From: an uncultured Candidatus Saccharibacteria bacterium
GTDB taxonomy: Bacteria; Patescibacteriota; Saccharimonadia; Saccharimonadales; JAGQNJ01
Reading direction: 5' to 3'
Length of the DNA: 64,000 nucleotides
Assembly (NCBI GenBank): GCA_964493895.1
Contig: CAZBPY010000002.1
Location: 131,351 to 195,350 of the forward strand
Shown: in pieces, positions 1 through 64,000 of the stretch
Position numbering within the stretch: position 1 is the first letter of the stretch
Layout of the letters: each line of letters opens with the position of its first letter
Made by a program: the position numbers and the translations under genes
Notes under the pieces: generated by a model
Databases searched by the model: none
Told to the model about the DNA's origin: nothing
Seen by the model: the letters and a program-made list of their open reading frames with translations, nothing else

Positions 1-1624
1 CACCAACCTCAATTACAGTGGTCGAAACCAGCATGTCGTAGCTTTGGTCAATGAAATCCTGCATAATTTGTTGCTTGTCGTCGGATTTCATCTTGCCGTG
101 CAACAGGCCAATATTTCTCTTCGGCAGTAATTTAACCAGTTCTTTATGTACGGCCGTAGCTGATTTAGCCTGAACAGCTGTCGATTCATCAATCAGCGGG
201 CAGACTACGAAGGCCTGATGGCCGGCCGCCAGTTGCCGATCGATTTGTTGATATTGACTCAGCCGGTGCTGCGGCGGAACTAGTTTAGTGATAACGGACT
301 GGCGGCCGGCCGGCTTCTCCTTTAGGATCGAAATATCCAGATCACCATAAACTGTCAGGGCCAGGCTACGCGGAATTGGCGTGGCCGTCATCGACAGCAT
401 ATGAGGCATGTGGCCGGCTTTTTTTAGCAGTTTCTTTCGCTGTTCGACACCGAAACGATGTTGCTCATCAACTACAACTAGGGCCAGCTTGTGCATGTCA
501 ACCTTATCTTGAATTAAAGCATGTGTGCCGATAAGACATTTGACTGCACCGGACTTAATCTTGGCATAGGCAGTCTTTTTCTGAGCCGTTGTCATACTGC
601 CAACCAGTAGTGAAACCTGGTCAGCCAGTCCGAGAGGCTTTAGCAATTCAAAGAAGGTCTTAGCATGCTGCCGAGCCAAAATTTCTGTTGGAGCCATAAC
701 TGCCACCTGCAAATTAGCTCGCATAGCCATCGCCGCCAACATCGCCGCTACCACTGTCTTTCCTGAGCCAACATCACCCTCAATTAGTCGATTCATGGGT
801 TTAGGTTGAGCCATATCCTGATAGGCCTCCCAGGTGGCTACCCGTTGCGAGGTAGTTAGCTCAAACGGCAGATGCTTAACAAACTCCTGGGCCAACTCTT
901 TTTTGAATTCTACTGGCAAAGCCGTCTCCTGGGTCAACTCGGCCTTCAATGTCATATGGGCCAAAATTAGTTCGTAAAGTTCCTCAAACCCAAATCGATA
1001 CTTAGCAGCTTCGATATCTGCAGAACTTTCAGGAAAATGAACCTGAGTTAAAGCCTTTTTTATGCCGCTCAGTTTATAGTCTAGTTCAATATCAGCCGGC
1101 AGAGCTGACTCGACCTTTTTTGCCGACTGCAGAGCAGTCCTAATCGCCCGCCGAATTTCGGTTGACTTTACATCCTTGGATTCACGGTAAATCGGCACAA
1201 TTCTCGCCGTATGAGCCGGGAAATCACTGACAGCTTCGACTGACGGGTTCATAATCTGTAGCCGCTGGCGGCTAAGCTCAAACGGTCCGGACACAAAATA
1301 CTCCTCATCAGCCCTTATTGATCCGGCTCGGTAAGGTTGATTGAACCAAACTACTCGCACACTGCCTGTTGGGTCGCTAAGTACCCCTTCGGTGATGTGA
1401 AGGCCGCGGCGGACATAGCGGCCTTTAACCTGTTTGAACTGACCTCGAACTGACACCTGGCCGGGCTTTAATTTAGCAATCGATGTTAAAACTGAATAAT
1501 CCTGATACTTCCGCGGGTAATAACGCAGCAAATCCTCAATACTATCAATGCCCAGATGCCTAAACTTGCGCGCTAGAGTAGGACCAACCCCTTTTAACTC
1601 TTCGACCGAAGCGCTCAACTCCAT
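1..1624 (-). CDS. recG: ATP-dependent DNA helicase RecG (N-terminal ~541 aa; C-terminus lies beyond the window start)
   Basis: Not in the ORF track because it runs off the edge. My minus-strand translation from ATG 1624 gives MELSASVEELKGVGPTLARKFRHLGIDSIEDLLRYYPRKYQDY. Walker A GDVGSGKTVVA lies at about nt 745-790 and VVDEQHRFGV at about nt 443-475. Confidence 0.9.
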   Translation of the reverse strand, partial: MELSASVEELKGVGPTLARKFRHLGIDSIEDLLRYYPRKYQDYSVLTSIAKLKPGQVSVRGQFKQVKGRYVRRGLHITEGVLSDPTGSVRVVWFNQPYRAGSIRADEEYFVSGPFELSRQRLQIMNPSVEAVSDFPAHTARIVPIYRESKDVKSTEIRRAIRTALQSAKKVESALPADIELDYKLSGIKKALTQVHFPESSADIEAAKYRFGFEELYELILAHMTLKAELTQETALPVEFKKELAQEFVKHLPFELTTSQRVATWEAYQDMAQPKPMNRLIEGDVGSGKTVVAAMLAAMAMRANLQVAVMAPTEILARQHAKTFFELLKPLGLADQVSLLVGSMTTAQKKTAYAKIKSGAVKCLIGTHALIQDKVDMHKLALVVVDEQHRFGVEQRKKLLKKAGHMPHMLSMTATPIPRSLALTVYGDLDISILKEKPAGRQSVITKLVPPQHRLSQYQQIDRQLAAGHQAFVVCPLIDESTAVQAKSATAVHKELVKLLPKRNIGLLHGKMKSDDKQQIMQDFIDQSYDMLVSTTVIEVG

Positions 1625-1690
1625 ACCGGTTAGTATACGCCATGCCGACCGATCTATTGATCATTGTGTCATTTATGTTATTGTATGCTG

Positions 1691-2245
1691 ATGTCAAATG
1701 CCCGCTTGTATGTAGAGGAGTTTACCCCAGAAATCTTCCCTGAAGCCATTGGCAGGAGCGGCATATATGTATGGCCGCCCCATCTTTCCGGTGAGAGTTA
1801 TGGCTGTGGCTTCTTTGGCTTTGCGCTACACCCAGATGACCATGATGGTCCAGTGATTGAGGAGGACGTTTTTGATGTTGCCTACATAGCAGCTCAACAC
1901 CCCCAATCATCGCCGGGTCTGGGCAGTCAAATAGCCGAGGTAATGCTTGATGCGGCCAAGGAGTCTGGTTTTGGCCTGGCCAGAATGCGAATTGAGAACC
2001 CTAAAATTGTCTCCATACTAGAAAGATTTAAAGCAAATAGCATTATAGATGCGGTAACCTACGCTTTAAGCGGCTTGAATGGACGAGAGATTGCCTGTCC
2101 CCGACCATCTCACGACTTCACAAAAGGGAGAGCCAAGCTTAGCCCAGAGGAAGCAAAAGCTCATATCAACTCACACCAGCTGGACGATTTAGCAAAAATT
2201 GTCAGCCACGGCAGTGTTGCTATAGAGTGTTTGGTTGAAATTTAA
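1691..2245 (+). CDS. hypothetical protein (weak GNAT-like resemblance: QSSPGLGSQIAEVMLDAAKESGF)
   Basis: ORF track 1664-2245 (TTG start). I prefer ATG 1691, which lies 6 nt after TGtTATTGT (1676-1684). It is an acidic soluble protein with no recognisable family. Confidence 0.5.
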   Translation: MSNARLYVEEFTPEIFPEAIGRSGIYVWPPHLSGESYGCGFFGFALHPDDHDGPVIEEDVFDVAYIAAQHPQSSPGLGSQIAEVMLDAAKESGFGLARMRIENPKIVSILERFKANSIIDAVTYALSGLNGREIACPRPSHDFTKGRAKLSPEEAKAHINSHQLDDLAKIVSHGSVAIECLVEI

Positions 2246-3040
2246 CTATTTGGCTTTTCGAATCATGAAGAAAACGCTTGGGCCAAAATGAGTCCTGGCT
2301 AGAGGACGCTGCAAAAAGCTTTCAATCCGCACCATGACGGTATGTGGTATGACTTTTTTCAGAGCTCGGGAACGCAAATTCGATACTGACAACACCCTTT
2401 CAACTTTAAGTCCAGCATGAGCCAATTGTTTAACCACGGTCTTGGGGTTGTGGTTAACAAACGGAATTTCGTCGTCTTTCTGATTCTGGGGGCTGCGGAT
2501 ATCAATCGGTTTGGTCGGCAATTTCTTGCGTTTCATTAAGTATTTCAAACGGTTGCGGCCATGAGCCAGGTTGGCCATCTCTAAAATCAAAATTCCGTCA
2601 TCCGACAAAACTCGGGCCAGTTCATTAAATTCAGTAGTCGGATCCGGCAAATGATGCATAACTCGGATCATAGTTATAAGATCAACGCTGCCATCCTTAA
2701 ACTTCAAATCATCAGCCTGCATTAATTTGCGGTCAATATTAGGGTGGTCTTTTAAGAACTCCTTGGCGATATCCAGCTGCTGCTGGCTAGGTTCGGCCAG
2801 GGTTACTTTATCGGCATATTTTTCCAGCATCACACATAATCGGCCATAGCCGCCACCAATATCGACAGCGTGACGAAAGCGACGGCCTTTCAAAAACCGT
2901 CTAATAGCTAGCTTTTCCGAAGCATGCTCATAATCACGACCCTCCCAATACTGGAGATAGTTATGCTTGGGGTCATTATACTGATCAGCTTTCTTCCTGG
3001 AGTTATTTGTTGTTTTAGATTTATTGGATTTTTTAGCCAT
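2246..3040 (-). CDS. class I SAM-dependent methyltransferase
   Basis: Motif I VDIGGGYGRL, acidic loop LAEPS, and post-I/II pattern DLITMIRVMHHL. The length is typical of the Methyltransf_11/25 type. Confidence 0.85.
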   Translation of the reverse strand: MAKKSNKSKTTNNSRKKADQYNDPKHNYLQYWEGRDYEHASEKLAIRRFLKGRRFRHAVDIGGGYGRLCVMLEKYADKVTLAEPSQQQLDIAKEFLKDHPNIDRKLMQADDLKFKDGSVDLITMIRVMHHLPDPTTEFNELARVLSDDGILILEMANLAHGRNRLKYLMKRKKLPTKPIDIRSPQNQKDDEIPFVNHNPKTVVKQLAHAGLKVERVLSVSNLRSRALKKVIPHTVMVRIESFLQRPLARTHFGPSVFFMIRKAK

Positions 3041-3061
3041 AGGATTCCTAGTATATCAGGT

Positions 3062-4285
3062 TCAAGCTTTTACGATAGCAAAAGAGTTTTTGCCGCGTTT
3101 GAGCAGATTCAGTCCGGATTGAAAATCAACCATCTGGCCGACGATTTTCTGGCCATTTATCGAGACGCTGCCGGCCTCGACAAAACGATTAGCCTCGGAA
3201 TTGGATGATGCCAGACCAGCAGCCACCAAAGTTTCAGCCAACGATTTGCCAACTTTGACCACCGGCAGTTCCTTGGTCAGACTGTCTTTCTGCTGTTCGT
3301 TCAAATCTAGAAATTCACCTTTGCCAAACAGCACTTCGCTAACTTTTCGTACACCATCAGCTTGATCTTTGCCATGGATTAACTTTGTCACCTCATAAGC
3401 TAATAGCTTTTGAGCTGCTCTTTGTCCCTTATTAGACTTGAACTCGCTCATAACTTTTTGTATCGCTGGTTTATCTAGAGTTGTAAATATCTTTAAATAA
3501 CCCTCAACATCAGCATCATCAATATTTAGCCAGAACTGGTAAAACTTGTACGGACTGGTCAGTTTTGGATCAAGCCAAACAGCACCCTCTTCTGATTTAC
3601 CAAACTTCACCCCTGTGGCATTGTTAATTAACAGGGGTATTGTCCAAACGTGAGCCTCTTGACCAGTTTTGCGCCGAATCAAATCAACACCAGCAATGCT
3701 GTTGCCCCACTGATCGGCTCCGGCTAACTGCAGGGTCACGCCGTGCTTCTCGAACAAATGCAAGAAGTCGTAACCCTGTATCAGGGAATAACTGAACTCG
3801 GCGTAACTGATGCCAGCGCCCTGTTCCGATAAGCGCTCTTTGACAAATTCTCGCCCCAACATCGTCCGCATCGGCACATGCTTGCCAACATCGCGCAAAA
3901 ACTCCAGATAGCCAATGTTTTTGAACCAGTCATAGTTATCAACAATCTCAAACTTCTGTCCCTCAAAAATGGTTTTGTACTGATCAGCCAAGCCTTTTTT
4001 ATTCTTAGCTACCTCCTCAGGCGTCTTAAGGTCTCGCTCCTGGACTTTGCCGTCCGGATCACCAATCAGGCCAGTAGCGCCGCCAACCAGTAAAATAGGC
4101 TTAAATCCGTGCTTGATAAACACCTTTACCATCATGGCCGGGGCCAGGTGCCCAATTGTCATCGAGGCAGCACTAGGGTCCACTCCCCAATAAAAAGTCC
4201 GCTTTTGCTTATCAAGGTCTTTTATATCCCTAAGGGTGGTCTGCTTAACAAAACCGCGCCATTTTAGCTCTTCAGATAACGTCAT
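3062..4285 (-). CDS. tyrS: tyrosine--tRNA ligase
   Basis: HIGH-region variant TIGHLAPAM, KMSKS variant KFGKS, and a C-terminal S4-like domain. The track starts at TTG 4294; ATG 4285 (MTLSEELKWRG) is more likely. Confidence 0.93.
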   Translation of the reverse strand: MTLSEELKWRGFVKQTTLRDIKDLDKQKRTFYWGVDPSAASMTIGHLAPAMMVKVFIKHGFKPILLVGGATGLIGDPDGKVQERDLKTPEEVAKNKKGLADQYKTIFEGQKFEIVDNYDWFKNIGYLEFLRDVGKHVPMRTMLGREFVKERLSEQGAGISYAEFSYSLIQGYDFLHLFEKHGVTLQLAGADQWGNSIAGVDLIRRKTGQEAHVWTIPLLINNATGVKFGKSEEGAVWLDPKLTSPYKFYQFWLNIDDADVEGYLKIFTTLDKPAIQKVMSEFKSNKGQRAAQKLLAYEVTKLIHGKDQADGVRKVSEVLFGKGEFLDLNEQQKDSLTKELPVVKVGKSLAETLVAAGLASSNSEANRFVEAGSVSINGQKIVGQMVDFQSGLNLLKRGKNSFAIVKA

Positions 4286-4345
4286 ACTCGTCAATAGTAT
4301 ACCTTAAACCAACAGATTAAACATATTGTCATTAATAACTCCTTG

Positions 4346-4354
4346 TGTTATAAT
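4346..4354 (+). promoter_or_regulatory. extended -10 box TGtTATAAT, 6 nt upstream of ATG 4361 (leaderless architecture)
   Basis: Read directly from the sequence ccttgTGtTATAATatgaatATGagc. Confidence 0.5.
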
Positions 4355-4360
4355 ATGAAT

Positions 4361-4966
4361 ATGAGCGGCTTTAATGCAGGGGAGCACGATCAAAATAGTG
4401 GTCGTCAGGTTCCGGCATCGATACAACTTCCAGAAATCATCAAAGAGCGGGCTAATGAACTTTTCAGACAAGCTGTTGATAGGATCGACACCGAGATCTT
4501 TACTGGGGACCATGACCCTAGCATGGTGGCCTTTGATCGAAGTCCCCGAGTGCCATTTAGCTGTGGCGAGGTAGACTCAATCCAGCTAGATATGATGATG
4601 GGTGAATCAGACTTGTCTACGGTGGGGGTTCATTTATTTAGTGACGGGTCACCTTATGCATTTGAAGAAGACCTGGATGCTCCCTCTCTTGATAAGGCAA
4701 ACCTTTATGATATTGTGGCATTAAGAGAGGAAGCTCTACCTTATTTTGCCAGCTCTAGATATAGTGCTTTTGATAGCCCGTATAGCACTGCCTATTTAGA
4801 TCTTGTTAGAAGAGGAAACGTTCCACATCCACACCGACTAGACGAGTCAGCTTGTCAACAATTGATGGAAATTGTACTCGATCCGGTTTTGATCGAATGG
4901 GTAGATCTTGATGAAATCAAGCTAAACTATGATGCGACTGATGGGCTGATGAACTCCGGGTTCTGA
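4361..4966 (+). CDS. hypothetical acidic protein (orphan)
   Basis: ORF track 4343-4966 (TTG start lies inside the -10 box). ATG 4361 or 4355 is more likely. No TM segment, no signal peptide and no recognisable motif. Confidence 0.55.
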   Translation: MSGFNAGEHDQNSGRQVPASIQLPEIIKERANELFRQAVDRIDTEIFTGDHDPSMVAFDRSPRVPFSCGEVDSIQLDMMMGESDLSTVGVHLFSDGSPYAFEEDLDAPSLDKANLYDIVALREEALPYFASSRYSAFDSPYSTAYLDLVRRGNVPHPHRLDESACQQLMEIVLDPVLIEWVDLDEIKLNYDATDGLMNSGF

Positions 4967-4983
4967 CGACCTTATATAAAATC

Positions 4984-5010
4984 CGGCTGTACAAACATAA
5001 GCCGTTTTTT
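4984..5010 (+). terminator. weak intrinsic terminator candidate
   Basis: CGGCT-11 nt loop-AGCCG followed by TTTTTTgTT, directly after the stop at 4966. The stem is only 5 bp. Confidence 0.35.
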
Positions 5011-5064
5011 GTTATAATTAAATATCAGTGAAAACTGGTGTTGAAACGGAGAAGTTAACTGGTT

Positions 5065-8013
5065 ATGAGTAAGCATCTAAGGCGTGGTCGCGTTTCCAAA
5101 AATTCCTTTGTAACCCGGAGTGGATCTGTGATCAAGTTGAAACGATCGGTTGGTCAGAGAATGAAGAGCGGACGCAACGCTCGGGCTCAGGCCAAGGCTC
5201 GTCGCCTGGCCGGTATGCCAAAGGGCCGCATTAAGGGTTTCATGTACCGTATGCACCCCAAGCGCCTGTATCACTATTGGTTTTCTAGAGAAGGCGGCAT
5301 CATGGCCCTTAAAGTTATGGGCGTCGGTTTTATCGCCGGATTCCTGTTGTTAGTTGGTTTGTTTGCTTATTTCCGAAAAGACTTGCCCAACCTACGCGAT
5401 ATCACTGGTAATAATATAGGCGGAAGTATTCGCTATTATGATCGCACCGGTGAAACATTGCTATGGGAAGATTATGACGCCGCTAAACGTATCCCTGTTA
5501 AGCAGGAAGAGATGAACCAATACATCAAGGATGCTACAGTGGCTCTTGAAGATAAGGATTTCTTCAATCATGGCGGCTTCGATGTTCGTGGTATTACCCG
5601 CGCCACTTGGAATAACGCTTTTGGCGGCACTACCCAGGGAGGCTCGACCATTACTCAGCAGTTGGTTAAGCTGACTCAAAACTGGACCGAAGAGCGCACC
5701 CTAGCCCGTAAATTGAAGGAATTAATCCTGGCTGTTGAGCTGGAACGAAGCTACTCTAAACACGAGATACTCAATGGTTACCTCAACACCGCTCCTTACG
5801 GTGGAATTCAATACGGCGTAGAAGCTGCTTCACGCGATTATTTCGACAAGTCCGCCAAAGATCTGACCCTGGCCGAATCGGCTTTTCTAGCGGCTATTCC
5901 GAAGTCACCGACTCTGTTGTCACCCTATAGCCAAAGCTTCGACCGAGAGGGTCTAATTGGACGTTCTCACTACGTCCTTGACTTAATGCATCAACAGGGG
6001 TACATCAGCAGTGAAGAGCGTGACCAGGCAAAGCAAGTCGACGTCATTGCCACCGTCAAGCCGCGCAAGCCAAAATATGATGGTATTAAGGCACCGTATT
6101 TCGTTCTAACCGCCAAAGAGCAGCTGGAAGAGCAGTTTGGTGCTGAGACCGTAAAGCGAGGCGGTTGGCGGGTAACCACCACACTTGATCTTGGGTTGCA
6201 AGAAGAAGCCGAAAAGCAAGTTCAGGCCGGACTGGCTCAAATCCAGCGTCAGGGCGGGGACACTGCTGCCTTCGCGGCCGAAGATGTAGCTACCGGTCAA
6301 ATGGTTGCCCTGGTCGGAGGTGTTGACTTCTCTAACCCCGAATTCGGACAGAACAATTATGCCCGCATAAAGTTGCCGCCCGGTTCGAGCTACAAGCCGT
6401 ACGACTATGCTGCCTTGATAGAACATAAGGATAACTTCGGTGCCGGCTCAGTTCTATATGACACTCAAGGCCCGCTGGAAGGCTATCCTTGCACTAATAA
6501 ACAGCGGCCAAAACAGGGTGGAAACTGCTTATGGGACTATGATTTTCGTTACCCTGGCCCCTTGACTTTGCGTTATGCCCTCGGTGGATCCCGCAACGTG
6601 CCAGCAGTTAAGGCGATGCTCTTAACCGGTATAGATAAAACTATTGAGACTTCTGAAAAGCTCGGTCTAAAGAGCGGTTATAATTGCTATATCGATGACA
6701 CTCTGACAAAAGAAGGTCCATGCTACGCTTCATCTGCCATTGGTGATGGTGCTTATTTGAAACTTGATGAACATGTTCACGCCCAAGCCTCTCTGTCGCG
6801 TTTGGGCGAGAATATTCCGCAAACTTACATCTTAAAGATTAACGATGCTCAAGATAAGCCGGTTTACGAGTGGAAAGAAGAAAAGGGCGAGCAAGCTGTC
6901 CGACCGGATACTGCCTACATAATTAATGACATGTTGTCCGATCCAAACGCCAGCTACTTCCCGGCCGGGCGCAAGCCTCAGAGATTTGGCGATTGGAAGT
7001 TTGCCATGAAAACCGGAACCACCAACGATGCTAAGGACGGTTGGATGACTGGTTATTCGACCAAGTACTCGGCTAGTGTTTGGGTTGGCTATCACACCCG
7101 CCGCGTAGAAATGCGCGGCACTATGGAGTCAATGACCCAGCCAATCTGGCAGGGCTGGATGCGAGCCGCTCACGCTAATCAACCGGCCCAGAACTGGGAA
7201 CAACCGCCTGGAGTTAAAACTGAAGCTGCCTATGTGGTCAGAACTCATGTAGGCGTAGGTTCGGTTGAACCCAGCCCAGCTCAAGATATTTATCCAAGTT
7301 GGTATACAAATACCCGTAAACGCTCGACTGCCAAGCGCACTATCGACCGGGTTTCTAATAAATTAGCCACTGAATGTACGCCGCCACGAGCCAAACAGGA
7401 AATCACCGAAACCGACGCCTCTAGCTTTTCTGGCGACACTTTCGTTGACGGGGGCGGCTCCAACACCAGTCAGCAAGACGATGTCCATAAATGTTCTGAT
7501 ATCAAACCAACGATTAGTTTGACGGTTCAAAAGGAGGGCAACACCTATAACCTAGTTGCTACCGTCGGTCAAGGCACTCACCCCCTATCAAGTGACCGCT
7601 TCAAGGGTACGGTCACCTTTGCCATCGATGGCCAGGAGTTGCCGGGAGGCAGCTTCCAGATCAACAGCCCCGGTACAGTCATTTACCGCAACTACTCGCC
7701 GCCGTTTAGCGGCAGCAAGACCGTCACCGCCACAATTGTCGACAGTGTGCTGTACGATGCCACGGCCAGCGGCACAATATCCGGCAACAACCTCTCCATA
7801 TCCAAAGCCAAGATGAATGGCAACACTGCCCAGTTCAGCTGGACCGGGGCCACCGGTAACGTCACAATATACAGAGCTGACAACGGTAATGCCGTCTGCT
7901 CGTCGGGCGGTAGTAGCTGTTCCAGCAACCCCAACACCCTTGACGAAGGCGATCAGGTCTATGCTCGCGACGCGTCTGGTAGTCAGTCTCCAGTCGTAAC
8001 AATCACCGACTAA
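5065..8013 (+). CDS. ponA: class A penicillin-binding protein (glycosyltransferase GT51 plus transpeptidase) with a basic N-terminal tail and a ~250-aa C-terminal extension
   Basis: GT51 motif EDKDFFNHGGFD and RKLKE. Transpeptidase motifs SSYKP (SxxK) and KTGTTND (KTG). A TM helix lies at about aa 80-102. SD GGAGAAG lies upstream. Confidence 0.93.
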   Translation: MSKHLRRGRVSKNSFVTRSGSVIKLKRSVGQRMKSGRNARAQAKARRLAGMPKGRIKGFMYRMHPKRLYHYWFSREGGIMALKVMGVGFIAGFLLLVGLFAYFRKDLPNLRDITGNNIGGSIRYYDRTGETLLWEDYDAAKRIPVKQEEMNQYIKDATVALEDKDFFNHGGFDVRGITRATWNNAFGGTTQGGSTITQQLVKLTQNWTEERTLARKLKELILAVELERSYSKHEILNGYLNTAPYGGIQYGVEAASRDYFDKSAKDLTLAESAFLAAIPKSPTLLSPYSQSFDREGLIGRSHYVLDLMHQQGYISSEERDQAKQVDVIATVKPRKPKYDGIKAPYFVLTAKEQLEEQFGAETVKRGGWRVTTTLDLGLQEEAEKQVQAGLAQIQRQGGDTAAFAAEDVATGQMVALVGGVDFSNPEFGQNNYARIKLPPGSSYKPYDYAALIEHKDNFGAGSVLYDTQGPLEGYPCTNKQRPKQGGNCLWDYDFRYPGPLTLRYALGGSRNVPAVKAMLLTGIDKTIETSEKLGLKSGYNCYIDDTLTKEGPCYASSAIGDGAYLKLDEHVHAQASLSRLGENIPQTYILKINDAQDKPVYEWKEEKGEQAVRPDTAYIINDMLSDPNASYFPAGRKPQRFGDWKFAMKTGTTNDAKDGWMTGYSTKYSASVWVGYHTRRVEMRGTMESMTQPIWQGWMRAAHANQPAQNWEQPPGVKTEAAYVVRTHVGVGSVEPSPAQDIYPSWYTNTRKRSTAKRTIDRVSNKLATECTPPRAKQEITETDASSFSGDTFVDGGGSNTSQQDDVHKCSDIKPTISLTVQKEGNTYNLVATVGQGTHPLSSDRFKGTVTFAIDGQELPGGSFQINSPGTVIYRNYSPPFSGSKTVTATIVDSVLYDATASGTISGNNLSISKAKMNGNTAQFSWTGATGNVTIYRADNGNAVCSSGGSSCSSNPNTLDEGDQVYARDASGSQSPVVTITD

Positions 8014-8038
8014 GCTTACTCTTTTAGAGCAGACGGCA

Positions 8039-8131
8039 TTGATGAGCCAAGGCACCCTCTACGGGGGACCTAACGGTCCGCCCGTGGCGGTCGGCTGGCC
8101 CTTGTCAGGGCCACAGGCCTTGGCTCATCAA
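8039..8131. other. GC-rich nested inverted-repeat element (candidate structured RNA or bidirectional terminator)
   Basis: A 15-bp perfect stem pairs TTGATGAGCCAAGGC (8039-8053) with GCCTTGGCTCATCAA (8117-8131). It encloses 63 nt containing two further GC hairpins (8062-8070/8075-8084 and 8097-8101/8108-8112). GC is about 68% by my count, against roughly 50% in the flanks. Confidence 0.6.
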
Positions 8132-8150
8132 GGCCTCCCTCTCACAAATC

Positions 8151-9500
8151 TTAGCTTTGGAGGAAGGTGTTGAGGGCGCTGCGAACGTCTTTGACTGGGT
8201 GCAACATCTTATCCTTGCCGCCAGTGCGCGGCTTTGGACCAATGGCTACTTCTAGGCCCATTTTCTTGGCTTCGGCTAGGCGTTTTTCAACATAGGGCAC
8301 TTGGCGAACCTCGCCGGACAGGCCGACTTCTCCGAAAGCGGCAGCGTTTTGTTTTAATTGCAGTCCCTTAGCCGCCGATCCGATAGCCATACAAATGGCC
8401 AGGTCGGCCGCCGGCTCGGTGATGCGGATGCCGCCGACAATGTTTATATAAATGTCCTTGTCGGATAGGTTCAATTTTGTTCGCCTCTCCAACATCGCCA
8501 CCAGAAGGTTGAGCCGATTTAGATCGATGCCGCTAGCAGTGCGTTTTGGATAACCGTAGCTGGTGGAGTTAACGAGGGCCTGAACTTCAACCAGGATTGG
8601 TCGGCTGCCTTCCATAGTCGCTAAGACGACTGAGCCATCGGTGATCTGGCGCTCGGCCAACAAAGCTTTCGATGGGTTATCGACAATTTTCAATCCGCTG
8701 TCCAGCATTTCCAGGATAGCAACCTCGTTTGTCGACCCAAAGCGGTTTTTGACCCCGCGCAGCACCTTGAATCCACCGTAACGATCGCCTTCTAATTGCA
8801 AGACGACATCAACTATGTGTTCCAGAAGCTTCGGTCCAGCGATTGAACCCTCTTTAGTGACATGGCCGACTAGCAACAACGCCGTGTTTGAGGCTTTGGC
8901 GGCTTGCATCAGCATGGTGGTGCAGCTGGTGATCTGGCTGACACTGCCTGGCGAGCTAGTTAAGCGGTCAGTGCCAATGGTTTGAATTGAATCGACCACC
9001 ACCAGATCGTATTGGCCGCTGTTAATGCTGGCCTGGATATCTTCTACTCTGGTACTGGCGGCAATTTGTAGTTTAGGACTGCTGGCCCCCAGGCGCTTGG
9101 CCCTTAGGCCAACCTGATGGACAGATTCTTCGCCACTGACGTACAGAACTCGGTGACCTTTGGCCACGGCATCAGCCAGTTGAAGCAGCAAGGTGCTTTT
9201 ACCGATACCAGGTTCGCCGGCCAGCAGAATCACACTGCCAGCCACTACTCCGCCGCCTAAAACTGTGTCGACGTCCTGAAGGCCGCTTTGTAGACGTTTC
9301 TCATCAGTTTTAACTGCTTGTTTACTATCGGTCGGTGTCAAAGCCTGGCCGCCAGACAAATCGCCGCCGGAAGAACGTGAGGTTGCTACGACAACTTCTT
9401 CAAAAGTGTTCCACTCACCACAATTAAAACACTTGCCGGCCCACACACTGGATTCAGCTCCGCAATTATTGCAAACGTATTTCTTCTTCTCCTTAGCCAC
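8151..9500 (-). CDS. radA: DNA repair protein RadA/Sms
   Basis: N-terminal zinc ribbon CNNCGAESSVWAGKCFNCGEW, Walker A GEPGIGKSTLLLQ, KNRFG motif, and a Lon-like C-terminal domain. GTG start. Confidence 0.95.
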   Translation of the reverse strand: MAKEKKKYVCNNCGAESSVWAGKCFNCGEWNTFEEVVVATSRSSGGDLSGGQALTPTDSKQAVKTDEKRLQSGLQDVDTVLGGGVVAGSVILLAGEPGIGKSTLLLQLADAVAKGHRVLYVSGEESVHQVGLRAKRLGASSPKLQIAASTRVEDIQASINSGQYDLVVVDSIQTIGTDRLTSSPGSVSQITSCTTMLMQAAKASNTALLLVGHVTKEGSIAGPKLLEHIVDVVLQLEGDRYGGFKVLRGVKNRFGSTNEVAILEMLDSGLKIVDNPSKALLAERQITDGSVVLATMEGSRPILVEVQALVNSTSYGYPKRTASGIDLNRLNLLVAMLERRTKLNLSDKDIYINIVGGIRITEPAADLAICMAIGSAAKGLQLKQNAAAFGEVGLSGEVRQVPYVEKRLAEAKKMGLEVAIGPKPRTGGKDKMLHPVKDVRSALNTFLQS

Positions 9501-9548
9501 AACTCTTAGTTTAGCAAACAGAGATTAACTTTCGATTAAAAAGCAAGG

Positions 9549-10565
9549 TTACAATGTTTGGGGGCGGCTGTCTATGGATTGCTGTAATGACTGCACCTCA
9601 ACGGCAAGGCTATTCCGTTCGGCTACGATCTGATTATATTGATCAATCAGATCGCGAGTGCGAGTAACTAGAGCGTTGTAACTATTGACCGCTTGATTAT
9701 AAATTGGCACCATCGAATTATAGGCCTCAAAATTGCCGCTTGCTTCCAGGCTTTCAAGTTCAGCTTGTTGAGCTTGTAGCAAACCAAGTTGGGCCTCAAT
9801 TTCAATCTGATTAGCATCGATGGTTGCTCTTATATTAGCTAGCTGTTCGTCATAACGAGCCACTTGATTCTCGCGGCGCAAAAATTCGTTACCATATGCT
9901 TCGGCAAATCCTACCACCACCTGCCGATCGGAGAAATATCGTCGATAGTAGTCCTCTAACTCGGCTGGCAAATCACGCAGTTCGGTACCCAGGATCGAGT
10001 GCAGTTCACTCGGAACAGCTGCCGGATCTGAGGCTTCATATTGAGCGATTGCTTGTCGGATAGGACTATCAGCCGGCAGCCTTTCATAGGCTTGTCTGAG
10101 AAGTTGGTCGACTCGCTGGCGTTCTTTGTCCGACAAGCGGTCATAGGCGGCATGCAACATTTCGTGGGCTGCTGTCACCTGCATAACGCCGTCTAATCGC
10201 TGGTCGTTAACGTTATAGAGATACATACTGCCGTAAAGACCGCCGCTATTGATATAGCAACCTAGAATAATTGAATATTCGGCGGCGGTGCCCTGTCGAC
10301 AACTGGAATTAAACTGCTCGCGGTCAGTAATCTGCGGATGTGTAGTGTAGTAAATCCGCCGGCCCTTGTCAGTCATGGTAGTCTCATCTGCCAATGCCAC
10401 GACCGCCGGCGGAGCCTGATACTCCCGCAGCCGCCACCAATCGCTAATGTCCTGACGAAATAGCCAACCGCCCGCCAACACCGCCAGAAGGAGGAAACTA
10501 AATATCAGGCCGCCGAGACGGCGCCTGTGGTGCTTCTGGTAATGGGGATGTAAGATTGTCGCCAT
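9549..10565 (-). CDS. membrane-anchored protein with an HExxH motif (HEMLH) and a long C-terminal coiled coil; function unknown
   Basis: The basic N-terminus followed by a TM helix (LGGLIFSFLLLAVLAGGWLF) predicts an extracytoplasmic body. Motif AAHEMLHAAY is present. The last ~110 aa are heptad-like and Q/E/L-rich. Confidence 0.7.
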   Translation of the reverse strand: MATILHPHYQKHHRRRLGGLIFSFLLLAVLAGGWLFRQDISDWWRLREYQAPPAVVALADETTMTDKGRRIYYTTHPQITDREQFNSSCRQGTAAEYSIILGCYINSGGLYGSMYLYNVNDQRLDGVMQVTAAHEMLHAAYDRLSDKERQRVDQLLRQAYERLPADSPIRQAIAQYEASDPAAVPSELHSILGTELRDLPAELEDYYRRYFSDRQVVVGFAEAYGNEFLRRENQVARYDEQLANIRATIDANQIEIEAQLGLLQAQQAELESLEASGNFEAYNSMVPIYNQAVNSYNALVTRTRDLIDQYNQIVAERNSLAVEVQSLQQSIDSRPQTL

Positions 10566-10589
10566 ACCCTAATTAGTATAACTACAATA

Positions 10590-13079
10590 TTATTCAGTGA
10601 CTACTGCGTATTTTAGATCTTTTTTGGTTGAGGTGACTTCTATGATGTCGCCCTTTTTGTAACTGTCCTGCAGTAGTTCATCGGCAATATAATCTTCCAA
10701 GGTGTCTTGCAGTAAACGGCGCATTGGGCGCACCCCGTTTAGCGAGTCATAGCCATGCTGCAGCATGTATTTCTTAGCTTGTGGTGTCAGTTTAATTCCC
10801 AGGCCATGCTTGACCAACCTATTTTGCAGCTCTTGCACCTGCAAATCAAGGATTCTAGAAATATCCTTCTTGGTTAGCGCCCTAAACACAATCGTCTTAT
10901 CAATTCGGTTAAGAAGCTCTGGCCGCAGCAACTTTTTCAGTTCGTCGTTGACTTTGTCTTTGTTGCGCTGGTGCAACTTGTCCAAATCATCGATATCGCG
11001 CTGGTCGCTGGCGGCAAAGCCTAGATTAGCCTCTTTTTGGAGCTTCTCGGCGCCAATGTTACTGGTCATGATTACAATTGTGTTGGTAAAGTCAATTTTA
11101 CGGCCTTTGGCATCAGTCAGGTGGCCATCTTCAAGCACCTGCAGCAACATGTTGAACACTTCCGGGTGAGCCTTTTCAATCTCGTCAAATAACACCAGGC
11201 TGTAAGGCTGGCGGCGAATCTTATCTGTTAGTTGGCCGCCATCGTCATAGCCGACATAACCGGCCGGAGCACCGACCAGTCGGGCCACGTTATGGTGTTC
11301 AGCAAATTCGCTCATGTCGATCTTGACCAAAGCATCTTCCGAACCATAAAACTCTCGAGCCAGTACTCGTGCTAGTTCGGTTTTGCCTACTCCAGTCGGG
11401 CCTAAGAAGATGAATGAGCCAATTGGCCGCTTGCTGCTGCCGACACCAGAGCGGCTGCGGCGAACAGCCTTAGCCACGGCTGAGACCGCCTCGTCTTGAC
11501 CAATCACGTACTTGGACAAGGTCTTTTCCAGGTTCATCAGGTATTTGGCTTCAGATCGAATCACCTTTTGTACCGGCACGCCCGTCATACGAGCCACAGT
11601 GCCGGCTACATCATCACTAGACATAATCAACTTCTTGCCTTTTCGATCGGCGGCTTGAAGTTTCTTGAGGTCTTCTTGAATCTGGCTGGCCCGCTGCTTG
11701 TACTCAGCAGCCTTTGCATAATCCTCGGCGTCGCTGGCCTCATCTTTGCGGACCTCGACCAATTTCAATTCTTTCTGCAATTTGCGAACTTCTGGTGGTG
11801 TGCGGCCTTTGTCCAAGCGCAGGTGAGCAGCCGTCTCGTCAATTAGATCGATAGCCTTGTCTGGCATAAACCGATCGCGGATGTAGCGCTTAGCCAAATT
11901 AACGGTATCCTCCAAAACCTCATCACTAATTGTCACCCCGTGGAACGACTCATAATGTTTACGCAGGCCTTTCAGAATCGATAGAGTCTCGGCAATATTG
12001 GTTTCTGGAACCTGAATCGGCTGCAAACGACGTTCGAGGGCAGCGTCTTTTTCGATATGTTTGGTGTATTCGGCAGTGGTTGTTGCTCCGATCAGCTGGA
12101 TTTTGCCGCGAGCCAAAGCCGGCTTCAGAATGTTTCCGGCATCCATTGAGCCCTCAGCAGAACCAGCTCCAACAATCAGATGCAGCTCGTCAATAAAGAC
12201 AATGGTGCCCTTGTCAGACTCAAGCTCAGCCATAACCTTTTTAAGACGATCTTCGAATTCGCCGCGATACTTAGTGCCGGCAATCATCCCAGCTAGGTCA
12301 AGCATGACAATCCGCTTTTCCAATAAAGCGTCGGGGACTTCTTCATTAACAATTCTTTGAGCCAAGCCTTCAACGATAGCTGTCTTACCGACACCTGGTT
12401 CACCAATTAGGACCGGGTTATTTTTGGTTCGGCGGTTAAGGATAGTAATGACGCGGCGGATTTGGGCTTCTCGACCAACCACCGGGTCAAGTTTTTCGTT
12501 GCGAGCCTCTTGTGTCAAATCGGTCCCAAAGAAGTCTAAAGCCGTCTTGCGGCCCTTTTTGCTGGAGCGCTTTTTGGAAGTAGCACCCGGACCATCCTGA
12601 CGCGACCCGTCATATTGCTGGCGGTTCATAAATTGTTCCAGTTCACTGGTCACTGCGTCGATGTCCATACCCATATCGCGCAATAGCACCGTGGCCCGAG
12701 CATTCTTTTGGCTCAAAATGCTGTACAAAATATGTTCGGTGCCGCAAAAGTCTTGATTAAATTCCTGACTCAACTCATAAGCCATTTTCAAAGTCAATTT
12801 AGCTGCTGCCGACATGCCCTTGTTGCCCATGTTAATCACCACTGTATTGGGCTGGAGATTCAAAGCAATCTTAGCCTTATCCAAACTGACACCAGCATCC
12901 TGCAGGATCTTGGCTCCCATCGAGCCATCCTGAGATAAAATACCAATCAATAGATGTTCTGTACCGACAAAAGGACTGCCGGCTGCCCGAGCAATGGCAT
13001 CAGCATGCCTGAGGCTTTGCAGGGCATTTTCTGACAAGTGGTTTAAAAATTCTTGAAATTCTGAGTTTGGTGGCATCAT
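10590..13079 (-). CDS. clpC: ATP-dependent Clp protease ATP-binding subunit ClpC (class I Clp/Hsp100)
   Basis: Two Clp_N repeats. AAA+ module 1 has GEPGVGKTA, a UVR-like linker follows ([18 protein letters not shown]), and AAA+ module 2 has [11 protein letters not shown]. Confidence 0.93.
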
Positions 13080-13089
13080 AGGTAACCTC

Positions 13090-13119
13090 AGAATAGCAAA
13101 ATTAGCACTCTCATGTCAA
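13090..13119 (-). promoter_or_regulatory. clpC promoter candidate: -35 TTGACA, 18-nt spacer, -10 TATTCT, then SD GAGG
   Basis: The minus strand reads CTCTTGACAtgagagtgctaattttgcTATTCTGAGGttacctATG. The -35 lies inside the CIRCE spacer. Confidence 0.5.
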
Positions 13120-13128
13120 GAGTGCTAA
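13102..13128. promoter_or_regulatory. CIRCE operator (HrcA-binding inverted repeat), perfect match to the consensus
   Basis: TTAGCACTC-tcatgtcaa-GAGTGCTAA equals the consensus TTAGCACTC-N9-GAGTGCTAA. It lies 23 nt upstream of the clpC start. Confidence 0.85.
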
Positions 13129-13148
13129 TTCTAAACTTAACCGTTTTG

Positions 13149-13595
13149 TCAAGCGAACCGCTCTGCAGCAGTGGTTTCTATTAAGCACGGCACTTTCAGT
13201 CTATAGACTATCGGCGTACAAATTATTGCTCCAAAATCTCCAACAAGACCATAATTTAGGGTACCCCACCGCTCTCCTGTTTCTTCATTGAAATAAATCC
13301 CAACATATCGAGTTTGGTACTTAGGATCATCTGGATCGGGTATTTGATCATTGATTCTTTTGATATCTTCTTCATCCAGCTCTTTTTCTATAGATACTTT
13401 ATCGATTGTAACGTCATCTATGGCTGCCTGGATGCAGCCCCGACATTGAAGTGGGATGCTCTCATCGAAGACGTAAACTTCCTGATCTTCACTCTGGATC
13501 CACATGCCTCTCTCAAAGTCACGCAAAGGGCAGCGCTCAGCAGAAACTTGACCAATTCCATCAGTTAACATACCTATAATTATGCTACCAATCAC
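13149..13595 (-). CDS. hypothetical protein (orphan; one CxxC)
   Basis: ORF track (GTG 13595; alternative ATG 13571). It lies 9 nt downstream of the nusA stop. No recognisable family. Confidence 0.5.
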   Translation of the reverse strand: MIGSIIIGMLTDGIGQVSAERCPLRDFERGMWIQSEDQEVYVFDESIPLQCRGCIQAAIDDVTIDKVSIEKELDEEDIKRINDQIPDPDDPKYQTRYVGIYFNEETGERWGTLNYGLVGDFGAIICTPIVYRLKVPCLIETTAAERFA

Positions 13596-13604
13596 GCGAA
13601 ATGT

Positions 13605-14774
13605 CTAGCTGTTGGTAGTTTTGGGGCTGTCTTCGCCGTGCTCCTCGATGGCCTCAAGCAGACTGGACTCTAACTCTGATTTCTTCTTCAGTTTTTTGGG
13701 CTTAGCTTCTTCGGCAGGTGCTGCCTCACTGGTCTGTTGATTTGATTCGATATCGATTTCATAGCCAGTTAATTTGCTGGCCAAGCGGACATTCTGACCA
13801 CTTTTACCTATAGCTATGCTGAGTTGGTCTTCGGGCACAACCACCCTGGCCTTCTTTTCCTTTTCGTCTAGGTCAACTTGGTCAACCTTGGTTGGGCTAA
13901 GAGCGTTGATGATGAACTGTTTAGGATCCTCATCCCAAACTACAATGTCGATTTTCTCCTGATCACCAACTTCAGACATGACGGCGTTGACACGAGTACC
14001 GTGCCCGCCCACAAAGGTGCCGACCGGATCTACGCCGGGTACAGTGCTGGCCACGGCTAGTTTAGTGCGGATGCCAGCCTCGCGTGAGATTGCCTTGATT
14101 TCAACAGCTCCGGATTCCATCTCTGGAACTTCAGCTTGGAACAGCCACTTGATGAAGTCAACTGAACCGCGAGAAACGATGAGTTGCGGACCGCGAGGAC
14201 CACGCTCAACATCTTTTAGAAAAACTTTAACTCGTTGGCCTGGGTAGTAATGTTCGCCTTGAATTTGCTCGGAAACCGGCATGATGCCCTGGGCTTTTCC
14301 CAGATCAACTCGGACCAATCGGCCTTCAACTCTAGACACTATCCCATTAATTACTGTATTGATTTTATCTTCGTACTCTTCCATGATGATCTCACGCTCG
14401 GCCTCACGCAGGCGCTGTAAAATCACTTGCTTGGCAGTCATAGCCGCAACACGACCAAACGATTCTACTTTTTCATGGACCTCAATCTCGTCACCAAGTT
14501 TGACATTTTTCTTCATAGCTTGAGCATCGGCTAGGCTAATATCAATTTTGGGATCGTGGACTTTTTCGACCACATCTTTAGTGACATAGGCATCAACTTC
14601 ACCGGTGTTAAGATTCATGGTCACCCGCACCTCTTGTTCGCGGTCACCGTAATCACGCTTGTATGCTGCCGCTAGGGCCTGTTCGACAATTTCCTGGACT
14701 GTCGGCTCGTCTAAGTTTTTCTCCTCGGCAATGGTCCGTACGGCCAGTGCTAGTTGTTTCATGTCTAAATCCAT
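13605..14774 (-). CDS. nusA: transcription termination/antitermination factor NusA
   Basis: N-terminal domain, S1 and two KH domains (GPRGPQLIVSR, VGTFVGGHGTRV, AIGKSGQNVRLA). The track ORF is over-extended; ATG 14774 is preceded by GAAAGGAAAAAT. Confidence 0.93.
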   Translation of the reverse strand: MDLDMKQLALAVRTIAEEKNLDEPTVQEIVEQALAAAYKRDYGDREQEVRVTMNLNTGEVDAYVTKDVVEKVHDPKIDISLADAQAMKKNVKLGDEIEVHEKVESFGRVAAMTAKQVILQRLREAEREIIMEEYEDKINTVINGIVSRVEGRLVRVDLGKAQGIMPVSEQIQGEHYYPGQRVKVFLKDVERGPRGPQLIVSRGSVDFIKWLFQAEVPEMESGAVEIKAISREAGIRTKLAVASTVPGVDPVGTFVGGHGTRVNAVMSEVGDQEKIDIVVWDEDPKQFIINALSPTKVDQVDLDEKEKKARVVVPEDQLSIAIGKSGQNVRLASKLTGYEIDIESNQQTSEAAPAEEAKPKKLKKKSELESSLLEAIEEHGEDSPKTTNS

Positions 14775-14894
14775 ATTTTTCCTTTCTTTGGACAGTCTTA
14801 GCATTAAAAAATCCGACCTGCCGGCCGGAATTACTAACTTCATATTAGCAAAGTCCGAGTAAAAACACAAGCCAAGCAAACATTAATTTCATTG

Positions 14895-14903
14895 TGCTAT
14901 GAT
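14895..14903 (+). promoter_or_regulatory. extended -10 box TGcTATGAT, 7 nt upstream of the pepN ATG (leaderless)
   Basis: Sequence attgTGcTATGATtacctaaATGagc. Confidence 0.55.
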
Positions 14904-14910
14904 TACCTAA

Positions 14911-17484
14911 ATGAGCAAAAGTGTCCGACGTCTTTTTGAACAATTCCAGCCGCAAAATTACAACTTACACATCAGCCTCGATCACGCTGATCTAAGTTTT
15001 AGCGGTAAAGTTTTTATTCGAGGTCAAAAAGTCGGTCGGCCGGCCAAGCGCCTGACTTTCCATCAAAAGGACCTGAAAATCACTAGCGCTAAACTGACAA
15101 AGCACGGTAAGTCAGGTGACTCCCAAATACCAGTCAGCCGCATCAACCTGCAGAAATCCTTCGATGAAGTCCGATTGCACACCGATGAACTGCTTTATCC
15201 TGGTGATTACACGGTTGAAATTGACTTTAGCGGTAAAGTCACAGATAGCATGCAGGGTATTTATCCTTCACGATTCAAGCATCGAACACAGCCGAAAATT
15301 ATTCTGACCACACAATTTGAAGCTAATCACGCCCGAGAAGCATTCCCCTGTATTGACGAGCCGCTGGCTAAAGCTACTTTTGACATCTCTGTCACCGATG
15401 ATAAGGACATGGTGACGCTATCGAACATGCCGGAAAAACAGGTCAAATCAATCGACAAAACCAAAACCACCACCTTTTTGACTTCGCCGATTATGTCCCC
15501 GTATCTGGTGGCTTTTATATCCGGGCCGCTTCACAGCTTTGAGAGCAAAACTAAAAATGGTGTCATAGTCCGAAGCTGGTGCGCCGAAAATCACTCTAAG
15601 TCACACCTCGAATATTCAGTCGGTGAAGCTGTAAAGATATTGGAATTTTTTGAAGACTACTTTGACACGCCCTATCCGCTGGCCAAATACGATCAGGTGG
15701 CTCTGCCGGACTTTGATGCTGGAGCCATGGAAAACTGGGGTCTGCCAACTTTCCGTGAAGTCCTGCTGTTATCCGACCCTAACAACCGGTCAGTGACTAC
15801 CGAGCAGTACATTTCATTGGTTATTGCTCACGAGGCCTCGCACATGTGGTTTGGCGATTTGGTAACCATGGAGTGGTGGGATGATTTGTGGTTGAATGAA
15901 AGCTTTGCGGCTCTTATGGAGCACCTGTCCCTGGACGCTATTCACCCCAATTGGCATCAGTGGGAGATGTATGCGTCGGATGATATTACAGCCACTACCT
16001 CTCGAGATATTTACCGTGACATCCAACCGGTCAGCGTAAAAGTTACCGACCCAGACCTTATTGAGACGCTGTTTGATCCCGGTATTGTTTATGCCAAGGG
16101 AGCTCGATTGCTAAAAATGTTACGCGAATACATCGGTGATGAAGCCTTTAGGGCTGGTCTGAAAAAGTATTTTGACGTGCACGCTTATAAAAATACCGGT
16201 CGAGCCGATCTGTGGGCAGCTCTAAGTGAAAGTAGTGGTCAAAATATTGACGAGCTAATGACGCCGTGGCTAGTTCAATCGGGTATGCCGGTGGTTCATG
16301 TTTACCAGGACGACAAGGTACTGCGTCTAAGGCAAGAGCGTTTCACCCTGGACGCCAGTGATGATGCATCTACCTGGCCGATACCCCTTTTGTCTGACCA
16401 GAGCCTGTCAAAAACCATCATTACCAAAGCTCAAGAGAACATTCAACTAGACAGTAGTGGCTTCGTTGTCTTAAACCAGCATGGCAGCGGTCATTATCTG
16501 GTCGACTACGAAGAGCCAGCTCATCGCCAGGCCTTAATTGATCAGTTCAAGCAACAAAAATTACCGACTGACGGGCGAATCAACAGCCTAAATGATATGT
16601 ATGTCTTGGCTCGTGGCGGCACTCGATCGCTGGTTGATAGTCTAGAAATTTGCGCTGAAAACACCGAAGAGACCCGCGACGGTGTCTGGAGCATGATGCT
16701 GCGGGCAATCGGCGCAGCCCAACAACTGACCGAAGGAGACGAACAGGCTTTGAAGCTGATCAAGCAGTTCAAAGTCAAAATCGCTAATCAACTGTACAGC
16801 CAGCTTGGCTGGGATGACAAACCCGGTGATGACATGAACACCAAGCAACTCCGCCACACCATACTGGCTTTGATGGTCGGCGGCGAAGATAAGTCAGCCA
16901 TTGCTGAAGCTATCAAGCGTTATCAAAGTGCCGCTAGTTTATCAGATCTGCCAGCCGAAATACGCTCAACCATTCTCGGAGCTGCAGTTCGTTTTGGCAA
17001 CCATAACGTTGTCGACCGGCTGCTAAGTGCCTACCCAGAGAGTAGCGCCGAAATTCAGGGTGATATCACTGCTGCCCTGGCCAGTACTCGTGATCCCAAG
17101 ATAGCTAAGCACATACTTGAAACAGCTCTGGGTGACGACGGCATTGTCCGGCCTCAAGACTTGATGCGTTGGTTTGTCAATTTCTACCGCAACCCTTATG
17201 TCCGCAGTGTGGCTTGGCAGTATCTCGGCGATAACTGGGACTGGTTTAAGGCTAAATTCTCGGCCAGCAAGTCATTTGACTTCTTGCCTACCTACGTCGC
17301 TTCAGCCATTACCACCGAGAATTGGCTAAAAAAATATCAGGCTTTTTTCACCAAGCTTGGCATAAAGGAGTTGAAACATAATACAGCCATTGGCATTTCG
17401 GACGCCAAAAGCCGTATTGCCTGGCGCCAGCGAGACGAGAAGCTGGTTGTTGACTTCTTTAAAGCTCAGGCACAAAAGCCGTAA
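14911..17484 (+). CDS. pepN: M1-family aminopeptidase N
   Basis: GAMENWG exopeptidase motif and the zinc site HEASHMWFGDLVTMEWWDDLWLNESFA (HExxH-x18-E). Confidence 0.93.
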   Translation: MSKSVRRLFEQFQPQNYNLHISLDHADLSFSGKVFIRGQKVGRPAKRLTFHQKDLKITSAKLTKHGKSGDSQIPVSRINLQKSFDEVRLHTDELLYPGDYTVEIDFSGKVTDSMQGIYPSRFKHRTQPKIILTTQFEANHAREAFPCIDEPLAKATFDISVTDDKDMVTLSNMPEKQVKSIDKTKTTTFLTSPIMSPYLVAFISGPLHSFESKTKNGVIVRSWCAENHSKSHLEYSVGEAVKILEFFEDYFDTPYPLAKYDQVALPDFDAGAMENWGLPTFREVLLLSDPNNRSVTTEQYISLVIAHEASHMWFGDLVTMEWWDDLWLNESFAALMEHLSLDAIHPNWHQWEMYASDDITATTSRDIYRDIQPVSVKVTDPDLIETLFDPGIVYAKGARLLKMLREYIGDEAFRAGLKKYFDVHAYKNTGRADLWAALSESSGQNIDELMTPWLVQSGMPVVHVYQDDKVLRLRQERFTLDASDDASTWPIPLLSDQSLSKTIITKAQENIQLDSSGFVVLNQHGSGHYLVDYEEPAHRQALIDQFKQQKLPTDGRINSLNDMYVLARGGTRSLVDSLEICAENTEETRDGVWSMMLRAIGAAQQLTEGDEQALKLIKQFKVKIANQLYSQLGWDDKPGDDMNTKQLRHTILALMVGGEDKSAIAEAIKRYQSAASLSDLPAEIRSTILGAAVRFGNHNVVDRLLSAYPESSAEIQGDITAALASTRDPKIAKHILETALGDDGIVRPQDLMRWFVNFYRNPYVRSVAWQYLGDNWDWFKAKFSASKSFDFLPTYVASAITTENWLKKYQAFFTKLGIKELKHNTAIGISDAKSRIAWRQRDEKLVVDFFKAQAQKP

Positions 17485-17800
17485 CTAAAAACTGCGGGCC
17501 ACTGACTTCCACGGCGGCGAGGTGACATGGGCCAGCCCACTTGTTTTGAGCCATCCAGAATTCGGCAGCAAATGCCAGCTGTTTGTACTTGACTGGACCT
17601 ATATAGTCAATGCCGCTGCCCCACAAATCACGTTGTCGATATTTGACCTCAACAAATATGACTGTATCACCCCTAACAGCCACGATATCGATTTCACACC
17701 ACCTGGTCCGCCAATTTTGCTTGACAATTTGATAGCCTTTGTCTTGCAAATAGACCGCTGCCACTCGTTCGGCCTGGCGTCCAATCGCGGTGGTGCTCAT
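17459..17800 (-). CDS. yraN: YraN-family (UPF0102) endonuclease-like protein
   Basis: GRQAERVAAVYLQDKGYQIVKQNWRTRWCEIDIVAV...FVEVKYR matches the family signature. Its 3' end overlaps pepN by 26 nt (convergent). Confidence 0.85.
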   Translation of the reverse strand: MSTTAIGRQAERVAAVYLQDKGYQIVKQNWRTRWCEIDIVAVRGDTVIFVEVKYRQRDLWGSGIDYIGPVKYKQLAFAAEFWMAQNKWAGPCHLAAVEVSGPQFLVTAFVPEL

Positions 17801-17849
17801 AACAGCAGCCTAGCAGTCAAGTCTTAAATAGTTCTTAACTAAAAACAGT

Positions 17850-18407
17850 TTATAAAAATTGCCGGATCGGTTTATAGGATCGGCGATGTAACGCTGTCAC
17901 ACCGTGTTTTTGCAAGGCCAACAGGTGATCTTTTGTTCCGTAACCGACATGCTTGTCAAAGCCATACTCGGGATGTTTTAGGGCTAATTCAATCATTTTT
18001 TTATCCCTGAGCACCTTGGCGTAAATACTGGCGGCACTGACAATCGGATGTATTGCATCAGCTTTGGCCACACACCGAACCCGCTCAAACGAAGGCCGGC
18101 AATAATTGACCAGGCCATCCATAATGATATCATCATCAACCGAGGCGCTAAGTTGTTTAAGAGCCCTGTCCACAGCCACTCGCATAGCTTCGCTCAAGCC
18201 TAGTTCATCTATTTCGGCTGGCTCTACCCAACCTTCGCCAAAGTCGCATACTTCAACCAGCAACTCAAAGAGTCGTTGACGCTGGAGCCTGGTCAACACT
18301 TTAGAATCAGCTAGGCCGGCAGGTAGCTCGTCCCGAGGTTTGGCAGCCACCACCAACACCGGTCCAGCCCAGCAACCTCGGCCGACTTCGTCAATGCCAA
18401 TCAGCAT
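17850..18407 (-). CDS. rnhB: ribonuclease HII
   Basis: N-terminal GIDEVGRGCWAGPVLVVA active-site motif. It shows the typical rplS-rnhB-yraN synteny. Confidence 0.92.
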   Translation of the reverse strand: MLIGIDEVGRGCWAGPVLVVAAKPRDELPAGLADSKVLTRLQRQRLFELLVEVCDFGEGWVEPAEIDELGLSEAMRVAVDRALKQLSASVDDDIIMDGLVNYCRPSFERVRCVAKADAIHPIVSAASIYAKVLRDKKMIELALKHPEYGFDKHVGYGTKDHLLALQKHGVTALHRRSYKPIRQFL

Positions 18408-18409
18408 TA

Positions 18410-18982
18410 CTACTCTTTTTTGTCAGATTCTTCTTTTTCAGACGGTTTGTCAGTCGACTCTGTAGCTTGGTGGCGAGCTTCAACTTCTTTAGCTTTTGTT
18501 TCTAGTTTAGCGTCCTCTTCGGCTTTTTTGGCGGCTTCGGCGGCAGCGGCTTTAGCAGTTTCTTCGTGCAGTTTGGCTTCTTCCTCTTCAGCCTTCTTAT
18601 CAACAACGGTATTAACTTTTTCACGGTCAAATTCTACACCCGTCAAACGAGCTGATTTGCCGGTTAGATTGCGCATGTAGCTAAGATACTTACGGCGGAC
18701 TTTGCTTCGCTTGACAACTTCGACTTTTAATACCAGGGGCGAATGAAGCAAGTAGGACTTCTCAACACCTACACCGCTAGCAATTCGGCGGACAGTGATC
18801 GACGAAGTGTGGCTATTTTTTCGATCAGTGCGAATAACCAAGCCCTCAAAAACCTGGACTCGCTCTTTATTGCCTTCTTTAATTTTTTGGTGAACCCGAA
18901 CAGTATCGCCAGACCTAACGTCAACAACCTGCGATTTGGTAAATTGCTGCTCAACTTCACGTACAACAGTGCTCATAGACAT
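18410..18982 (-). CDS. rplS: 50S ribosomal protein L19 with a ~75-aa Lys/Glu/Ala-rich C-terminal extension
   Basis: Core sequence VRSGDTVRVHQKIKEGNKERVQVFEGLVI...VRRAKLYYLR-like (KVRRKYLSYMRNLTGKSARL). The tail is AEEEEAKLHEETAKAAAAEAAKKAEEDAKLE. Confidence 0.93.
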   Translation of the reverse strand: MSMSTVVREVEQQFTKSQVVDVRSGDTVRVHQKIKEGNKERVQVFEGLVIRTDRKNSHTSSITVRRIASGVGVEKSYLLHSPLVLKVEVVKRSKVRRKYLSYMRNLTGKSARLTGVEFDREKVNTVVDKKAEEEEAKLHEETAKAAAAEAAKKAEEDAKLETKAKEVEARHQATESTDKPSEKEESDKKE

Positions 18983-19034
18983 CCTATTCTAGCGCATTTT
19001 GACCCTCTTTACAACAGTGTAGCCAGTTTCAGCA

Positions 19035-19043
19035 TGCTATGAT
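19035..19043 (+). promoter_or_regulatory. extended -10 box TGcTATGAT, 6 nt upstream of ATG 19050 (leaderless)
   Basis: Sequence agcaTGcTATGATatctaaATGagc. The cassette is nearly identical to the one at pepN. Confidence 0.55.
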
Positions 19044-19049
19044 ATCTAA

Positions 19050-20189
19050 ATGAGCAGCGATTTCGACCAAGATGCTTTGGACAAGCACAAAAAATTGCGC
19101 GGTAAAATCAGTCTTCGCCTAAAAGACGATCTAAATAGCCAGGAAAAAATGAGCCTTTATTACACCCCTGGAGTAGCGGCTGTTTCCAGGCATTTGGCTA
19201 AACACTCTGAACAAGCTCGCGACTACACCTGGACTAATAATGTGGTGGCAGTGGTTAGTGACGGATCGGCCGTTTTGGGTCTTGGTGATATTGGCCCAGC
19301 TGGTGCTCTGCCAGTTATGGAGGGTAAAGCCATGTTATTTAAACACTTTGCTGGCGTTGATGCCGTGCCAATTGTTCTGGATGTCCACACCCCTGATGAA
19401 ATAGTTGCCGCTGTTAAGGCCATCTCACCAAGTTTCGGTGGTATAAACCTGGAAGATATTGCGGCTCCGCAATGTTTTGAGATTGAGGAGCGCTTAAAAG
19501 CTGAACTTAATATCCCGGTCTTTCACGATGATCAGCACGGCACGGCCATTGTAGTGTTGGCGGGGTTAATAAATGCCATGAAGTTAACCGGCCGCCAATT
19601 AAATGATTCTAAAATCGTAGTCGTCGGAGCCGGCGCCGCCGGCACAGCCGTCATTAAGTTGCTTCATGATTATGCTCAGCCAAATATTCTAGCCGTTGAC
19701 AGCAAGGGTATCATTTCGTCTGACCGAACTGATCTGAATGTACAGAAGAAAAAGCTGCTAGAGCTAACCAATCCCGAAGGTCAGAGTGGCCGCCTGGAGG
19801 ACGCCCTTCAGGGCGCTGATGTTTTCATCGGGGTGTCCCGCGCCGGCCTGCTAACACCAGAGATGATTGAAACCATGGCCAAGGATCCGATAATTTTCGC
19901 CATGGCCAATCCGGATCCGGAGATTCTGCCGGATGAGGCCAAGCAGGCCGGCGCCGCCATAGTCGCCACCGGCCGCAGCGACTTCCCAAATCAAGTCAAC
20001 AATGCTATCGCTTTTCCGGGAATCTTCCGCGGTGCGTTGGATAACCAAGTCAAGAACATTACCGATCAGCATAAAATTGCTGTCGCTGAAGCCATCGCCA
20101 CTCTGGTTGACAAGCCTAGTGCCAATGAGATTATTCCCTCAGTTCAAGATGAACGCTTAGTGCCAACAATAGCCAAAGTTACTATTTAA
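19050..20189 (+). CDS. NAD(P)-dependent malic enzyme (short, single-module type)
   Basis: LSLYYTPGVA, GDIGPAGALPVMEGKA, a dinucleotide fold VVVGAGAAGTA, and ANPDPEI. Confidence 0.88.
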   Translation: MSSDFDQDALDKHKKLRGKISLRLKDDLNSQEKMSLYYTPGVAAVSRHLAKHSEQARDYTWTNNVVAVVSDGSAVLGLGDIGPAGALPVMEGKAMLFKHFAGVDAVPIVLDVHTPDEIVAAVKAISPSFGGINLEDIAAPQCFEIEERLKAELNIPVFHDDQHGTAIVVLAGLINAMKLTGRQLNDSKIVVVGAGAAGTAVIKLLHDYAQPNILAVDSKGIISSDRTDLNVQKKKLLELTNPEGQSGRLEDALQGADVFIGVSRAGLLTPEMIETMAKDPIIFAMANPDPEILPDEAKQAGAAIVATGRSDFPNQVNNAIAFPGIFRGALDNQVKNITDQHKIAVAEAIATLVDKPSANEIIPSVQDERLVPTIAKVTI

Positions 20190-20568
20190 AATCAGTGGGA
20201 TCAGCGCCGCGAATTGCTGTGAATATTTGATTGGCTTCATAGTCTGTGATTGGTATAAGTCGGCTTGGGTCCAAATTACTAATCCCTATAGAATTGTCTC
20301 TGAATGTAAGTTGTTTAGCCCGCTCGATCTCGTCATTACTAAGAGCACGTGTATGCTCTTCAAGGCAGACCGGACACTCTCTAACAGTGATCACCATGCC
20401 AACAATCATAGAGCCACCACGGGACGCCTGTCCATCACCATATACAGGCTCTATGCCATACTGGGTGGTAACCGCCTCAATCTTAGATGAATGTATGCTG
20501 GCTGGACCATCCTTATCGCAGTCAAACTCGAAAAACGGATTTGTCTTAGGCATCTGTTCTGCACTCAT
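20182..20568 (-). CDS. hypothetical protein (orphan; CPVC...H knuckle)
   Basis: ORF track. It has its own TGgTATAAT box 6 nt upstream of the ATG. No recognisable family. Confidence 0.5.
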   Translation of the reverse strand: MSAEQMPKTNPFFEFDCDKDGPASIHSSKIEAVTTQYGIEPVYGDGQASRGGSMIVGMVITVRECPVCLEEHTRALSNDEIERAKQLTFRDNSIGISNLDPSRLIPITDYEANQIFTAIRGADPTDFK

Positions 20569-20574
20569 AATTGT

Positions 20575-20583
20575 ATTATACCA
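20575..20583 (-). promoter_or_regulatory. extended -10 box TGgTATAAT, 6 nt upstream of ATG 20568 (leaderless)
   Basis: The minus strand reads ctgTGgTATAATacaattATG. Confidence 0.5.
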
Positions 20584-20624
20584 CAGTTGTCAAGTTTAAG
20601 CAATAGCAATATGATTGGCCGATG

Positions 20625-22229
20625 TTAGCCAAGAACTCGCAGCACCTCTTCTAGGGTTGTTTCACCGGCACAGACTTTGAGTATGGCGTTTTGCTTCATA
20701 GTCATCATGCCGGACTTGACGGCGGCAGCTTCGATATCATCGGTGCTGGTAGCTAAATTGCCGGCTTGAAGCAGTTTTTGTATCTCGCCGGACATTTGAA
20801 ATTGCTCGCGAACAGCGATCTGGCCGCGGTAACCATATGGGTTCTCGGCTGACTTACCAGGTTTAAAGAACTTAAAGTCATCAAGTTTAGGCTTATCGGC
20901 ACTTTCAGGCAAGGTCGCTAGAACGTCCTGTATAACCTTCAGTTCGGCCCCGTCGGGATTATATGGTTGCTTGCTGGCATCATCCAGCCGACGCACTAGG
21001 CGCTGAGCCATAACCAGGCGAATGGCCGAAACGAATAATGGATTCGAACCAATAACATCCATTAATCGCGTTAGGGCTGCGGCTGCCGAACTGGCGTGGA
21101 AAGTTGACAGCACCAAGTGACCAGTTAACGAGGCCTGCAATGCCGTCCGGGCCGTGTCCATATCTCGAATCTCACCAACCATGACGATATCGGGGTCTAG
21201 GCGCAAAACTGCCCGCAATTTTTCAGCAAAATTTAACTCTTGGCTACTTTTGGATGTCACCGAAATCTGAGTAATTCCACCAAACTGATACTCCACGGGG
21301 TCTTCAATGGTGATAATTTTCCGCTCTTCATTATTAAGCGAATTGAGCATTGAATAAAGAGTGGTGGTTTTTCCCGATCCAGTCGGACCAACTGCTAGCA
21401 CTAAACCGGTTGGCTTGGCAATGATCTCGTCAATAACCTTGCGCTCCTTAGGGTCAAGGCCCAGCCGGTCCAGCTGGTACATATCTTGACGCATGTTAAA
21501 TAGCCTCATTACCACATCCATGCCATTAATAGTCGGCACTGTTTCGATACGCAAGTTGACATCGACCTGGCTGCCATCGGCCATCTGGACTTTTTGCGAG
21601 ATGTGCCCTTGCTGGGCATCATCGGCGGCAGTTGAAATGTTACCGGCACTGGCGATAGCTGAGATCAAAATCCGAGTCTTTTCAATCGACAACTTGGCGA
21701 TCGGGTGCAGCACACCGTCAATCCTAAACCGGATCCGAGTATAACCACGCTCAGATTCAATGTGAATATCGCTAGCCGCCAAACGGTGAGCCTGCTGAAC
21801 AAGATAGGCCAGCATATCGTTGGCTTTAACCTGCTCGAGCGTCCTGGAAACCTGATCAACCAGTTCGTCTGATCCGGCCGTAGTTAGCTCAATATCCTGG
21901 TAAACCACCTGCTTTGGCGGATCATAAAGCCGCATGTACTCGCGATAGCCTGCATCTGATATCAGTCCAAAGCTAATTCGTTGGTCCAAGAACCTCTGCC
22001 GCAATGAGGTCATCGTCTGTTGGGAAGTTGTGTTGGTGACGCCAAACTGGATAGTGCTGCGATCGGCTCGAATCGGAATGACTTTCAACTCGTAGAGTTC
22101 CGGGACTGACAATATGTCTTTATAAATCTGTTTGTTGCCTGGAGCCGAGGTATCGATATAGGGCAAGCCCAAAATACTGGCTCGCTTTAGGGTGGCTTGT
22201 TCCTCGTCGCGGCGGGCATCTTGGCTCAT
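20625..22229 (-). CDS. pilB: GspE/PilB-family type IV pilus assembly ATPase
   Basis: T2SSE N-terminal domain, Walker A GPTGSGKTTTLYS, Asp box, Walker B IVMVGEIRD, and His box. SD AGGGAGGG lies upstream. Confidence 0.9.
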   Translation of the reverse strand: MSQDARRDEEQATLKRASILGLPYIDTSAPGNKQIYKDILSVPELYELKVIPIRADRSTIQFGVTNTTSQQTMTSLRQRFLDQRISFGLISDAGYREYMRLYDPPKQVVYQDIELTTAGSDELVDQVSRTLEQVKANDMLAYLVQQAHRLAASDIHIESERGYTRIRFRIDGVLHPIAKLSIEKTRILISAIASAGNISTAADDAQQGHISQKVQMADGSQVDVNLRIETVPTINGMDVVMRLFNMRQDMYQLDRLGLDPKERKVIDEIIAKPTGLVLAVGPTGSGKTTTLYSMLNSLNNEERKIITIEDPVEYQFGGITQISVTSKSSQELNFAEKLRAVLRLDPDIVMVGEIRDMDTARTALQASLTGHLVLSTFHASSAAAALTRLMDVIGSNPLFVSAIRLVMAQRLVRRLDDASKQPYNPDGAELKVIQDVLATLPESADKPKLDDFKFFKPGKSAENPYGYRGQIAVREQFQMSGEIQKLLQAGNLATSTDDIEAAAVKSGMMTMKQNAILKVCAGETTLEEVLRVLG

Positions 22230-22318
22230 CTAAGCAAGCCCTCCCTGATGTACCAAAATTCGCATACCCCTATTTAAGCATAACCGCCGCCGGTTTGACC
22301 AGTTAGTTGTACTTGCCC

Positions 22319-22327
22319 TGTTATAGT
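22319..22327 (+). promoter_or_regulatory. extended -10 box TGtTATAGT, 6 nt upstream of ATG 22334 (leaderless)
   Basis: Sequence ccTGtTATAGTaaaagcATGtca. Confidence 0.5.
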
Positions 22328-22333
22328 AAAAGC

Positions 22334-22834
22334 ATGTCAAAACTTGTCATCATCGCTCATGATATCCGCAGCAGCCATAATGTCGGAGCCTTGCTGCGAA
22401 CAGCCGACGGCTTTGGGGCAAGAGTGTATTTGACAGGTTACACTCCTTATCCTGAAACCAAACATGACCGGCGGCTGCCTCACATTGTCGATCGTCTGAC
22501 AGCTCAGATTCACAAAACTGCTCTGGGAGCCGAAAAAGACACAAAACTTTGGGCTCATCATCAGGACATAAGTGAACTCCTCGAAGATCTGCTTGATGAT
22601 GAGTTTGAAATTGTAGGTTTAGAGCAAGCTGCTGGAGCCATAAAACTACCGGATTACCAGCCAGTTGACAAAGTGGCCATATTACTGGGCCGTGAGGTGG
22701 AAGGGATTGCCCCGGAACTCTTAGCTCAATGCCATAAAGTGATCGAAATACCGATGCGTGGTCGTAAGGAATCATTTAATGTCGTCCAGGCGGCCGCTGT
22801 GGCTCTATATCATTGCACGTTTTACCCATTTTAG
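22334..22834 (+). CDS. TrmH/SpoU-family RNA 2'-O-methyltransferase
   Basis: SHNVGALLRTADGFG, LLGREVEGI and IPMRGRKESFNVVQAAAVALY (SPOUT motifs). The track start at 22307 is over-extended. Confidence 0.88.
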   Translation: MSKLVIIAHDIRSSHNVGALLRTADGFGARVYLTGYTPYPETKHDRRLPHIVDRLTAQIHKTALGAEKDTKLWAHHQDISELLEDLLDDEFEIVGLEQAAGAIKLPDYQPVDKVAILLGREVEGIAPELLAQCHKVIEIPMRGRKESFNVVQAAAVALYHCTFYPF

Positions 22835-22848
22835 GGTAGAATATGCTT

Positions 22849-23784
22849 ATGCCTGGTTCGCACAGGGCGAAATCCAAAAAACACAAAACGAGAAATCACT
22901 CAAACTTACGCCCAAAACAAAGACACTCTCGTGACTTTTTAAAGGTCTATTATCCTTATTTACCGCTGGCAGTGATTACTTTAATGATTTTATCGATAGT
23001 TCAGCCGTGGCAAGCCCTGCTACAGCGGAGCCAGGATGTCCTGCCCTATGCCACGCAGATGAGCCTTGAGGGCTTGATAGAAGAAACTAATGAGCGGCGA
23101 ACAGCTAGCCAACAATCGCCTCTGCAGCACAATGAACAATTGTCTAAGGCAGCTCAAATCAAGGCTCAAGATATGGTCGAGCGCAATTATTGGTCACACA
23201 ACACTCCTGACGGCAATGCTCCGTGGGAGTTTATCAATAACGCTGGTTATTCCTACAAGAAGGCCGGCGAGAATCTGGCTTACGGTTTTACTGATGAAGA
23301 TGGCGTAATAGCTGGTTGGATGAATAGCCCAAGCCACCGAGCCAATATGCTTGACGGCGGCTATCAAGAGGTTGGCTTTGGATTTGCCAACGCCGCAGAT
23401 TACCTTGGAAAAGGGCCATCCACCATTGTGGTCGCAATGTACGGACAGCCTTCTAGCGCTGCAGACACGGTAGTCACTTCAGTGGCGGAGCCAACCGTTG
23501 TCCGGGGAGCTTACAACACCTTAGGTTTAGCCGGTGAGCCGGAAGACACCGCTATCAGCCGTATGCAGGCTTGGTTGCATCTACCGATGTGGGTTAATTA
23601 TGTGGCAGCAGCCTTTGCCGGTGGTTTGATTGTCTACCTTATCCTAAAGCACAGCCGATCTCTGAAGCGGGCCTTTGCCAAAGGAGAGCGCTTCGTCCTG
23701 CACCATCCTTTGCTTGACATAACTCTAGTGGCTGTAGTTGTACTAGTAGCCCTAGTCAGTCAACAGACGGGCATTATCCGATAA
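22849..23784 (+). CDS. CAP/SCP (YkwD-like) domain membrane protein
   Basis: One N-terminal TM helix. The CAP core is NERR...YWSHNTPDG...GENLAYGF...GWMNSPSHRANML...EVGFG. Two C-terminal TM helices follow. Confidence 0.8.
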   Translation: MPGSHRAKSKKHKTRNHSNLRPKQRHSRDFLKVYYPYLPLAVITLMILSIVQPWQALLQRSQDVLPYATQMSLEGLIEETNERRTASQQSPLQHNEQLSKAAQIKAQDMVERNYWSHNTPDGNAPWEFINNAGYSYKKAGENLAYGFTDEDGVIAGWMNSPSHRANMLDGGYQEVGFGFANAADYLGKGPSTIVVAMYGQPSSAADTVVTSVAEPTVVRGAYNTLGLAGEPEDTAISRMQAWLHLPMWVNYVAAAFAGGLIVYLILKHSRSLKRAFAKGERFVLHHPLLDITLVAVVVLVALVSQQTGIIR

Positions 23785-23804
23785 GTATCGGTGAAGTAAA
23801 AGAC

Positions 23805-26800
23805 CTATTGCAGTTTAAGATTGTTGTCGCCGACCAACTCTTTGAGGGTGTTTATGGTCGTTGTAACAGCTTTGACTCTAGACGGCAGACGTATAACTTG
23901 TTTGTCCGGTCCGACCACTAAAACGACCTCTGTTTCGCCGCTGTTATCCTCTATAGCTTTTTTGAGGTTTAACAATAGTTCTTGATCGTTAGAATCGACT
24001 ACTCGAACAAACAATCGATTCTCTTTGGCCAAAGCTTTCTTTTTAGCAGCAGCCGCCTTCTGGCTGGGTTTTGGCGGTTTTGGTTTACGACCAGTTGCTT
24101 GATAAGCTGAGGCCTGTTCGTAAGTCACCTCCCGGGCTTCATCGGCCAAAATTTTTATATCACCGGTAACATTTCCGTCCTTATCTTGAGCCGAAACTTT
24201 GCCCTTTACGATAACCACCTTGTCCTGATCCCAAATACCAATTGTCTGCTGATAAATGCTTGGGAAAAGGACGATCTCCAGTTCGTGTTGATCATCGGAA
24301 ACCGTCACAAAAGCCATTTTTGATCCATTGCGAGTAGTAATTTCCCGAAAGGCTGTAACTATACCTCCGATAGTGGCAACCCGGTTGTGGTGATCACTGG
24401 TCAAAGACGTTAGTGCGATGGCCTGCTCGCTTAGTAGGGCTCTAAAGTCTTCCAGGGGGTGTTGGGATAGATAGACACCGAGAAGTTCGCGTTCCCACTG
24501 CAACTGCTGGCGCGGCGAAATCGGTTCGACACCATCGTCAAGGCGCAAAGCCGGCTTAGAATGATGGGCCAAATCATCCTGGGTACCAAACAAGTCGGCC
24601 TGGCCGGACATCTCGTCTTTATGAATCTTGGCCCCAAAGGCCACCAGCACATCGATATTAGATAACAGCTTAGTGCGCGAATCTAGGTTGTCGAAAGCTC
24701 CTGCCTTAATTAGAGCCTCGATAGTCTTACGATTAACTATTCGCGGATTGACGTGAACGAAGAAGTCCTCCAGAGATTTAAAACCGCCCGCCTCTTCCCT
24801 GGCTCGCAAAATTTCCTCGGCTGCAGCTGTACCAACATTCTTGATAGCATTCAGACCAAATCGAATATCCTTCGTATCTGGAACCACGGCAAATTCCAGG
24901 AAAGACTGATTGATATCTGGAGGCAAAACCTCGATACCCATTGTCTGACACTCTTTAATTTCAATCGCCAAACGGTCAGTGTCATCATAATCGCTAGTCA
25001 TTAGTGCCGCCATAAAGGCCGCTGGATAATGAGCCTTGAGGTAAGCTGTCTGATATGCAATCAAACCATAGCAAGCGGCGTGAGATTTGTTGAAACAGTA
25101 GTTAGCGAACTCCTCCAGTTGATCCCAAAATTGCTCCATTAGCTTACGGTCGGCCTTGGAATGTTGGACGGCGCCTTCGACAAACTCTGGCTTGACTTTT
25201 TGCATCATTGACATAATTTTCTTACCGACTGCTTTTCGCAAGGTGTCAGCCTGACCACCGGTAAAGCCGGCCAGGTCTTTAGAAATTTGCATAAATTGCT
25301 CTTGATAAACTAGCACGCCGTAAGTGCTGGACAGGGCATCCTCCATTTTGGGATGCAGGTACTTAATTTTTTCACGACCGTGTTTACGACGAATAAACTG
25401 ATCAATAAACTGCATGGGGCCCGGGCGATACAGGGCCACCATGGCAATGATATCTTCAAACACGGTCGGTTTTAACTCTTTCAGGTAGCGTTTCATGCCG
25501 GCCGATTCCAGCTGGAACACACCGGTGGTATCGCCGCGCTGGAACAGCTCGTAAGTTTTTTTGTCATCCAAGGAAATGTTGTTAATATCAATGTCTTTGC
25601 CGTGAACCTTTCTGACAATCCTCAGAGCATTTTTAATAATCGTCAGGTTGGACAGGCCCAAGAAGTCCATTTTAAGCAGGCCGAGCTCCTCGATCGGTCC
25701 CATCGAATATTGAGTCGAAACCACACCCTTTTGAGCCATCTCCAGGGGTGCAAACTTGACAATGTCATCCGGAGCAATCACCACGCCGGCGGCATGGACG
25801 CCGTGACTACGAATAGTGCCCTCTAAGCGAATGGCCAAATCAAACACTCTTTTGGAGCCTTGATTGGATTCATATTCACGTTTTAAGTCCGGGTCATCTT
25901 CTAGGCTGGTGGCCAGCGGGATGTGGCGCCCCTGGACTGGCGGCGGGATCATCTTGGCCAGGCGGTCGGCCTCGGCGTAGGGCACCTGCAGCACCCGTGC
26001 CACATCCCGCACGGCGTTCCTCGCCGCCATCGTGCCGAAGGTCACGATGTTGGCCACCCGATCCGAGCCATATTTGTCAACACAATATTGAATTACCTCA
26101 TCTCGCCGAGTGTCCTGAATGTCAATGTCGATATCCGGCATAGAAATACGATCGGGATTTAGGAACCGCTCAAACAGCAAGTCGTACTTGATCGGATCAA
26201 TCTCAGTAATTTTTAGAGCATAGGAAATAATTGAACCAGCTGCCGAACCGCGCCCCGGGCCAAATACTATGCCTTTATCTTTGCCCCAGTTAATAAAGTC
26301 CGAGATGATCAAAAAATAGCCACTAAAGCCCATGCTTTCGATAACATCAAGTTCGTATTTGGCCCGCTCTAGTAAATCTTTGGACAGGGTCTTTTTAGCG
26401 CTGGCAATGGTCATCTTATTGGCCGTGGCTTCAGTCTTGCCGCCGTATCTCCATGCCAAACCGCGATAGACCAATTTCTCCAACAGTGACTTCTCGGTCT
26501 CGCCTTTCGGCGTTGGGAACTTCGGAATCAGAATTTTGCCAAGCTCGATGTTGACACTGCAACGTTCAGCTATGATACTGGAGTTTTTAATTAGATCAGG
26601 GTACTTATCCCCCCAACGCTCAATAATTTTCCGGGGATCTTCAACATGTAAATCGAAATCGGCCAAGCTCATCCGCTTTTCATCAGACAAAAACGAACCA
26701 GTTTGAACGCACAGCAATATCTCGTGAGCTTCTTGATCTTCATGGTGCAAATAGTGGGCATCACTGGTCACAACGGCCTCTATACCCAGTTCCTTGCCCA

Positions 26801-27416
26801 GTTTCAGCAACTGCTTGTTGACATCGGTCTGCTCTGGCCAGGTCGAAGGATGATCCGGATGGCCGTGGTCTTGTAGCTCTAGATAATAGCGATCCCCGAA
26901 AACCGACTGGTACCACTTGGCAATTTCCTTAGCTTTGGACATTTGATTCTGTCTCAATGCATCCCCCAGCTCACTACCAATACAACCGCTCAGTACTATC
27001 AAGCCTTGGTTGTATTTCTCTAGCAAGTCTCGATCAATCCGCGGCCGATAGTAAAAGCCGTCTAGATTAGCAATCGTACTCAATCGCATCATATTTTGAT
27101 ACCCTTGGTTGTCCATGGCCAACAGCGTCAGGTGATAATTCAGCTTATCTTTGGCCGGATCCTTGTCCAGGTGCCCGCGAGCCGCTACATAAGTTTCCAT
27201 GCCGATTATCGGCTTGATTTCGTTGTTGATGCCTTGCTTATAGAATTCAATGGCGCCAGAAAGCGTGCCATGATCGGTCACTGCCACCGATGTCATGCCC
27301 ATGGCCTTAACCCGATCCATCAGGGCCGGAATCTTGGTCAGCCCATCAAGCAGGCTATACTGAGTGTGGTTGTGCAGGTGCACAAAGTCTGAAACTGACA
27401 GTGGCGTTTCAGCCAT
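23805..27416 (-). CDS. dnaE: DNA polymerase III subunit alpha
   Basis: PHP domain FVHLHNHTQYSLLDG, polymerase core (GPGRGSAAGS, PDIDIDI), HhH, and OB fold. SD GGAGGG lies upstream. Confidence 0.95.
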   Translation of the reverse strand: MAETPLSVSDFVHLHNHTQYSLLDGLTKIPALMDRVKAMGMTSVAVTDHGTLSGAIEFYKQGINNEIKPIIGMETYVAARGHLDKDPAKDKLNYHLTLLAMDNQGYQNMMRLSTIANLDGFYYRPRIDRDLLEKYNQGLIVLSGCIGSELGDALRQNQMSKAKEIAKWYQSVFGDRYYLELQDHGHPDHPSTWPEQTDVNKQLLKLGKELGIEAVVTSDAHYLHHEDQEAHEILLCVQTGSFLSDEKRMSLADFDLHVEDPRKIIERWGDKYPDLIKNSSIIAERCSVNIELGKILIPKFPTPKGETEKSLLEKLVYRGLAWRYGGKTEATANKMTIASAKKTLSKDLLERAKYELDVIESMGFSGYFLIISDFINWGKDKGIVFGPGRGSAAGSIISYALKITEIDPIKYDLLFERFLNPDRISMPDIDIDIQDTRRDEVIQYCVDKYGSDRVANIVTFGTMAARNAVRDVARVLQVPYAEADRLAKMIPPPVQGRHIPLATSLEDDPDLKREYESNQGSKRVFDLAIRLEGTIRSHGVHAAGVVIAPDDIVKFAPLEMAQKGVVSTQYSMGPIEELGLLKMDFLGLSNLTIIKNALRIVRKVHGKDIDINNISLDDKKTYELFQRGDTTGVFQLESAGMKRYLKELKPTVFEDIIAMVALYRPGPMQFIDQFIRRKHGREKIKYLHPKMEDALSSTYGVLVYQEQFMQISKDLAGFTGGQADTLRKAVGKKIMSMMQKVKPEFVEGAVQHSKADRKLMEQFWDQLEEFANYCFNKSHAACYGLIAYQTAYLKAHYPAAFMAALMTSDYDDTDRLAIEIKECQTMGIEVLPPDINQSFLEFAVVPDTKDIRFGLNAIKNVGTAAAEEILRAREEAGGFKSLEDFFVHVNPRIVNRKTIEALIKAGAFDNLDSRTKLLSNIDVLVAFGAKIHKDEMSGQADLFGTQDDLAHHSKPALRLDDGVEPISPRQQLQWERELLGVYLSQHPLEDFRALLSEQAIALTSLTSDHHNRVATIGGIVTAFREITTRNGSKMAFVTVSDDQHELEIVLFPSIYQQTIGIWDQDKVVIVKGKVSAQDKDGNVTGDIKILADEAREVTYEQASAYQATGRKPKPPKPSQKAAAAKKKALAKENRLFVRVVDSNDQELLLNLKKAIEDNSGETEVVLVVGPDKQVIRLPSRVKAVTTTINTLKELVGDNNLKLQ

Positions 27417-27457
27417 TTAATTGTCCCTCCGCATGTTTATATTATACCTGTTAAAAC

Positions 27458-27478
27458 AGCCGGCCTGTCCAGCCGGCT
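27458..27478 (-). terminator. intrinsic terminator candidate after the YtxH gene
   Basis: A 7-bp stem AGCCGGC/GCCGGCT with a 7-nt loop, followed on the minus strand by GTTTTAA. Confidence 0.45.
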
Positions 27479-27521
27479 TGTCGTAATATTTACTTTATAT
27501 TATTCGTACGGATTGGTGATG

Positions 27522-27935
27522 TTAGGACTGCTTGAAGTACTTGACCAGATTATCGCGAGCTTTCTTGGCTTCAGCAATGGCCTTTTTTAGTTCCGGCTCG
27601 TCAGTCTCACCGCTTTTTAGTGCGCTAATGACTTCTTTGACTTTTTGCTGAGAAACCTTAGCCTGCTCCATAGCCGTATCCAGGCCAGCCTTAGCCTTAC
27701 CTTTTTGTTCCTTAGCCAGTTTCTGACCCTTTTCCAGCAACTCACCAATCTCAACTGATAATTCTTTGAGTTTCTTCTCGGCATCTCGTTTAAAATTGTT
27801 GGCCGTATTCTTTAAATCTTGTCGGGTTTCTTTGCCGCTTTTGGGAGCCGTCAAAATACCGGTCACAAAGCCAGCCACTCCGGCAACTATTGCTCCTAGG
27901 GCAACCTTTCGTCCTGTGTCACTGTTTTTTGCCAC
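27522..27935 (-). CDS. YtxH-domain protein
   Basis: N-terminal GAIVAGVAGFVTGILTAPKSGKETRQDLK is the YtxH signature. The remainder is Lys/Glu-rich helical sequence. Confidence 0.8.
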   Translation of the reverse strand: MAKNSDTGRKVALGAIVAGVAGFVTGILTAPKSGKETRQDLKNTANNFKRDAEKKLKELSVEIGELLEKGQKLAKEQKGKAKAGLDTAMEQAKVSQQKVKEVISALKSGETDEPELKKAIAEAKKARDNLVKYFKQS

Positions 27936-27937
27936 GA

Positions 27938-28204
27938 TTATTTCCCCTTCTTTTTACTTAGTTCTGCAACTTTACTAACAATGTTGCTGACAAAGCTAGT
28001 TACCGCGACTGGCCCGGCGGTTTTTCGAAAAAAGCCACTAACTGCCTCGACATCATCAACAATTTCTTCAGCCTTAGAGCTAATGGCCCTCAACTGCTTG
28101 ACCAACTTGATCAGGCTGACTGTCAGCACAATTGCTGCTATCAAAAACAGCCCTAGAGCGCTCGAGAGAATTATGACTAAAATATCAAATGAATTCATAA
28201 TCAC
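27938..28204 (-). CDS. DUF948-like small membrane protein
   Basis: A single N-terminal TM helix followed by a helical segment. It lies immediately upstream of the YtxH gene, the pairing seen in Firmicutes (recalled, not searched). Confidence 0.6.
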   Translation of the reverse strand: MIMNSFDILVIILSSALGLFLIAAIVLTVSLIKLVKQLRAISSKAEEIVDDVEAVSGFFRKTAGPVAVTSFVSNIVSKVAELSKKKGK

Positions 28205-28266
28205 ATTCTACTCCGCTTGCAATTGTATCTCAAGATATTACTTAGTGTTGTAAGCATTTTTACTAA

Positions 28267-29730
28267 TTAGTCGACGCGCAGTTGCTTCTTTATCAACTTT
28301 TGAGCCAGAGCCGGATTGGCTTTGCCGCGAGATTCTTTCATGATTTGACCCACTAGAAAGCCCACAGCTTTCGTCTCACCGGCTTTGATGTCCTCAGCAG
28401 CCTTGGGGTTATCAGCAATAACTTTAGCTACAACTTCTTCGATTTCGCTTTCGTCAGATACCTGCAACAGATCACGTTCCTTGGCAATGGTCAGCGGATC
28501 GCCGCCATGCTCGATCAAAACTGCAATAACCGCCTTGGCACTAGTTGAGCTGACCTGACCGGAGTCAGCCATGTTGCACAGCCGCAACCAAGCCTCAGGT
28601 TCCAAAACTGCATCATCCCAAGCAACCTTCTCCTCGCCAACAAGGGCCTGGACATCGCTAGCCAACCAGTTAGCAATCCGTTTGGCTTCTTCAGGTTTGG
28701 CTGACTGCAATATGCCCATCATAAAGCGGCCGGCTGGCATCTCGTCAACTAAAGTCTCGACTACTGAATCATCAAGATTCAATTTAGCTAATTTACCGCG
28801 CAGAACTCCGGGCATAACCGGCATGGATTTCTCGACCTGATTGATAAACTTGTCATCAAGAACAACTGGTGGCAAATCCGGATCCGGGAAATACCTATAG
28901 TCATGGGCATCCTCCTTGGATCTCTGGCTGAAGGTTCGCTGAGTCGCATCTTCCCAACCGCGAGTTTCCTGGACAATTGATTGACCCTTTTCTAGTAGTT
29001 CTATCTGGCGCTTTATTTCGTATTCGACTGCTCCTTGAACGGCCCGGAAAGAGTTTAAGTTTTTGGTTTCAGTGCGGACACCCAGCTGACCGGCTTTACC
29101 GACACTGACATTGACATCGAAACGCATGTTGCCGTAGTACAGATTGGCGTCTGATACATCAGCATAGCGCATCAACAGATAAAGTTCGTGAGCATAGGCT
29201 TTGGCTTCTTCGGCTGAGTGAATATCCGGCTCAGACACAATTTCAAGTAGTGGCGTACCGGCTCGATTTAGATCGACCAGGGTGTAATCAGCTCCGGCGG
29301 GGTGAGTAGACTTTCCGGCATCGGCCTCCAGTTGAACCCGGTTCAATTTGATGTTGCGCTTGCGGCCATCGATTGTGATTTCAACCTCGCCACCGACAAT
29401 AATCGGTTTTTCTAGCTGAGTGATCTGATAGCCCATCGGTAAATCTGGGTAAAAATAGTGTTTTCGTTCAAAATAGCTGTACTTCTGCGGCCTAGTTTTT
29501 AGGGCCAGAGCCGCTCGGGTGGCATATTCAATGGCCGCCTTGTTCAACACCGGCAAAGCCCCAGGCATGCCAAAATCAATATGATTAACCAATGTGTTGG
29601 GAGGAGCCTCCCGGGCATCATTGCCGGATCCAGAAAACAATTTGGTACGAGTTTTTAGTTGGACATGACATTCAATACCTATAGTCGGCAGATAGCCGTC
29701 AATTTGGTATTGGCTGTAGTCCGGGCTCAT
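28267..29730 (-). CDS. gatB: Asp-tRNA(Asn)/Glu-tRNA(Gln) amidotransferase subunit B
   Basis: IGIECHVQLKT, FDVNVSV and a YqeY-like C-terminal tail. Confidence 0.95.
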   Translation of the reverse strand: MSPDYSQYQIDGYLPTIGIECHVQLKTRTKLFSGSGNDAREAPPNTLVNHIDFGMPGALPVLNKAAIEYATRAALALKTRPQKYSYFERKHYFYPDLPMGYQITQLEKPIIVGGEVEITIDGRKRNIKLNRVQLEADAGKSTHPAGADYTLVDLNRAGTPLLEIVSEPDIHSAEEAKAYAHELYLLMRYADVSDANLYYGNMRFDVNVSVGKAGQLGVRTETKNLNSFRAVQGAVEYEIKRQIELLEKGQSIVQETRGWEDATQRTFSQRSKEDAHDYRYFPDPDLPPVVLDDKFINQVEKSMPVMPGVLRGKLAKLNLDDSVVETLVDEMPAGRFMMGILQSAKPEEAKRIANWLASDVQALVGEEKVAWDDAVLEPEAWLRLCNMADSGQVSSTSAKAVIAVLIEHGGDPLTIAKERDLLQVSDESEIEEVVAKVIADNPKAAEDIKAGETKAVGFLVGQIMKESRGKANPALAQKLIKKQLRVD

Positions 29731-29731
29731 C

Positions 29732-30151
29732 CTAGAGGGCTCCTAAATCTTTCAAGGCTTGCCGAAAACCAATTAAGGCATCTTTGACATCCTGTTCTTT
29801 TAATTTCAAATCAGGATTGTCATACAGCTTTTTGCACAACTTGTGAGCAAACCACAATTCATCATTATCAGTAAATTTACGCTGAGCATTAACCAGCCGC
29901 TCACCCATAGTTTTACCTTTTATCCCGCGACGAATCATGGCTTTATCAAGCAGCTTGTCGGCGGCGAACAGCGCTTGTGGCCAGGTCTCCTTGGTCTTGC
30001 AATAAGCCTGGAGCTCCTTCCAGCGCTTTTGATATGACTTCTTACGCGGTTTGAGCGGTGCTCGGCGCAGAGAAAACTTTAGCGTTACTACCAGAACTGT
30101 TAAGCTGACGATCACAAAACCGATAATAGCGATGATTGCTTCCGGACTCAT
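29732..30151 (-). CDS. hypothetical single-pass membrane protein inserted between gatA and gatB
   Basis: N-terminal TM helix IIAIIGFVIVSLTVLVVTL, then a basic helical domain. Its ATG overlaps the gatA stop (ATGA at 30148-30151). Its TAG is 1 nt from the gatB ATG. Confidence 0.7.
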   Translation of the reverse strand: MSPEAIIAIIGFVIVSLTVLVVTLKFSLRRAPLKPRKKSYQKRWKELQAYCKTKETWPQALFAADKLLDKAMIRRGIKGKTMGERLVNAQRKFTDNDELWFAHKLCKKLYDNPDLKLKEQDVKDALIGFRQALKDLGAL

Positions 30152-31572
30152 TTAATTAGTTGCTCCCATTGATAACTTATTCCTAGTAAATCTCGGTCAT
30201 GGCCCTGCCGAGCCACAACTTGCAACCCAACCGGTAAATTATTACTTTTACCGGCCGGCAGGCTAATTCCCGGTATCCCAGCCAAGCTTGAACTGACCGT
30301 TAGACTGTCCTGCAGATACATATTAAGCGGATCTGAGGTCTTTTCACCAATCTTAAATGCGGTGGTTGGCGACACAGGACCGACCAGGAAATCCACCTTT
30401 TCAAAAGCCTTGTTGAACTCAGCGACCAATTTGGTTCGAACTGTCTGAGCTTTCTTATAGTAGGCATCGTAATATCCGCTCGACAATACATAAGCACCAA
30501 TCATTATCCGGCGCTTGGCTTCGCGGCCGAAGCCATTAGACCGACTTAACTCATAACTCTCATCGAGGTCTTTAGCGTCTTTGTCGCTATAAACATACCT
30601 TTGTCCATCGTATCGGCTAAGGTTGCTGCTGATTTCGGCTGGAGTGATTATGTAGTAACAGGCCAATGCCAGCGAAGTTGACGGCAGGCTGACTTCTGTG
30701 ATTTCGGCACCGGCCTTTTTTGCTTTAGAAATTGCCTCATCGACTACCTTTTTTACACCTGGATCAAGCCCGTCGCCCATCCACTCTTTAATGATGCCTA
30801 TTTTTTTACCATTCATATCGGGTGGCAGAGCAATGTAGGGGGTGTGATCACGTTCGATAGTAGTGCTGTCCAGAGGATCCTTGCCACTGATCACATCTAA
30901 CACCAAGGCAGCATCTTCAACCGTTCGTGTTAGCGGCCCAATGACGTCCGTACTGCTGGCCATAGCCACCACACCACTACGCGACACCAAGCCATAGGTC
31001 GGCTTCAATCCAACCACACCGCAAAAGCTAGCCGGCTGTCTAATTGAACCGCCGGTATCTGTACCCAGTGCAAACGGCACCACATCCAGGGCAACCGCAG
31101 CCGCCGAGCCACCAGACGACCCGCCCGGCACCCGCGTCTTGTCATGCGGGTTTTTAGTCGTAAAGAAGTCACTATTCTCAGTCGATGATCCGTGAGCGAA
31201 AGCATCCATGTTGGCCTTAGCGACACAAATCGCCCCCTCGGCCTCAAGCTTCTCGATAGCCGTAGCCTGATATGGGGCCTCAAATGGCTTTAGGATATTG
31301 CTGGCGGCTGTGGTTTTGCTGCCGAATGTCAGGAAGTTATCTTTAGCAATAAACGGCACACCAGCCAAACGTCCAACTGATAGGCCTTTTTTGACTTTCT
31401 GGTCAATTTCTTTAGCTTGCTTTAAGGCCCGGTTCTTAGTGTCAGAAACAGTCGTCTTAAAGTCCTTGTTATCGTCCAGTCTGCCTAGGGCGTCTTCCAC
31501 CATATCAACTGCAGATAACTGTCCGTTCTGGACTCCATCAGCAATAGCAACAATCGCCGGCCACTTCTTCAT
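30148..31572 (-). CDS. gatA: Asp-tRNA(Asn)/Glu-tRNA(Gln) amidotransferase subunit A
   Basis: Amidase signature GGSSGGSAAAV plus GTDTGGSIRQPA. Confidence 0.95.
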   Translation of the reverse strand: MKKWPAIVAIADGVQNGQLSAVDMVEDALGRLDDNKDFKTTVSDTKNRALKQAKEIDQKVKKGLSVGRLAGVPFIAKDNFLTFGSKTTAASNILKPFEAPYQATAIEKLEAEGAICVAKANMDAFAHGSSTENSDFFTTKNPHDKTRVPGGSSGGSAAAVALDVVPFALGTDTGGSIRQPASFCGVVGLKPTYGLVSRSGVVAMASSTDVIGPLTRTVEDAALVLDVISGKDPLDSTTIERDHTPYIALPPDMNGKKIGIIKEWMGDGLDPGVKKVVDEAISKAKKAGAEITEVSLPSTSLALACYYIITPAEISSNLSRYDGQRYVYSDKDAKDLDESYELSRSNGFGREAKRRIMIGAYVLSSGYYDAYYKKAQTVRTKLVAEFNKAFEKVDFLVGPVSPTTAFKIGEKTSDPLNMYLQDSLTVSSSLAGIPGISLPAGKSNNLPVGLQVVARQGHDRDLLGISYQWEQLIK

Positions 31573-31574
31573 GT

Positions 31575-31868
31575 CTAACCCAGAACCCGCTTAACTTTTA
31601 GCTGGTTACCCTCCTGGTTCGGAGCGTTTTTCAGTAGATCCTTTTGGCTGATACCATAATCAATTGGCTCGTCTTCACGCATGACATTCGTCAATCCGGT
31701 GACTTGCGATGTCGGCTCTAGACCGCTAGTATCTACTGCCGACAGCTGCTCGACATAGGTCAGGATTTCGGAAATTTCAGCACCAAACTGTTCGATTTCC
31801 TCATCAGTCAACCGTAACCGCGATAATCGGGCCAACTTTAAGACATCTTCTCTAGATAACTTCGCCAT
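31575..31868 (-). CDS. gatC: Asp-tRNA(Asn)/Glu-tRNA(Gln) amidotransferase subunit C
   Basis: MAKLSREDVLKLARLSRLRLTDEEIEQF is a typical GatC N-terminus. The track start at 31877 lies only 2 nt after the -10 box. Confidence 0.9.
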   Translation of the reverse strand: MAKLSREDVLKLARLSRLRLTDEEIEQFGAEISEILTYVEQLSAVDTSGLEPTSQVTGLTNVMREDEPIDYGISQKDLLKNAPNQEGNQLKVKRVLG

Positions 31869-31950
31869 CGGTACCATCTAGTATACCATCACTCCTTTGG
31901 TTACTAAAAAGCTTAAACTTACCAGCAATAAGGCGTACAATAAAACCAAT

Positions 31951-32829
31951 ATGGCACTTCAAGTAGCTAGACCGGAATTACAACTGGCTCAAGCTGAGTC
32001 GCCCTGGGGACCGGTCGACTACACCACCCGTCCGGCGGCTAAACCTACAGACGAGGTGCCGATTGTTATTATAAAAGGCTTTTGCGGCATTCCTGAGGCC
32101 TATCAAGATTTCCAAGACGGCCTATCTGACCTTGGTCGTCATGCCGTTAACCCCTACGTGCCAAGGTCGTTGCCGCTGCCGCACGAGCTGCATCCTGGCA
32201 ATTTATTGCACCCTCATCGATTGGCCTCCTATGGCACTAAGGCAGTCATGAAAGACTTGCATGATAATTTTGGTGTGGAGCAATTCGATCTGTTAGTCCA
32301 TTCCAAAGGCGGACGAGATGTGATGTGGGTAGCCAACCACTTGTCGGAATATATCCGTTCCGTAATTTTTATGGGCAGCGTCGGCACTGGCCACAATCAC
32401 TTATGGGATTTTCCTGACCGAATTGTTAACTTTGGCCGCCGCGAAATTCCAGCCATCGCTAAATTTGCTTGGGAGAAAAAGTCGTGGCGTCTATTGGGAT
32501 CGTTTGTCAACCATGTCGCTATCAGGCCTCATCGCACTATTGGCGAAGTCCTAACCATACACGACGCCAACTTACGCGGTCGTATACAGGCTCTTGGCTT
32601 TTTAGGTGTTAATACAGCCGTCCTGGAAATGGCTAATGACACCTTGATACCGCCCGAGGATACAGACCCTAAGATCATAGCTGAAGCTGACTTACATGAG
32701 ACGTTTGAAACCGGAAAGGCAATTCATGCTGCGCCTATCACCCAGCCAAGAGAAGTCGCCAACCAGGTTGTGAAAATATTTGAACAGCTAAAGGATCCGG
32801 ATTTGCCAAAAAGGGGTTGGGCGGCTTAG
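31951..32829 (+). CDS. alpha/beta-fold hydrolase (esterase/lipase-like)
   Basis: Nucleophile-elbow-like LLVHSKGG with a beta-strand/helix alternation. The track start is TTG 31897; ATG 31951 is preceded by TACAAT. Confidence 0.6.
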
Positions 32830-34787
32830 ACTTTTTTCTTGATATCCGAAATAATGTCGCGTAGTTCAGCTGCCTTTTCAAACTCCAAATTGGCCGCCGC
32901 CAAGTCCATCTGGGCCGTCAGATCCCGAATCATAGCCCCGTACTCTTCTTTTGGAATTTTCTTCAGATCAAGTTTCTTCGGTTTGTTACGCTCCTCTTCA
33001 CTGCGCATGCTATCTTCGATTGCTTTAGCCACACCTTTTGGAGTAATGCCGTGCTTTTGGTTGTAGTCTTCTTGGATTCGGCGTCGACGGTTGGTTTCAT
33101 CGATGGCTCGTTTCATACTGCCGGTGACCTGGTCGGCATACATAATAACGTGACCTTCAACATGACGAGCTGCCCGGCCAATCGTTTGAATCAAGGCTGA
33201 TTCTGACCTTAGAAAACCTTCTTTATCAGCGTCCAGAATGGCTACCAGGCTAACTTCCGGCAGATCAAGCCCTTCGCGTAACAAATTTATACCAACCACT
33301 ACATCATATGTGCCCAGCCGCAGATCGCGAAGGATATCCGTCCTCTCTAGAGTATCGATGTCGCTATGCAAGTAGGTCACTTTAATGTTTATATCCTTTA
33401 GGTAATCAGTTAAGTCTTCAGCCATGCGCTTGGTTAGGGTGGTCACCAGTACCCGCTGGCGCTTTTCGACAGTTTGCTTGATTTCTTCGATTAGATCATC
33501 AATCTGGCCATCAACCGGGCGAACCTCGATGGGCGGGTCAATCAGGCCTGTCGGGCGAATTACCTGCTCTATAGGTGCCGGACTGCGGCCAAGTTCATAA
33601 TCAGCCGGTGTAGCACTAACGTAAACAACTTTGTTGATGTGACGTTCAAATTCGCTAAAGGTCAATGGCCGGTTGTCGAGGGCACTGGGCAGTCTAAAGC
33701 CGTGCTCTACCAAGACTTCTTTGCGCGCCCGGTCACCGTTATACATACCGCGCACTTGCGGAATGGTCATGTGCGACTCGTCAATAAACATTAAGTAGTC
33801 GTCTGGAAAATAATCCAACAGTGTGGCCGGCTGCTCACCCTCCTCGCGGTTAGTCAGATAGCGGCTATAGTTCTCGATGCCCTTTACAAAGCCGGTTTCC
33901 TCCAGCATTTCTAAGTCAAAATTGGTCCGTTGTTCCAGGCGCTGAGCCTCCAATAACAAGCCGTTTTGCTTGAAATAGCGCAGCCGCTGTTCCAATTCTC
34001 GGCGGATATTACTTATGGCCATCTTCAGCTTCATCTCCGGTGTGACGTAGTGCGAAGACGGAAAAATCTTAATCGAATTCAATTTTTCAATAATTTCACC
34101 GGTAAGCGGATCAACTTTTAATATCCTCTCGATCTCGTCGCCAAAAAATTCAATCCGATAACCAAACTCTTCAGAGGCCGGGAAAACATCGACCACATCA
34201 CCCCTGACTCGAAAAGTTCCCCGGTGAAAATCGAGGTCGTTACGTTGATACTGGATATCGGTCAATAGGCGCAGGAATTTATCTCGTATCCGTCGCTCAC
34301 CGGCTTTGGCTTCAACAGCCATGGAATCATAGTCAGATGGTGATCCGATGCCGTAAATACAGCTAACCGAAGCTACAATCAGAACATCACGCCGGCTTAA
34401 CAAAGAGTCAGTGGCGGCGTGACGTAACCGATCGATCTCTTCATTTATCTGCGAGTCTTTTTCGATATAGGTGTCGCTGCGCGGAATATAGGCCTCGGGC
34501 TGATAATAATCAAAATAGCTGACAAAATAGTGAACGGCGTTGTTTGGGAAGAATTGCTTAAACTCATTGTACAGCTGAGCCGCCAAAGTCTTGTTGTGAG
34601 CCAGGACCAGTGTTGGCTTTTGTACCTGCAGGACAACATTAGCCATGGTAAAGGTCTTCCCCGATCCGGTCACGCCCAGCAAAGTCTGCTCTTTGGCGTC
34701 CTGATTCAAGCCCTTCACCAAAGCCTCGATCGCCTTCGGTTGATCGCCGGTTGGCTTGTACTTAGAGGTCAGCCTGAATTTAGCCAT
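32826..34787 (-). CDS. uvrB: excinuclease ABC subunit B
   Basis: Walker [17 protein letters not shown] box (IDESHMT), helicase motifs, and a C-terminal UVR motif [11 protein letters not shown]. Confidence 0.96.
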
Positions 34788-34805
34788 CCTCTTATTCTAA
34801 CAGGT

Positions 34806-35486
34806 TTATTTCTTCTTTTTGCTACCCGGCTGTAGATACCAAAACTGGTCAGGCTGGGTAAATTCTGCTAAAAGATCGTCGTGCTTTTCTTTTAGGATGG
34901 CTTCGATTTTGGCCACAAGCTCGTCGGGGTCATCGTCATAAACTACCAGGGACTTTTTGGGAGGCTCCAGAATTTCCATCAGTTGAGGAATAACATCGGC
35001 TGTTCCGCCAGTACCAATTAAAATACCGCAGGGTTTGCCCTCTTCGATAGCTGAAGTAAATTCGTGCAAAGAACCAAACCGTCCCCCTACGGTTATAACG
35101 GCATCACTGGATTGAATCAGATAAAGGTCGCGGCCGACATAGTCCATGCCGGTAAAGTTTAAAAAGTCATAATGTTTGTATGGTAAGCGGTACTTGCGGA
35201 TATGCTCTCGCAAACTCGAAGCTGGTGAGAAACCAACGCACATGCCACCGTGGGCCTTGGCTCCTTCAGCGGCAGCTTCGCCAAGCCCGCGGGAGGCACC
35301 GGTAGTTAGAATATGTCCTTTTCGGGCGATGGCTCGGCCAAGCTCCATGGCCTCATCGGCAGAAGTTTCGACAGTCCGGCCATCGGCGGCACCGCTAACG
35401 CAAATGGTAAATCGCAGTTCGATGACAGTTTTATCTCCCTGGCGACGCTCTTGAAACAGATAGCTCTTAGTTCGCTGGCGGCTCAT
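34806..35486 (-). CDS. SLOG-superfamily Rossmann protein (TIGR00725/LOG-like)
   Basis: ICVSGAA...ILTTGASRGLGEAAAEGAKAHGGMCVGFSP...ITVGGRFGSLHEF...GILIGTGG matches the LOG/TIGR00725 pattern (GGxxGxMxA...GG, PGGxGTxxE-like). Confidence 0.7.
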   Translation of the reverse strand: MSRQRTKSYLFQERRQGDKTVIELRFTICVSGAADGRTVETSADEAMELGRAIARKGHILTTGASRGLGEAAAEGAKAHGGMCVGFSPASSLREHIRKYRLPYKHYDFLNFTGMDYVGRDLYLIQSSDAVITVGGRFGSLHEFTSAIEEGKPCGILIGTGGTADVIPQLMEILEPPKKSLVVYDDDPDELVAKIEAILKEKHDDLLAEFTQPDQFWYLQPGSKKKK

Positions 35487-36736
35487 AGACTTGGCTCCAG
35501 CTCGCTTGGATCAATCATGTCATTATCCAGCTGCTCAAGTATTTGCTCTTCTAGGTTTTGCTGGCCCATATAACGAATAAAAATCTCGTTCCATAAAGAT
35601 TCTCGGAAATGATAGACATAACGCTTTTCAAATGGCTCTTCATTAGAGTAAGCAAAGGCCACATCCATAAGATTGAGGGCCACAGGATCAACACCGGCTC
35701 GGACTGGCCTAGCCACATAATCCAAATCTAACCAAAACTCCAGCTCCGGGTCTAGATCATACAGGGCATCAACGGCTCGACGCCAGTGCAAATCCTCCGG
35801 TTGAACGTGCGGTTGAAAGGCTTCATGGTGCGATTTGTCCTTGTGACGACCTAGGTATTGTTGAATTACTTGCCACTGAATATCTTGACCGGCAACTTTT
35901 GCTGCTGTGGTTTTGCCAATTAAAGTATCGATGATAGTTTTACCGAAATTAGGCTGGGTCGACTTTAACTTGAAAAAGGCGCTGTACAAACGGATCTCAT
36001 TTATGTAATGAAACAATAGCGACATAGTTTTAAGGGGCAGACCCCGCATGTGCTCTTGTTCCATGGGCATGACGATAATCACGCCCAACTCCTTGACATG
36101 AGTCACGTTGTGAAGCTTTTTCTTCGCAAACGGCGCGGCCAAATCAACCCATTTGTCGTGATCCATGATGACGATTTTGATGTTGCGCTCTTGAAAATCA
36201 GAGGCCTTAACCGATTTAAATAACTCATTGTACTGATTCAGCCAATCGGCACCCTCAGAAAAACGCAGCGCCGCGTACATTTCGTCAAACGGCTCGTTTT
36301 TGAGCATACTGTCAATCGATCGATAGCCGAGATGTTTCATCATCTGCTTTGGCGGCATCTTTTTAAGCAACTTTTTAGCAGCCGACCTTTTAAGTGCCCA
36401 GCATCTGCGCGGCACTTTGGCCTTTTCCACTACATCTACCATGGGCGGCACGAGATCGCGAATTAAGGTAGTCTTTTTCGGCAGTTTGAGGACTTCTTCA
36501 ATAATCCGTTCGTTGTCTCGCGCCACCCGGGTTTCCAAGGCGTAATATAGCTCTTGTGGTGTCGTATCATCCTGATCCAGACCCAGTTCCTTAGTTTTCA
36601 TCTGTACTTTGCCGACAATTTCAGCCGCCAAACGAATATCAGCGCTAGGATTACCACTAGCTTTCTCTAGCTGCCTAAGCGCGTTGGTAAACATTGGTTC
36701 TTGGGCCAATAGTAACTCTGATAACAACTTGCTCAT
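35483..36736 (-). CDS. hypothetical 417-aa protein, unknown family
   Basis: A long clean ORF. Its stop overlaps the SLOG gene start (4-nt overlap at 35483-35486), and it lies 34 nt downstream of the pfkB-family gene. It is soluble and I recognise no motif. Confidence 0.75.
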   Translation of the reverse strand: MSKLLSELLLAQEPMFTNALRQLEKASGNPSADIRLAAEIVGKVQMKTKELGLDQDDTTPQELYYALETRVARDNERIIEEVLKLPKKTTLIRDLVPPMVDVVEKAKVPRRCWALKRSAAKKLLKKMPPKQMMKHLGYRSIDSMLKNEPFDEMYAALRFSEGADWLNQYNELFKSVKASDFQERNIKIVIMDHDKWVDLAAPFAKKKLHNVTHVKELGVIIVMPMEQEHMRGLPLKTMSLLFHYINEIRLYSAFFKLKSTQPNFGKTIIDTLIGKTTAAKVAGQDIQWQVIQQYLGRHKDKSHHEAFQPHVQPEDLHWRRAVDALYDLDPELEFWLDLDYVARPVRAGVDPVALNLMDVAFAYSNEEPFEKRYVYHFRESLWNEIFIRYMGQQNLEEQILEQLDNDMIDPSELEPSL

Positions 36737-36770
36737 GCTTATTTCTAGCTTATCACTACCCCTGGACTTA

Positions 36771-37739
36771 TCAAAGCTCGGTTACTTTGATCGGCATGCT
36801 GTGCAGCCGCCTGCTGGCTGGCAGGATACCAGTTTTCGATCCAATTTTACCTACTACACTAGTTGAATTAGCACTACCCAGAGTCAAAGCCTGCTCGAGA
36901 TTGTCGCCTCGGGCCACAGCCGCCACAAAGCCACTAGTAAAAGCATCCCCGGCTCCCAAGCGGTCAATAACCGGCACATCCTCATACATGCCGGCTCTGT
37001 ATAGCTTTTGGCCATCACAAGCTATTGAACCCTTGGGGCCATCAGTCACCAACACTATCGGCACAAGTTTAGCAGCCGCCGCGGCTAATTCTTCCAGGCT
37101 TTCACCCCTAAATAGCAGCTGCATTTCTTCCTTGTTAAGGCTTAAGATAGTGAATTTGGGCAACAGTTCTTTGAACAGCTTTTTCTCTTTAAGCTCGCCC
37201 TTACCCGGATTTATGGCCACCCTAATATCATGTTTGTGAGCATAAGCCATAATGGTTTTTAAAGCCGCAATGTCGCCAGACAGCGAGCTGATATAAATCC
37301 AATCAGCGGTTTGATTAAAGAAGTCAGACTCTTTTAGTCGGTATTGGCTCGATGCGCCCCTGTAGGTGAGGACTGTTCGCTCACCATTTGGCGATAAAAG
37401 AATGGCTGAAAAGCCAGTACCAAAATCTTTATGGTAGCCAACTAATGATGTATCAACATTGTCCTGTCTTAGAGTTTCTAGGACCACTTTGCCGGGCACA
37501 TCATCACCGATTTTTCCCATGTATAGACTTCTAAGTCCTTGTCGGGCGAAGGTCACGGCAGCATTAGTGGCACCGCCACCGACGCTGTGAGTGATAGCCT
37601 CGACTTCGTTCTTGCTACCTAGTTCAAACTCATTAACCAAGTCGCCATCGGCTTCACGGTGAGGTTCGAAGATCCGGCCGCGCAAAATCACATCCTGAAC
37701 GGCTGCCCCAATTGAGATAATTTTAACCAACTTAGCCAA
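36771..37739 (-). CDS. PfkB-family carbohydrate/nucleoside kinase
   Basis: GGGATNAA and the C-terminal signature DRLGAGDAFTSGFV. Confidence 0.85.
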   Translation of the reverse strand: MAKLVKIISIGAAVQDVILRGRIFEPHREADGDLVNEFELGSKNEVEAITHSVGGGATNAAVTFARQGLRSLYMGKIGDDVPGKVVLETLRQDNVDTSLVGYHKDFGTGFSAILLSPNGERTVLTYRGASSQYRLKESDFFNQTADWIYISSLSGDIAALKTIMAYAHKHDIRVAINPGKGELKEKKLFKELLPKFTILSLNKEEMQLLFRGESLEELAAAAAKLVPIVLVTDGPKGSIACDGQKLYRAGMYEDVPVIDRLGAGDAFTSGFVAAVARGDNLEQALTLGSANSTSVVGKIGSKTGILPASRRLHSMPIKVTEL

Positions 37740-37742
37740 TTC

Positions 37743-38654
37743 TTACCCCTTTATTGCCTTCCCTTTTGTGCCAAACATTTGAATTTTTTTCTCGACCACC
37801 TCTTGCACTTCTTCGATCACTTTGCCCATCAACTTAACAACGGCGTATTCATCCTTGTTATCAGCCAGGACTTTTTCCAGAGTCTTGCGATAAGCAATTC
37901 TCATGTCAGAATTGATATTTACCTTACTAACTCCAATTTTGACTGCTTCTTCAAAATAATGAGCCGGCGTACCGCTGCCGCCGTGCAAACTGATATTGCA
38001 ATCGATAACTTCACGAATCTCCTTTAAAAGATTAATGTCTAACCTCTTAGGTACCGGATACTTCCCATGCAAATTACCTATCGAAGCAGCGTAGGTATCA
38101 ATTCCGGTTCTTTTGACAAAATCTTTGGCACTTTCCGGAGTGCTAAGGGTTTTTCGGACAGCCTCGTAGTCGATTTTTTCTTTGTGTAAATTAGAACTAC
38201 CGGCAAAATAATGCTGCTCGCTTTCAACCAGCGCGCCGGTTTTTTTTGCGTAGTCAACAACTTTTTTGGTGGCTTTGATAATGGCCTCATTCGATGCTTC
38301 GTGATCAACCTGAGTAATATCAATGTGGATAAATTCATAGCCGGCATCAATCGCTTCCTGGCAGGCTTCGACTGTCGGACTGTGGTCCAAGTTGATAAAC
38401 ATCTCGATACCATACTCTGCTTTATAGTTATCTACCAGATCACGGACATTTTCCAGGCCCATGGCTTCGACTTCGCTCTTGCTGACCTCAACAAGCACTG
38501 GTGCGTTCATAGTCTTGGCTGCCCTAGCCACGGCAATCAGCGTTTCCTGGTTATCCAAATTGAAAGAACCAACAGCAAATTTGCCCTTCCGCGAGCGCTC
38601 CATCAGAGCCCGGGCTTTAATACAATTCGATCGCATTTCGCTTAGTGTCGGCAT
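37743..38654 (-). CDS. fba: class II fructose-bisphosphate (ketose-bisphosphate) aldolase
   Basis: FAVGSFNLDN, INLDHS, SLHGGSG and KVNINSD (metal/phosphate-binding motifs). Confidence 0.88.
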   Translation of the reverse strand: MPTLSEMRSNCIKARALMERSRKGKFAVGSFNLDNQETLIAVARAAKTMNAPVLVEVSKSEVEAMGLENVRDLVDNYKAEYGIEMFINLDHSPTVEACQEAIDAGYEFIHIDITQVDHEASNEAIIKATKKVVDYAKKTGALVESEQHYFAGSSNLHKEKIDYEAVRKTLSTPESAKDFVKRTGIDTYAASIGNLHGKYPVPKRLDINLLKEIREVIDCNISLHGGSGTPAHYFEEAVKIGVSKVNINSDMRIAYRKTLEKVLADNKDEYAVVKLMGKVIEEVQEVVEKKIQMFGTKGKAIKG

Positions 38655-39634
38655 TAACTGGAACCTTTCATAAGTTCATGAGCGGCAGCAGCAATATGCT
38701 TTGGTGCCAAGCCGTAGTGTTCTAATAGTTGTTTCGGCGGGCCGGATTGACCGAATTTATCATTGACACCTATTCGTCTTAGCGGCACTGGCAGGTGTTC
38801 CCCCAATAGCTCGGCCACGGCTCCGCCTAGCCCGCCAGTAATTTGATGTTCTTCAACAGTGATAACGCGACGGGTTTTCTTAACGCTGGGCAAAATTGTG
38901 ATAGCATCCAGAGGCTTGATGGTTGGACAGTGGATAACTTCGGCGTCAATGCCGTGCTTGAATAGATCTTCAGCAGCTTGCAGGGCTACAGATGTCATTG
39001 TGCCGGTCGATATGATTGTTACATCGCTGCCGTGATCAAAAACGTATGCCTTACCAATCTCAAACGGTGTGTTTTTAGTAGTAATAACCGGTATAGCTTC
39101 GCGAGCAATCCGCATATAATTAGGCCGCTTGTCACGAACCATGGCCAAAGTCATTTTTTCAGCTTCAATAGCGTCACACGGCGCAAGGACAACCATATTC
39201 GGTAAGGCCCGCATCAAGGCAATATCCTCCAACATCTGATGGGTTGCTCCGTCAGCTCCAGTGTACAGACCAGCGTGTGCCCCTATAATCTTGACTGGTC
39301 GGTTATTTAAACAAATGGTTGTTCGAATTTGTTCCCAGTTACGGCCCGGGCTAAAAGCGGCATAACTGCTGACAAACGGTATCTTGCCTTCAGCCGCCAA
39401 GCCCGAACCGACTGTGACTAAGTTCTGCTCGGCTACCCCGATTTCAACATATCTATCTGGAAATTCATCGGCAAACAAACTAATTTGTGTAGACTCTGTC
39501 AGATCGGCACACAAGGCCACCACCCGTTCGTCAATTTGGCCGGCTTTTAGTAGACCCTGGCCAAAACCTTTGCGGTTAGGGACTAGCTCGACATCTTTGG
39601 ATAGCCGTTTTGGATTGAGATGCATATCACTCAT
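38654..39634 (-). CDS. transketolase, C-terminal subunit (pyrimidine-binding plus C-terminal domains)
   Basis: EIGVAEQN, DGATHQ and the usual domain order. It overlaps the N-terminal subunit gene by 8 nt. Confidence 0.9.
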   Translation of the reverse strand: MSDMHLNPKRLSKDVELVPNRKGFGQGLLKAGQIDERVVALCADLTESTQISLFADEFPDRYVEIGVAEQNLVTVGSGLAAEGKIPFVSSYAAFSPGRNWEQIRTTICLNNRPVKIIGAHAGLYTGADGATHQMLEDIALMRALPNMVVLAPCDAIEAEKMTLAMVRDKRPNYMRIAREAIPVITTKNTPFEIGKAYVFDHGSDVTIISTGTMTSVALQAAEDLFKHGIDAEVIHCPTIKPLDAITILPSVKKTRRVITVEEHQITGGLGGAVAELLGEHLPVPLRRIGVNDKFGQSGPPKQLLEHYGLAPKHIAAAAHELMKGSS

Positions 39635-40490
39635 GTTCGCTCCTAATCCGGCCGCGCAATGTCCTTAGTTCTTTCAGAGCCTCTTTTTCCTGTTTTTCAT
39701 CGGGCGCCTTACCATGCCAGCGATAATCGTATTCCATAAAATCAACGCCCTTGCCCGGCACTGTATGAGCAATAATCACCACTGGTTGACTAACCACTGC
39801 TCGAGCCATAGCGCAGGCATCAATAATCGCCTCCATATTGTTGCCATCAATCTCGATAACGTGCCAGCCGAATGCTTCCCACTTTGCTTTCAGATCTTCC
39901 AATGGCATAACTTTTTCAGTCGGGCCATCAATCTGGATGTTATTGCGATCAACTATGGCAATTAAATTGCCGAGTTTCTCCTTGCCGGCCAACATAGCCG
40001 CCTCCCAGATGTTACCTTCGTTGAGCTCGCCGTCGCCGGTGACCACATAAATCCAACGGTGGCTATCATTATTCATTCGTTGAGCCAAAGCCATGCCAAT
40101 TCCCTGACTCAAACCGCAGCCCAACGGTCCGCTGGTAGTTTCCAGCCCGGGTAATTTTTCGCGTTCTGGATGACCTTGCAACCGCGAACCAAACTTGCGC
40201 AGGGTCATTAGTTCCTTACGGTCAAAATAACCGGCTCGGGCCATGGTGGCGTATTGGACTGGCACGCAGTGACCATTGCTTAAAATCAGTATGTCACGCT
40301 GATCCCACTGGGGTTTGCGGGGGTCATTTTTCAAGACTTCGAAATACAGAGCTGTAAAAATGTCGGCCAAACCTAGCGGCCCAGCCGAATGACCGCTGCC
40401 AGCCTCTTCTAACATACGGATGATATCCTGCCGGATATCGTTGGCAATCAATTCTAACTCTTCAATGGTATATGTTTTCGCCACCGCCAT
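39627..40490 (-). CDS. transketolase, N-terminal subunit (TPP-binding)
   Basis: GSGHSAGPLGLADIF, GDGELNEGNIWEA and VDRNNIQIDG. Confidence 0.9.
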   Translation of the reverse strand: MAVAKTYTIEELELIANDIRQDIIRMLEEAGSGHSAGPLGLADIFTALYFEVLKNDPRKPQWDQRDILILSNGHCVPVQYATMARAGYFDRKELMTLRKFGSRLQGHPEREKLPGLETTSGPLGCGLSQGIGMALAQRMNNDSHRWIYVVTGDGELNEGNIWEAAMLAGKEKLGNLIAIVDRNNIQIDGPTEKVMPLEDLKAKWEAFGWHVIEIDGNNMEAIIDACAMARAVVSQPVVIIAHTVPGKGVDFMEYDYRWHGKAPDEKQEKEALKELRTLRGRIRSEHE

Positions 40491-40501
40491 AATCCTTATG
40501 G

Positions 40502-41131
40502 TTATTGTAGCAACTTTTGCAGGCTTTGATAAGCCGCCTGCGGATCGTCAGCTCGCTGTATAAAACCACCGACATTTAGTACATCAATGCCGCCGTCGGC
40601 CAGCCGCTTGACGTTACCAGCATTTACTCCGCCATCCCAGCCAATTGTCAGTTTTGATTTAAGTTTTTTGACATCCTTAACCTTTTCCAACAAACCGATA
40701 TCGGCTTCACCGCCAAAATGCCCCAAATTGCCGCTGAAAATTAGAACATGGTCAATATCACTGATGTAGGACTGCAACTGGCTAGCTGGTGTTTTTGCTA
40801 GTAAGGCCACGCCAAACTCGATGCCGGCTTGGTGCAATTTGTCAGCAAACGCAGCGAAGTCTAAATCTGCTTCGGCATGGACAATCACTCGACGCGGGTT
40901 AAGAGCAATAATCTGTTCGATGTGTTCGGCGGGCTGCTTATACATCAGGTGTAAATCAGCCTGGCAGGTGTGCGGCCACCAAGCTTGAGATAATTCTAAA
41001 GTCGCAGAGTCAGTCAGCGTTCCATCTGCGAAATCCAAATGCAACTGTGTTGTGAATGCTGCAACACGTTCGATCTGTTGACGAAACTGGTGAGTGTTCC
41101 CGGCTAAAACAGTCGGGCAAATACTGGCCAT
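40502..41131 (-). CDS. rpe: ribulose-phosphate 3-epimerase family protein (divergent)
   Basis: LHLDFADG and the C-terminal GWDGGVNAGN...VGGFI pattern of the ribulose-phosphate-binding barrel. The N-terminus is atypical. Confidence 0.7.
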   Translation of the reverse strand: MASICPTVLAGNTHQFRQQIERVAAFTTQLHLDFADGTLTDSATLELSQAWWPHTCQADLHLMYKQPAEHIEQIIALNPRRVIVHAEADLDFAAFADKLHQAGIEFGVALLAKTPASQLQSYISDIDHVLIFSGNLGHFGGEADIGLLEKVKDVKKLKSKLTIGWDGGVNAGNVKRLADGGIDVLNVGGFIQRADDPQAAYQSLQKLLQ

Positions 41132-41154
41132 AGCCCTATTCTAACATCCAAAGC

Positions 41155-41595
41155 CTAATTTAATTGGTCGAGTTGAGCATTGCGGCGGCGATACCGTGCA
41201 GCCCCAGCAAACGGTGTGTTTAACCAGGTGTCAACCAGTTCCCGGGTTTTTTTCCAAGACAGTTGCCGAGCTGGCAAACATAGGACATTGGCATCGTCAT
41301 CATCACGGGCTTCATAGGCTGATTCCTCGTTCCAAACCAGTGTGGCCCGAATGCCTTTGAATCGATTAGCGGCAATGCACACCCCCTGCCCGCTGCCGCA
41401 CAGTAAAATGCCAACGGACTTGTCATTGGCCAAGACCTCGGTAGCTACCAGTGCACCGTACTGGGGAAAATCATCATGCTTATCATAATGATGTCCCCCT
41501 TTGTCGACGACATCATGACCTTGCTCCAACAAATAGGCATGCAGTCGTTGTTTCAGATCAAATCCGTTGTGATCAGCGCCTATAAAAATTTTCAT
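41155..41595 (-). CDS. rpiB: ribose-5-phosphate isomerase B
   Basis: MKIFIGADHNGFDLK and CGSGQGVCIAANRFKGIRA. Confidence 0.92.
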   Translation of the reverse strand: MKIFIGADHNGFDLKQRLHAYLLEQGHDVVDKGGHHYDKHDDFPQYGALVATEVLANDKSVGILLCGSGQGVCIAANRFKGIRATLVWNEESAYEARDDDDANVLCLPARQLSWKKTRELVDTWLNTPFAGAARYRRRNAQLDQLN

Positions 41596-41598
41596 CAG

Positions 41599-42612
41599 CT
41601 AATCCTTAAGTAGCTTGCCGACATCAGCCACCATCTCGACCAAACGATTAGAGTAGCCCCACTCATTGTCGTACCACACCACGACCTTAACTAAGTTGCC
41701 ATCGACAACGTTAGTCAGAAGGCCGTCAATAATACCGGAGTGCGGGTTACCAATGTAATCACTACTGACCAACGGCTCTTCGGTATAATCCAAAATTCCT
41801 TGATAAAATGGCTCTTGACAAGCCTTTTTCAGAGCCTTATTCAGTTCCTCGACGGTCACATCCTCTTTAAGAAGCAGGGTGATATCGCTGAGGCTAACCA
41901 CTGGTGTTGGCACCCGGACACTCATGCCATCAAACTTATTTTTGAGCTGAGGCACCGTCAAAGTCACAGCAATAGCCGCCCCTGTGGTACTTGGCACAAT
42001 ATTTTCAGCGGCTGCTCGTGATTCGCGTAAGTCTTTGGCCGGACCATCCTGTAGGGCCTGGCTGGCCGTATAGCTATGGACGGTGGTTAACATGGCCTTT
42101 TCCACCCCAAATGCAATATCCAAAATCGCCATAACCGCCGACAACGAGTTGGTCGTACAGCTAGCGTTACTGACTATATCGGTGGCGCCAGGCAACTTGT
42201 CGTCATTGGCCCCAAAAACAACCGTATCAACATCTTCACTTTTGGTGGGAGCCGACAGAACTACCTTCTTAGCTCCGGCTTCCAAATGTTGAGCAGCATC
42301 TTCACGCTTGGTAAATCGGCCAGTTGATTCTACCACTACATCAACATTAAACTTTTTCCAGGGTAATTTTTTAGGATCTTTCTCGGCAAAGACCGGAATG
42401 TTATGTCCATCAACCTTGATGTGATCTTCATCGAAAGTTACCTTCTTGTCGTACAACCCATAATTTGTGTCATGCTGCAACAGGTAGGCCAATGTTTTGG
42501 TATCAGTCAAATCATTAATGGCCACAATTTCGAGGTCGTGCCGATCAAAAGCAATTTTAAAAGCATTGCGCCCGATTCTTCCAAATCCGTTTATTGCCAC
42601 TTTTGTTTTCAT
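41599..42612 (-). CDS. gap: type I glyceraldehyde-3-phosphate dehydrogenase
   Basis: INGFGRIGRN, the active site SNASCTTNS, and WYDNEWGYS. Confidence 0.95.
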   Translation of the reverse strand: MKTKVAINGFGRIGRNAFKIAFDRHDLEIVAINDLTDTKTLAYLLQHDTNYGLYDKKVTFDEDHIKVDGHNIPVFAEKDPKKLPWKKFNVDVVVESTGRFTKREDAAQHLEAGAKKVVLSAPTKSEDVDTVVFGANDDKLPGATDIVSNASCTTNSLSAVMAILDIAFGVEKAMLTTVHSYTASQALQDGPAKDLRESRAAAENIVPSTTGAAIAVTLTVPQLKNKFDGMSVRVPTPVVSLSDITLLLKEDVTVEELNKALKKACQEPFYQGILDYTEEPLVSSDYIGNPHSGIIDGLLTNVVDGNLVKVVVWYDNEWGYSNRLVEMVADVGKLLKD

Positions 42613-42670
42613 ACACCCCCGCTTTACTTAAATCCCATTATAAACTGCTCATGCTTCTACTGGCAATACA

Positions 42671-42700
42671 TTGACACGAGTTGAGGTTGTATGTTATAAT
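42671..42700 (+). promoter_or_regulatory. consensus sigma-70-type promoter: TTGACA, 18 nt, TGtTATAAT; ATG follows 8 nt later (leaderless)
   Basis: Sequence TTGACAcgagttgaggttgtaTGtTATAATagtagtttATG. Confidence 0.65.
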
Positions 42701-42708
42701 AGTAGTTT

Positions 42709-43350
42709 ATGGAGCTTGTTGTTGATTCTGCACTAGAGAGGTACCCCGCCTGCAGTGAGCTTTTAACCGGCGATGGTATTGAAGGTTTGAAACGCTTTGA
42801 AACTGAGCAACTTGGCTATCTGGTGGTAAATGAAGCCTTCACTGATTTATGTGAATCCGAGCTAATTCAGGAGCCTGAAGGCGCATTTAGACCCCAGCGG
42901 CCACCAAAAAGCAACCGAGTCCAGCAATTAATATCTTTTCTAGGTGAAGTCAGCCAGGTACAACTACAAGATAGGTTCACTACGACAGCAGTTTGGCATA
43001 AGGCCGTCAAGGGAATTCTACCGCACATAGATGCCAAAGAGGGTCATACTATTCTTGGTTATTTCGAAGTTACAGGAAATCCTTCCATTTCATTCTATCC
43101 GAAGCTTACAGAAGAAAAGCAGCCGTGGCACGACGCAGGACAGCAAGACATGTATTATTTAGGTATTTCACCTGACGATCCTGAAGTTATGCTAATTCAA
43201 TCGAAGCAGCTGGTCTTAATAAACGGCCAGGCTGTGGAGGCTGCTCCCGATAACCCAGATTCACTTGTCAGGCTTCCAAGCAGCTTACCTCACGCAGTGA
43301 TTGCCGATGACCACAACCACCGCTCTAGATTTATGCTAGCCAACTTTTAA
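42709..43350 (+). CDS. hypothetical protein (orphan)
   Basis: ORF track, with its own consensus promoter. No recognisable family. Confidence 0.55.
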   Translation: MELVVDSALERYPACSELLTGDGIEGLKRFETEQLGYLVVNEAFTDLCESELIQEPEGAFRPQRPPKSNRVQQLISFLGEVSQVQLQDRFTTTAVWHKAVKGILPHIDAKEGHTILGYFEVTGNPSISFYPKLTEEKQPWHDAGQQDMYYLGISPDDPEVMLIQSKQLVLINGQAVEAAPDNPDSLVRLPSSLPHAVIADDHNHRSRFMLANF

Positions 43351-43354
43351 GAGT

Positions 43355-43879
43355 CTATTGTTGTTTGGCTCTTTCTATGGACTCACTGATGACTTTTTTG
43401 GCATCTTCTGGTCCGCCCCAGCCTTTAAGGTTGGCACTGACTCCTTGCCAATCGTTTTTGTAAGCCTTGTAGTTTTTATAAAAATGCTCGATTTGCTTTT
43501 TGAAGTCTTCACCTAGATCATCTAAGTGCTTGATGTGATTTTTACTTATGTCGTCAGCCGGTACACAAATGAGTTTTTCGTCCATTTCACCGTCATCTTC
43601 AAAGTACAGCACACCAATCGGTCGAGATGGCACAACAACTCCGTGTGGCAGTGATTCGTCAATGATAATCAGAGCATCCAACGGATCGCCATCATCACAC
43701 AAAGTATCAGGCACATAGCCGTAATCAGACGGATAACCCATTAACGTTCCATTGACTCGATCCAGGAACAAACGTCCGGTATCTTTATCCATTTCAATTT
43801 TGTTGCGACTGCCCTTTTGGATTTCAATTACTACATTTACGAGTTCTGGGGCATCTGAACCATAACTTACATCAGTCAT
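43355..43879 (-). CDS. ppa: inorganic pyrophosphatase (family I)
   Basis: VVIEIQKGSRNKIEMD and YGYVPDTLCDDGDPLDALI. Confidence 0.93.
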   Translation of the reverse strand: MTDVSYGSDAPELVNVVIEIQKGSRNKIEMDKDTGRLFLDRVNGTLMGYPSDYGYVPDTLCDDGDPLDALIIIDESLPHGVVVPSRPIGVLYFEDDGEMDEKLICVPADDISKNHIKHLDDLGEDFKKQIEHFYKNYKAYKNDWQGVSANLKGWGGPEDAKKVISESIERAKQQ

Positions 43880-43914
43880 TAGTACTCCTTTATTTCAGGA
43901 TTTATTGTAGCAAA

Positions 43915-44841
43915 TTACTTGCTTTCAAGAAATTCGCGGATGCGCAGAGCTGCCGTGGCGCCTTCGCCGACGGCGCTGGCAATTTGCATAGTGGCACCAC
44001 TGCGGACATCGCCGGAGGCAAACACTCCGGGCATGCTAGTTTTAAGACCTTCTTCAGCAATCACAAAACCAATTTCGTCCAATTTTACTTCAGAATCTTT
44101 TAAGAATTGAGTGTTGGGTTTTAGACCTACGAACACAAATACTCCATCAGTTGGAAATTCGACTTTATGGCCATCGTTGGTGCCGATAACCTTGGTGACT
44201 TTGCTGTTCTCTCCGACGATTTCGTCGGTTGCTGTAGCTAAGTGAACAGTGATTTTCTCGTTCTTTTCTAGCTCCTTGACCAGCACATCGGAGGCTTTGA
44301 TAGTGCTGCGCACCAGCATGTCAATGTGGCTAGCAAACTTAGTTAAAAACAGAGCTTCCTGAACAGCTGAGTTGCCGCCGCCGACTACCACCAGACGTTT
44401 GTCGCGGTAAAAAGCACCATCGCAGGTAGCACAATAATGGACGCCGCGGGCATAGAATTCAGCTTCGCCGGGGACACCGATCTTTTTATAATCTGTGCCG
44501 GTAGCAATTAGAACCGCTCGGGCTTTGACGGGTCCATCAGTGGTTTCAACCACCCGGTGATCGCCAGCATCTTTTATGCCTAAGACCTCGCCAAGGCGAA
44601 TATCGGCTCCAAACCGTTCGGCTTGTTGCCGCAGCTGTTCGGCTAAATCCATACCGGAAATACCTTTGGCAAAACCGGGATAATTATCCACCCAGTCGGT
44701 GACGGCTGCTAAACCACCGGGGACTGCTTTTTCGTACAAAACCGTATCGATATCTTCGCGGGTAGTATAAATCGCGGCTGACAGAGCCGATGGACCGGCG
44801 CCAACAATTAGTAAATCATGAACTTTGTCGTCTTGGCTCAT
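43915..44841 (-). CDS. trxB: thioredoxin-disulfide reductase
   Basis: LIVGAGPSALSAAIY, the redox site CATCDG, VVVGGGNSAVQEA and GDV. The track start at 44898 would overlap the upstream gene; ATG 44841 is preferred. Confidence 0.92.
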   Translation of the reverse strand: MSQDDKVHDLLIVGAGPSALSAAIYTTREDIDTVLYEKAVPGGLAAVTDWVDNYPGFAKGISGMDLAEQLRQQAERFGADIRLGEVLGIKDAGDHRVVETTDGPVKARAVLIATGTDYKKIGVPGEAEFYARGVHYCATCDGAFYRDKRLVVVGGGNSAVQEALFLTKFASHIDMLVRSTIKASDVLVKELEKNEKITVHLATATDEIVGENSKVTKVIGTNDGHKVEFPTDGVFVFVGLKPNTQFLKDSEVKLDEIGFVIAEEGLKTSMPGVFASGDVRSGATMQIASAVGEGATAALRIREFLESK

Positions 44842-44857
44842 TTGATTCAATTCTACC

Positions 44858-45106
44858 TTAACCCAGGGCGGGAGCCAATTGAGCCAAATTGAATCCAACT
44901 ACGACTTGCTGGGAGTCGTCTTGTTTGGTAACCACTGTAACCGGTACAGTCAGAGCACCGCTTACTTCTAGGGCTTCTTGTTGCTTCTCCGGTTGTTCAT
45001 CAAGATTGATAACCTCATAGTCATGCCCTTTGGCATCTAAAAACCGTTTGACCATAACGCAATAAGCGCAGGTATTGGTGGTATAAATTGTGATTTTCTT
45101 TGGCAT
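44858..45106 (-). CDS. glutaredoxin-like protein (NrdH/Grx family)
   Basis: KITIYTTNTCAYCVMVKRFLD (CxxC) and TVPV. ATG 45106 is preceded by AAGGGAG. Confidence 0.85.
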   Translation of the reverse strand: MPKKITIYTTNTCAYCVMVKRFLDAKGHDYEVINLDEQPEKQQEALEVSGALTVPVTVVTKQDDSQQVVVGFNLAQLAPALG

Positions 45107-45226
45107 GATATCTCCCTTATAGATTTTTAGAGCAAGCATTCCTCTGCGGTCTCTCGCGCAGGCAAAACTCCTCTTTTGGTTATTGTTTATGTTAAATTGA
45201 GCGACCTAAGCTAGGTTCTACATAAT

Positions 45227-45255
45227 ATTGTATATAGTGCTTATGATTTAGTCAA
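45227..45255 (-). promoter_or_regulatory. promoter candidate: TTGACT, 17 nt, TACAAT; it gives the grx-trxB pair a 5' leader of about 115 nt
   Basis: The minus strand reads TTGACTaaatcataagcactataTACAAT. Confidence 0.5.
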
Positions 45256-45312
45256 TACGCTATATGTTGTGCTTTTGTGGGTTTTTAGACTATGCATAGG
45301 GTGCCCGTAAGC

Positions 45313-45864
45313 TTACTCAAAACTAATTAATTCTATGTCGAATACCAGGTTGGCTTTAGCCGGAATTACCGGCGGTCGGCCGTCTTCCCCATAAGCAAGT
45401 TGATAAGGAATTACTAACCGGCGTTTGCCGCCAGCTTTCATGCCGGGGATGCCTTCTACCCAACCGGCAATCAAACCCTGGCCGCCGTTCTCCGGTGTCG
45501 GCAGCTGTAGTGGAGCCGTAAAGGGTTGGCCACTGTCCAGGGAGCTTTCAAAGATTATGCCGTCTGAAGCCAAAGCTCCGGTATAGTTAGCGGTAATTAT
45601 GGCTCCAGCTTGAACTTCTGGGCCGGTGCCTTCTACAAGATCAACCTTTTGCAGTTCAGTCACTTCAGTAACTGGTGTAAAGTCAGCTAACTGTGTTCCG
45701 GCCAGACCGTTCTCATTCTGGTTATTATCTAGTGGTTGAGCATCGTTCACTGCATTATTCTCCTGTCGCATTTGCCAAAATATTACTCCAGTAAATCCAA
45801 CTGTTGTCACGAAAAACAGCACAGCCAGCACCAGGGCGAAAAGTCTTTGTGATTTTTTAGCCAT
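45313..45864 (-). CDS. membrane-anchored FKBP-type peptidyl-prolyl cis-trans isomerase
   Basis: N-terminal TM helix. The FKBP core is YTGAL.DG..FESS...GQP..F.L......G..G.PGMK.GGKRRL.IP..LAYG...NLVFDIEL. Confidence 0.88.
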   Translation of the reverse strand: MAKKSQRLFALVLAVLFFVTTVGFTGVIFWQMRQENNAVNDAQPLDNNQNENGLAGTQLADFTPVTEVTELQKVDLVEGTGPEVQAGAIITANYTGALASDGIIFESSLDSGQPFTAPLQLPTPENGGQGLIAGWVEGIPGMKAGGKRRLVIPYQLAYGEDGRPPVIPAKANLVFDIELISFE

Positions 45865-45922
45865 TTTGTCTCCTTATGTCCTTGTAGTATAGCGATCTAG
45901 CAGCTGTCTATCAATCTAAAAA

Positions 45923-48400
45923 CTACACCCTAGCGGCCTTGAGCTTAGACTTAGCTGCCGCTGCCACTTCATCCAGTAATTTGTTAACCTCGGCGGTAAT
46001 CAAGGTGCGTTCATGGTGCGCTAGAGTGATTCTAAAAGTCAGATGTTTGGATTTGTTATTCTTTTGATAGATATCAAGCGGCTCCTGATGAGTTCTATAG
46101 CCATGTTCTTTGGCAGCCGCTTCCAGCACCGAGATAATAACCGATTCGACCTTGGCAAAACTAACCTTGGCTTCGACTTTGAAAGTGATGTCCTGTTGAG
46201 TCTTAGGGAACTTCGACAATGGTTGATAAACAGATGTCTGCCCGGTCATTTTAACTAGCTCCTCAATGTCTATCTCAAACCCAGCGCAGTACGGCGGTAG
46301 TTTTAGGCTGCTGCTGACACTGGCTTTGTATTCGCCGATTGCCCCTAATAATCGATCGTCTACGTAAACTTCGGCGGCTCTGTCCGGATTGTAAACCGTA
46401 GACGCCGTGTCCTTGGCCGTTTTACTCAGCGGGCGATATTCACGCTTATTAACCAGTAGACTATCCAAGAGTGTTTCCAGTAATTTTTTAGCTTGGTAAA
46501 AAGCCGCGCTCTTGCCGCCAGACTTGCCGGCGACGACCAGACTTAGTCGCTCAAACTCTTTGGGTAAGCCTTCCTGGTCTTTATGGTCTTTGTTGTGAAC
46601 TTTATTGAGTTCAAACAGAGCAAACAGATCGAAACCGGCCTTAATGTTCATATGAACCTTGTCCAGTAAACTTGGTGTCAAACTCAGGCGATAATATTGT
46701 AGTTCCGGACTCAAAGCATTGGCCAGCTCAAAAGCCTTCTTGCTGTCCTGTCCAGTTTTCTTAAGCAAGTCTCCATGCACAAATGAATATGTCAACACTT
46801 CGTTAGCCCCGGCTCTTGATAATTGATCGCGTATCCGAGATTTCAAGGCCAGCATCTGATTTGTAGCAGCCGGCTTGAGGTCACGTTGCGGCAGCTCCAG
46901 CGGTAACTGGTCGTAACCATACAATCGGCCGACTTCCTCGACAATATCCTCAGGAATTTCTAGGTCGGTTCGCCAGAAGGGGGGGCTGACAATTAAACTT
47001 TTGCTATTGGCCGTGACGCCCATTTCAACATTCTTCAAAATCTTAGCAATCTGGGCGGTAGTCAAATTCAGCCCCAGTCGTTGATTTATAAAATCGGAAC
47101 TGACATGGATCCCTTTCCAAAAACCAACCGACTTATCGGGATCAGTGTCCACCACGTCGCTGGCCAACTGAGCTCCAGTCAGCTTTTGCATCATACCGAC
47201 GGCGTAAGTTAGAACAACGTCGTTTTGCAGCGGACTCTGGCCTTTGTTGAACCTGGTCACGGCATCAGTAAATAGCCCCCACTGCATGCTAGTTTTGCGT
47301 ATAGCATACATATCAAACGTTGCGCATTCGACAACGATGTTTGTGGTTGAAAAATCGACTTCGGTGTCGCGTCCGCCGATGGCTCCAGCTATGCCAACCG
47401 GCTTATCACCAGAAGTGATCAACATGGTGCTGTCATCCTGAAATTCAGCCAGTTTGCCGTTTAACAGCTGGAGCTTGTCGCCTTTCCGTGACAGCCGGGT
47501 TTCCAGTGACGGTGCTGGCAACTTGTCAGCGTCATAAGCGTGCAGCGGCTGAGCCGTCAAAAGCATCACAAAATTGGTGATGTCGACGATGTTATTAATC
47601 GGTTTGATACCCAATCGAGACAAATAGGCCTGCATAATCACCGGGGATTTCGTTACTTTGACATCCGACAGGGCAACGGCTGTAAAGCGTGGCACCAATT
47701 TTGGCAAACCGTTTTTGACCTTCAATGGGATGGTCTTCTGGCTCTTACTAGCTTTTAACGGCAAGCTTTGCAAATACCACTCCGGTGACCTGAACTGCAG
47801 ACCCTGGATACCGGCAATTTCGCGGGCCACTCCCAAAATTCCAAAACAATCCGGCCGGTGGGTGAACATTTTATTTTCAATGTCAATAATGTAATCGTTC
47901 AGTTCATAAAGTTCAGCGAAGGACGTGCCCGGCTTGGCCGGCTTATCAATCACCAGCAGACCATTGTGGTCATCACCAATCTTGAGCTCCTGCGGACTGG
48001 CCAGCATGCCATTGCTGTCAACGCCGCGCAGTGGCCGGACTTCTAGTTTAAATTGTTCGCCGTCGTAAGTCGCCGGCACAACCGCGCCCGGCGGAATCCA
48101 GGCCACGGTTAGACCCTTTCGGACATTCGGCGCTCCGCAAACCACTTGAACCCAACCTTTGTCGTCTCGCTTAACATTTTTGACCACGCCGCCGTCATCG
48201 ATCTTACAGACCTGCAGCTTGTCAGCATTGGGATGAGGGTCGCACGACACAACTTTGGCAACAACGATGCCCTCATACTGCTTGCCGTAGTCAATGACTT
48301 CCTCTACTTCGCCAAGTTGAGCTCCAATTTTGGCCACTAATTCATCAACCGGCAGCTTGATACTGGTAAACTCCCTCAACCAATTCAGACTAATTTTCAT
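45923..48400 (-). CDS. pheT: phenylalanine--tRNA ligase subunit beta
   Basis: N-terminal tRNA-binding OB domain (VVSCDPHPNADKLQVCKID), then B3/4, B5 and FDX-ACB domains in the usual order. Confidence 0.95.
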   Translation of the reverse strand: MKISLNWLREFTSIKLPVDELVAKIGAQLGEVEEVIDYGKQYEGIVVAKVVSCDPHPNADKLQVCKIDDGGVVKNVKRDDKGWVQVVCGAPNVRKGLTVAWIPPGAVVPATYDGEQFKLEVRPLRGVDSNGMLASPQELKIGDDHNGLLVIDKPAKPGTSFAELYELNDYIIDIENKMFTHRPDCFGILGVAREIAGIQGLQFRSPEWYLQSLPLKASKSQKTIPLKVKNGLPKLVPRFTAVALSDVKVTKSPVIMQAYLSRLGIKPINNIVDITNFVMLLTAQPLHAYDADKLPAPSLETRLSRKGDKLQLLNGKLAEFQDDSTMLITSGDKPVGIAGAIGGRDTEVDFSTTNIVVECATFDMYAIRKTSMQWGLFTDAVTRFNKGQSPLQNDVVLTYAVGMMQKLTGAQLASDVVDTDPDKSVGFWKGIHVSSDFINQRLGLNLTTAQIAKILKNVEMGVTANSKSLIVSPPFWRTDLEIPEDIVEEVGRLYGYDQLPLELPQRDLKPAATNQMLALKSRIRDQLSRAGANEVLTYSFVHGDLLKKTGQDSKKAFELANALSPELQYYRLSLTPSLLDKVHMNIKAGFDLFALFELNKVHNKDHKDQEGLPKEFERLSLVVAGKSGGKSAAFYQAKKLLETLLDSLLVNKREYRPLSKTAKDTASTVYNPDRAAEVYVDDRLLGAIGEYKASVSSSLKLPPYCAGFEIDIEELVKMTGQTSVYQPLSKFPKTQQDITFKVEAKVSFAKVESVIISVLEAAAKEHGYRTHQEPLDIYQKNNKSKHLTFRITLAHHERTLITAEVNKLLDEVAAAAKSKLKAARV

Positions 48401-48720
48401 TTTACGGCCCTTTTTCTAGCAACAATTGCGAACGGCATGAAGTAATCATCCAGTCCGTCATCTTCACCTGATTCAAATTGCTCTACAAATACTTCGCGGA
48501 CTAGAAGGACCTCTTTCAGTTTTGGCGAATGTTGAGCCGATAGGACTTCGGCCGTAGCATCAAACAGGTCCAATGCTCTCGCTGAAGCCGCTTGGGCCCT
48601 TTTTGAATCTCCGCTTTTTAATGCGCTGAATGATCTACCAACTTCCGAGTAGATGTTACCCATCTGTTCGAAAATGCTCATCTTTGCCCATTTGGTTCGA
48701 TCAACTTGAAAACTACTCAT
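48397..48720 (-). CDS. hypothetical small helical protein (107 aa) between pheS and pheT
   Basis: ATG 48720 overlaps the upstream TAG (ATGAGTAG), and its TGA overlaps the pheT ATG (ATGA). The track start at 48777 is over-extended. Confidence 0.65.
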   Translation of the reverse strand: MSSFQVDRTKWAKMSIFEQMGNIYSEVGRSFSALKSGDSKRAQAASARALDLFDATAEVLSAQHSPKLKEVLLVREVFVEQFESGEDDGLDDYFMPFAIVARKRAVK

Positions 48721-49054
48721 GGACGACCTCATTGATAATATCAGCAATCTGTTGGCGCACTTTAGGATCAAGCACATTTCTCGATGGATTGTTGCGACTT
48801 GGGCTAATATTGATCATCGAGTCGAACTCTATAAAATCCGGCTTACCAAAGCGGTCGGGGTAAAGATTAACGCCCCAAAGGTCATTTTGCTTCGAACCTT
48901 TTTGAAGCAATTCAGCCTCGCCATCAGCATGCAACTCCATATCGACAATTACAATCCTTTTTGTGACATCCACATCAGCTTTGACGAAATTACCGTACAT
49001 AGACTGAGCCATTTTTTGCAGCTCCTTAACTGAGATCTTATCGACTATCTTCAT
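48713..49054 (-). CDS. hypothetical small protein (113 aa); from memory it resembles the DUF5674-type family
   Basis: Its ATG overlaps the pheS TGA (ATGA at 49051-49054). Sequence features: ...HADGEAELLQKGSKQNDLWGVNLYP...FIEFDSMINISPSRNN.SR. Confidence 0.65.
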   Translation of the reverse strand: MKIVDKISVKELQKMAQSMYGNFVKADVDVTKRIVIVDMELHADGEAELLQKGSKQNDLWGVNLYPDRFGKPDFIEFDSMINISPSRNNPSRNVLDPKVRQQIADIINEVVHE

Positions 49055-50079
49055 TTAAATTGCCTCAAGAATTCTAGTTTGCCGGATTCGAAGTGGCGAA
49101 CGTCTTCAATGCCTTGTTTCATCATTACCAAGCGGTCAATACCGACGCCCCACGCGAACCCGGTGTACTCACCTGGATCGATGTCGGCCATCTTTAGCAC
49201 ATTCGGATGGATCATGCCGCAACCTAAGAGTTCGATCCAACCAGCTTGGCTGCAAACCTTGCAACCCTTTTTGGCGCAGAACGGACAGCTAATCGCAAAT
49301 TCAAAACTTGGCTCGGTAAACGGGAAATAAAATGGTTGAGTACGAACCTCAAGATCTTGTTTGTAATACTCCTCTAGGAATGTTTTAAGCGTAGCAATTA
49401 AGTGACCGGCGTTAACTCCTTGGCTGACATAAACTCCCTCGACTTGATAAAAGGTGTGCTCGTGACGAGCATCCAAATCCTCATTTCTAAAAACTCGTCC
49501 TGGAATAACTGTGGCGATCGGCCGGCCAGCTTTCAGATTGGCCTTACTAGCTTTTAGAACCCGATTTTGCATAGTGCTGGTATGCGCCGGAGCTATCAGC
49601 CCGTCTTTGGTCATGAAAGTATCATAATCATCGCGAGCCGGGTGGCCCTGCGGAAAGTTGAGCGTCTCGAACATATGATAATCATCATCCAGTTGACGCG
49701 ACTCAACGGCCTCAAATCCCATCCGTCCAAAGATGTCGAGGATTTTTTCTAGTTCGGTCATTAGCGGGTGCCGACTGCCCCTATCGGCTGGCAACAGTTG
49801 CGGCAGACCAGCGTTAACATCCATTGGAGCCGTCACATCAATCGGTGGTAATGACTGGTTGGTATCCTGGGCCCTGCCCGCAAGGTCCTCCAGCTCGGCC
49901 TTGAGTTGGTTCAACTCTTTTCCAAACCCAGCTCTTTCGGTTGGCTTTAACAGAGGTATTTCAGCCGCCAAAGCCTTCAGCTCTGGAGCCCGCAAAATAC
50001 CGCTCGGCTTGTCCGTTTTTGACAACTTTTTTTTCAAGTCAGCAGCCACCGCGGCTATCTTCTTATTTTTATAGCTCAT
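49051..50079 (-). CDS. pheS: phenylalanine--tRNA ligase subunit alpha
   Basis: Class II motifs: HPARD, FRNE and YFPFTEPS...GCGMIHPNVL. Confidence 0.95.
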   Translation of the reverse strand: MSYKNKKIAAVAADLKKKLSKTDKPSGILRAPELKALAAEIPLLKPTERAGFGKELNQLKAELEDLAGRAQDTNQSLPPIDVTAPMDVNAGLPQLLPADRGSRHPLMTELEKILDIFGRMGFEAVESRQLDDDYHMFETLNFPQGHPARDDYDTFMTKDGLIAPAHTSTMQNRVLKASKANLKAGRPIATVIPGRVFRNEDLDARHEHTFYQVEGVYVSQGVNAGHLIATLKTFLEEYYKQDLEVRTQPFYFPFTEPSFEFAISCPFCAKKGCKVCSQAGWIELLGCGMIHPNVLKMADIDPGEYTGFAWGVGIDRLVMMKQGIEDVRHFESGKLEFLRQFK

Positions 50080-50117
50080 ACTTAACCATAGTATACCATC
50101 TGTGGTACTCTGGTGAC

Positions 50118-50645
50118 ATGGCAGCTGTGGAGATAAATCCGCCTGAAGTTAGGCTGGAAAAAGTTGGCTTTAGACCAGTAGTATTTTTAGCCGGTCCTAT
50201 TCAAGGCGCTCCGGACTGGCAGACAGAAGCTGTAGACATTATTAGTAGCCGAACCGTGGCTGAGGTTATCGTTGCAAACCCCCGTACCGATGATTACCGG
50301 GACTATGAATCACAAGTCAGTTGGGAGCAGCGTTATCTTCGACGAGCGAAAAAGCTTGGCGGGATTGCTTTTTGGTGCCCGGCTGAAACAACTGATTGCC
50401 CAAGCCCCAACCCTGTTGACAGATCATATGCTCAAACTACCAGAATTGAGTTCGGTAAGGTAACCGGGTGGCTTGATTATGACAGCGAAGCAATTGTTTC
50501 CATAGGTATAGAAGAGGGCTATAGCGGCAGTGATAAATACTACAGATATGACGCTGAGCAGTATGGCCTGCCAATACATTCCACATTAGACGAAACAATT
50601 ACTCATTTATTGAGAAAGGTAGAGGCAGTCTATGGCCCAATTTAG
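50118..50645 (+). CDS. nucleoside 2-deoxyribosyltransferase-like protein
   Basis: VVFLAGPIQGAPDWQ is the N-terminal Rossmann-like signature of the family. The track ORF (49941) is over-extended antisense into pheS. ATG 50118 lies 6 nt after TGgTACTCT. Confidence 0.55.
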   Translation: MAAVEINPPEVRLEKVGFRPVVFLAGPIQGAPDWQTEAVDIISSRTVAEVIVANPRTDDYRDYESQVSWEQRYLRRAKKLGGIAFWCPAETTDCPSPNPVDRSYAQTTRIEFGKVTGWLDYDSEAIVSIGIEEGYSGSDKYYRYDAEQYGLPIHSTLDETITHLLRKVEAVYGPI

Positions 50646-51129
50646 CTTTGATATTGTCAGCGATTATGACAAGGCCGAGATCAATAATGTCTTTGATCAG
50701 GTCCAGCGAGAAATCGCTAATCGTTATGATTTCAAGGGGACCAATGCCGGTGTTGAGTGGCTAGATTCGGAAAAGACCGGTCTACGTATAGCCGGCGACA
50801 ACGACTTTCACCTGGAGTCAATCGCCGATATCGTCCGTAAGAAGTTAGCGGCTCGGGGCCAAAGCCAAAAAGTGCTTGACACCTCTGCCGAGCCAGTGGC
50901 TGCCAACCTGAAGATGACCTGGGAGGTAACCTTCCGGCGCGGTCTTAATCAGGAAAAGGCTAAGCAAATTACAAAACTAATTCGCGACTCGTTTCCTAAG
51001 GTTAAAACTCAAATCCAAGGCGAAGAAATTCGCGTCACGAGCCCGAAAAAAGATGAACTCCAGGCCGTCATGCAACTGTTGAAATCTCAGGATTTTGATT
51101 TCCCTTTAAGCTTTACCAATTTCCGCTAA
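50632..51129 (+). CDS. yajQ: YajQ-family nucleotide-binding protein (UPF0234)
   Basis: MAQFSFDIVSDYDKAEINNVFDQVQREIANRYDFKG is a family-typical N-terminus. Confidence 0.88.
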   Translation: MAQFSFDIVSDYDKAEINNVFDQVQREIANRYDFKGTNAGVEWLDSEKTGLRIAGDNDFHLESIADIVRKKLAARGQSQKVLDTSAEPVAANLKMTWEVTFRRGLNQEKAKQITKLIRDSFPKVKTQIQGEEIRVTSPKKDELQAVMQLLKSQDFDFPLSFTNFR

Positions 51130-51153
51130 GCATAACCCTGTATACTGGTGTCA

Positions 51154-52500
51154 ATGCCACAGAATAAAAAATCCCAAGGACCAGAACTGCCGGCTGAACT
51201 GATGGGTCGGGCTAAACAGGTTTTGGCCGACAATTATCGAAATGGGCATACCGTACCGGCCGAGGGGCTTTATCCTCATCAATGGCTGTGGGATAGTTGT
51301 TTCGTGGCTATCGGGCTGGCCCATTATGATGTTGAGCGAGCTCAAACCGAAATCCTAAACTTGCTCAAAGGTCAGTGGAGCAACGGCATGATACCTAATA
51401 TGATATTTGATTCAGCTCTGAAATATCGGCAGGACCGCGAGCTATGGCGCAGCTATGCTTCTCCATATTCACCGGACAAGGTGGCAACCAGTGGAATAAC
51501 CCAGCCGCCAATGATTGCTGAAGCTGTAGTGCGGATTGGCAAAAAACTACCCAAGACCGAACGCCTAGAATGGTACAACAAAGTTTACCCAAAATTGGTC
51601 AAGTATCACCGCTGGCTGTACCGCGAGCGTGATCCAAAAAATGAAGGCTTGGTGCTGCTAGTCCACCCTTGGGAGTCGGGCATGGACAGTTCGCCGGCGT
51701 GGATGGCTGACCTACGGGTTCATCACCAATCGTGGTGGATAAAATTTGTTAAAGTTGCCGGGCTGGAACCTTTGATTAGCAAGTTACGCCGCGACACTAA
51801 ATTCATCCCGCCCGGACAAAGGCTCAGCACCATCGATGCTTTAATTGTCTTTAATTTGGTCCGAAAATTGCGTCACCGAGCTTATAGCCACCAAAAAATC
51901 ATGCACAGCCGCCTACCTAAAGTTGAAGACGTCGGCTTTAATGCCATATTTATTCGAGCCAATGCTCATCTTCAACATATTGCCAAAGCTCTAAAACGGT
52001 CATTGCCGGAAGGTTTACAAGCTGACATCAAACACACTGAAGAAGTCTTTAGCGACCTGTGGGACGAAGCGGCCAGTCAATATTTCAGCTTTAACATTAA
52101 CACTGGCCAGAAAATTTTGATTCCCACCATTGGCAGCTTGTTACCGCTGTACTCTGGCAAGATCAGTAAAGATCACGCTTCCCGACTGGTTAGCCATCTG
52201 AAGGATAAGGGTGTTTTTAAGGCAAAGTTTCCAGTGCCAAGCGTACCGCAAAATTCTTCCTGGTTTGAACCACATCGTTACTGGCAGGGGCCAACTTGGG
52301 TTAATGCTAACTGGCTGTTAGTTGATGGCTTGGAAAGATATGGCTTTAAAGAAGAGGCTGCCCATATTCGCAGCCAATCCTTGAAAATGGTAGAGGAAGC
52401 CGGTTTTTATGAGTATTTTTCGCCAATCGATGGTTCGCCAGCCGGCGCCAAGAACTTCTCTTGGACAGCTGCCCTAACCATAGACTTTCTAAATCAGTAA
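51154..52500 (+). CDS. (alpha/alpha)6-barrel glycoside hydrolase, GH63/MGH1-like
   Basis: YPHQWLWDSCF, HPWESGMDSSP and QGPTWVNANWLLVDGL. The track start is GTG 51148; ATG 51154 lies 7 nt after TATACT. Confidence 0.6.
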   Translation: MPQNKKSQGPELPAELMGRAKQVLADNYRNGHTVPAEGLYPHQWLWDSCFVAIGLAHYDVERAQTEILNLLKGQWSNGMIPNMIFDSALKYRQDRELWRSYASPYSPDKVATSGITQPPMIAEAVVRIGKKLPKTERLEWYNKVYPKLVKYHRWLYRERDPKNEGLVLLVHPWESGMDSSPAWMADLRVHHQSWWIKFVKVAGLEPLISKLRRDTKFIPPGQRLSTIDALIVFNLVRKLRHRAYSHQKIMHSRLPKVEDVGFNAIFIRANAHLQHIAKALKRSLPEGLQADIKHTEEVFSDLWDEAASQYFSFNINTGQKILIPTIGSLLPLYSGKISKDHASRLVSHLKDKGVFKAKFPVPSVPQNSSWFEPHRYWQGPTWVNANWLLVDGLERYGFKEEAAHIRSQSLKMVEEAGFYEYFSPIDGSPAGAKNFSWTAALTIDFLNQ

Positions 52501-52514
52501 GTTTAAATCGTTAA

Positions 52515-53117
52515 TTACTGTTGGGTGACTGTGACAATAAAGTTGGTCTTATCATCAGAAGGTTCTTCGGGATTAGCAGTAACTATAACACTGGTTGAAC
52601 GTCCAGCTTTCTCAAATGACAACAGGATATTTTCACTGGAAGTTGAGTCCAATTGCAATGCCCAACCCTGTGCAACCATCTGATCTTTATAGTAACTGGC
52701 CACTTCAGATGTTGACTGGCTGGTCTTTCCGACCGCACTGTAGCCATCATCACTGCGGCTGCTGGCCACAAGTGTGGACGGTTCAAAAATGGGAACATCA
52801 GATGGGAACCCATCAGCAAGATCGACACCCTCTCCGTAACTAGCGGTGGTATCACCCTCCTCACTTTTGACAGTAACAGTGTCTTCACCAATCTGTACGT
52901 CGTCAGATACTTGGCTGAATAGGGCACTGAAGAAAAGCAGACTCAAGACAATCCCAATCAGTCCCAGCCCTACGAACACTCCAACAACTATCAAGACGAT
53001 TTTCAGTGTTTTGTTGTCCTTCTTCTGGCCTTGTTTTGGGGCAGTTCCTGCAGACTTGGCTGGCGCTTTGCTGGTTGTTTGTTTGTTCGATCTCACTGGC
53101 TTTATATCCTCTGGCAT
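52515..53117 (-). CDS. hypothetical single-pass membrane protein
   Basis: A basic disordered N-terminus, a TM helix IVLIVVGVFVGLGLIGIVLSLLFF, and an acidic Ser/Thr-rich ectodomain. The start is uncertain (GTG 53150, ATG 53129 or ATG 53117). Confidence 0.6.
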   Translation of the reverse strand: MPEDIKPVRSNKQTTSKAPAKSAGTAPKQGQKKDNKTLKIVLIVVGVFVGLGLIGIVLSLLFFSALFSQVSDDVQIGEDTVTVKSEEGDTTASYGEGVDLADGFPSDVPIFEPSTLVASSRSDDGYSAVGKTSQSTSEVASYYKDQMVAQGWALQLDSTSSENILLSFEKAGRSTSVIVTANPEEPSDDKTNFIVTVTQQ

Positions 53118-53180
53118 GGGCTCCTCCATAGTTATGGTTAAAGCATACACCTCTTAGTTGTAACGAGCAATTATGTTCAG

Positions 53181-54350
53181 CTAAAACTGGGCCAATTTGT
53201 TGCCGCGGCGCCACTGACGGATGGCGGCCTTATAGGGCAAAAAGTTTTTGAATATCCAGCGATCGGCTCGGCGGCGGACCAACCAGCCCCGGTAGCCGCT
53301 GATTAGATTTTTCTGAGTTTGAACGACCGCCCACTTTTCTCCAACCGGCACCACGTAAATTGGATGTCTAGGCCGATAGGCGACAGGCTTGACACCGGCT
53401 TGTATCCTCAGCAGATTGCGAGCTACAAACCTAGCATCATGGAGAGCTGTCTGTGCCATACCGCTATATTTGGTAGCAGCGTTATCGCCTAATACATAGA
53501 TATCCTGATGCCCGGGCACTCGGAGATATTCGTCGACTACGACCCGGCCCTTGTCTAGTTTGAAAATGCGTGGGTGGTTGGCGTAAAAGTCAACCGGCGC
53601 CGAACCGGCGGTCCAGACAATTACATCAGCTTCAATATCTTCGCCGCTAATGCAAACTTTGCCCGGTTCACAAGAGTTGACTCGAGTGCTAAGACGCATC
53701 TCGACACCTAGCTTTATTAGTCGTTTATAAGCCTTGGCTGATAACACCGGGTCCAACATCGGCAGAATCCGATCGGCACCTTCAAGCAATATGACTTTTG
53801 GATGAGCCAGGCGCCGGCCATATCGATGAGCTACCCGCCGAGCGTAATTTTGTAGCTCTCCGGCCAATTCAACTCCAGTCGGACCGGCGCCAACAACAGC
53901 GATTGTTGGTTTCGATCCTGGCACCTTAAACAATTCTGTCAGTCGCGTTCTTAAAGCGATGGTCTGCGGAATGGTGGTCATGGAGAAGGAATGCTGATCC
54001 ATGCCCTCAATGCCGAAGTAGTTGACGTCGTTACCCATAGCCAACACCGCCACATCATAAACATATTCTTCTCCAGTTTCGCTGCGCATTATCTTGCGTT
54101 TAGGATTTATAGCTGCCACTGTGTCAAGAACTAGCTCAACATTTTTAGAGCGCTTAAAAATCTCTTTCAGCGGAATGGTCACCTCCATTGGGGAATAACC
54201 GGTAGCCGACCGATACAGGGCGCCGTGGTATTCAAAATTCGTATGTGTACTGATCAGTTTAATCTCGAAACCAGGTTTATTGGACAGTTCCAGTGCTGTT
54301 TTGACCCCGGCAAACCCGCCCCCAACAATTACTAGCTTTGTTTGTTTCAT
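53181..54350 (-). CDS. ndh: type II NADH dehydrogenase (NDH-2)-like FAD/NAD(P) oxidoreductase
   Basis: Two dinucleotide folds, LVIVGGGFAGV and AVVGAGPTGVELAGE, plus GD motif VLGDNA. Confidence 0.85.
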   Translation of the reverse strand: MKQTKLVIVGGGFAGVKTALELSNKPGFEIKLISTHTNFEYHGALYRSATGYSPMEVTIPLKEIFKRSKNVELVLDTVAAINPKRKIMRSETGEEYVYDVAVLAMGNDVNYFGIEGMDQHSFSMTTIPQTIALRTRLTELFKVPGSKPTIAVVGAGPTGVELAGELQNYARRVAHRYGRRLAHPKVILLEGADRILPMLDPVLSAKAYKRLIKLGVEMRLSTRVNSCEPGKVCISGEDIEADVIVWTAGSAPVDFYANHPRIFKLDKGRVVVDEYLRVPGHQDIYVLGDNAATKYSGMAQTALHDARFVARNLLRIQAGVKPVAYRPRHPIYVVPVGEKWAVVQTQKNLISGYRGWLVRRRADRWIFKNFLPYKAAIRQWRRGNKLAQF

Positions 54351-54378
54351 AATGCTTAAAGCTATAATACCAGATATT

Positions 54379-55461
54379 CTAGTCTTCTTGGGCCGGTCGA
54401 TCTAAAACCAGCGGTTCGACAGCCGGTGAAGTTTCGGCAATCTTGACCACATCTTTATCAATTTTCTTTAGCTCCTTATGAGCCGCATTGTAGTGATTAA
54501 CGGTAGTGCCCAGGCTGCCGCCGAGTTTGTGCATAAAAGTTTCGTACGAGTTAATGTGACGGCCAAGCTCGCCGACACGCTTTTGAATTTCTTTGGCTTG
54601 TTCTTCGATTTGCAAGCTACGCAAACCTTGGAGCACAGTTTGCAGATAGGCCATAAAGCTGGTGGGGCTGACTATAATGACGTGCCTCTCCTGAAAGGCA
54701 TATTCGATTAGATCACGGGAATTAGTCACAGTTGTACCGACTTTATTGATCAAAAGATCATAATAAAGCGACTCCGATGGTATAAACATAAAAGCAAAAT
54801 CCATGGTATTTTCATTGGGACGAATGTACTTTGATGTTTCATCAATCCGGTTTTTCAGGTCAACCTTGAACCTTTTAATCAGGTTGTCACGGACAGTTTT
54901 ATTTTTTTCTTCGATCAGGCGATTGTAGTTTTCTAAGCTAAACTTAGAATCAATTGGCAAGACCTTGCCCTTGTCCAGAAAGATAACAGCATCAACAGTT
55001 TCGCCGTCTTTGAACTTGTGCTGCATAGCATAACGACCTGGCGGCATGACATTTTCTAGTACGCTTTGCAGGTAATATTCACCGACCACTCCGCGCTGTT
55101 TAGGGTTTTGCAGCACGTTTTGCAGAGTTTTAAGCTCGTCAGCTACATTAACCACCCGTTTGTTGGTCTCGTCTAACTTAGCTAGCCGCTCGGTCACATC
55201 AGCAATAATCCGAGCACTCTGGGCAAACTGCTTTTGAATGCTGGCTCCCATCTGAGTCTGCGATTCTTGCAACTTTTTGTTAATATTTTCGTTCAGTGAC
55301 TCTTTCAGATCAGTCACATTTTTATTAAGATTATCCAGATCAGTTTTAAGAAGTTGGGTGGCTTGACCGTCAGCCGGCCGAGCCAGTTTGCGATTAAAAA
55401 ATATGACCAGCCCAAAAAAGCTAATCACAATCAAAGAACCAAGAATAATTGCTGTCTCCAT
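54379..55461 (-). CDS. rmuC: DNA recombination protein RmuC
   Basis: N-terminal TM helix, coiled coil, then the nuclease-like core DAVIFLDKGKVLPIDSKFSLENY...FMFIPSE. Confidence 0.85.
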   Translation of the reverse strand: METAIILGSLIVISFFGLVIFFNRKLARPADGQATQLLKTDLDNLNKNVTDLKESLNENINKKLQESQTQMGASIQKQFAQSARIIADVTERLAKLDETNKRVVNVADELKTLQNVLQNPKQRGVVGEYYLQSVLENVMPPGRYAMQHKFKDGETVDAVIFLDKGKVLPIDSKFSLENYNRLIEEKNKTVRDNLIKRFKVDLKNRIDETSKYIRPNENTMDFAFMFIPSESLYYDLLINKVGTTVTNSRDLIEYAFQERHVIIVSPTSFMAYLQTVLQGLRSLQIEEQAKEIQKRVGELGRHINSYETFMHKLGGSLGTTVNHYNAAHKELKKIDKDVVKIAETSPAVEPLVLDRPAQED

Positions 55462-55480
55462 GTAGTTATATTATAGCAGC

Positions 55481-56293
55481 CTAATCTGTTGACTGGACAG
55501 TCGGCGGCTGATCATGCTCAACATCGATAAAGCGGTGACTGATTTGTATCGACAGGCTGACAAACACGACCCCCAATAGCAGCAGCAATACTTGAGTAGT
55601 AAACCTTTTCCCGCCCTTGTTATGAATAGCCGGAATCACGTCGCTAAGAGCAATGTAAAGCAAGAATCCGGCACTTAGGCCTAGCAAAAGCCCCAGCGGC
55701 ATCGCTGATTCGCTGCCTAATAAAAAGGTTATGATCGCAAAAACAACAGTGGCCAGGGCGCTTAACAAGTTAACTATTAAGACCTGGCGGCGCGGCATAC
55801 CCTTTGACAGTAGCAACCCAAAGTCGCCGATTTCCTGGGGGATTTCATGGGCAGCAACTGCTAGGGTGGTAACGATGCCTGTCGGAACGCTGACCAAAAA
55901 GGAGGCGGCAATCGCTACACCGTCTAGAGCGTTGTGAACCAAATCACCAATAATCACCAGTGATGATCGGTGATCCTTACCAGACTTGTTGCCGGTGCCA
56001 GGATCAGCGTGATGATGATGAAACCAACGCAAGAATCCTTCGGCCAGGAAAAACAAAACGATTCCAGTTAAGGCAGACATCAGAACAGTTTGCGAATCAG
56101 TCGAGTCAACGCCTTCTTTTAGTAGATCAAGAAAAACCGCCGATAGTAGTGCTCCGCCGGCAAAGGGGGTGGCATATCGCGCCAATTTATTGGCCAGGCT
56201 TTTCTTGCTGAGCAGTAAAATTCCGCCAATTAGCGACACTACACCGCCTAGTAGCGAGAAGATTATTACTTGTGACAATGTTGCCGTAGACAT
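55481..56293 (-). CDS. ZIP-family divalent metal (zinc) transporter
   Basis: Multi-TM protein with a His-rich loop WFHHHHADPG and the signature HEIPQEIGDFGLL. Confidence 0.88.
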   Translation of the reverse strand: MSTATLSQVIIFSLLGGVVSLIGGILLLSKKSLANKLARYATPFAGGALLSAVFLDLLKEGVDSTDSQTVLMSALTGIVLFFLAEGFLRWFHHHHADPGTGNKSGKDHRSSLVIIGDLVHNALDGVAIAASFLVSVPTGIVTTLAVAAHEIPQEIGDFGLLLSKGMPRRQVLIVNLLSALATVVFAIITFLLGSESAMPLGLLLGLSAGFLLYIALSDVIPAIHNKGGKRFTTQVLLLLLGVVFVSLSIQISHRFIDVEHDQPPTVQSTD

Positions 56294-56333
56294 GATAATT
56301 GGGTGTTATTTAGTTAACTTTAGCATAGTTCGC

Positions 56334-56351
56334 TTGCAACTATAATTGCAA
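56334..56351. promoter_or_regulatory. near-perfect 18-bp palindrome; candidate Zur/Fur operator in the divergent ZIP/Fur promoter region
   Basis: TTGCAActataaTTGCAA has 16 of 18 positions self-complementary. The right TTGCAA sits 18 nt upstream of the Fur-gene -10 box, that is at its -35. Confidence 0.5.
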
Positions 56352-56366
56352 ATTTGTCGCAATTTT

Positions 56367-56375
56367 TGCTAAAAT
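56367..56375 (+). promoter_or_regulatory. extended -10 box TGcTAAAAT, 6 nt upstream of ATG 56382 (leaderless)
   Basis: Sequence tttTGcTAAAATtgatacATGgaa. Confidence 0.55.
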
Positions 56376-56381
56376 TGATAC

Positions 56382-56801
56382 ATGGAAACAGATGAGCTAT
56401 TCGCCAAAACTCTGCGGCAGAATGGCCGCAGCTTAACCCAGGCTCGAATTCTGGTTTATGAAGCTTTGCAAGACGAGGAACCCCTATCAATGGCGGAACT
56501 CGGACTTAAGCTGGATGGCATGGTCGACAGAGCTAGTTTGTATCGCACAATATCTATGTTCGAAAAGTTAGGCATCATTCAACGGCTGCAGATTGGCTGG
56601 AAATACAAGATCGAATTGGCTGATGATTTTAACTTTCACCACCACCACATCACCTGCAAGAATTGTGGTATGAGCCTGCCGGTCAGAGAAGACCTAACCC
56701 TGGAAGCCAGCGTCAAGACTTTGGCTATGGAATATGGCTTTTCAGAAGTAGCTCACCAAATTGAAATCCGCGGTTTGTGCCCAAAGTGTCGGTTGATTTG
56801 A
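56382..56801 (+). CDS. Fur-family transcriptional regulator (probably Zur)
   Basis: Winged-helix N-terminal domain, then HHHHITCKNCG...CPKC metal sites. It is divergent from the ZIP transporter. Confidence 0.85.
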   Translation: METDELFAKTLRQNGRSLTQARILVYEALQDEEPLSMAELGLKLDGMVDRASLYRTISMFEKLGIIQRLQIGWKYKIELADDFNFHHHHITCKNCGMSLPVREDLTLEASVKTLAMEYGFSEVAHQIEIRGLCPKCRLI

Positions 56802-56811
56802 GACCTAACCA

Positions 56812-58173
56812 CTAACGGCGGCCGAATAACAGCAGCCCTAGGCATAGCCAGGCCAGGCAAACACCGGCAGCAATCAGAGTGAATGGCATTAGCCCAAAGG
56901 TGAAAATAAATGGCATCGACAGAGCTGTAACAATACCGCCCCCAACAAAAGGCTCAAACATCAGCTGCTTATAGCCAAAGCTCTCAACGGTATTGGTTTT
57001 ATCACGCGGGTCGACCATGTGCACAAACAATAAACCGGTGGCCGTCATGCCCATCGATTGAGCCATGTTGACAATTCCGTTCTGAAACCAATTTTTCTGA
57101 AACATCCGCTGAGCCAAAAATACAAAGCCAAACAGGATCCAGATAATGCCAGAAGCAGCCAGCAGCACAAACACCGGCATATGGGAAACGATATAATTGA
57201 GCGACATAGTACCGACAGCGGTGGCAATCAATATGCTAAGCGAGATTGCACTAATCAGCTCGACCAGTGGCCGAAAAACGTACCAACCCAGGCGTTTCCA
57301 AATTTTATGGGCCACAATACCGCCAAACATACAAATTGGGAAGAATGGCACATACTGCAGAATGCTGATGCCAGTACTAGCTGTTAGGGTGTAATGTTCT
57401 AGGATCAGCAGCCCTTGGTAGATCAGCCAACCAATCCCAACCGCTACCGCCACCAGAATCAAATGGTTGATAATACTCTTTAAGTTTAGGTGGTCACGCA
57501 GCCGGATCCCTTCCCGGCGCAACTCATAAATAATCCGCCGGTGATAGGCCCGAACCCGAGCTGTTTGTTTGTGAACGTCTTTAATGTGGTGTCGGCGGCG
57601 CCCCCAATGGACCAAGATTATACCGCTGACCAAAGCAGTAATTAAGCTGACCGTTGCCAGGCCTAGAGCCAATTCCTGGCCTTCTGGAAAACCCAGTTGG
57701 TGAAAAACCGGTCCCAGACCTGATGAAGTTCCATGGCCGCCCTCAAAGCTAATTTCAATCAGGGCGGCGCTAAGCGGGTTCACACCAAAAACCGGCATAA
57801 GTACCAGCAGTGTCAACAAGCCGCCGATCATATATTGCCCCCAGGCCAGTGTCTGCCCGAAGGCCACTTGGGGCCCAGCCAGCCGCCACATTTTTCTAAA
57901 CGGTAATACTGGCCGAGCTAAGAACAAGCAAGCGAAAACAACATTAATGAGTTGTTTGGGAAATTGGCTCCACATTTGGTAGTAGGCTGAGGGCAGCTGG
58001 TAGTCGGGAAAGAATACGCCGGAAATGTCTGGACCGAGAGCTAATAATATCATGCCAGAAGCCAGTGATCCCGGTAAAAATGCCCACCTAATCACCGGCA
58101 GCCGAACGAACAAATAACCCAGGATTACGGCAAAGGCTAGAACACTTAAACCAGCTAAATAAAATGTGGGCAT
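56812..58173 (-). CDS. gltS: GltS/ESS-family sodium:glutamate symporter
   Basis: About 12 TM helices. EISFEGGHGTSSGLGPVF aligns with the E. coli GltS segment ITLSGGHGTGAAWSKLF (recalled from memory). Confidence 0.7.
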   Translation of the reverse strand: MPTFYLAGLSVLAFAVILGYLFVRLPVIRWAFLPGSLASGMILLALGPDISGVFFPDYQLPSAYYQMWSQFPKQLINVVFACLFLARPVLPFRKMWRLAGPQVAFGQTLAWGQYMIGGLLTLLVLMPVFGVNPLSAALIEISFEGGHGTSSGLGPVFHQLGFPEGQELALGLATVSLITALVSGIILVHWGRRRHHIKDVHKQTARVRAYHRRIIYELRREGIRLRDHLNLKSIINHLILVAVAVGIGWLIYQGLLILEHYTLTASTGISILQYVPFFPICMFGGIVAHKIWKRLGWYVFRPLVELISAISLSILIATAVGTMSLNYIVSHMPVFVLLAASGIIWILFGFVFLAQRMFQKNWFQNGIVNMAQSMGMTATGLLFVHMVDPRDKTNTVESFGYKQLMFEPFVGGGIVTALSMPFIFTFGLMPFTLIAAGVCLAWLCLGLLLFGRR

Positions 58174-58233
58174 TGCCCTTCACTATACCATAAGCGTTTT
58201 CCAAAGTGGCCGCTTCTACCCCTATAAATCTTG

Positions 58234-58259
58234 AAACCCCGGCGGTGATGCCAGGGTTT
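58234..58259 (-). terminator. hairpin after the PAP2 gene (weak terminator candidate)
   Basis: The minus strand reads AAACCCTGG-catcaccg-CCGGGGTTT (9 bp including one G-U pair) followed by caagatttat. The U tract is poor. Confidence 0.3.
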
Positions 58260-58316
58260 AGTGGAAGTCTCTCGCTTCCTATCTCAGCATAAGCGATTTA
58301 AACCAATTTTGCAATC

Positions 58317-58940
58317 TTAGCTAGAGAGCTTCTCAGTCACAAACTTCTGGACTGCCAGCCGTGATCCCAAGGCCACGATCACCCCCAAACAAAAGCCACC
58401 AATGATGTCCAGGGGCGCATGAACTCCCAAATAAATTCGCGAAAAACCAACGCTGACAATCCATACCCACAATAACCATTTATAACGCCGGGCTGTGTAT
58501 GGCATCAATGTCATTGCCAAAACTGTCGCTACAGCCGTGTGTCCCGACGGGAAACCGTACCCGCTGGCCTGCTCTAGACGTACCACTATTTCAACAAGCA
58601 CTTCGGCTGGGCGGGGTCGGGCTACCAGCCATTTGACGGCTAAGGTAATCAGAAAAGTGGCAGCTGCATTGGCCATCAGTAAGGCTGCCAACCGCCGTCG
58701 CTTTAAGACAAAAGTCACAGCTACAATAGCCAGCACAGCGCCCAGGCTGCCAGTCTGAGTGATCGAATAGACCAGCTCGCTAAACGGTCCGGGGATTCTA
58801 TAGATTGAATCCAAAATTTGCTGCTCCAAGCCACTGAACTGTTGGGTACTCGATAGCCAAGTCGTCCCAATAAGTCCTACTGCCGCCGCTGATAGCGCCC
58901 ACCAAATGCGCTGCTCGTTCTTAACATGAGCAGTTCCCAT
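58317..58940 (-). CDS. PAP2-family phosphatase (undecaprenyl-diphosphatase/BcrC-like)
   Basis: KWLVARPRP (Kx6RP), FPSGHT (PSGH) and SRIYLGVHAPLD (SRx5Hx3D). The track start is TTG 58976; ATG 58940 lies 6 nt after TATCAT. Confidence 0.85.
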   Translation of the reverse strand: MGTAHVKNEQRIWWALSAAAVGLIGTTWLSSTQQFSGLEQQILDSIYRIPGPFSELVYSITQTGSLGAVLAIVAVTFVLKRRRLAALLMANAAATFLITLAVKWLVARPRPAEVLVEIVVRLEQASGYGFPSGHTAVATVLAMTLMPYTARRYKWLLWVWIVSVGFSRIYLGVHAPLDIIGGFCLGVIVALGSRLAVQKFVTEKLSS

Positions 58941-59035
58941 GACACTATGATAGCTGAGCTTAAGCTTATTACCCAAATTTTATGCACAGCCCCAAGCAGT
59001 TGCAGGCTTTGATGTCTATCCATACAATAGTGGTT

Positions 59036-59938
59036 ATGGCAGAGATCGAACATGTAATAGAAGTCCAAAAACTAGTCAAAAAATTTGGTAATTTTACTGC
59101 CCTAAACCATCTTGATTTAGAAGTACGCCGTGGTGAAGTCCACGGCTTTCTTGGACCTAATGGTGCTGGAAAGTCGACTACCATCCGGATTCTTTTAGGC
59201 CTTTTGCGCAAAACTTCCGGGCAAGCAAGTCTGTTCGGACAAGATCCATGGGCTAACTCAGTCGAACTCCACAAACGATTGTCATATGTACCTGGAGATG
59301 TCAGCTTATGGGACAACCTATCAGGCGGCGAAGTAATCGATCTATTTAGCAGCCTCCGCGGCGGTCTTGACACTAAACGCCGGGCCCAGCTTCTCAAGGA
59401 TTTCCAGCTTGACCCGCGCAAAAAGTGTCGAACCTACTCCAAGGGGAATAGACAGAAGGTTGCCCTGGTAGCAGCTTTGGCGACCGATGCTGAGCTTTAC
59501 ATTATGGATGAGCCAACCAGTGGTCTGGATCCGCTGATGGAATCGGTTTTCCAGAGCTATGTTAATGAGTTAAAGACACAAGACAAAACCATATTACTTT
59601 CTAGTCACATTCTGGCTGAAGTTGAGGCTCTTGCTGATCGAGTAACAATTATTCGTCAAGGCAAAACTGTCGAGACCGGTACCTTGGCCGAGCTGCGCCA
59701 TTTAAGCCGAAACACTGTTCATGTCCATACCAAAAAACCCCTGGCTTCCTTTGCCAAGCTACCTGGTGTGCACGATCCAAAGATTGACAAGAATCGAGCA
59801 GTTTTTGACGTTGAAAATACTGATATAGGTGAGGTTATGAATCATCTGACCAAGTATGAAATTATTAGTCTGACCAGCACTCCGCCAACCCTGGAAGAGC
59901 TATTTATGCGGCATTACGGGGTAAAGGAGGATAAGTGA
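59036..59938 (+). CDS. ABC transporter ATP-binding protein
   Basis: Walker A GPNGAGKST, Q-loop, signature variant YSKGNRQK, and Walker B LYIMDEPTSGLD. ATG 59036 lies 7 nt after TACAAT. Confidence 0.9.
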   Translation: MAEIEHVIEVQKLVKKFGNFTALNHLDLEVRRGEVHGFLGPNGAGKSTTIRILLGLLRKTSGQASLFGQDPWANSVELHKRLSYVPGDVSLWDNLSGGEVIDLFSSLRGGLDTKRRAQLLKDFQLDPRKKCRTYSKGNRQKVALVAALATDAELYIMDEPTSGLDPLMESVFQSYVNELKTQDKTILLSSHILAEVEALADRVTIIRQGKTVETGTLAELRHLSRNTVHVHTKKPLASFAKLPGVHDPKIDKNRAVFDVENTDIGEVMNHLTKYEIISLTSTPPTLEELFMRHYGVKEDK

Positions 59939-61569
59939 AAGCCATCAAGGGCACCGGGAGACTGCTTAGGCTAGCTCTAAGACTCGATCGGATACGGCTG
60001 CCGATTTGGCTGGTGGCTAATATTGGGCTGGTGGCCGTGACGATTCCGCAACTTAAGGAGGCCTATGGCACTGAAGCCGCTCGAACCATGTACGCTTTGG
60101 CCACATCCCCTAGTGTGGTAACTCGTATGTTGGGCGGAGCCTTAACTGGCCCAAGTCTTGGCGAAATAACTATCATTGAAACTTTTTTCACCGTCACCAT
60201 CCTGATCATTCTGATGAATATTTTTCTGGTTGTTCGCCACACTCGAGCTAATGAGGAGGCTAATCGAACCGAAGTTATAGGCTCTACGCCCGTTGGTCGC
60301 CAAGCCAGCCTAACAGCAGCCCTACTGCTGGCGATGGGCCTTAACGTATTAGTTTCGGCGCTGTTATTTTTGGTTCTTCGTCTTAACGGTTATGAGTTAG
60401 CCGGCTCCTTAAATTACAGTCTGGGCATCGGAGCTTTGGGTATGACTTTCGCTGTCATTTCAGCCATAACTGCCCAGCTGTTTGAAAGCGCTCGAGCCGC
60501 CAGCGGCGCCGCCGGCCTTGCCTTTGGGGTGTTTTTTATGCTGAGGGCCATAGGCGACACCTTCGGCCAACTCTTACCAGGAGGTCTGGGTGTCAAATCA
60601 AATCCAACTTCCTGGCTCAGTCCGCTTGGCTGGGTAACCAACATGAAGCCATTTTCGGCCGGCGGCGACCTGTGGTGGCCTCTTCTGATGTTTGCCGGAT
60701 TCATTGTTTTTGGCACAATTGCAGCCTATTGGCTGCTTGACCAGCGTGATGTCGGCGCCGGTCTGTTTGTGCCTAGAAAGGGCCGTTTGCACGCTTCTAA
60801 AAGTCTTTTGAGTCGGTTTGGTCTGGTCTGGCGCCTCAACCGGACAGCCTCAATGGCCTGGTTCATATCATTGGTAGCGACCGGCGCCGCCCTAGGTGGC
60901 ATAGCCAATGAGTTTGCGGATCTGATTGCCAATAATGAGGAGATGCAGCAACTTCTAGCCAGGATTGGTGGCGGTAAAGATGTTTCTGACATCATGTTTG
61001 GAGCTACTTTTGTGATGGTCGGCATAGCAGCCAGCGGTTATGCCTTGCAGATCCTTACTAGAATGCGGGCCGAAGAATCAACGGGTCGTCTGGAGCTAAC
61101 CCTTTCTACTGGCCTGAGCCGTTGGCGGTGGCTAATGACCTATGTGCTATACGCCGTCGGTACCAACGCTGTTATCTTAGCGGCTACCGGACTTGCTGCC
61201 GGGGTTGTCTATGGTATTGTTGATGGCAATCTAGCTGCACATATCAAAACATTAGGCGGCTCAATCATGGTATACGTACCTGCTGTCTCGATAATGGTTG
61301 GTGCATCGTTAGTAATTTTCGGGCTTATTCCTAGGCTGTTTGTCTCGGCAGTTTGGGGTTTATTAGCAGCCAGCCTATTGATTTTCCAAATCGGAGCTTT
61401 GCTTAATCTACCTAGTTGGGTGATCAATTTGTCACCCTTCTCCCACACACCCAGCGTGCCAGCTGTCAGCATCGATTACACACCACTGCTCATTCAAACT
61501 GCCGCAGCCATAAGTCTGGTGATTATTGGTCTGATCTTATTCCGCCGCCGCGATGTGTTAACCAGCTAG
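59935..61569 (+). CDS. ABC-2-type transporter permease (about 12 TM helices)
   Basis: Its GTG start overlaps the ATPase stop. The 544-aa protein is highly hydrophobic with two six-TM halves. Confidence 0.8.
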   Translation: MKAIKGTGRLLRLALRLDRIRLPIWLVANIGLVAVTIPQLKEAYGTEAARTMYALATSPSVVTRMLGGALTGPSLGEITIIETFFTVTILIILMNIFLVVRHTRANEEANRTEVIGSTPVGRQASLTAALLLAMGLNVLVSALLFLVLRLNGYELAGSLNYSLGIGALGMTFAVISAITAQLFESARAASGAAGLAFGVFFMLRAIGDTFGQLLPGGLGVKSNPTSWLSPLGWVTNMKPFSAGGDLWWPLLMFAGFIVFGTIAAYWLLDQRDVGAGLFVPRKGRLHASKSLLSRFGLVWRLNRTASMAWFISLVATGAALGGIANEFADLIANNEEMQQLLARIGGGKDVSDIMFGATFVMVGIAASGYALQILTRMRAEESTGRLELTLSTGLSRWRWLMTYVLYAVGTNAVILAATGLAAGVVYGIVDGNLAAHIKTLGGSIMVYVPAVSIMVGASLVIFGLIPRLFVSAVWGLLAASLLIFQIGALLNLPSWVINLSPFSHTPSVPAVSIDYTPLLIQTAAAISLVIIGLILFRRRDVLTS

Positions 61570-61573
61570 ACCG

Positions 61574-62095
61574 CTATAGTTGGACTGTAGTCTTAGCATC
61601 GCCGCGAGTTTTGCCGTCACCAGCTGAAGTAAATAGGATTTTAGCCTCCCATTCGCCTATACCGGGGTTTTGCAGCCGAGCTTCACAGTGGCCATCTTTC
61701 ACATCGACAGTCTCTTCCGGCCCGTAATTGCCCTGTTTGAGATAGAAAACACATGTACCAGGCTCTTCTGTATCAACAGTAGCGCTTAAAACTACTTCGC
61801 TATTTTCCGGCCGGTTCTGGACTGATAACTTTACGTCCACAACCTCAGTCGCTTCACCATCTTCGGTCACCTTGGTTGATTCCTCAACAGTTTCAACAGC
61901 CGGTAATTCTACCGGATCGACTGGTTTTGGTTGCTGTTGTTGAGCTTGTTCTGCCTGGCGAGCCGCTTCTTCACGAGCCGCAATTTGCCGATCTTGAATG
62001 TAATAACCGCTAATCCCTAAACCAATCGCCAACAAGGTCACCACTGGGACCATCAGGGTCCGGCGACGTGATAGTTTAACAAGTAAAGCTTCCAT
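61574..62095 (-). CDS. hypothetical single-pass membrane protein with a 2-Cys ectodomain
   Basis: N-terminal TM helix VPVVTLLAIGLGISGYYI, a Q/E-rich linker, and a beta-rich C-terminal domain (GTCVFYL...GHCEARL). Confidence 0.6.
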   Translation of the reverse strand: MEALLVKLSRRRTLMVPVVTLLAIGLGISGYYIQDRQIAAREEAARQAEQAQQQQPKPVDPVELPAVETVEESTKVTEDGEATEVVDVKLSVQNRPENSEVVLSATVDTEEPGTCVFYLKQGNYGPEETVDVKDGHCEARLQNPGIGEWEAKILFTSAGDGKTRGDAKTTVQL

Positions 62096-62104
62096 TAATT
62101 CTCC

Positions 62105-62761
62105 TTAAAATACTAGGTAGCTAATCAACATTATAACGCTCATACCTGCCATAAGCACATCCTCTATCAGACTAACCGTGGACAGCGGTAGCTTAATGAT
62201 ATTCCCCAGACAAGCACATTTAATAGCCTGGCCGCCGTTGTTGTTGATGTATTTCAGCACGCCCCAGGCACTAACGCTAAAGATAAACAGGGTCACTATG
62301 TCGCGAAAAACCGGCAATAAATTGGCAACAAATAAGAATCCTAGAAACAATTCAATGAACGGGTAAGCCAGGGTATACCACCGGTATTTGGAGCCAATCG
62401 GATCGTACTCTGGGAACATCATGATAAACATCTCGTAACCGATTAGTTTGAAGCTTCCAAAGATAATCAAAAAGCCGCCCATGAACCACTCCAGCCAAAT
62501 TTGTAGATCAAAGCCCAGCACCCAAGCCATGATAGTGGCACATAGGGTTATTATCCCGTAGACACCGGCCAATTTCCAGCGTTCGCGGGTATTATCCTCA
62601 GCCTGGGCCATACCATCATGATGAGACGGCATGGCAACCGCTTCGGCAGTTTCGGCAATCTCGGCAGATTCGGCTTCAGAATTCTTAGCACTGCTTCGGC
62701 GTTGACCGCTCAAATCGGGTCGGCGACGCTTTTGGTTAACATAGTTATCGTAATACTGCAT
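62105..62761 (-). CDS. MauE/DoxX-like integral membrane protein
   Basis: Four to five TM helices with a CACLG motif before the last helix (MauE-type CxC). The N-terminal tail is acidic. Confidence 0.5.
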   Translation of the reverse strand: MQYYDNYVNQKRRRPDLSGQRRSSAKNSEAESAEIAETAEAVAMPSHHDGMAQAEDNTRERWKLAGVYGIITLCATIMAWVLGFDLQIWLEWFMGGFLIIFGSFKLIGYEMFIMMFPEYDPIGSKYRWYTLAYPFIELFLGFLFVANLLPVFRDIVTLFIFSVSAWGVLKYINNNGGQAIKCACLGNIIKLPLSTVSLIEDVLMAGMSVIMLISYLVF

Positions 62762-62804
62762 ACGCTTGGAGCTATTATATCATCAAGACATCTTTGGGTG
62801 GTGG

Positions 62805-64000
62805 TTAATGCAAACCTGATGTGCTACGATTTTTGCGCAGCAATATGAGTCCGGATACTATCAAACCGACCGCGATTAAAGCAACGACAGCCGGGCTTCT
62901 ACCAGTATCGGCCAGGTTATCTATGACGCTTCCCGAGTCCGGACCTTCTAGTATTGCCTCCAGGGTAGCTGAAAACTCACTGGTGTGTCCAAAACCATCA
63001 TCACTATCATCTGTCATTGTAGTTGTAGCTGTTAAGAACTTGGTACCATTGACACCCTTTGGAACGTCTAAGGTAACCGTGCGCTCAGTTACGTCACCAT
63101 CAACAATGTCAGCCCCCAAGAGAATCTGACCCTGGCCGTGACCTTCATCTTGGTCATTGGCAAAGAATTCGACCCGATAGCCCGTAGCACCTGACTCAGC
63201 ATCATTTATATCCAGACTGTAAGTTATATTGACCTTGCCGTCGCTCGATGTGGCTTGATTTAATACCGGGAAGTTCATGTAGTGATTGGTTGATTCATCG
63301 GGATCGCCCAAATCATTAGCAGTCACCCCATTATTGATAAATGTTGACCCAAAATCAGATGACTCGAGTAAGTCAATTCCCAGGCTGCTAACAAGGGTGT
63401 TGCCTGAATTTTGATAGATACTATTGCCTACAATCGAGTTATTAACTGACTGGAGAGGAGTCATGCTTACCGCAAAGACTCCGGCTCCATTACCGCGAAT
63501 CAGGTTTCCCTCCCCGGGATTAGCACCACCAATTAGGTTGTTGATGGTATCTGCCAGCATAGTAATAGCTGATCCTTCAGCTGAATCGCTTAAAGGGTTT
63601 CCATTTTTATCAGTACCAATATAGTTACCCTGGACACGGTTTCCGCTTGTGTTAGTACCGGCAAAGCTACCTAAAATCATTACGGCAAACTGAGTATTCA
63701 TAGCACAGGGGGCAATAATGTTTCTAGATCCAGTTTCTGAGCCGCCGACTTGATTGTTGTTTCCTTGAATTACCAAGTTTCCGGTGTTTGAGGTCTGGCA
63801 GTTACTCAACATTGAGTCGCCACTACCATTCAAGCCTATGTAGTTGCCTATGATATCGTTGTCATCGCTGTTAATTGCGACTCCTGAGATAGCATTATCG
63901 GAGAAAATATTGCGCTGTGTCGAACTGGTGCCTCCGATAGTGTTATTGTCACCGAATATGTCGATACCGCTGCCAAGGTTACCCTCACCAGTAGTAGCTG
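62805..64000 (-). CDS. cell-surface parallel beta-helix repeat protein with a C-terminal LAxTG sorting signal (C-terminal ~398 aa; N-terminus lies beyond the window end)
   Basis: My translation shows the frame open to nt 64000 (…GNLGSGIDIFGDNNTIGGTSSTQRNIFSDNAISGVAINSDDNDIIGNYIGLNGSGD…), so TTG 63833 is not the true start. Gly/Asn-rich ~22-aa repeats are present. The C-terminus is LADTG plus a hydrophobic helix plus RKNR. Confidence 0.85.
   Translation of the reverse strand, partial: ATTGEGNLGSGIDIFGDNNTIGGTSSTQRNIFSDNAISGVAINSDDNDIIGNYIGLNGSGDSMLSNCQTSNTGNLVIQGNNNQVGGSETGSRNIIAPCAMNTQFAVMILGSFAGTNTSGNRVQGNYIGTDKNGNPLSDSAEGSAITMLADTINNLIGGANPGEGNLIRGNGAGVFAVSMTPLQSVNNSIVGNSIYQNSGNTLVSSLGIDLLESSDFGSTFINNGVTANDLGDPDESTNHYMNFPVLNQATSSDGKVNITYSLDINDAESGATGYRVEFFANDQDEGHGQGQILLGADIVDGDVTERTVTLDVPKGVNGTKFLTATTTMTDDSDDGFGHTSEFSATLEAILEGPDSGSVIDNLADTGRSPAVVALIAVGLIVSGLILLRKNRSTSGLH

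Follow-up and report, generated by a model that had tools for sequence, protein, structure and literature searches.

Putative leaderless genes with extended -10 boxes next to the start codon in a 64-kb Saccharibacteria locus

What does it mean for the expression of a gene when a promoter-type hexamer lies directly in front of its start codon? This question is raised by the window, that is, the whole 64-kb stretch of Saccharibacteria DNA analysed here, in which the original prediction had placed -10 boxes, often extended by an upstream TGn, 6–8 nt from 14 start codons and had read them as promoters of leaderless genes. For 14 out of 14, the hexamer, the TGn where claimed, the spacing and the start codon are as described. 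Gene names were confirmed by NCBIfam profiles. The sites are as follows, the figure between box and start codon giving the intervening nucleotides.

Boxes 6–8 nt from the start codon

1622–1637, minus strand: recG, TATACT-7-ATG, start at 1624; RecG identity confirmed
1676–1693, plus strand: o1691 (184 aa, unknown), TGtTATTGT-6-ATG
4346–4363, plus strand: o4361 (201 aa, unknown), TGtTATAAT-6-ATG
9498–9516, minus strand: radA, TGcTAAACT-7-GTG, the sole non-ATG case
14895–14913, plus strand: pepN, TGcTATGAT-7-ATG
19035–19052, plus strand: malic enzyme, TGcTATGAT-6-ATG
20566–20583, minus strand: o20568 (128 aa), TGgTATAAT-6-ATG
22319–22336, plus strand: trmH-like methyltransferase, TGtTATAGT-6-ATG
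42668–42711, plus strand: o42709, TTGACA-18-TGtTATAAT-8-ATG
50103–50120, plus strand: o50118 (nucleoside deoxyribosyltransferase-like), TGgTACTCT-6-ATG
51141–51156, plus strand: glucosylglycerate-hydrolase-like gene (ggh), TATACT-7-ATG, start at 51154
56367–56384, plus strand: fur, TGcTAAAAT-6-ATG
58938–58952, minus strand: PAP2 phosphatase, TATCAT-6-ATG
59023–59038, plus strand: ABC ATPase, TACAAT-7-ATG

The genes recG and o1691 form a divergent pair around a 66-nt intergenic region, and the boxes of o50118 and pheS stand back to back in one of 38 nt. Only o42709 among these 14 sites has a -35-like hexamer noted. The GTG start of radA is backed by the RadA profile (alignment of 1–431 to 1–439), and the malic enzyme is 57–76% identical to its homologues in Saccharibacteria MAGs, which supports the assignment of the window to Candidatus Saccharibacteria (TM7, Patescibacteria). 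Eight additional boxes at the same distance were located in the window:

17798–17815, minus strand: yraN, TGcTAGGCT-6-ATG, start at 17800; a weaker box
22837–22851, plus strand: ykwD-like gene, TAGAAT-6-ATG, start at 22849, 14 nt behind the trmH-like gene
28196–28210, minus strand: 86-aa small membrane-like gene (28198..27938), TAGAAT-6-ATG
34785–34802, minus strand: uvrB, TGtTAGAAT-6-ATG, start at 34787, within an 18-nt same-strand gap
41129–41146, minus strand: rpe, TGtTAGAAT-6-ATG, start at 41131, within a 23-nt same-strand gap
44839–44855, minus strand: trxB, TAGAAT-8-ATG, start at 44841; uncertain
55459–55478, minus strand: rmuC-like gene, TGcTATAAT-8-ATG, start at 55461, 19-nt same-strand gap
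58171–58190, minus strand: o58173 (453 aa), TGgTATAGT-8-ATG

The start chosen for uvrB agrees with the UvrB profile, whose position 1 is matched by residue 3. The exact protein of the 86-aa gene at 28198 is present in the NCBI annotation; a Pfam search with it gave no match. The 22 confident sites at 6–8 nt comprise 21 ATG and one GTG start, that of radA.

The test proposed along with the original prediction, enrichment of the box at a fixed spacing against shuffled controls, gave a positive result in the window. The arrangement TGNTANNNT-N6-ATG (pattern TGNTANNNTNNNNNNATG) has 12 matches compared with 2.14±1.29 in 100 shuffles (shuffle maximum 5), and 10 of the 12 fall at the starts of long ORFs. 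When the start codon is chosen objectively by taking the first ATG, the leading genes have 12 boxes at 6–8 nt where 3.5 are expected (p=3e-4). TAnnnT is found 6–8 nt upstream of 24 out of 60 curated starts versus 13 out of 332 internal in-frame ATGs (3.9%; binomial p=1.5e-18); for the TGn-extended box the figures are 15 out of 60 versus 1 out of 332 (0.3%; binomial p=7e-25). The peak is confined to ATG (33/8/10 counts at N6/N7/N8) and is absent for GTG (1/1/0), TTG (0/1/0) and CTG (0/1/1).

TAnnnT as such is frequent in this genome of 48% GC, as its occurrence before internal ATGs illustrates. Since it is common by chance, a few of the weaker boxes may be fortuitous. This could apply to the non-TGn boxes TATCAT, TACAAT and the TAGAAT of trxB, and equally to those with a poor core, TATTGT, TACTCT and TAGGCT.

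Promoter features and conservation among relatives

Pooling of 126 sites gave a matrix with the hexamer core TAtaaT, in which T, A, and A or C prevail at the free positions. At the unconstrained positions upstream, T is present in 57% of the sites at -5 and in 54% at -3, and G in 58% at -2; within the window 15 of the 24 boxed starts carry TGn. No -35 signal was detected in the 126-site matrix, where the information content in that region never exceeds 0.15 bit, and a classical two-hexamer scan was not enriched (17 versus 11.6±3.8). Most often the spacing is 6 nt, which makes the A of the start codon the seventh nucleotide after the hexamer, the canonical +1 position; across bacteria, the distribution of start sites is centred 7 bp past the -10 element (PMC12641261). 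Furthermore, a pyrimidine occupies position -1 of the ATG in 72% of the boxed sites versus 50% of the Shine-Dalgarno (SD)-led starts (p=0.0014).

The same arrangement is found in 101 related loci, consisting of two independent sets. In 21 Saccharibacteria loci (330 kb), TGnTAnnnT occurs 26, 12 and 10 times at 6, 7 and 8 nt from ATG and about 0–8 times, typically 2–3, at other spacings, and the first-ATG rule yields 67 boxes versus 21.4 expected (p=3e-15). The second set, 80 other loci surrounding pheS, yields 69 versus 12.5 expected after de-duplication (p=1.5e-28). Four Paceibacteria/Moranbacteria loci hold 10 boxes versus 3.3 expected. Among the control lineages, no peak at 6–8 nt is seen in a small set of Bacillota loci (106 kb), the rise at this distance in a small Bacteroidota set is not significant, and the small counts for Actinomycetota are concentrated at 7–8 nt.

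In aligned orthologs the spacing is conserved while the hexamer drifts. The box precedes the aligned ATG by 5–8 nt in 13 out of 13 trmH-like orthologs and by 6–7 nt in 13 out of 13 non-redundant rmuC-like orthologs; TAnnnT at 6–8 nt is kept in 10 out of 11 Saccharibacteria orthologs of pepN, and the box in 5 out of 5 of fur and 6 out of 8 of ggh. The sole ortholog found for o58173 likewise has TGaTATAAT at 8 nt. For malic enzyme, inspection by eye revealed a box at 6–8 nt in about 13 out of 21 orthologs and an SD in 5, and the closer pheS orthologs show TATAAT or TATACT 7–11 nt, most often 10 nt, before the aligned ATG. Orthologs of two further genes are different: 1 out of 13 yraN orthologs has a box and 5 out of 13 an SD-like motif, the remainder having neither, and 13 out of 20 trxB orthologs are SD-led, most being without a box.

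Gene context, putative short leaders and Shine-Dalgarno genes

Boxes of this type had been assigned systematically to operon-leading genes, which is too tidy. A gene with a divergent upstream neighbour is unambiguously the first in its transcription unit, and 13 out of 20 such genes are indeed boxed at 6–8 nt (16 out of 20 if boxes at 9–13 nt are counted), the SD-led exceptions including pilB, nusA and gap. Seven genes located 14–28 nt behind a same-strand neighbour are boxed at 6–8 nt as well (one in an alternative register), among them uvrB, rpe, the rmuC-like and the ykwD-like gene.

The suggested correction of over-extended starts holds against a naive ORF list, but the public NCBI annotation is already short in 6 out of 10 genes tested. 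It uses the boxed ATG for o1691 (instead of TTG 1664), the trmH-like gene, o50118 and PAP2, and ATG 51154 for ggh. It differs from the proposed start at four genes. The ABC ATPase begins there at ATG 59012 (308 aa), overlapping the box. The o4361 protein was absent from the public collection in its 201-aa as well as its 207-aa form. In the case of tyrS (TTG 4294) and gatC (ATG 31877), the annotated starts are just 1 and 2 nt after the hexamer, respectively; if they are right, the hexamer is incompatible with a promoter role.

A second class, with the box at a somewhat greater distance, had been proposed for tyrS, pheS and gatC and was recovered with spacings of 10, 10 and 11 nt. The 12-mer GATGGTATACTA, common to pheS and gatC, occurs exactly twice in the window, at 31879–31890 and 50089–50100, both on the minus strand, versus 0.10 expected. 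Members of this putative short-leader class are:

3038–3058, minus strand: methyltransferase 3040, TGaTATACT-9-ATG
4283–4301, minus strand: tyrS, TATACT-10-ATG, start at 4285
10563–10580, minus strand: o10565, TATACT-9-ATG
18974–18991, minus strand: rplS, TAGAAT-9-ATG
31866–31888, minus strand: gatC, TGgTATACT-11-ATG, start at 31868
31936–31953, plus strand: o31951 (hydrolase-like), TACAAT-9-ATG
50077–50098, minus strand: pheS, TGgTATACT-10-ATG
62759–62782, minus strand: o62761, TGaTATAAT-12-ATG

Further start regions are:

13077–13121, minus strand: clpC-like gene, TTGACA-17-TGcTATTCT-10-ATG; the 10-nt spacer contains GAGGT
22229–22250, minus strand: pilB, SD AGGGAGGG, an example of a leadered gene
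27416–27446, minus strand: dnaE, TATAAT about 24 nt upstream followed by the SD GGAGGG; leader about 17 nt

The SD sequences quoted earlier for pilB, dnaE, grx and nusA are all present. The claim that two modes of initiation coexist is likewise borne out, since 22 out of 60 genes have an SD-like motif without a box at 6–13 nt. These 22 are mostly overlapping or internal genes and include every gene that overlaps its upstream neighbour. No Rfam leader, riboswitch or T-box was found across the whole 64 kb.

Interpretation and comparison with known systems

Very probably, then, the boxes are extended -10, -35-independent promoters giving rise to leaderless mRNAs, used side by side with SD-led genes. 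The computational predictions of this reading that were tested all came out as expected; the position of the transcription start and the mode of translation we infer from the geometry of box and start codon. A large share of genes would be transcribed from sigma-70-type promoters with the consensus T-n-TG-n-TAtaaT and no recognisable -35. Counted from the end of the hexamer, the A of the ATG is nucleotide 7 to 9 and would coincide with the canonical transcription start, and the resulting mRNA would have neither a 5' UTR nor an SD; in about a third of the genes in the window the box leaves so little room before the ATG that the transcript is expected to start with this codon. Ribosome and initiator tRNA would then recognise the 5'-terminal AUG, the leaderless route of translation. 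The tail at 9–13 nt (pheS, probably also tyrS and gatC) would result in leaders of a few nucleotides, and the overlapping or tightly coupled downstream genes, together with a minority of first genes, would use ordinary SD initiation. If no -35 is needed, an entire promoter would fit into an intergenic gap of 14–25 nt, and many genes in same-strand arrays may therefore possess a leaderless promoter of their own.

The boxes might also be real but secondary promoters, with leadered or polycistronic transcripts dominating and the leaderless ones minor or conditional. The seven boxed followers could be carried by read-through, which is plausible as a scan of 10 kb showed no excess of terminator-like sites (10 versus 10.4 in shuffles). 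Yet the boxed genes are without any SD, so that ribosomes would start poorly on a read-through transcript unless translation were coupled; the 13 boxed sites at divergent gene pairs, with 38–136 nt between the starts, leave little space for other promoters, and the arrangement is under purifying selection across species. We regard this explanation as improbable. A box acting in the RNA, as a non-SD, A/U-rich ribosome-binding element on leadered mRNAs started further upstream, like that of group B Bacteroidota, would fit its presence in the short same-strand gaps, but is very improbable: extended -10 DNA is recognised by sigma-70 through just such features as the conserved TG at -3/-2 and T at -5, the commonest spacing is the canonical distance from -10 to +1, pyrimidine is enriched at -1, the Bacteroidota control has no significant peak in the same test, and the truly overlapping internal genes carry a classical SD, which indicates that the ribosomal anti-SD is in use. 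Chance matches in A+T-rich intergenic DNA with start codons picked to fit are hardly credible and, for the whole set, are ruled out by the shuffles, the first-ATG rule in window and relatives, the restriction to ATG and 6–8 nt, and the conserved ortholog spacing, even though TAnnnT alone precedes some internal ATGs and several ORFs have more than one candidate start; chance may hold for a few weak sites.

A literature search found no paper reporting a leaderless layout for Saccharibacteria. That leaderless, -35-less extended -10 promoters are the default architecture of Saccharibacteria, perhaps of Patescibacteria generally, is a tentative and rather doubtful generalisation. If true and tied to reduced ribosomes and streamlined genomes, it would mean a promoter–ATG module of about 18 nt by which each gene is expressed alone, and orthologs would flip between leaderless and SD-led over short evolutionary distances.

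Extended -10 promoters of sigma-70/sigma-A (TGn or 'TRTGn' -16 region) work without a -35, for instance E. coli galP1 and many Gram-positive promoters. The sites described here resemble them in the TG one base upstream of TAnnnT, the T two bases further up and the apparent lack of a -35 signal. They differ in being fused to the start codon, so that the discriminator would be the whole distance to the ATG. Single leaderless mRNAs are known from SD-using bacteria, for example phage lambda cI from PRM and Tn1721 tetR. A start at the A of AUG and 5'-terminal AUG-dependent translation would be common to both situations, but those are isolated cases and here the mode would be genome-wide and lineage-wide.

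In the classification of GeneMarkS-2, group B (Bacteroidota) has a non-SD motif, not a promoter, before all genes including internal ones (PMC6028130). An A/T-rich motif near the start codon and the absence of an SD are shared with it; the SD on internal genes, the TGn promoter features and the lack of a significant 6–8 nt peak in Bacteroidota set the Saccharibacteria layout apart, and we do not assign it to this group. Group C consists of genomes with frequent leaderless transcription from Actinobacteria and Deinococcus-Thermus, e.g. Mycobacterium tuberculosis and Deinococcus deserti (Lomsadze et al. 2018, PMC6028130); Saccharibacteria and Patescibacteria are not among the phyla named in the main text of that paper. 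As described there, a Pribnow-type box lies 6–8 nt from many start codons, internal genes and those with leaders carry SD sites, and about a third of the genes are affected. The differences are a moderate GC content, the frequent TGn together with T at -5, a spacing that is most often 6 nt, and boxes within very short same-strand gaps. The known group C architecture is thus the best reading of the Saccharibacteria layout.

Start-proximal -10 boxes in the window

All 14 sites at which a -10-type hexamer (TAnnnT, often extended by TGn) had been reported 6–8 nt before a start codon are present in the sequence with hexamer, extension, spacing and start codon as described. The same is true for the second class of the original prediction, with a box at 9–11 nt (tyrS 10 nt, pheS 10 nt, gatC 11 nt), and the Shine-Dalgarno (SD) sequences cited for pilB, dnaE, grx and nusA were found as well. 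Gene names were compared with NCBIfam; those of recG, radA, pepN, malic enzyme, trmH-like, fur, PAP2, ABC ATPase, tyrS, pheS, gatC, pilB, grx and nusA were borne out, and uvrB, rpe, trxB, yraN, rplS, gap, ppa, a clpC-like and an rmuC-like gene could be named in addition. Eight further boxes 6–8 nt before an ATG had not been listed previously.

Additional boxes 6–8 nt from an ATG (genes with the prefix o are named by their start position)
17800, yraN
22849, ykwD-like gene
28198, gene for an 86-aa protein
34787, uvrB
41131, rpe
44841, trxB
55461, rmuC-like gene
58173, gene o58173

The shuffle test proposed earlier was run on the window: TGNTANNNT-N6-ATG occurs 12 times, compared with 2.14±1.29 times in dinucleotide-preserving shuffles (shuffle maximum 5), and ten of the 12 matches are starts of long ORFs. 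When the first ATG per ORF was chosen blind to the upstream sequence and the expectation was taken from other spacings, leading genes showed 12 TAnnnT hexamers at 6–8 nt instead of 3.5 (p=3e-4). In a curated table, 24 out of 60 genes have a box at this distance, 15 of them with TGn, whereas internal in-frame ATGs have a box in 13 and TGn in one of 332 cases (binomial p=1.5e-18 and 7e-25 against the curated starts). In three of the 24 (tyrS, pheS and o54350) the 6–8 nt box is an alternative register of one lying at 10–13 nt; counting the 86-aa gene, which is outside the table, there are 22 confident sites. Chance may account for a few single sites in which the hexamer is weak.

The 12-mer GATGGTATACTA, noted before as common to pheS and gatC, indeed has exactly two copies in the window (0.10 expected). 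As a separate regulatory element it was rejected, nine of its 12 bases being the promoter consensus TGgTATACT. The window has a G+C content of about 48%; no tRNA genes and no Rfam matches at gathering thresholds were found in its 64 kb, nor did Rfam yield a T-box or other leader RNA for tyrS, pheS or gatC. Intrinsic-terminator-like sites between 14 and 24 kb are not enriched (10, compared with 10.4 in shuffles).

Conservation of the spacing and promoter features

Codon periodicity and redundant loci make raw spacing histograms over all ATGs noisy, and such histograms were dropped in favour of ORF-start filters and de-duplication. The sequences of relatives come from MAGs and metagenomes, and the ORFs on these contigs are our own crude calls. 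A first set consisted of 21 Saccharibacteria loci (330 kb) around the malic-enzyme gene (19050–20189 in the window), the product of which is 57–76% identical to proteins on Candidatus Saccharibacteria or Saccharimonadales MAG contigs. Counting only ATGs that open an ORF of 100 codons or more, TGnTAnnnT was found 26, 12 and 10 times at spacings of 6, 7 and 8 nt, and roughly 0–8, typically 2–3, times at others; by the first-ATG rule these loci gave 67 sites where 21.4 were expected (p=3e-15). The finding was repeated on an independent set of 80 metagenome loci surrounding pheS (942 kb; duplicates removed by N-terminal peptide), in which 69 sites were counted and 12.5 expected (p=1.5e-28). The spacing peak is absent from Bacillota control loci (106 kb), and the rise in Bacteroidota control loci is not significant. 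The high-GC Actinomycetota, a lineage rich in leaderless genes, gave small counts concentrated at 7–8 nt. Outside Saccharibacteria, four Patescibacteria loci (Paceibacteria and Moranbacteria; L019, L020, L035 and L062) had TAnnnT 6–8 nt before ten first ATGs, with 3.3 expected. This is a hint only, from four loci, that a leaderless-type architecture may extend beyond Saccharibacteria.

For the alignment of 126 hexamers from the window and the first set only T1, A2 and T6 were imposed. The free positions favour T (48%), A (63%) and A or C (49% and 36%), and upstream T is found at -5 (57%) and -3 (54%) and G at -2 (58%), which is the TRTGn extended -10 motif. Throughout the -35 region of these sites the information content does not exceed 0.15 bit. 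A classical scan for paired -35 and -10 hexamers showed no enrichment and missed almost all box sites, as fits promoters without a -35 element. Of the four codons compared, only ATG shows the spacing peak (N6/N7/N8: ATG 33/8/10, GTG 1/1/0, TTG 0/1/0, CTG 0/1/1), in keeping with leaderless translation, which needs an AUG at the 5' end. Furthermore, 72% of the boxed sites have a pyrimidine directly before the ATG (T at 53%), compared with 50% of SD-led starts (Fisher p=0.0014); this matches the known preference of transcription starts for a pyrimidine at -1 followed by a purine at +1. At the commonest spacing, 6 nt, the A of the ATG is the seventh nucleotide after the hexamer, the position on which transcription starts centre in 49 bacteria (PMC12641261). 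We read the hexamers as promoters with the A of the ATG as predicted +1, and infer leaderless mRNAs from this geometry.

Six window genes have a -10-like box 21–24 nt before the ATG, five of them SD-led and one (o56293) without SD. Such boxes would leave leaders of only about 15 nt.

-10-like boxes 21–24 nt before the ATG (approximate positions)
27440, minus strand, dnaE
42636, minus strand, gap
43903, minus strand, ppa
45885, minus strand, o45864
53141, minus strand, o53117
56316, minus strand, o56293

From these genes a second spacing class at 22–24 nt, as for a minimal SD-bearing leader, had appeared likely; it was dropped, as the pooled loci of relatives have no clear peak there.

Among orthologs the spacing is held while the hexamer varies (trmH-like 13/13, pepN 10/11, non-redundant rmuC-like genes 13/13, fur 5/5), and a glucosylglycerate-hydrolase-like gene retains its box in six out of eight. 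In closer pheS orthologs TATAAT or TATACT precedes the aligned ATG by 7–11 nt, with 10 nt the commonest distance; therefore, the second class is real for pheS, where it would imply a leader of a few nucleotides. For yraN and trxB the box is absent from most orthologs, many of which have an SD-like motif, and the boxes of these two genes in the window are therefore less secure. The mode of initiation has switched in some orthologs: an SD replaces the box in 5 out of 21 malic-enzyme genes and in one or two pepN genes. Malic enzyme and pepN (19050 and 14911 in the window; compared with loci L004, L007, L009, L011, L013, L016 and L032) are box-led in most Saccharibacteria and SD-led in some, and o50632 is SD-led in the window and box-led in 16 relatives.

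In the fur promoter region (56340–56384, plus strand) the -10 box is directly preceded by the motif TGCAAAwwTGTyGCAAT, which is kept in five out of five fur sequences (the window and loci L098, L112, L121 and L126) and has one copy only in the window. Three of the five have an additional TTGCA between box and ATG. The motif looks like a candidate operator for Fur autoregulation that would cover the predicted leaderless promoter.

Gene order and start codons

Twenty window genes with a divergent upstream neighbour are unambiguous first genes. Thirteen of these belong to the 6–8 nt class and three more have a box at 9–13 nt; three are SD-led (pilB, nusA and gap) and one has neither. Boxes do mark operon-leading genes, as had been claimed, but not exclusively: a box at 6–8 nt is also present in seven genes that follow another gene on the same strand after only 14–28 nt (in one of them as an alternative register), and genes in such positions in the related loci have 19 boxes where 5.2 are expected. 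Since about 18 nt suffice for a promoter without a -35 element and its spacer, the genes of closely packed same-strand arrays are probably transcribed separately, as a mosaic. The starts of pheS and o50118 are only 38 nt apart (50080–50117), with two TGg-extended -10 boxes back to back.

-10 boxes between pheS and o50118
50090–50098, minus strand, pheS
50103–50111, plus strand, o50118

Any -35 region would here fall within the coding sequence of the neighbour. Starts are similarly close together in the divergent pairs recG/o1691 (66 nt), tyrS/o4361 (75 nt) and PAP2/ABC ATPase (95 nt).

The original prediction had also shortened many start-codon calls. This stands against the longest-ORF list; the NCBI annotation, however, already has the short start for o1691, trmH-like, PAP2, o50118, the hydrolase-like gene and the 86-aa gene. 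By exact protein look-ups it differs from the promoter-based start for the ABC ATPase, o4361, tyrS and gatC.

NCBI starts that differ from the promoter-based start
59012 (region 59012–59038), ABC ATPase, ATG, 308 aa
4294 (region 4285–4296), tyrS, TTG
31877 (region 31866–31879), gatC, ATG

These three starts lie within the hexamer or 1–2 nt after it, outside any transcript from the box promoter; hence there must be an error in either the annotation of these starts or the assignment of the promoters. For o4361 (region 4355–4363) neither of two tested starts matches the annotation; we suspect ATG 4355, which would likewise be within or just after the hexamer. In all four genes the promoter geometry would favour the next ATG downstream. 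As a simple start-codon rule the spacing would change the public call for at least four out of ten genes tested, and it points out small genes such as the one at 28198. This 86-aa gene (27938–28198, minus strand; TAGAAT-6-ATG) lies in an apparent gap of 331 nt, encodes a hydrophobic N-terminus and is followed, 2 nt further on, by the SD-led GTG start of a YtxH-like gene; the longest-ORF heuristic chooses an antisense 90-aa ORF there instead. The protein has no Pfam match and is present in the NCBI annotation.

Relation to known leaderless systems

The mechanism is ordinary and not new. Full-text searches of the searchable literature found no prior report of a leaderless architecture in Saccharibacteria or other Patescibacteria; what appears to be unreported is its occurrence in this lineage, along with the heavy reliance on TGn in the absence of a -35 element and the placing of boxes where same-strand genes are separated by very short gaps. 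The pattern is relevant to the way in which the reduced ribosomes of this group begin translation and to the accommodation of promoters in very compact genomes; it also matters for designing expression constructs for Saccharibacteria, which have newly become tractable.

With a box at 6–8 nt and SD sequences on other genes, the Saccharibacteria pattern is the architecture of GeneMarkS-2 group C, in which a Pribnow box lies 6–8 nt from first-gene starts and the other genes have an SD (PMC6028130). Among Actinobacteria 90% of genomes are reported to belong to this group, among Deinococcus-Thermus 97%, and dRNA-seq validated the leaderless pattern for M. tuberculosis and D. deserti (PMC6028130). 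If confirmed by start mapping, Saccharibacteria would join Actinobacteria and Deinococcus-Thermus as bacteria in which a large share of mRNAs has no leader.

Follow-up and report, generated by a model that had tools for sequence, protein, structure and literature searches.

The CIRCE operator of Bacillus subtilis is located downstream of the transcription start and upstream of the ribosome-binding site. Two other regulators are associated with the clp genes: the class III repressor CtsR of the Firmicutes, which acts at the promoters of clpP and of the ctsR-mcsA-mcsB-clpC-radA-disA operon, and ClgR of the Actinobacteria, an activator with a different operator that has clpC and clpP as targets. 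Dual control by CtsR and HrcA is known for clpP in Streptococcus salivarius and for groESL and dnaK in staphylococci. The CIRCE consensus, TTAGCACTC-N9-GAGTGCTAA, is bound by HrcA in other phyla, as quoted in PMC545781. The sole constant target of the HrcA–CIRCE system is groESL, which is often accompanied by the hrcA-grpE-dnaK-dnaJ operon (PMC545781). A larger set of proteins is regulated by HrcA in Mycoplasma pneumoniae, namely DnaJ, DnaK, ClpB, GroEL/ES, Lon, Pip and PepA, and a CIRCE is present upstream of lon (PMC7737663). A full-text search of papers readable without a subscription, for HrcA together with Saccharibacteria, Patescibacteria or CPR, returned nothing relevant, and no description of a CIRCE before clpC and clpP without a sign of CtsR was found in the same search. 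The HrcA–CIRCE system itself is already known, and the result described here is unsurprising in kind.

The DNA analyzed here, hereafter the window, is a stretch of 64,000 nucleotides (64 kb) from an uncultured Candidatus Saccharibacteria bacterium. A pattern search of the window identified the 27-mer TTAGCACTCTCATGTCAAGAGTGCTAA as an exact CIRCE, with all 18 arm positions matching the consensus (Table 1). The arms, TTAGCACTC and GAGTGCTAA, form a 9-bp inverted repeat with a spacing of exactly 9 bp, and the forward strand has the order TTAGCACTC-TCATGTCAA-GAGTGCTAA. Read along the clpC strand, the region is TTAGCACTC TTGACATGA GAGTGCTAA ttttgc TATTCT gaggttacct ATGATG. The element is thereby positioned 22 nt upstream of the clpC ATG, where it overlaps the −35 hexamer. 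When up to three mismatches were allowed, it was still the only match in the whole window, compared with an expectation of 0.02 from shuffling. It is also the sole match in the window to the 12-nt core GCACTC-N9-GAGTGC with up to two mismatches. The first-pass annotation of this DNA had described the element as a perfect CIRCE whose chance occurrence would be negligible, and both statements are borne out by these searches. Judged from its sequence and from the comparisons presented below, the element is very probably a functional HrcA operator that controls clpC and is built into a sigma-70-type promoter.

Table 1 Coordinates of the features at the clpC locus, numbered from the first nucleotide of the window.
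Feature	Position	Strand	Basis or remark
radA (sms)	8151..9500	-	TIGR00416 above cut-off; 48 nt past the 338-aa gene
Gene for a 338-aa conserved protein, probably coiled coil	9549..10565	-	24 nt downstream of clpC
clpC, class-I Clp/Hsp100 ATPase, 829 aa	10590..13079	-	Domains and homologues
Stretch from −10 to ATG, gaggttacct, 10 nt	13080..13089	-	Sequence
Predicted clpC transcription start	~13083	-	Predicted 5′ UTR of ~4 nt
SD-like GAGG	13089-13086	-	Immediately follows the −10; 5 nt from the ATG
Extended −10: TG (13098-13097), c, TATTCT (13095-13090)	13090..13098	-	18 nt past the −35
Predicted CIRCE operator, perfect 9-N9-9 inverted repeat	13102..13128	-	Exact; no other match in the window
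CIRCE right arm GAGTGCTAA	13110-13102	-	clpC-strand reading
CIRCE spacer TTGACATGA	13119-13111	-	clpC-strand reading
−35 hexamer TTGACA, wholly within the CIRCE spacer	13114..13119	-	Promoter scan
CIRCE left arm TTAGCACTC	13128-13120	-	clpC-strand reading

The promoter scan returned the two hexamers TTGACA and TATTCT with an 18-nt spacer between them, together with a TG that extends the −10, which reproduces the hexamers and the spacing given by the first-pass annotation. That annotation had assembled its consensus −35 from the operator spacer together with the adjacent base of the right arm. The consensus hexamer itself stands, but the arm is not needed, as all six bases are found inside the 9-nt spacer. 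A second TTGACA, at 13152-13147, was considered as an alternative −35 and rejected: it has no acceptable −10 at 16–18 nt downstream and is absent from the output of the promoter scan. From the predicted start, the clpC transcript of the window would be nearly leaderless. This geometry is at odds with the Shine–Dalgarno sequence that had also been proposed between TATTCT and the ATG. The only candidate, GAGG, adjoins the −10, which is itself just 10 nt away from the ATG. Transcription from this promoter would begin at or after the GAGG, which is thus unusable as its Shine–Dalgarno sequence.

Assignment of the downstream gene to clpC is based on its domains, sequence features and homologues. In a profile search, the protein was found to contain Clp_N (twice), AAA, AAA_lid_9, AAA_2 and ClpB_D2-small domains, arranged in two AAA+ modules. 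An LGF tripeptide is present within EANLGFAAS, and the middle domain is short, with ~90 residues from the D1 lid to D2; we take this combination to be typical of the ClpP-docking ClpC type and not of ClpB. The best NCBIfam matches of the protein are ClpB and ClpA, both below cut-off. The best 120 homologues from a protein search are 76–100% identical, and the names among them include ClpC (JGI) and "ATP-dependent Clp protease ATP-binding subunit" of Candidatus Saccharibacteria or Saccharimonadales bacterium (NCBI).

The gene that follows clpC has no significant Pfam or NCBIfam family in profile searches. A homologue of its product (35–65% identity) immediately follows clpC in 82 related loci, and the gene is probably co-transcribed with clpC. 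The next gene, radA, is possibly the last of a clpC-X-radA operon, and the order nusA - clpC - conserved hypothetical - radA is common to the relatives. On the upstream side, the same strand carries a 148-aa orphan ORF without relatives and then nusA, which is found upstream of clpC in 75 of the 83 related loci compared. Pfam and NCBIfam annotation of these neighbors revealed no ctsR, mcsA or mcsB adjoining clpC upstream, in agreement with the first-pass annotation, in which none of them preceded the gene.

A comparison of clpC upstream regions among relatives, which had been suggested alongside that annotation, was made on up to 300 nt before clpC from the window, three metagenome contigs and 80 genome loci. 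Two loci with fewer than 60 nt of upstream sequence were dropped, leaving 82 usable regions. The 80 genome loci are the best 80 of 441 clpC relatives in a collection with one genome per species, and they show 74–87% identity. Nearly all of them have titles that refer to Candidatus Saccharibacteria or Saccharimonadales; a few are labelled Limnocylindria, Nevskiaceae, Chlamydiae or Parcubacteria and are probably mis-binned MAGs. A CIRCE was found at the same position before clpC in 82 of 82 usable regions. The consensus is matched without mismatch in 40 of these, with one mismatch in 24, two in 13, three in 4 and four in 1. Among the promoter-region sequences 81 of the 82 are distinct, and the clpC site is the sole CIRCE (up to three mismatches) in the 1.13 Mb of these loci. 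Thirteen of the 18 arm positions (2, 4-9, 19, 20, 22-24 and 26) are invariant in all 82 regions, and each of positions 1, 3, 25 and 27 alternates between two bases. Constraint is absent from the intergenic flanks, which carry ~0.1 bit per position. A functionless palindrome produced by chance is refuted by this conservation at the orthologous clpC position, together with the perfect match in the window and the absence of constraint in the flanks. All that speaks for it is that 2 of 100 shuffled windows contained some CIRCE match with up to three mismatches, and we give it practically no credence.

The palindrome could alternatively act at the level of RNA, as a hairpin that serves as an intrinsic terminator or attenuator for the nusA and 148-aa ORF transcripts or as an mRNA stability element. 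If the region is transcribed, its predicted fold is strong (−23.3 kcal/mol, z = −4.3 relative to shuffles), a TTTTG follows the right arm in the window, and there is covariation between arm positions 1 and 27 (Fisher p = 2.6e-4, without phylogenetic correction). The good fold is non-discriminating because every perfect palindrome folds well, and positions 3 and 25 are without covariation (p = 0.75). In addition, the invariant positions show that the arms are kept in sequence and not just in pairing. No conserved T-run is present past the stem in the 82 regions, and the terminator scan of the window was empty. The same 18 arm bases also precede the unrelated genes hrcA, dnaK, dnaJ, clpP and hsp20 in varied upstream contexts. 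Based on these observations, a hairpin function is considered highly improbable, and the reading of the palindrome as a DNA operator is retained.

The constraint extends from the arms of this operator into its spacer. Spacer positions 1-5 (TTGAC) are 82–96% conserved, and positions 6-9 vary freely. A −35 beginning with TTG inside the spacer, combined with a −10 located 16–18 nt downstream, was identified in 80 of the 82 regions; it is found at the start of the spacer except in 6 cases, where it occupies the spacer 3′ end. The −10 was defined by A2 and T6, its commonest forms are TATTAT, TATAAT and TATCAT, and it is mostly TG-extended. Operator–promoter fusion at clpC is a conserved trait of Saccharibacteria, and the upstream pattern amounts to a clear phylogenetic footprint in which operator and promoter interlock. 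The distance from the −10 to the ATG has a median of 51 nt, and most relatives have ~50 nt with a Shine–Dalgarno sequence at the end. A gap of 6–10 nt is found in the window and in 7 relatives (L126, L149, L153, L167, L174, L196 and L205). L126, which within the genome collection is the closest relative at species level (87% ClpC identity), has a 9-nt gap, gataatact, that contains no SD-like sequence.

These data bear on a further account, in which HrcA binds the CIRCE as a roadblock, most clpC transcription arises by read-through from nusA or at some other promoter upstream, and GAGG functions as a normal Shine–Dalgarno sequence. GAGG is the only good SD-like sequence before the clpC ATG of the window and would be present only in transcripts whose start precedes the −10, and both nusA and the 148-aa ORF are situated directly upstream on the same strand. 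In contrast, retention of both hexamers and of their 16–18 nt spacing in nearly every region is unexpected for an unused promoter, and the short gap in L126 offers no such sequence. The leaderless geometry (6–10 nt) is also shared by hrcA and dnaJ of Saccharibacteria. A roadblock is thus unlikely, and use of the promoter that contains the operator is favored.

None of hrcA, groES/EL, dnaK, grpE and clpP was found within the window, of whose ~61 ORFs 50 were searched against Pfam or NCBIfam. Right-sized ORFs that were considered as candidates for hrcA, chaperone genes or clpP proved to encode UvrB, a type II/IV secretion ATPase, GAPDH, PheS and others. Genes that share the operator–promoter design were therefore sought in a metagenome collection with the pattern TTAGCACTC-TTGAC-N4-GAGTGCTAA, which returned at least 120 matches. 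Among the 120 matches listed, the gene located 3′ of the pattern is hrcA in 38, dnaK in 29, clpP in 8, clpC in 7, groES-groEL in 6, clpB in 4, a gene for an FmdB-like zinc-ribbon protein on high-GC contigs in 4, hsp20 in 3 and dnaJ in 2. Ten of the remaining matches are near a contig end and undecidable, and 9 have no gene assigned.

Five loci around such Saccharibacteria hrcA genes, one of them from NCBI GCA_049661065.1, contain four CIRCE copies each within 20 kb. The first copy precedes hrcA-grpE and has the spacer aTTGACA.., a tandem pair precedes dnaK, with O1 over the −35 and O2 just past the −10, and the fourth precedes dnaJ. An operator-bearing clpP is present in locus L248 together with a tyrS - methyltransferase - recG block, as is found downstream of clpC in L001, L002 and L005; the RecG proteins are 68% identical. 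Because of this shared block and of cluster names that refer to Candidatus Saccharimonadales, the operator-bearing clpP is placed in Saccharibacteria. With a 60-aa ClpP fragment as the query, the matches are fragments only, and they carry Saccharibacteria names. The operator-bearing hsp20 belongs to a cluster named Candidatus Saccharibacteria.

Assignment to Saccharibacteria was possible for none of 10 groESL loci. The GroELs of these loci are 59–63% identical to that of L211, used as the reference, and their sources are named Patescibacteria, Elusimicrobiota or only "bacterium". The first-pass annotation had pointed to groES, dnaK and grpE as sites of further CIRCE copies. At the level of the lineage, this expectation is correct for dnaK and hrcA-grpE, to which dnaJ is added; at groESL the operator was seen only in other Patescibacteria and in Elusimicrobiota. 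Placement of the −35 in the spacer was likewise found in other Patescibacteria, at a Falkowbacteria hrcA, an Azambacteria clpB and a groES labelled "Patescibacteria group", as well as at an Elusimicrobiota groES.

The presence of hrcA in the genome of the window is inferred from its Saccharibacteria lineage. A 978-kb contig with an operator-bearing dnaK (L274) also encodes a 236-aa HrcA and GrpE. The best 120 homologue clusters of this HrcA are 90–96% identical, contain PF01628 and occur on contigs as long as 0.92 Mb. Among the names they carry are "heat-inducible transcriptional repressor" (JGI) and transcriptional regulator of Candidatus Saccharibacteria bacterium 49-20, Candidatus Microsaccharimonas sp. 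and Candidatus Saccharimonadota. The repressor on which the first-pass annotation depended is thus encoded in the lineage. The N-terminal winged-helix domain of the L274 protein matches Thermotoga maritima HrcA (PDB ID: 1STZ; E = 3.8e-15), and over the same domain it shares 53% identity with an actinobacterial HrcA. Saccharibacteria HrcA is short, at ~235 aa, which is ~100 aa less than the characterized HrcAs (~340 aa). The Pfam HrcA_C alignment begins only at model position 80, and comparison with a 377-aa HrcA shows that the region past the winged helix is missing. This truncation suggests that dimerization and GroEL dependence may differ from those of the longer repressors.

The truncation also gives some room to the proposal that the palindrome is bound by a regulator other than HrcA. 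However, the sequence of the element equals the CIRCE consensus that is quoted in PMC545781 as bound by HrcA in other phyla, and the DNA binding domain of Saccharibacteria HrcA has both the structural match and the actinobacterial identity given above. The operator is also found at hrcA itself, an arrangement that corresponds to the autoregulation typical of HrcA. Binding by a different regulator is accordingly regarded as very unlikely, and HrcA remains the preferred candidate.

Sites for CtsR and ClgR were not detected at clpC. The CtsR heptad repeat RGTCAAANANRGTCAAA (up to two mismatches) was absent from the 82 clpC regions over ~200 nt on either side of the CIRCE, and no ClgR-like box within one mismatch of the consensus WNNWCGCYNANRGCGWWS was present in the 82 regions. 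Apart from the promoter hexamers that it overlaps, the CIRCE is the sole conserved element at clpC in these regions. The Saccharibacteria arrangement resembles the classical HrcA–CIRCE system in its identical operator consensus, in the homologous winged-helix domain and in the presence of the operator at dnaK, dnaJ and, for autoregulation, hrcA. It differs from that system in its shorter repressor, in the inclusion of clpC and clpP, which are non-classical members, and in the fusion of operator and promoter. With the CtsR system of the Firmicutes it shares clpC and clpP as targets, the clpC-radA linkage and a repressor site at the promoter, but clpC has nusA upstream and neither neighboring ctsR, mcsA or mcsB nor a CtsR heptad. 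ClgR has the same two targets in Actinobacteria, but as an activator that acts through an operator of another kind. For a CIRCE before a clp gene, S. salivarius clpP provides a precedent; there and in the staphylococci, HrcA acts together with CtsR, whereas no sign of CtsR is found at Saccharibacteria clpC. The closest precedent for the wiring as a whole is M. pneumoniae, which also has a small genome and places proteases and disaggregases under HrcA in addition to chaperones. It belongs to another phylum, its targets are Lon and ClpB in place of ClpC and ClpP, and its regulon is supported by experiment, whereas that of Saccharibacteria is predicted from sequence and has an operator that is consistently embedded in the promoter.

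Based on the arrangement of the arms and hexamers, we infer that HrcA binds this site and represses clpC by promoter occlusion. The −35 fills the operator spacer, and the DNA from there to the −10 consists largely of the right arm. With both arms bound, an HrcA dimer would cover the −35 and the adjacent spacer DNA and would exclude RNA polymerase. When HrcA is inactive, clpC would be transcribed, probably along with the 338-aa gene and radA. Dependence on heat and GroEL is proposed by analogy with the GroE-titration model of HrcA inactivation (Mogk et al. 1997, as cited in PMC7737663): unfolded proteins would titrate GroEL, HrcA would become inactive and clpC would be derepressed.

The shared operator indicates that Clp proteolysis and the chaperones, represented by hrcA-grpE, dnaK, dnaJ, hsp20, clpP and clpC, would constitute one HrcA regulon in Saccharibacteria. 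The first-pass annotation had suggested that the heat-shock regulon has been rewired onto HrcA in this lineage, and this suggestion gains support from the operator at all 82 clpC sites, from the HrcA of the lineage and from the operator shared with chaperone genes. Its scope has to be redrawn, as the rewiring would apply to Saccharibacteria as a whole and not to one genome, would include clpP as well as clpC, and uses a design that is also present in Falkowbacteria, Azambacteria and other Patescibacteria. What is distinctive in Saccharibacteria is the standardized −35 in the operator spacer, the Clp machinery in the regulon and an HrcA that is ~100 aa shorter. A broader proposal, which we offer tentatively and consider somewhat less than evenly balanced, is that a single master regulator, the truncated ~235-aa HrcA, would govern the entire proteostasis network of Saccharibacteria and probably that of the wider Patescibacteria/CPR. 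The network would comprise dnaK, dnaJ, grpE, hsp20, groESL, clpC, clpP and clpB, with radA included through the clpC operon. Control would be exerted through a standardized CIRCE/−35 cassette, often on leaderless mRNAs, and would replace CtsR, ClgR and sigma-32.

Gene regulation in the CPR is almost unstudied, and an operator common to clpC, clpP, hsp20, dnaK, dnaJ and hrcA would offer a concrete, testable CPR regulon. If the master-regulator proposal is true, the radiation, which is large and uncultivated, would gain its first well-defined regulon. An HrcA regulon of chaperone and Clp genes would also mean that genome reduction, after doing so in the Mollicutes, has once more brought the control of chaperones and proteases together under HrcA. 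With the −35 inside it, the 27-bp operator forms a compact and probably stress-inducible promoter cassette that could become a genetic tool for Saccharibacteria, some strains of which are described in PMC10633639 as now genetically tractable.

Available transcriptomes of the Saccharibacteria strain TM7x come from conditions other than heat shock. Between two growth phases, chaperones and the predicted Clp protease shifted in opposite directions (PMC10768705), a result that does not support their co-regulation. Heat-shock experiments are absent from the TM7x transcriptome papers, in which chaperone and Clp genes show no clear co-regulation. Finally, the operator–promoter pattern of the clpC type has 0 matches in viral contigs. 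The generic CIRCE pattern has at least 120 matches there, and those listed are located mostly at groES, hsp20, htpG and phage genes.

The HrcA proteins of the Saccharibacteria, like those of the other lineages recovered, are short: complete open reading frames encode ~217–275 aa, compared with ~340 aa in characterized HrcAs. This sample includes the five Saccharibacteria loci around hrcA (L326–L330), as well as at least 38 hrcA loci among the metagenome matches listed for a CIRCE with TTGAC in its spacer (L206–L325). The winged-helix domain of the short proteins is intact, ~100 residues C-terminal to this domain are absent, and the alignment to the Pfam model HrcA_C begins only at model position 80. 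In some sources, these proteins are labelled merely as "hypothetical" or "HTH domain-containing".

The number of operators differs between putative HrcA targets. There is one CIRCE at clpC, whereas Saccharibacteria dnaK has two, located 20 bp apart. The first is perfect or near-perfect and lies over the −35 element; the second is degenerate (TTGGCAATC-N9-GAGTGCTAA) and sits just downstream of the −10 element. The same arrangement is found in most dnaK loci among the matches listed in L206–L325. Separately, a perfect CIRCE is present on at least 120 viral-labelled IMG/VR contigs among the matches listed (L006–L125), upstream of hsp20, groES, htpG and assorted phage-like genes. One such contig carries the element before clpB, in a version whose spacer has TTGAC at its 3′ end (L073), another before an actinobacterial hrcA (L007), and a third has three copies, 49 bp apart (L062). 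These contigs may come from phages that exploit the HrcA of their hosts, or may be bacterial DNA mislabelled as viral.

At several putative HrcA-controlled genes, the −10 element is separated from the start codon by only 6–10 nt, a spacing that implies leaderless mRNAs for clpC, hrcA and dnaJ, as judged from promoter geometry. For clpC, this state is observed in 8 of 80 genomes (the window and seven relatives, these drawn from the best 80 of 441); in the remaining genomes, the gap is ~50 nt, with a Shine–Dalgarno sequence at its end. This distribution suggests repeated loss of the clpC leader.

Coordinates of features in the window and in related loci
Feature	Locus	Position	Strand	Remark
hrcA	L274	5373-6080	minus	stored coordinates
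hrcA	L326-L330	10001-10708 (L330: 1149-1853)
dnaK tandem CIRCE	L326	12282-12355
dnaK tandem CIRCE	L329	11633-11706
dnaK tandem CIRCE	L274	3887-3960		oriented
tig-clpP	L248	9573-11853		oriented
tig-clpP	L235	396-3162
338-aa protein gene	window	9549-10565	minus	between clpC and radA
Short −10-to-start gap, clpC	window	13080-13095
Short −10-to-start gap, clpC	L126, L149, L153, L167, L174, L196, L205
Short −10-to-start gap, hrcA	L326	~9982-10001
Short −10-to-start gap, dnaJ	L326	~17720-17741
148-aa ORF	window	13149-13595	minus	occupies ~450 bp between nusA and CIRCE

Downstream of clpC, the 338-aa protein has a homologue in the same position in 82 related loci (35–65% identity) and is a probable member of the clpC operon. 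No significant family was found for this conserved, uncharacterized protein, which gave weak coiled-coil-type matches only and might serve as an adaptor or partner for ClpC. Upstream of the CIRCE, the 148-aa ORF belongs to no Pfam or NCBIfam family, and tblastn against the 83 related Saccharibacteria loci returned zero matches. The nusA–clpC distance is only ~100–230 bp in the three loci inspected (L001, L002 and L005). This ORF could be an insertion specific to the lineage; otherwise, it is not a genuine gene.

The CIRCE-bearing clpP of Saccharibacteria comes after tig, which encodes the trigger factor. On the metagenome contig L248, clpP lies ~6 kb past recG; if the synteny of L001 holds, this would place it ~19 kb downstream of clpC, and the counterpart of this region would fall just past coordinate 1 of the window. 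In a clearly different lineage, represented by four metagenome contigs of 62–69% GC (L209, L212, L238 and L265), a perfect CIRCE with TTGAC in its spacer precedes a small FmdB-like zinc-ribbon gene (PTYEYxCxxC...); this gene is possibly another HrcA target outside the classical set.
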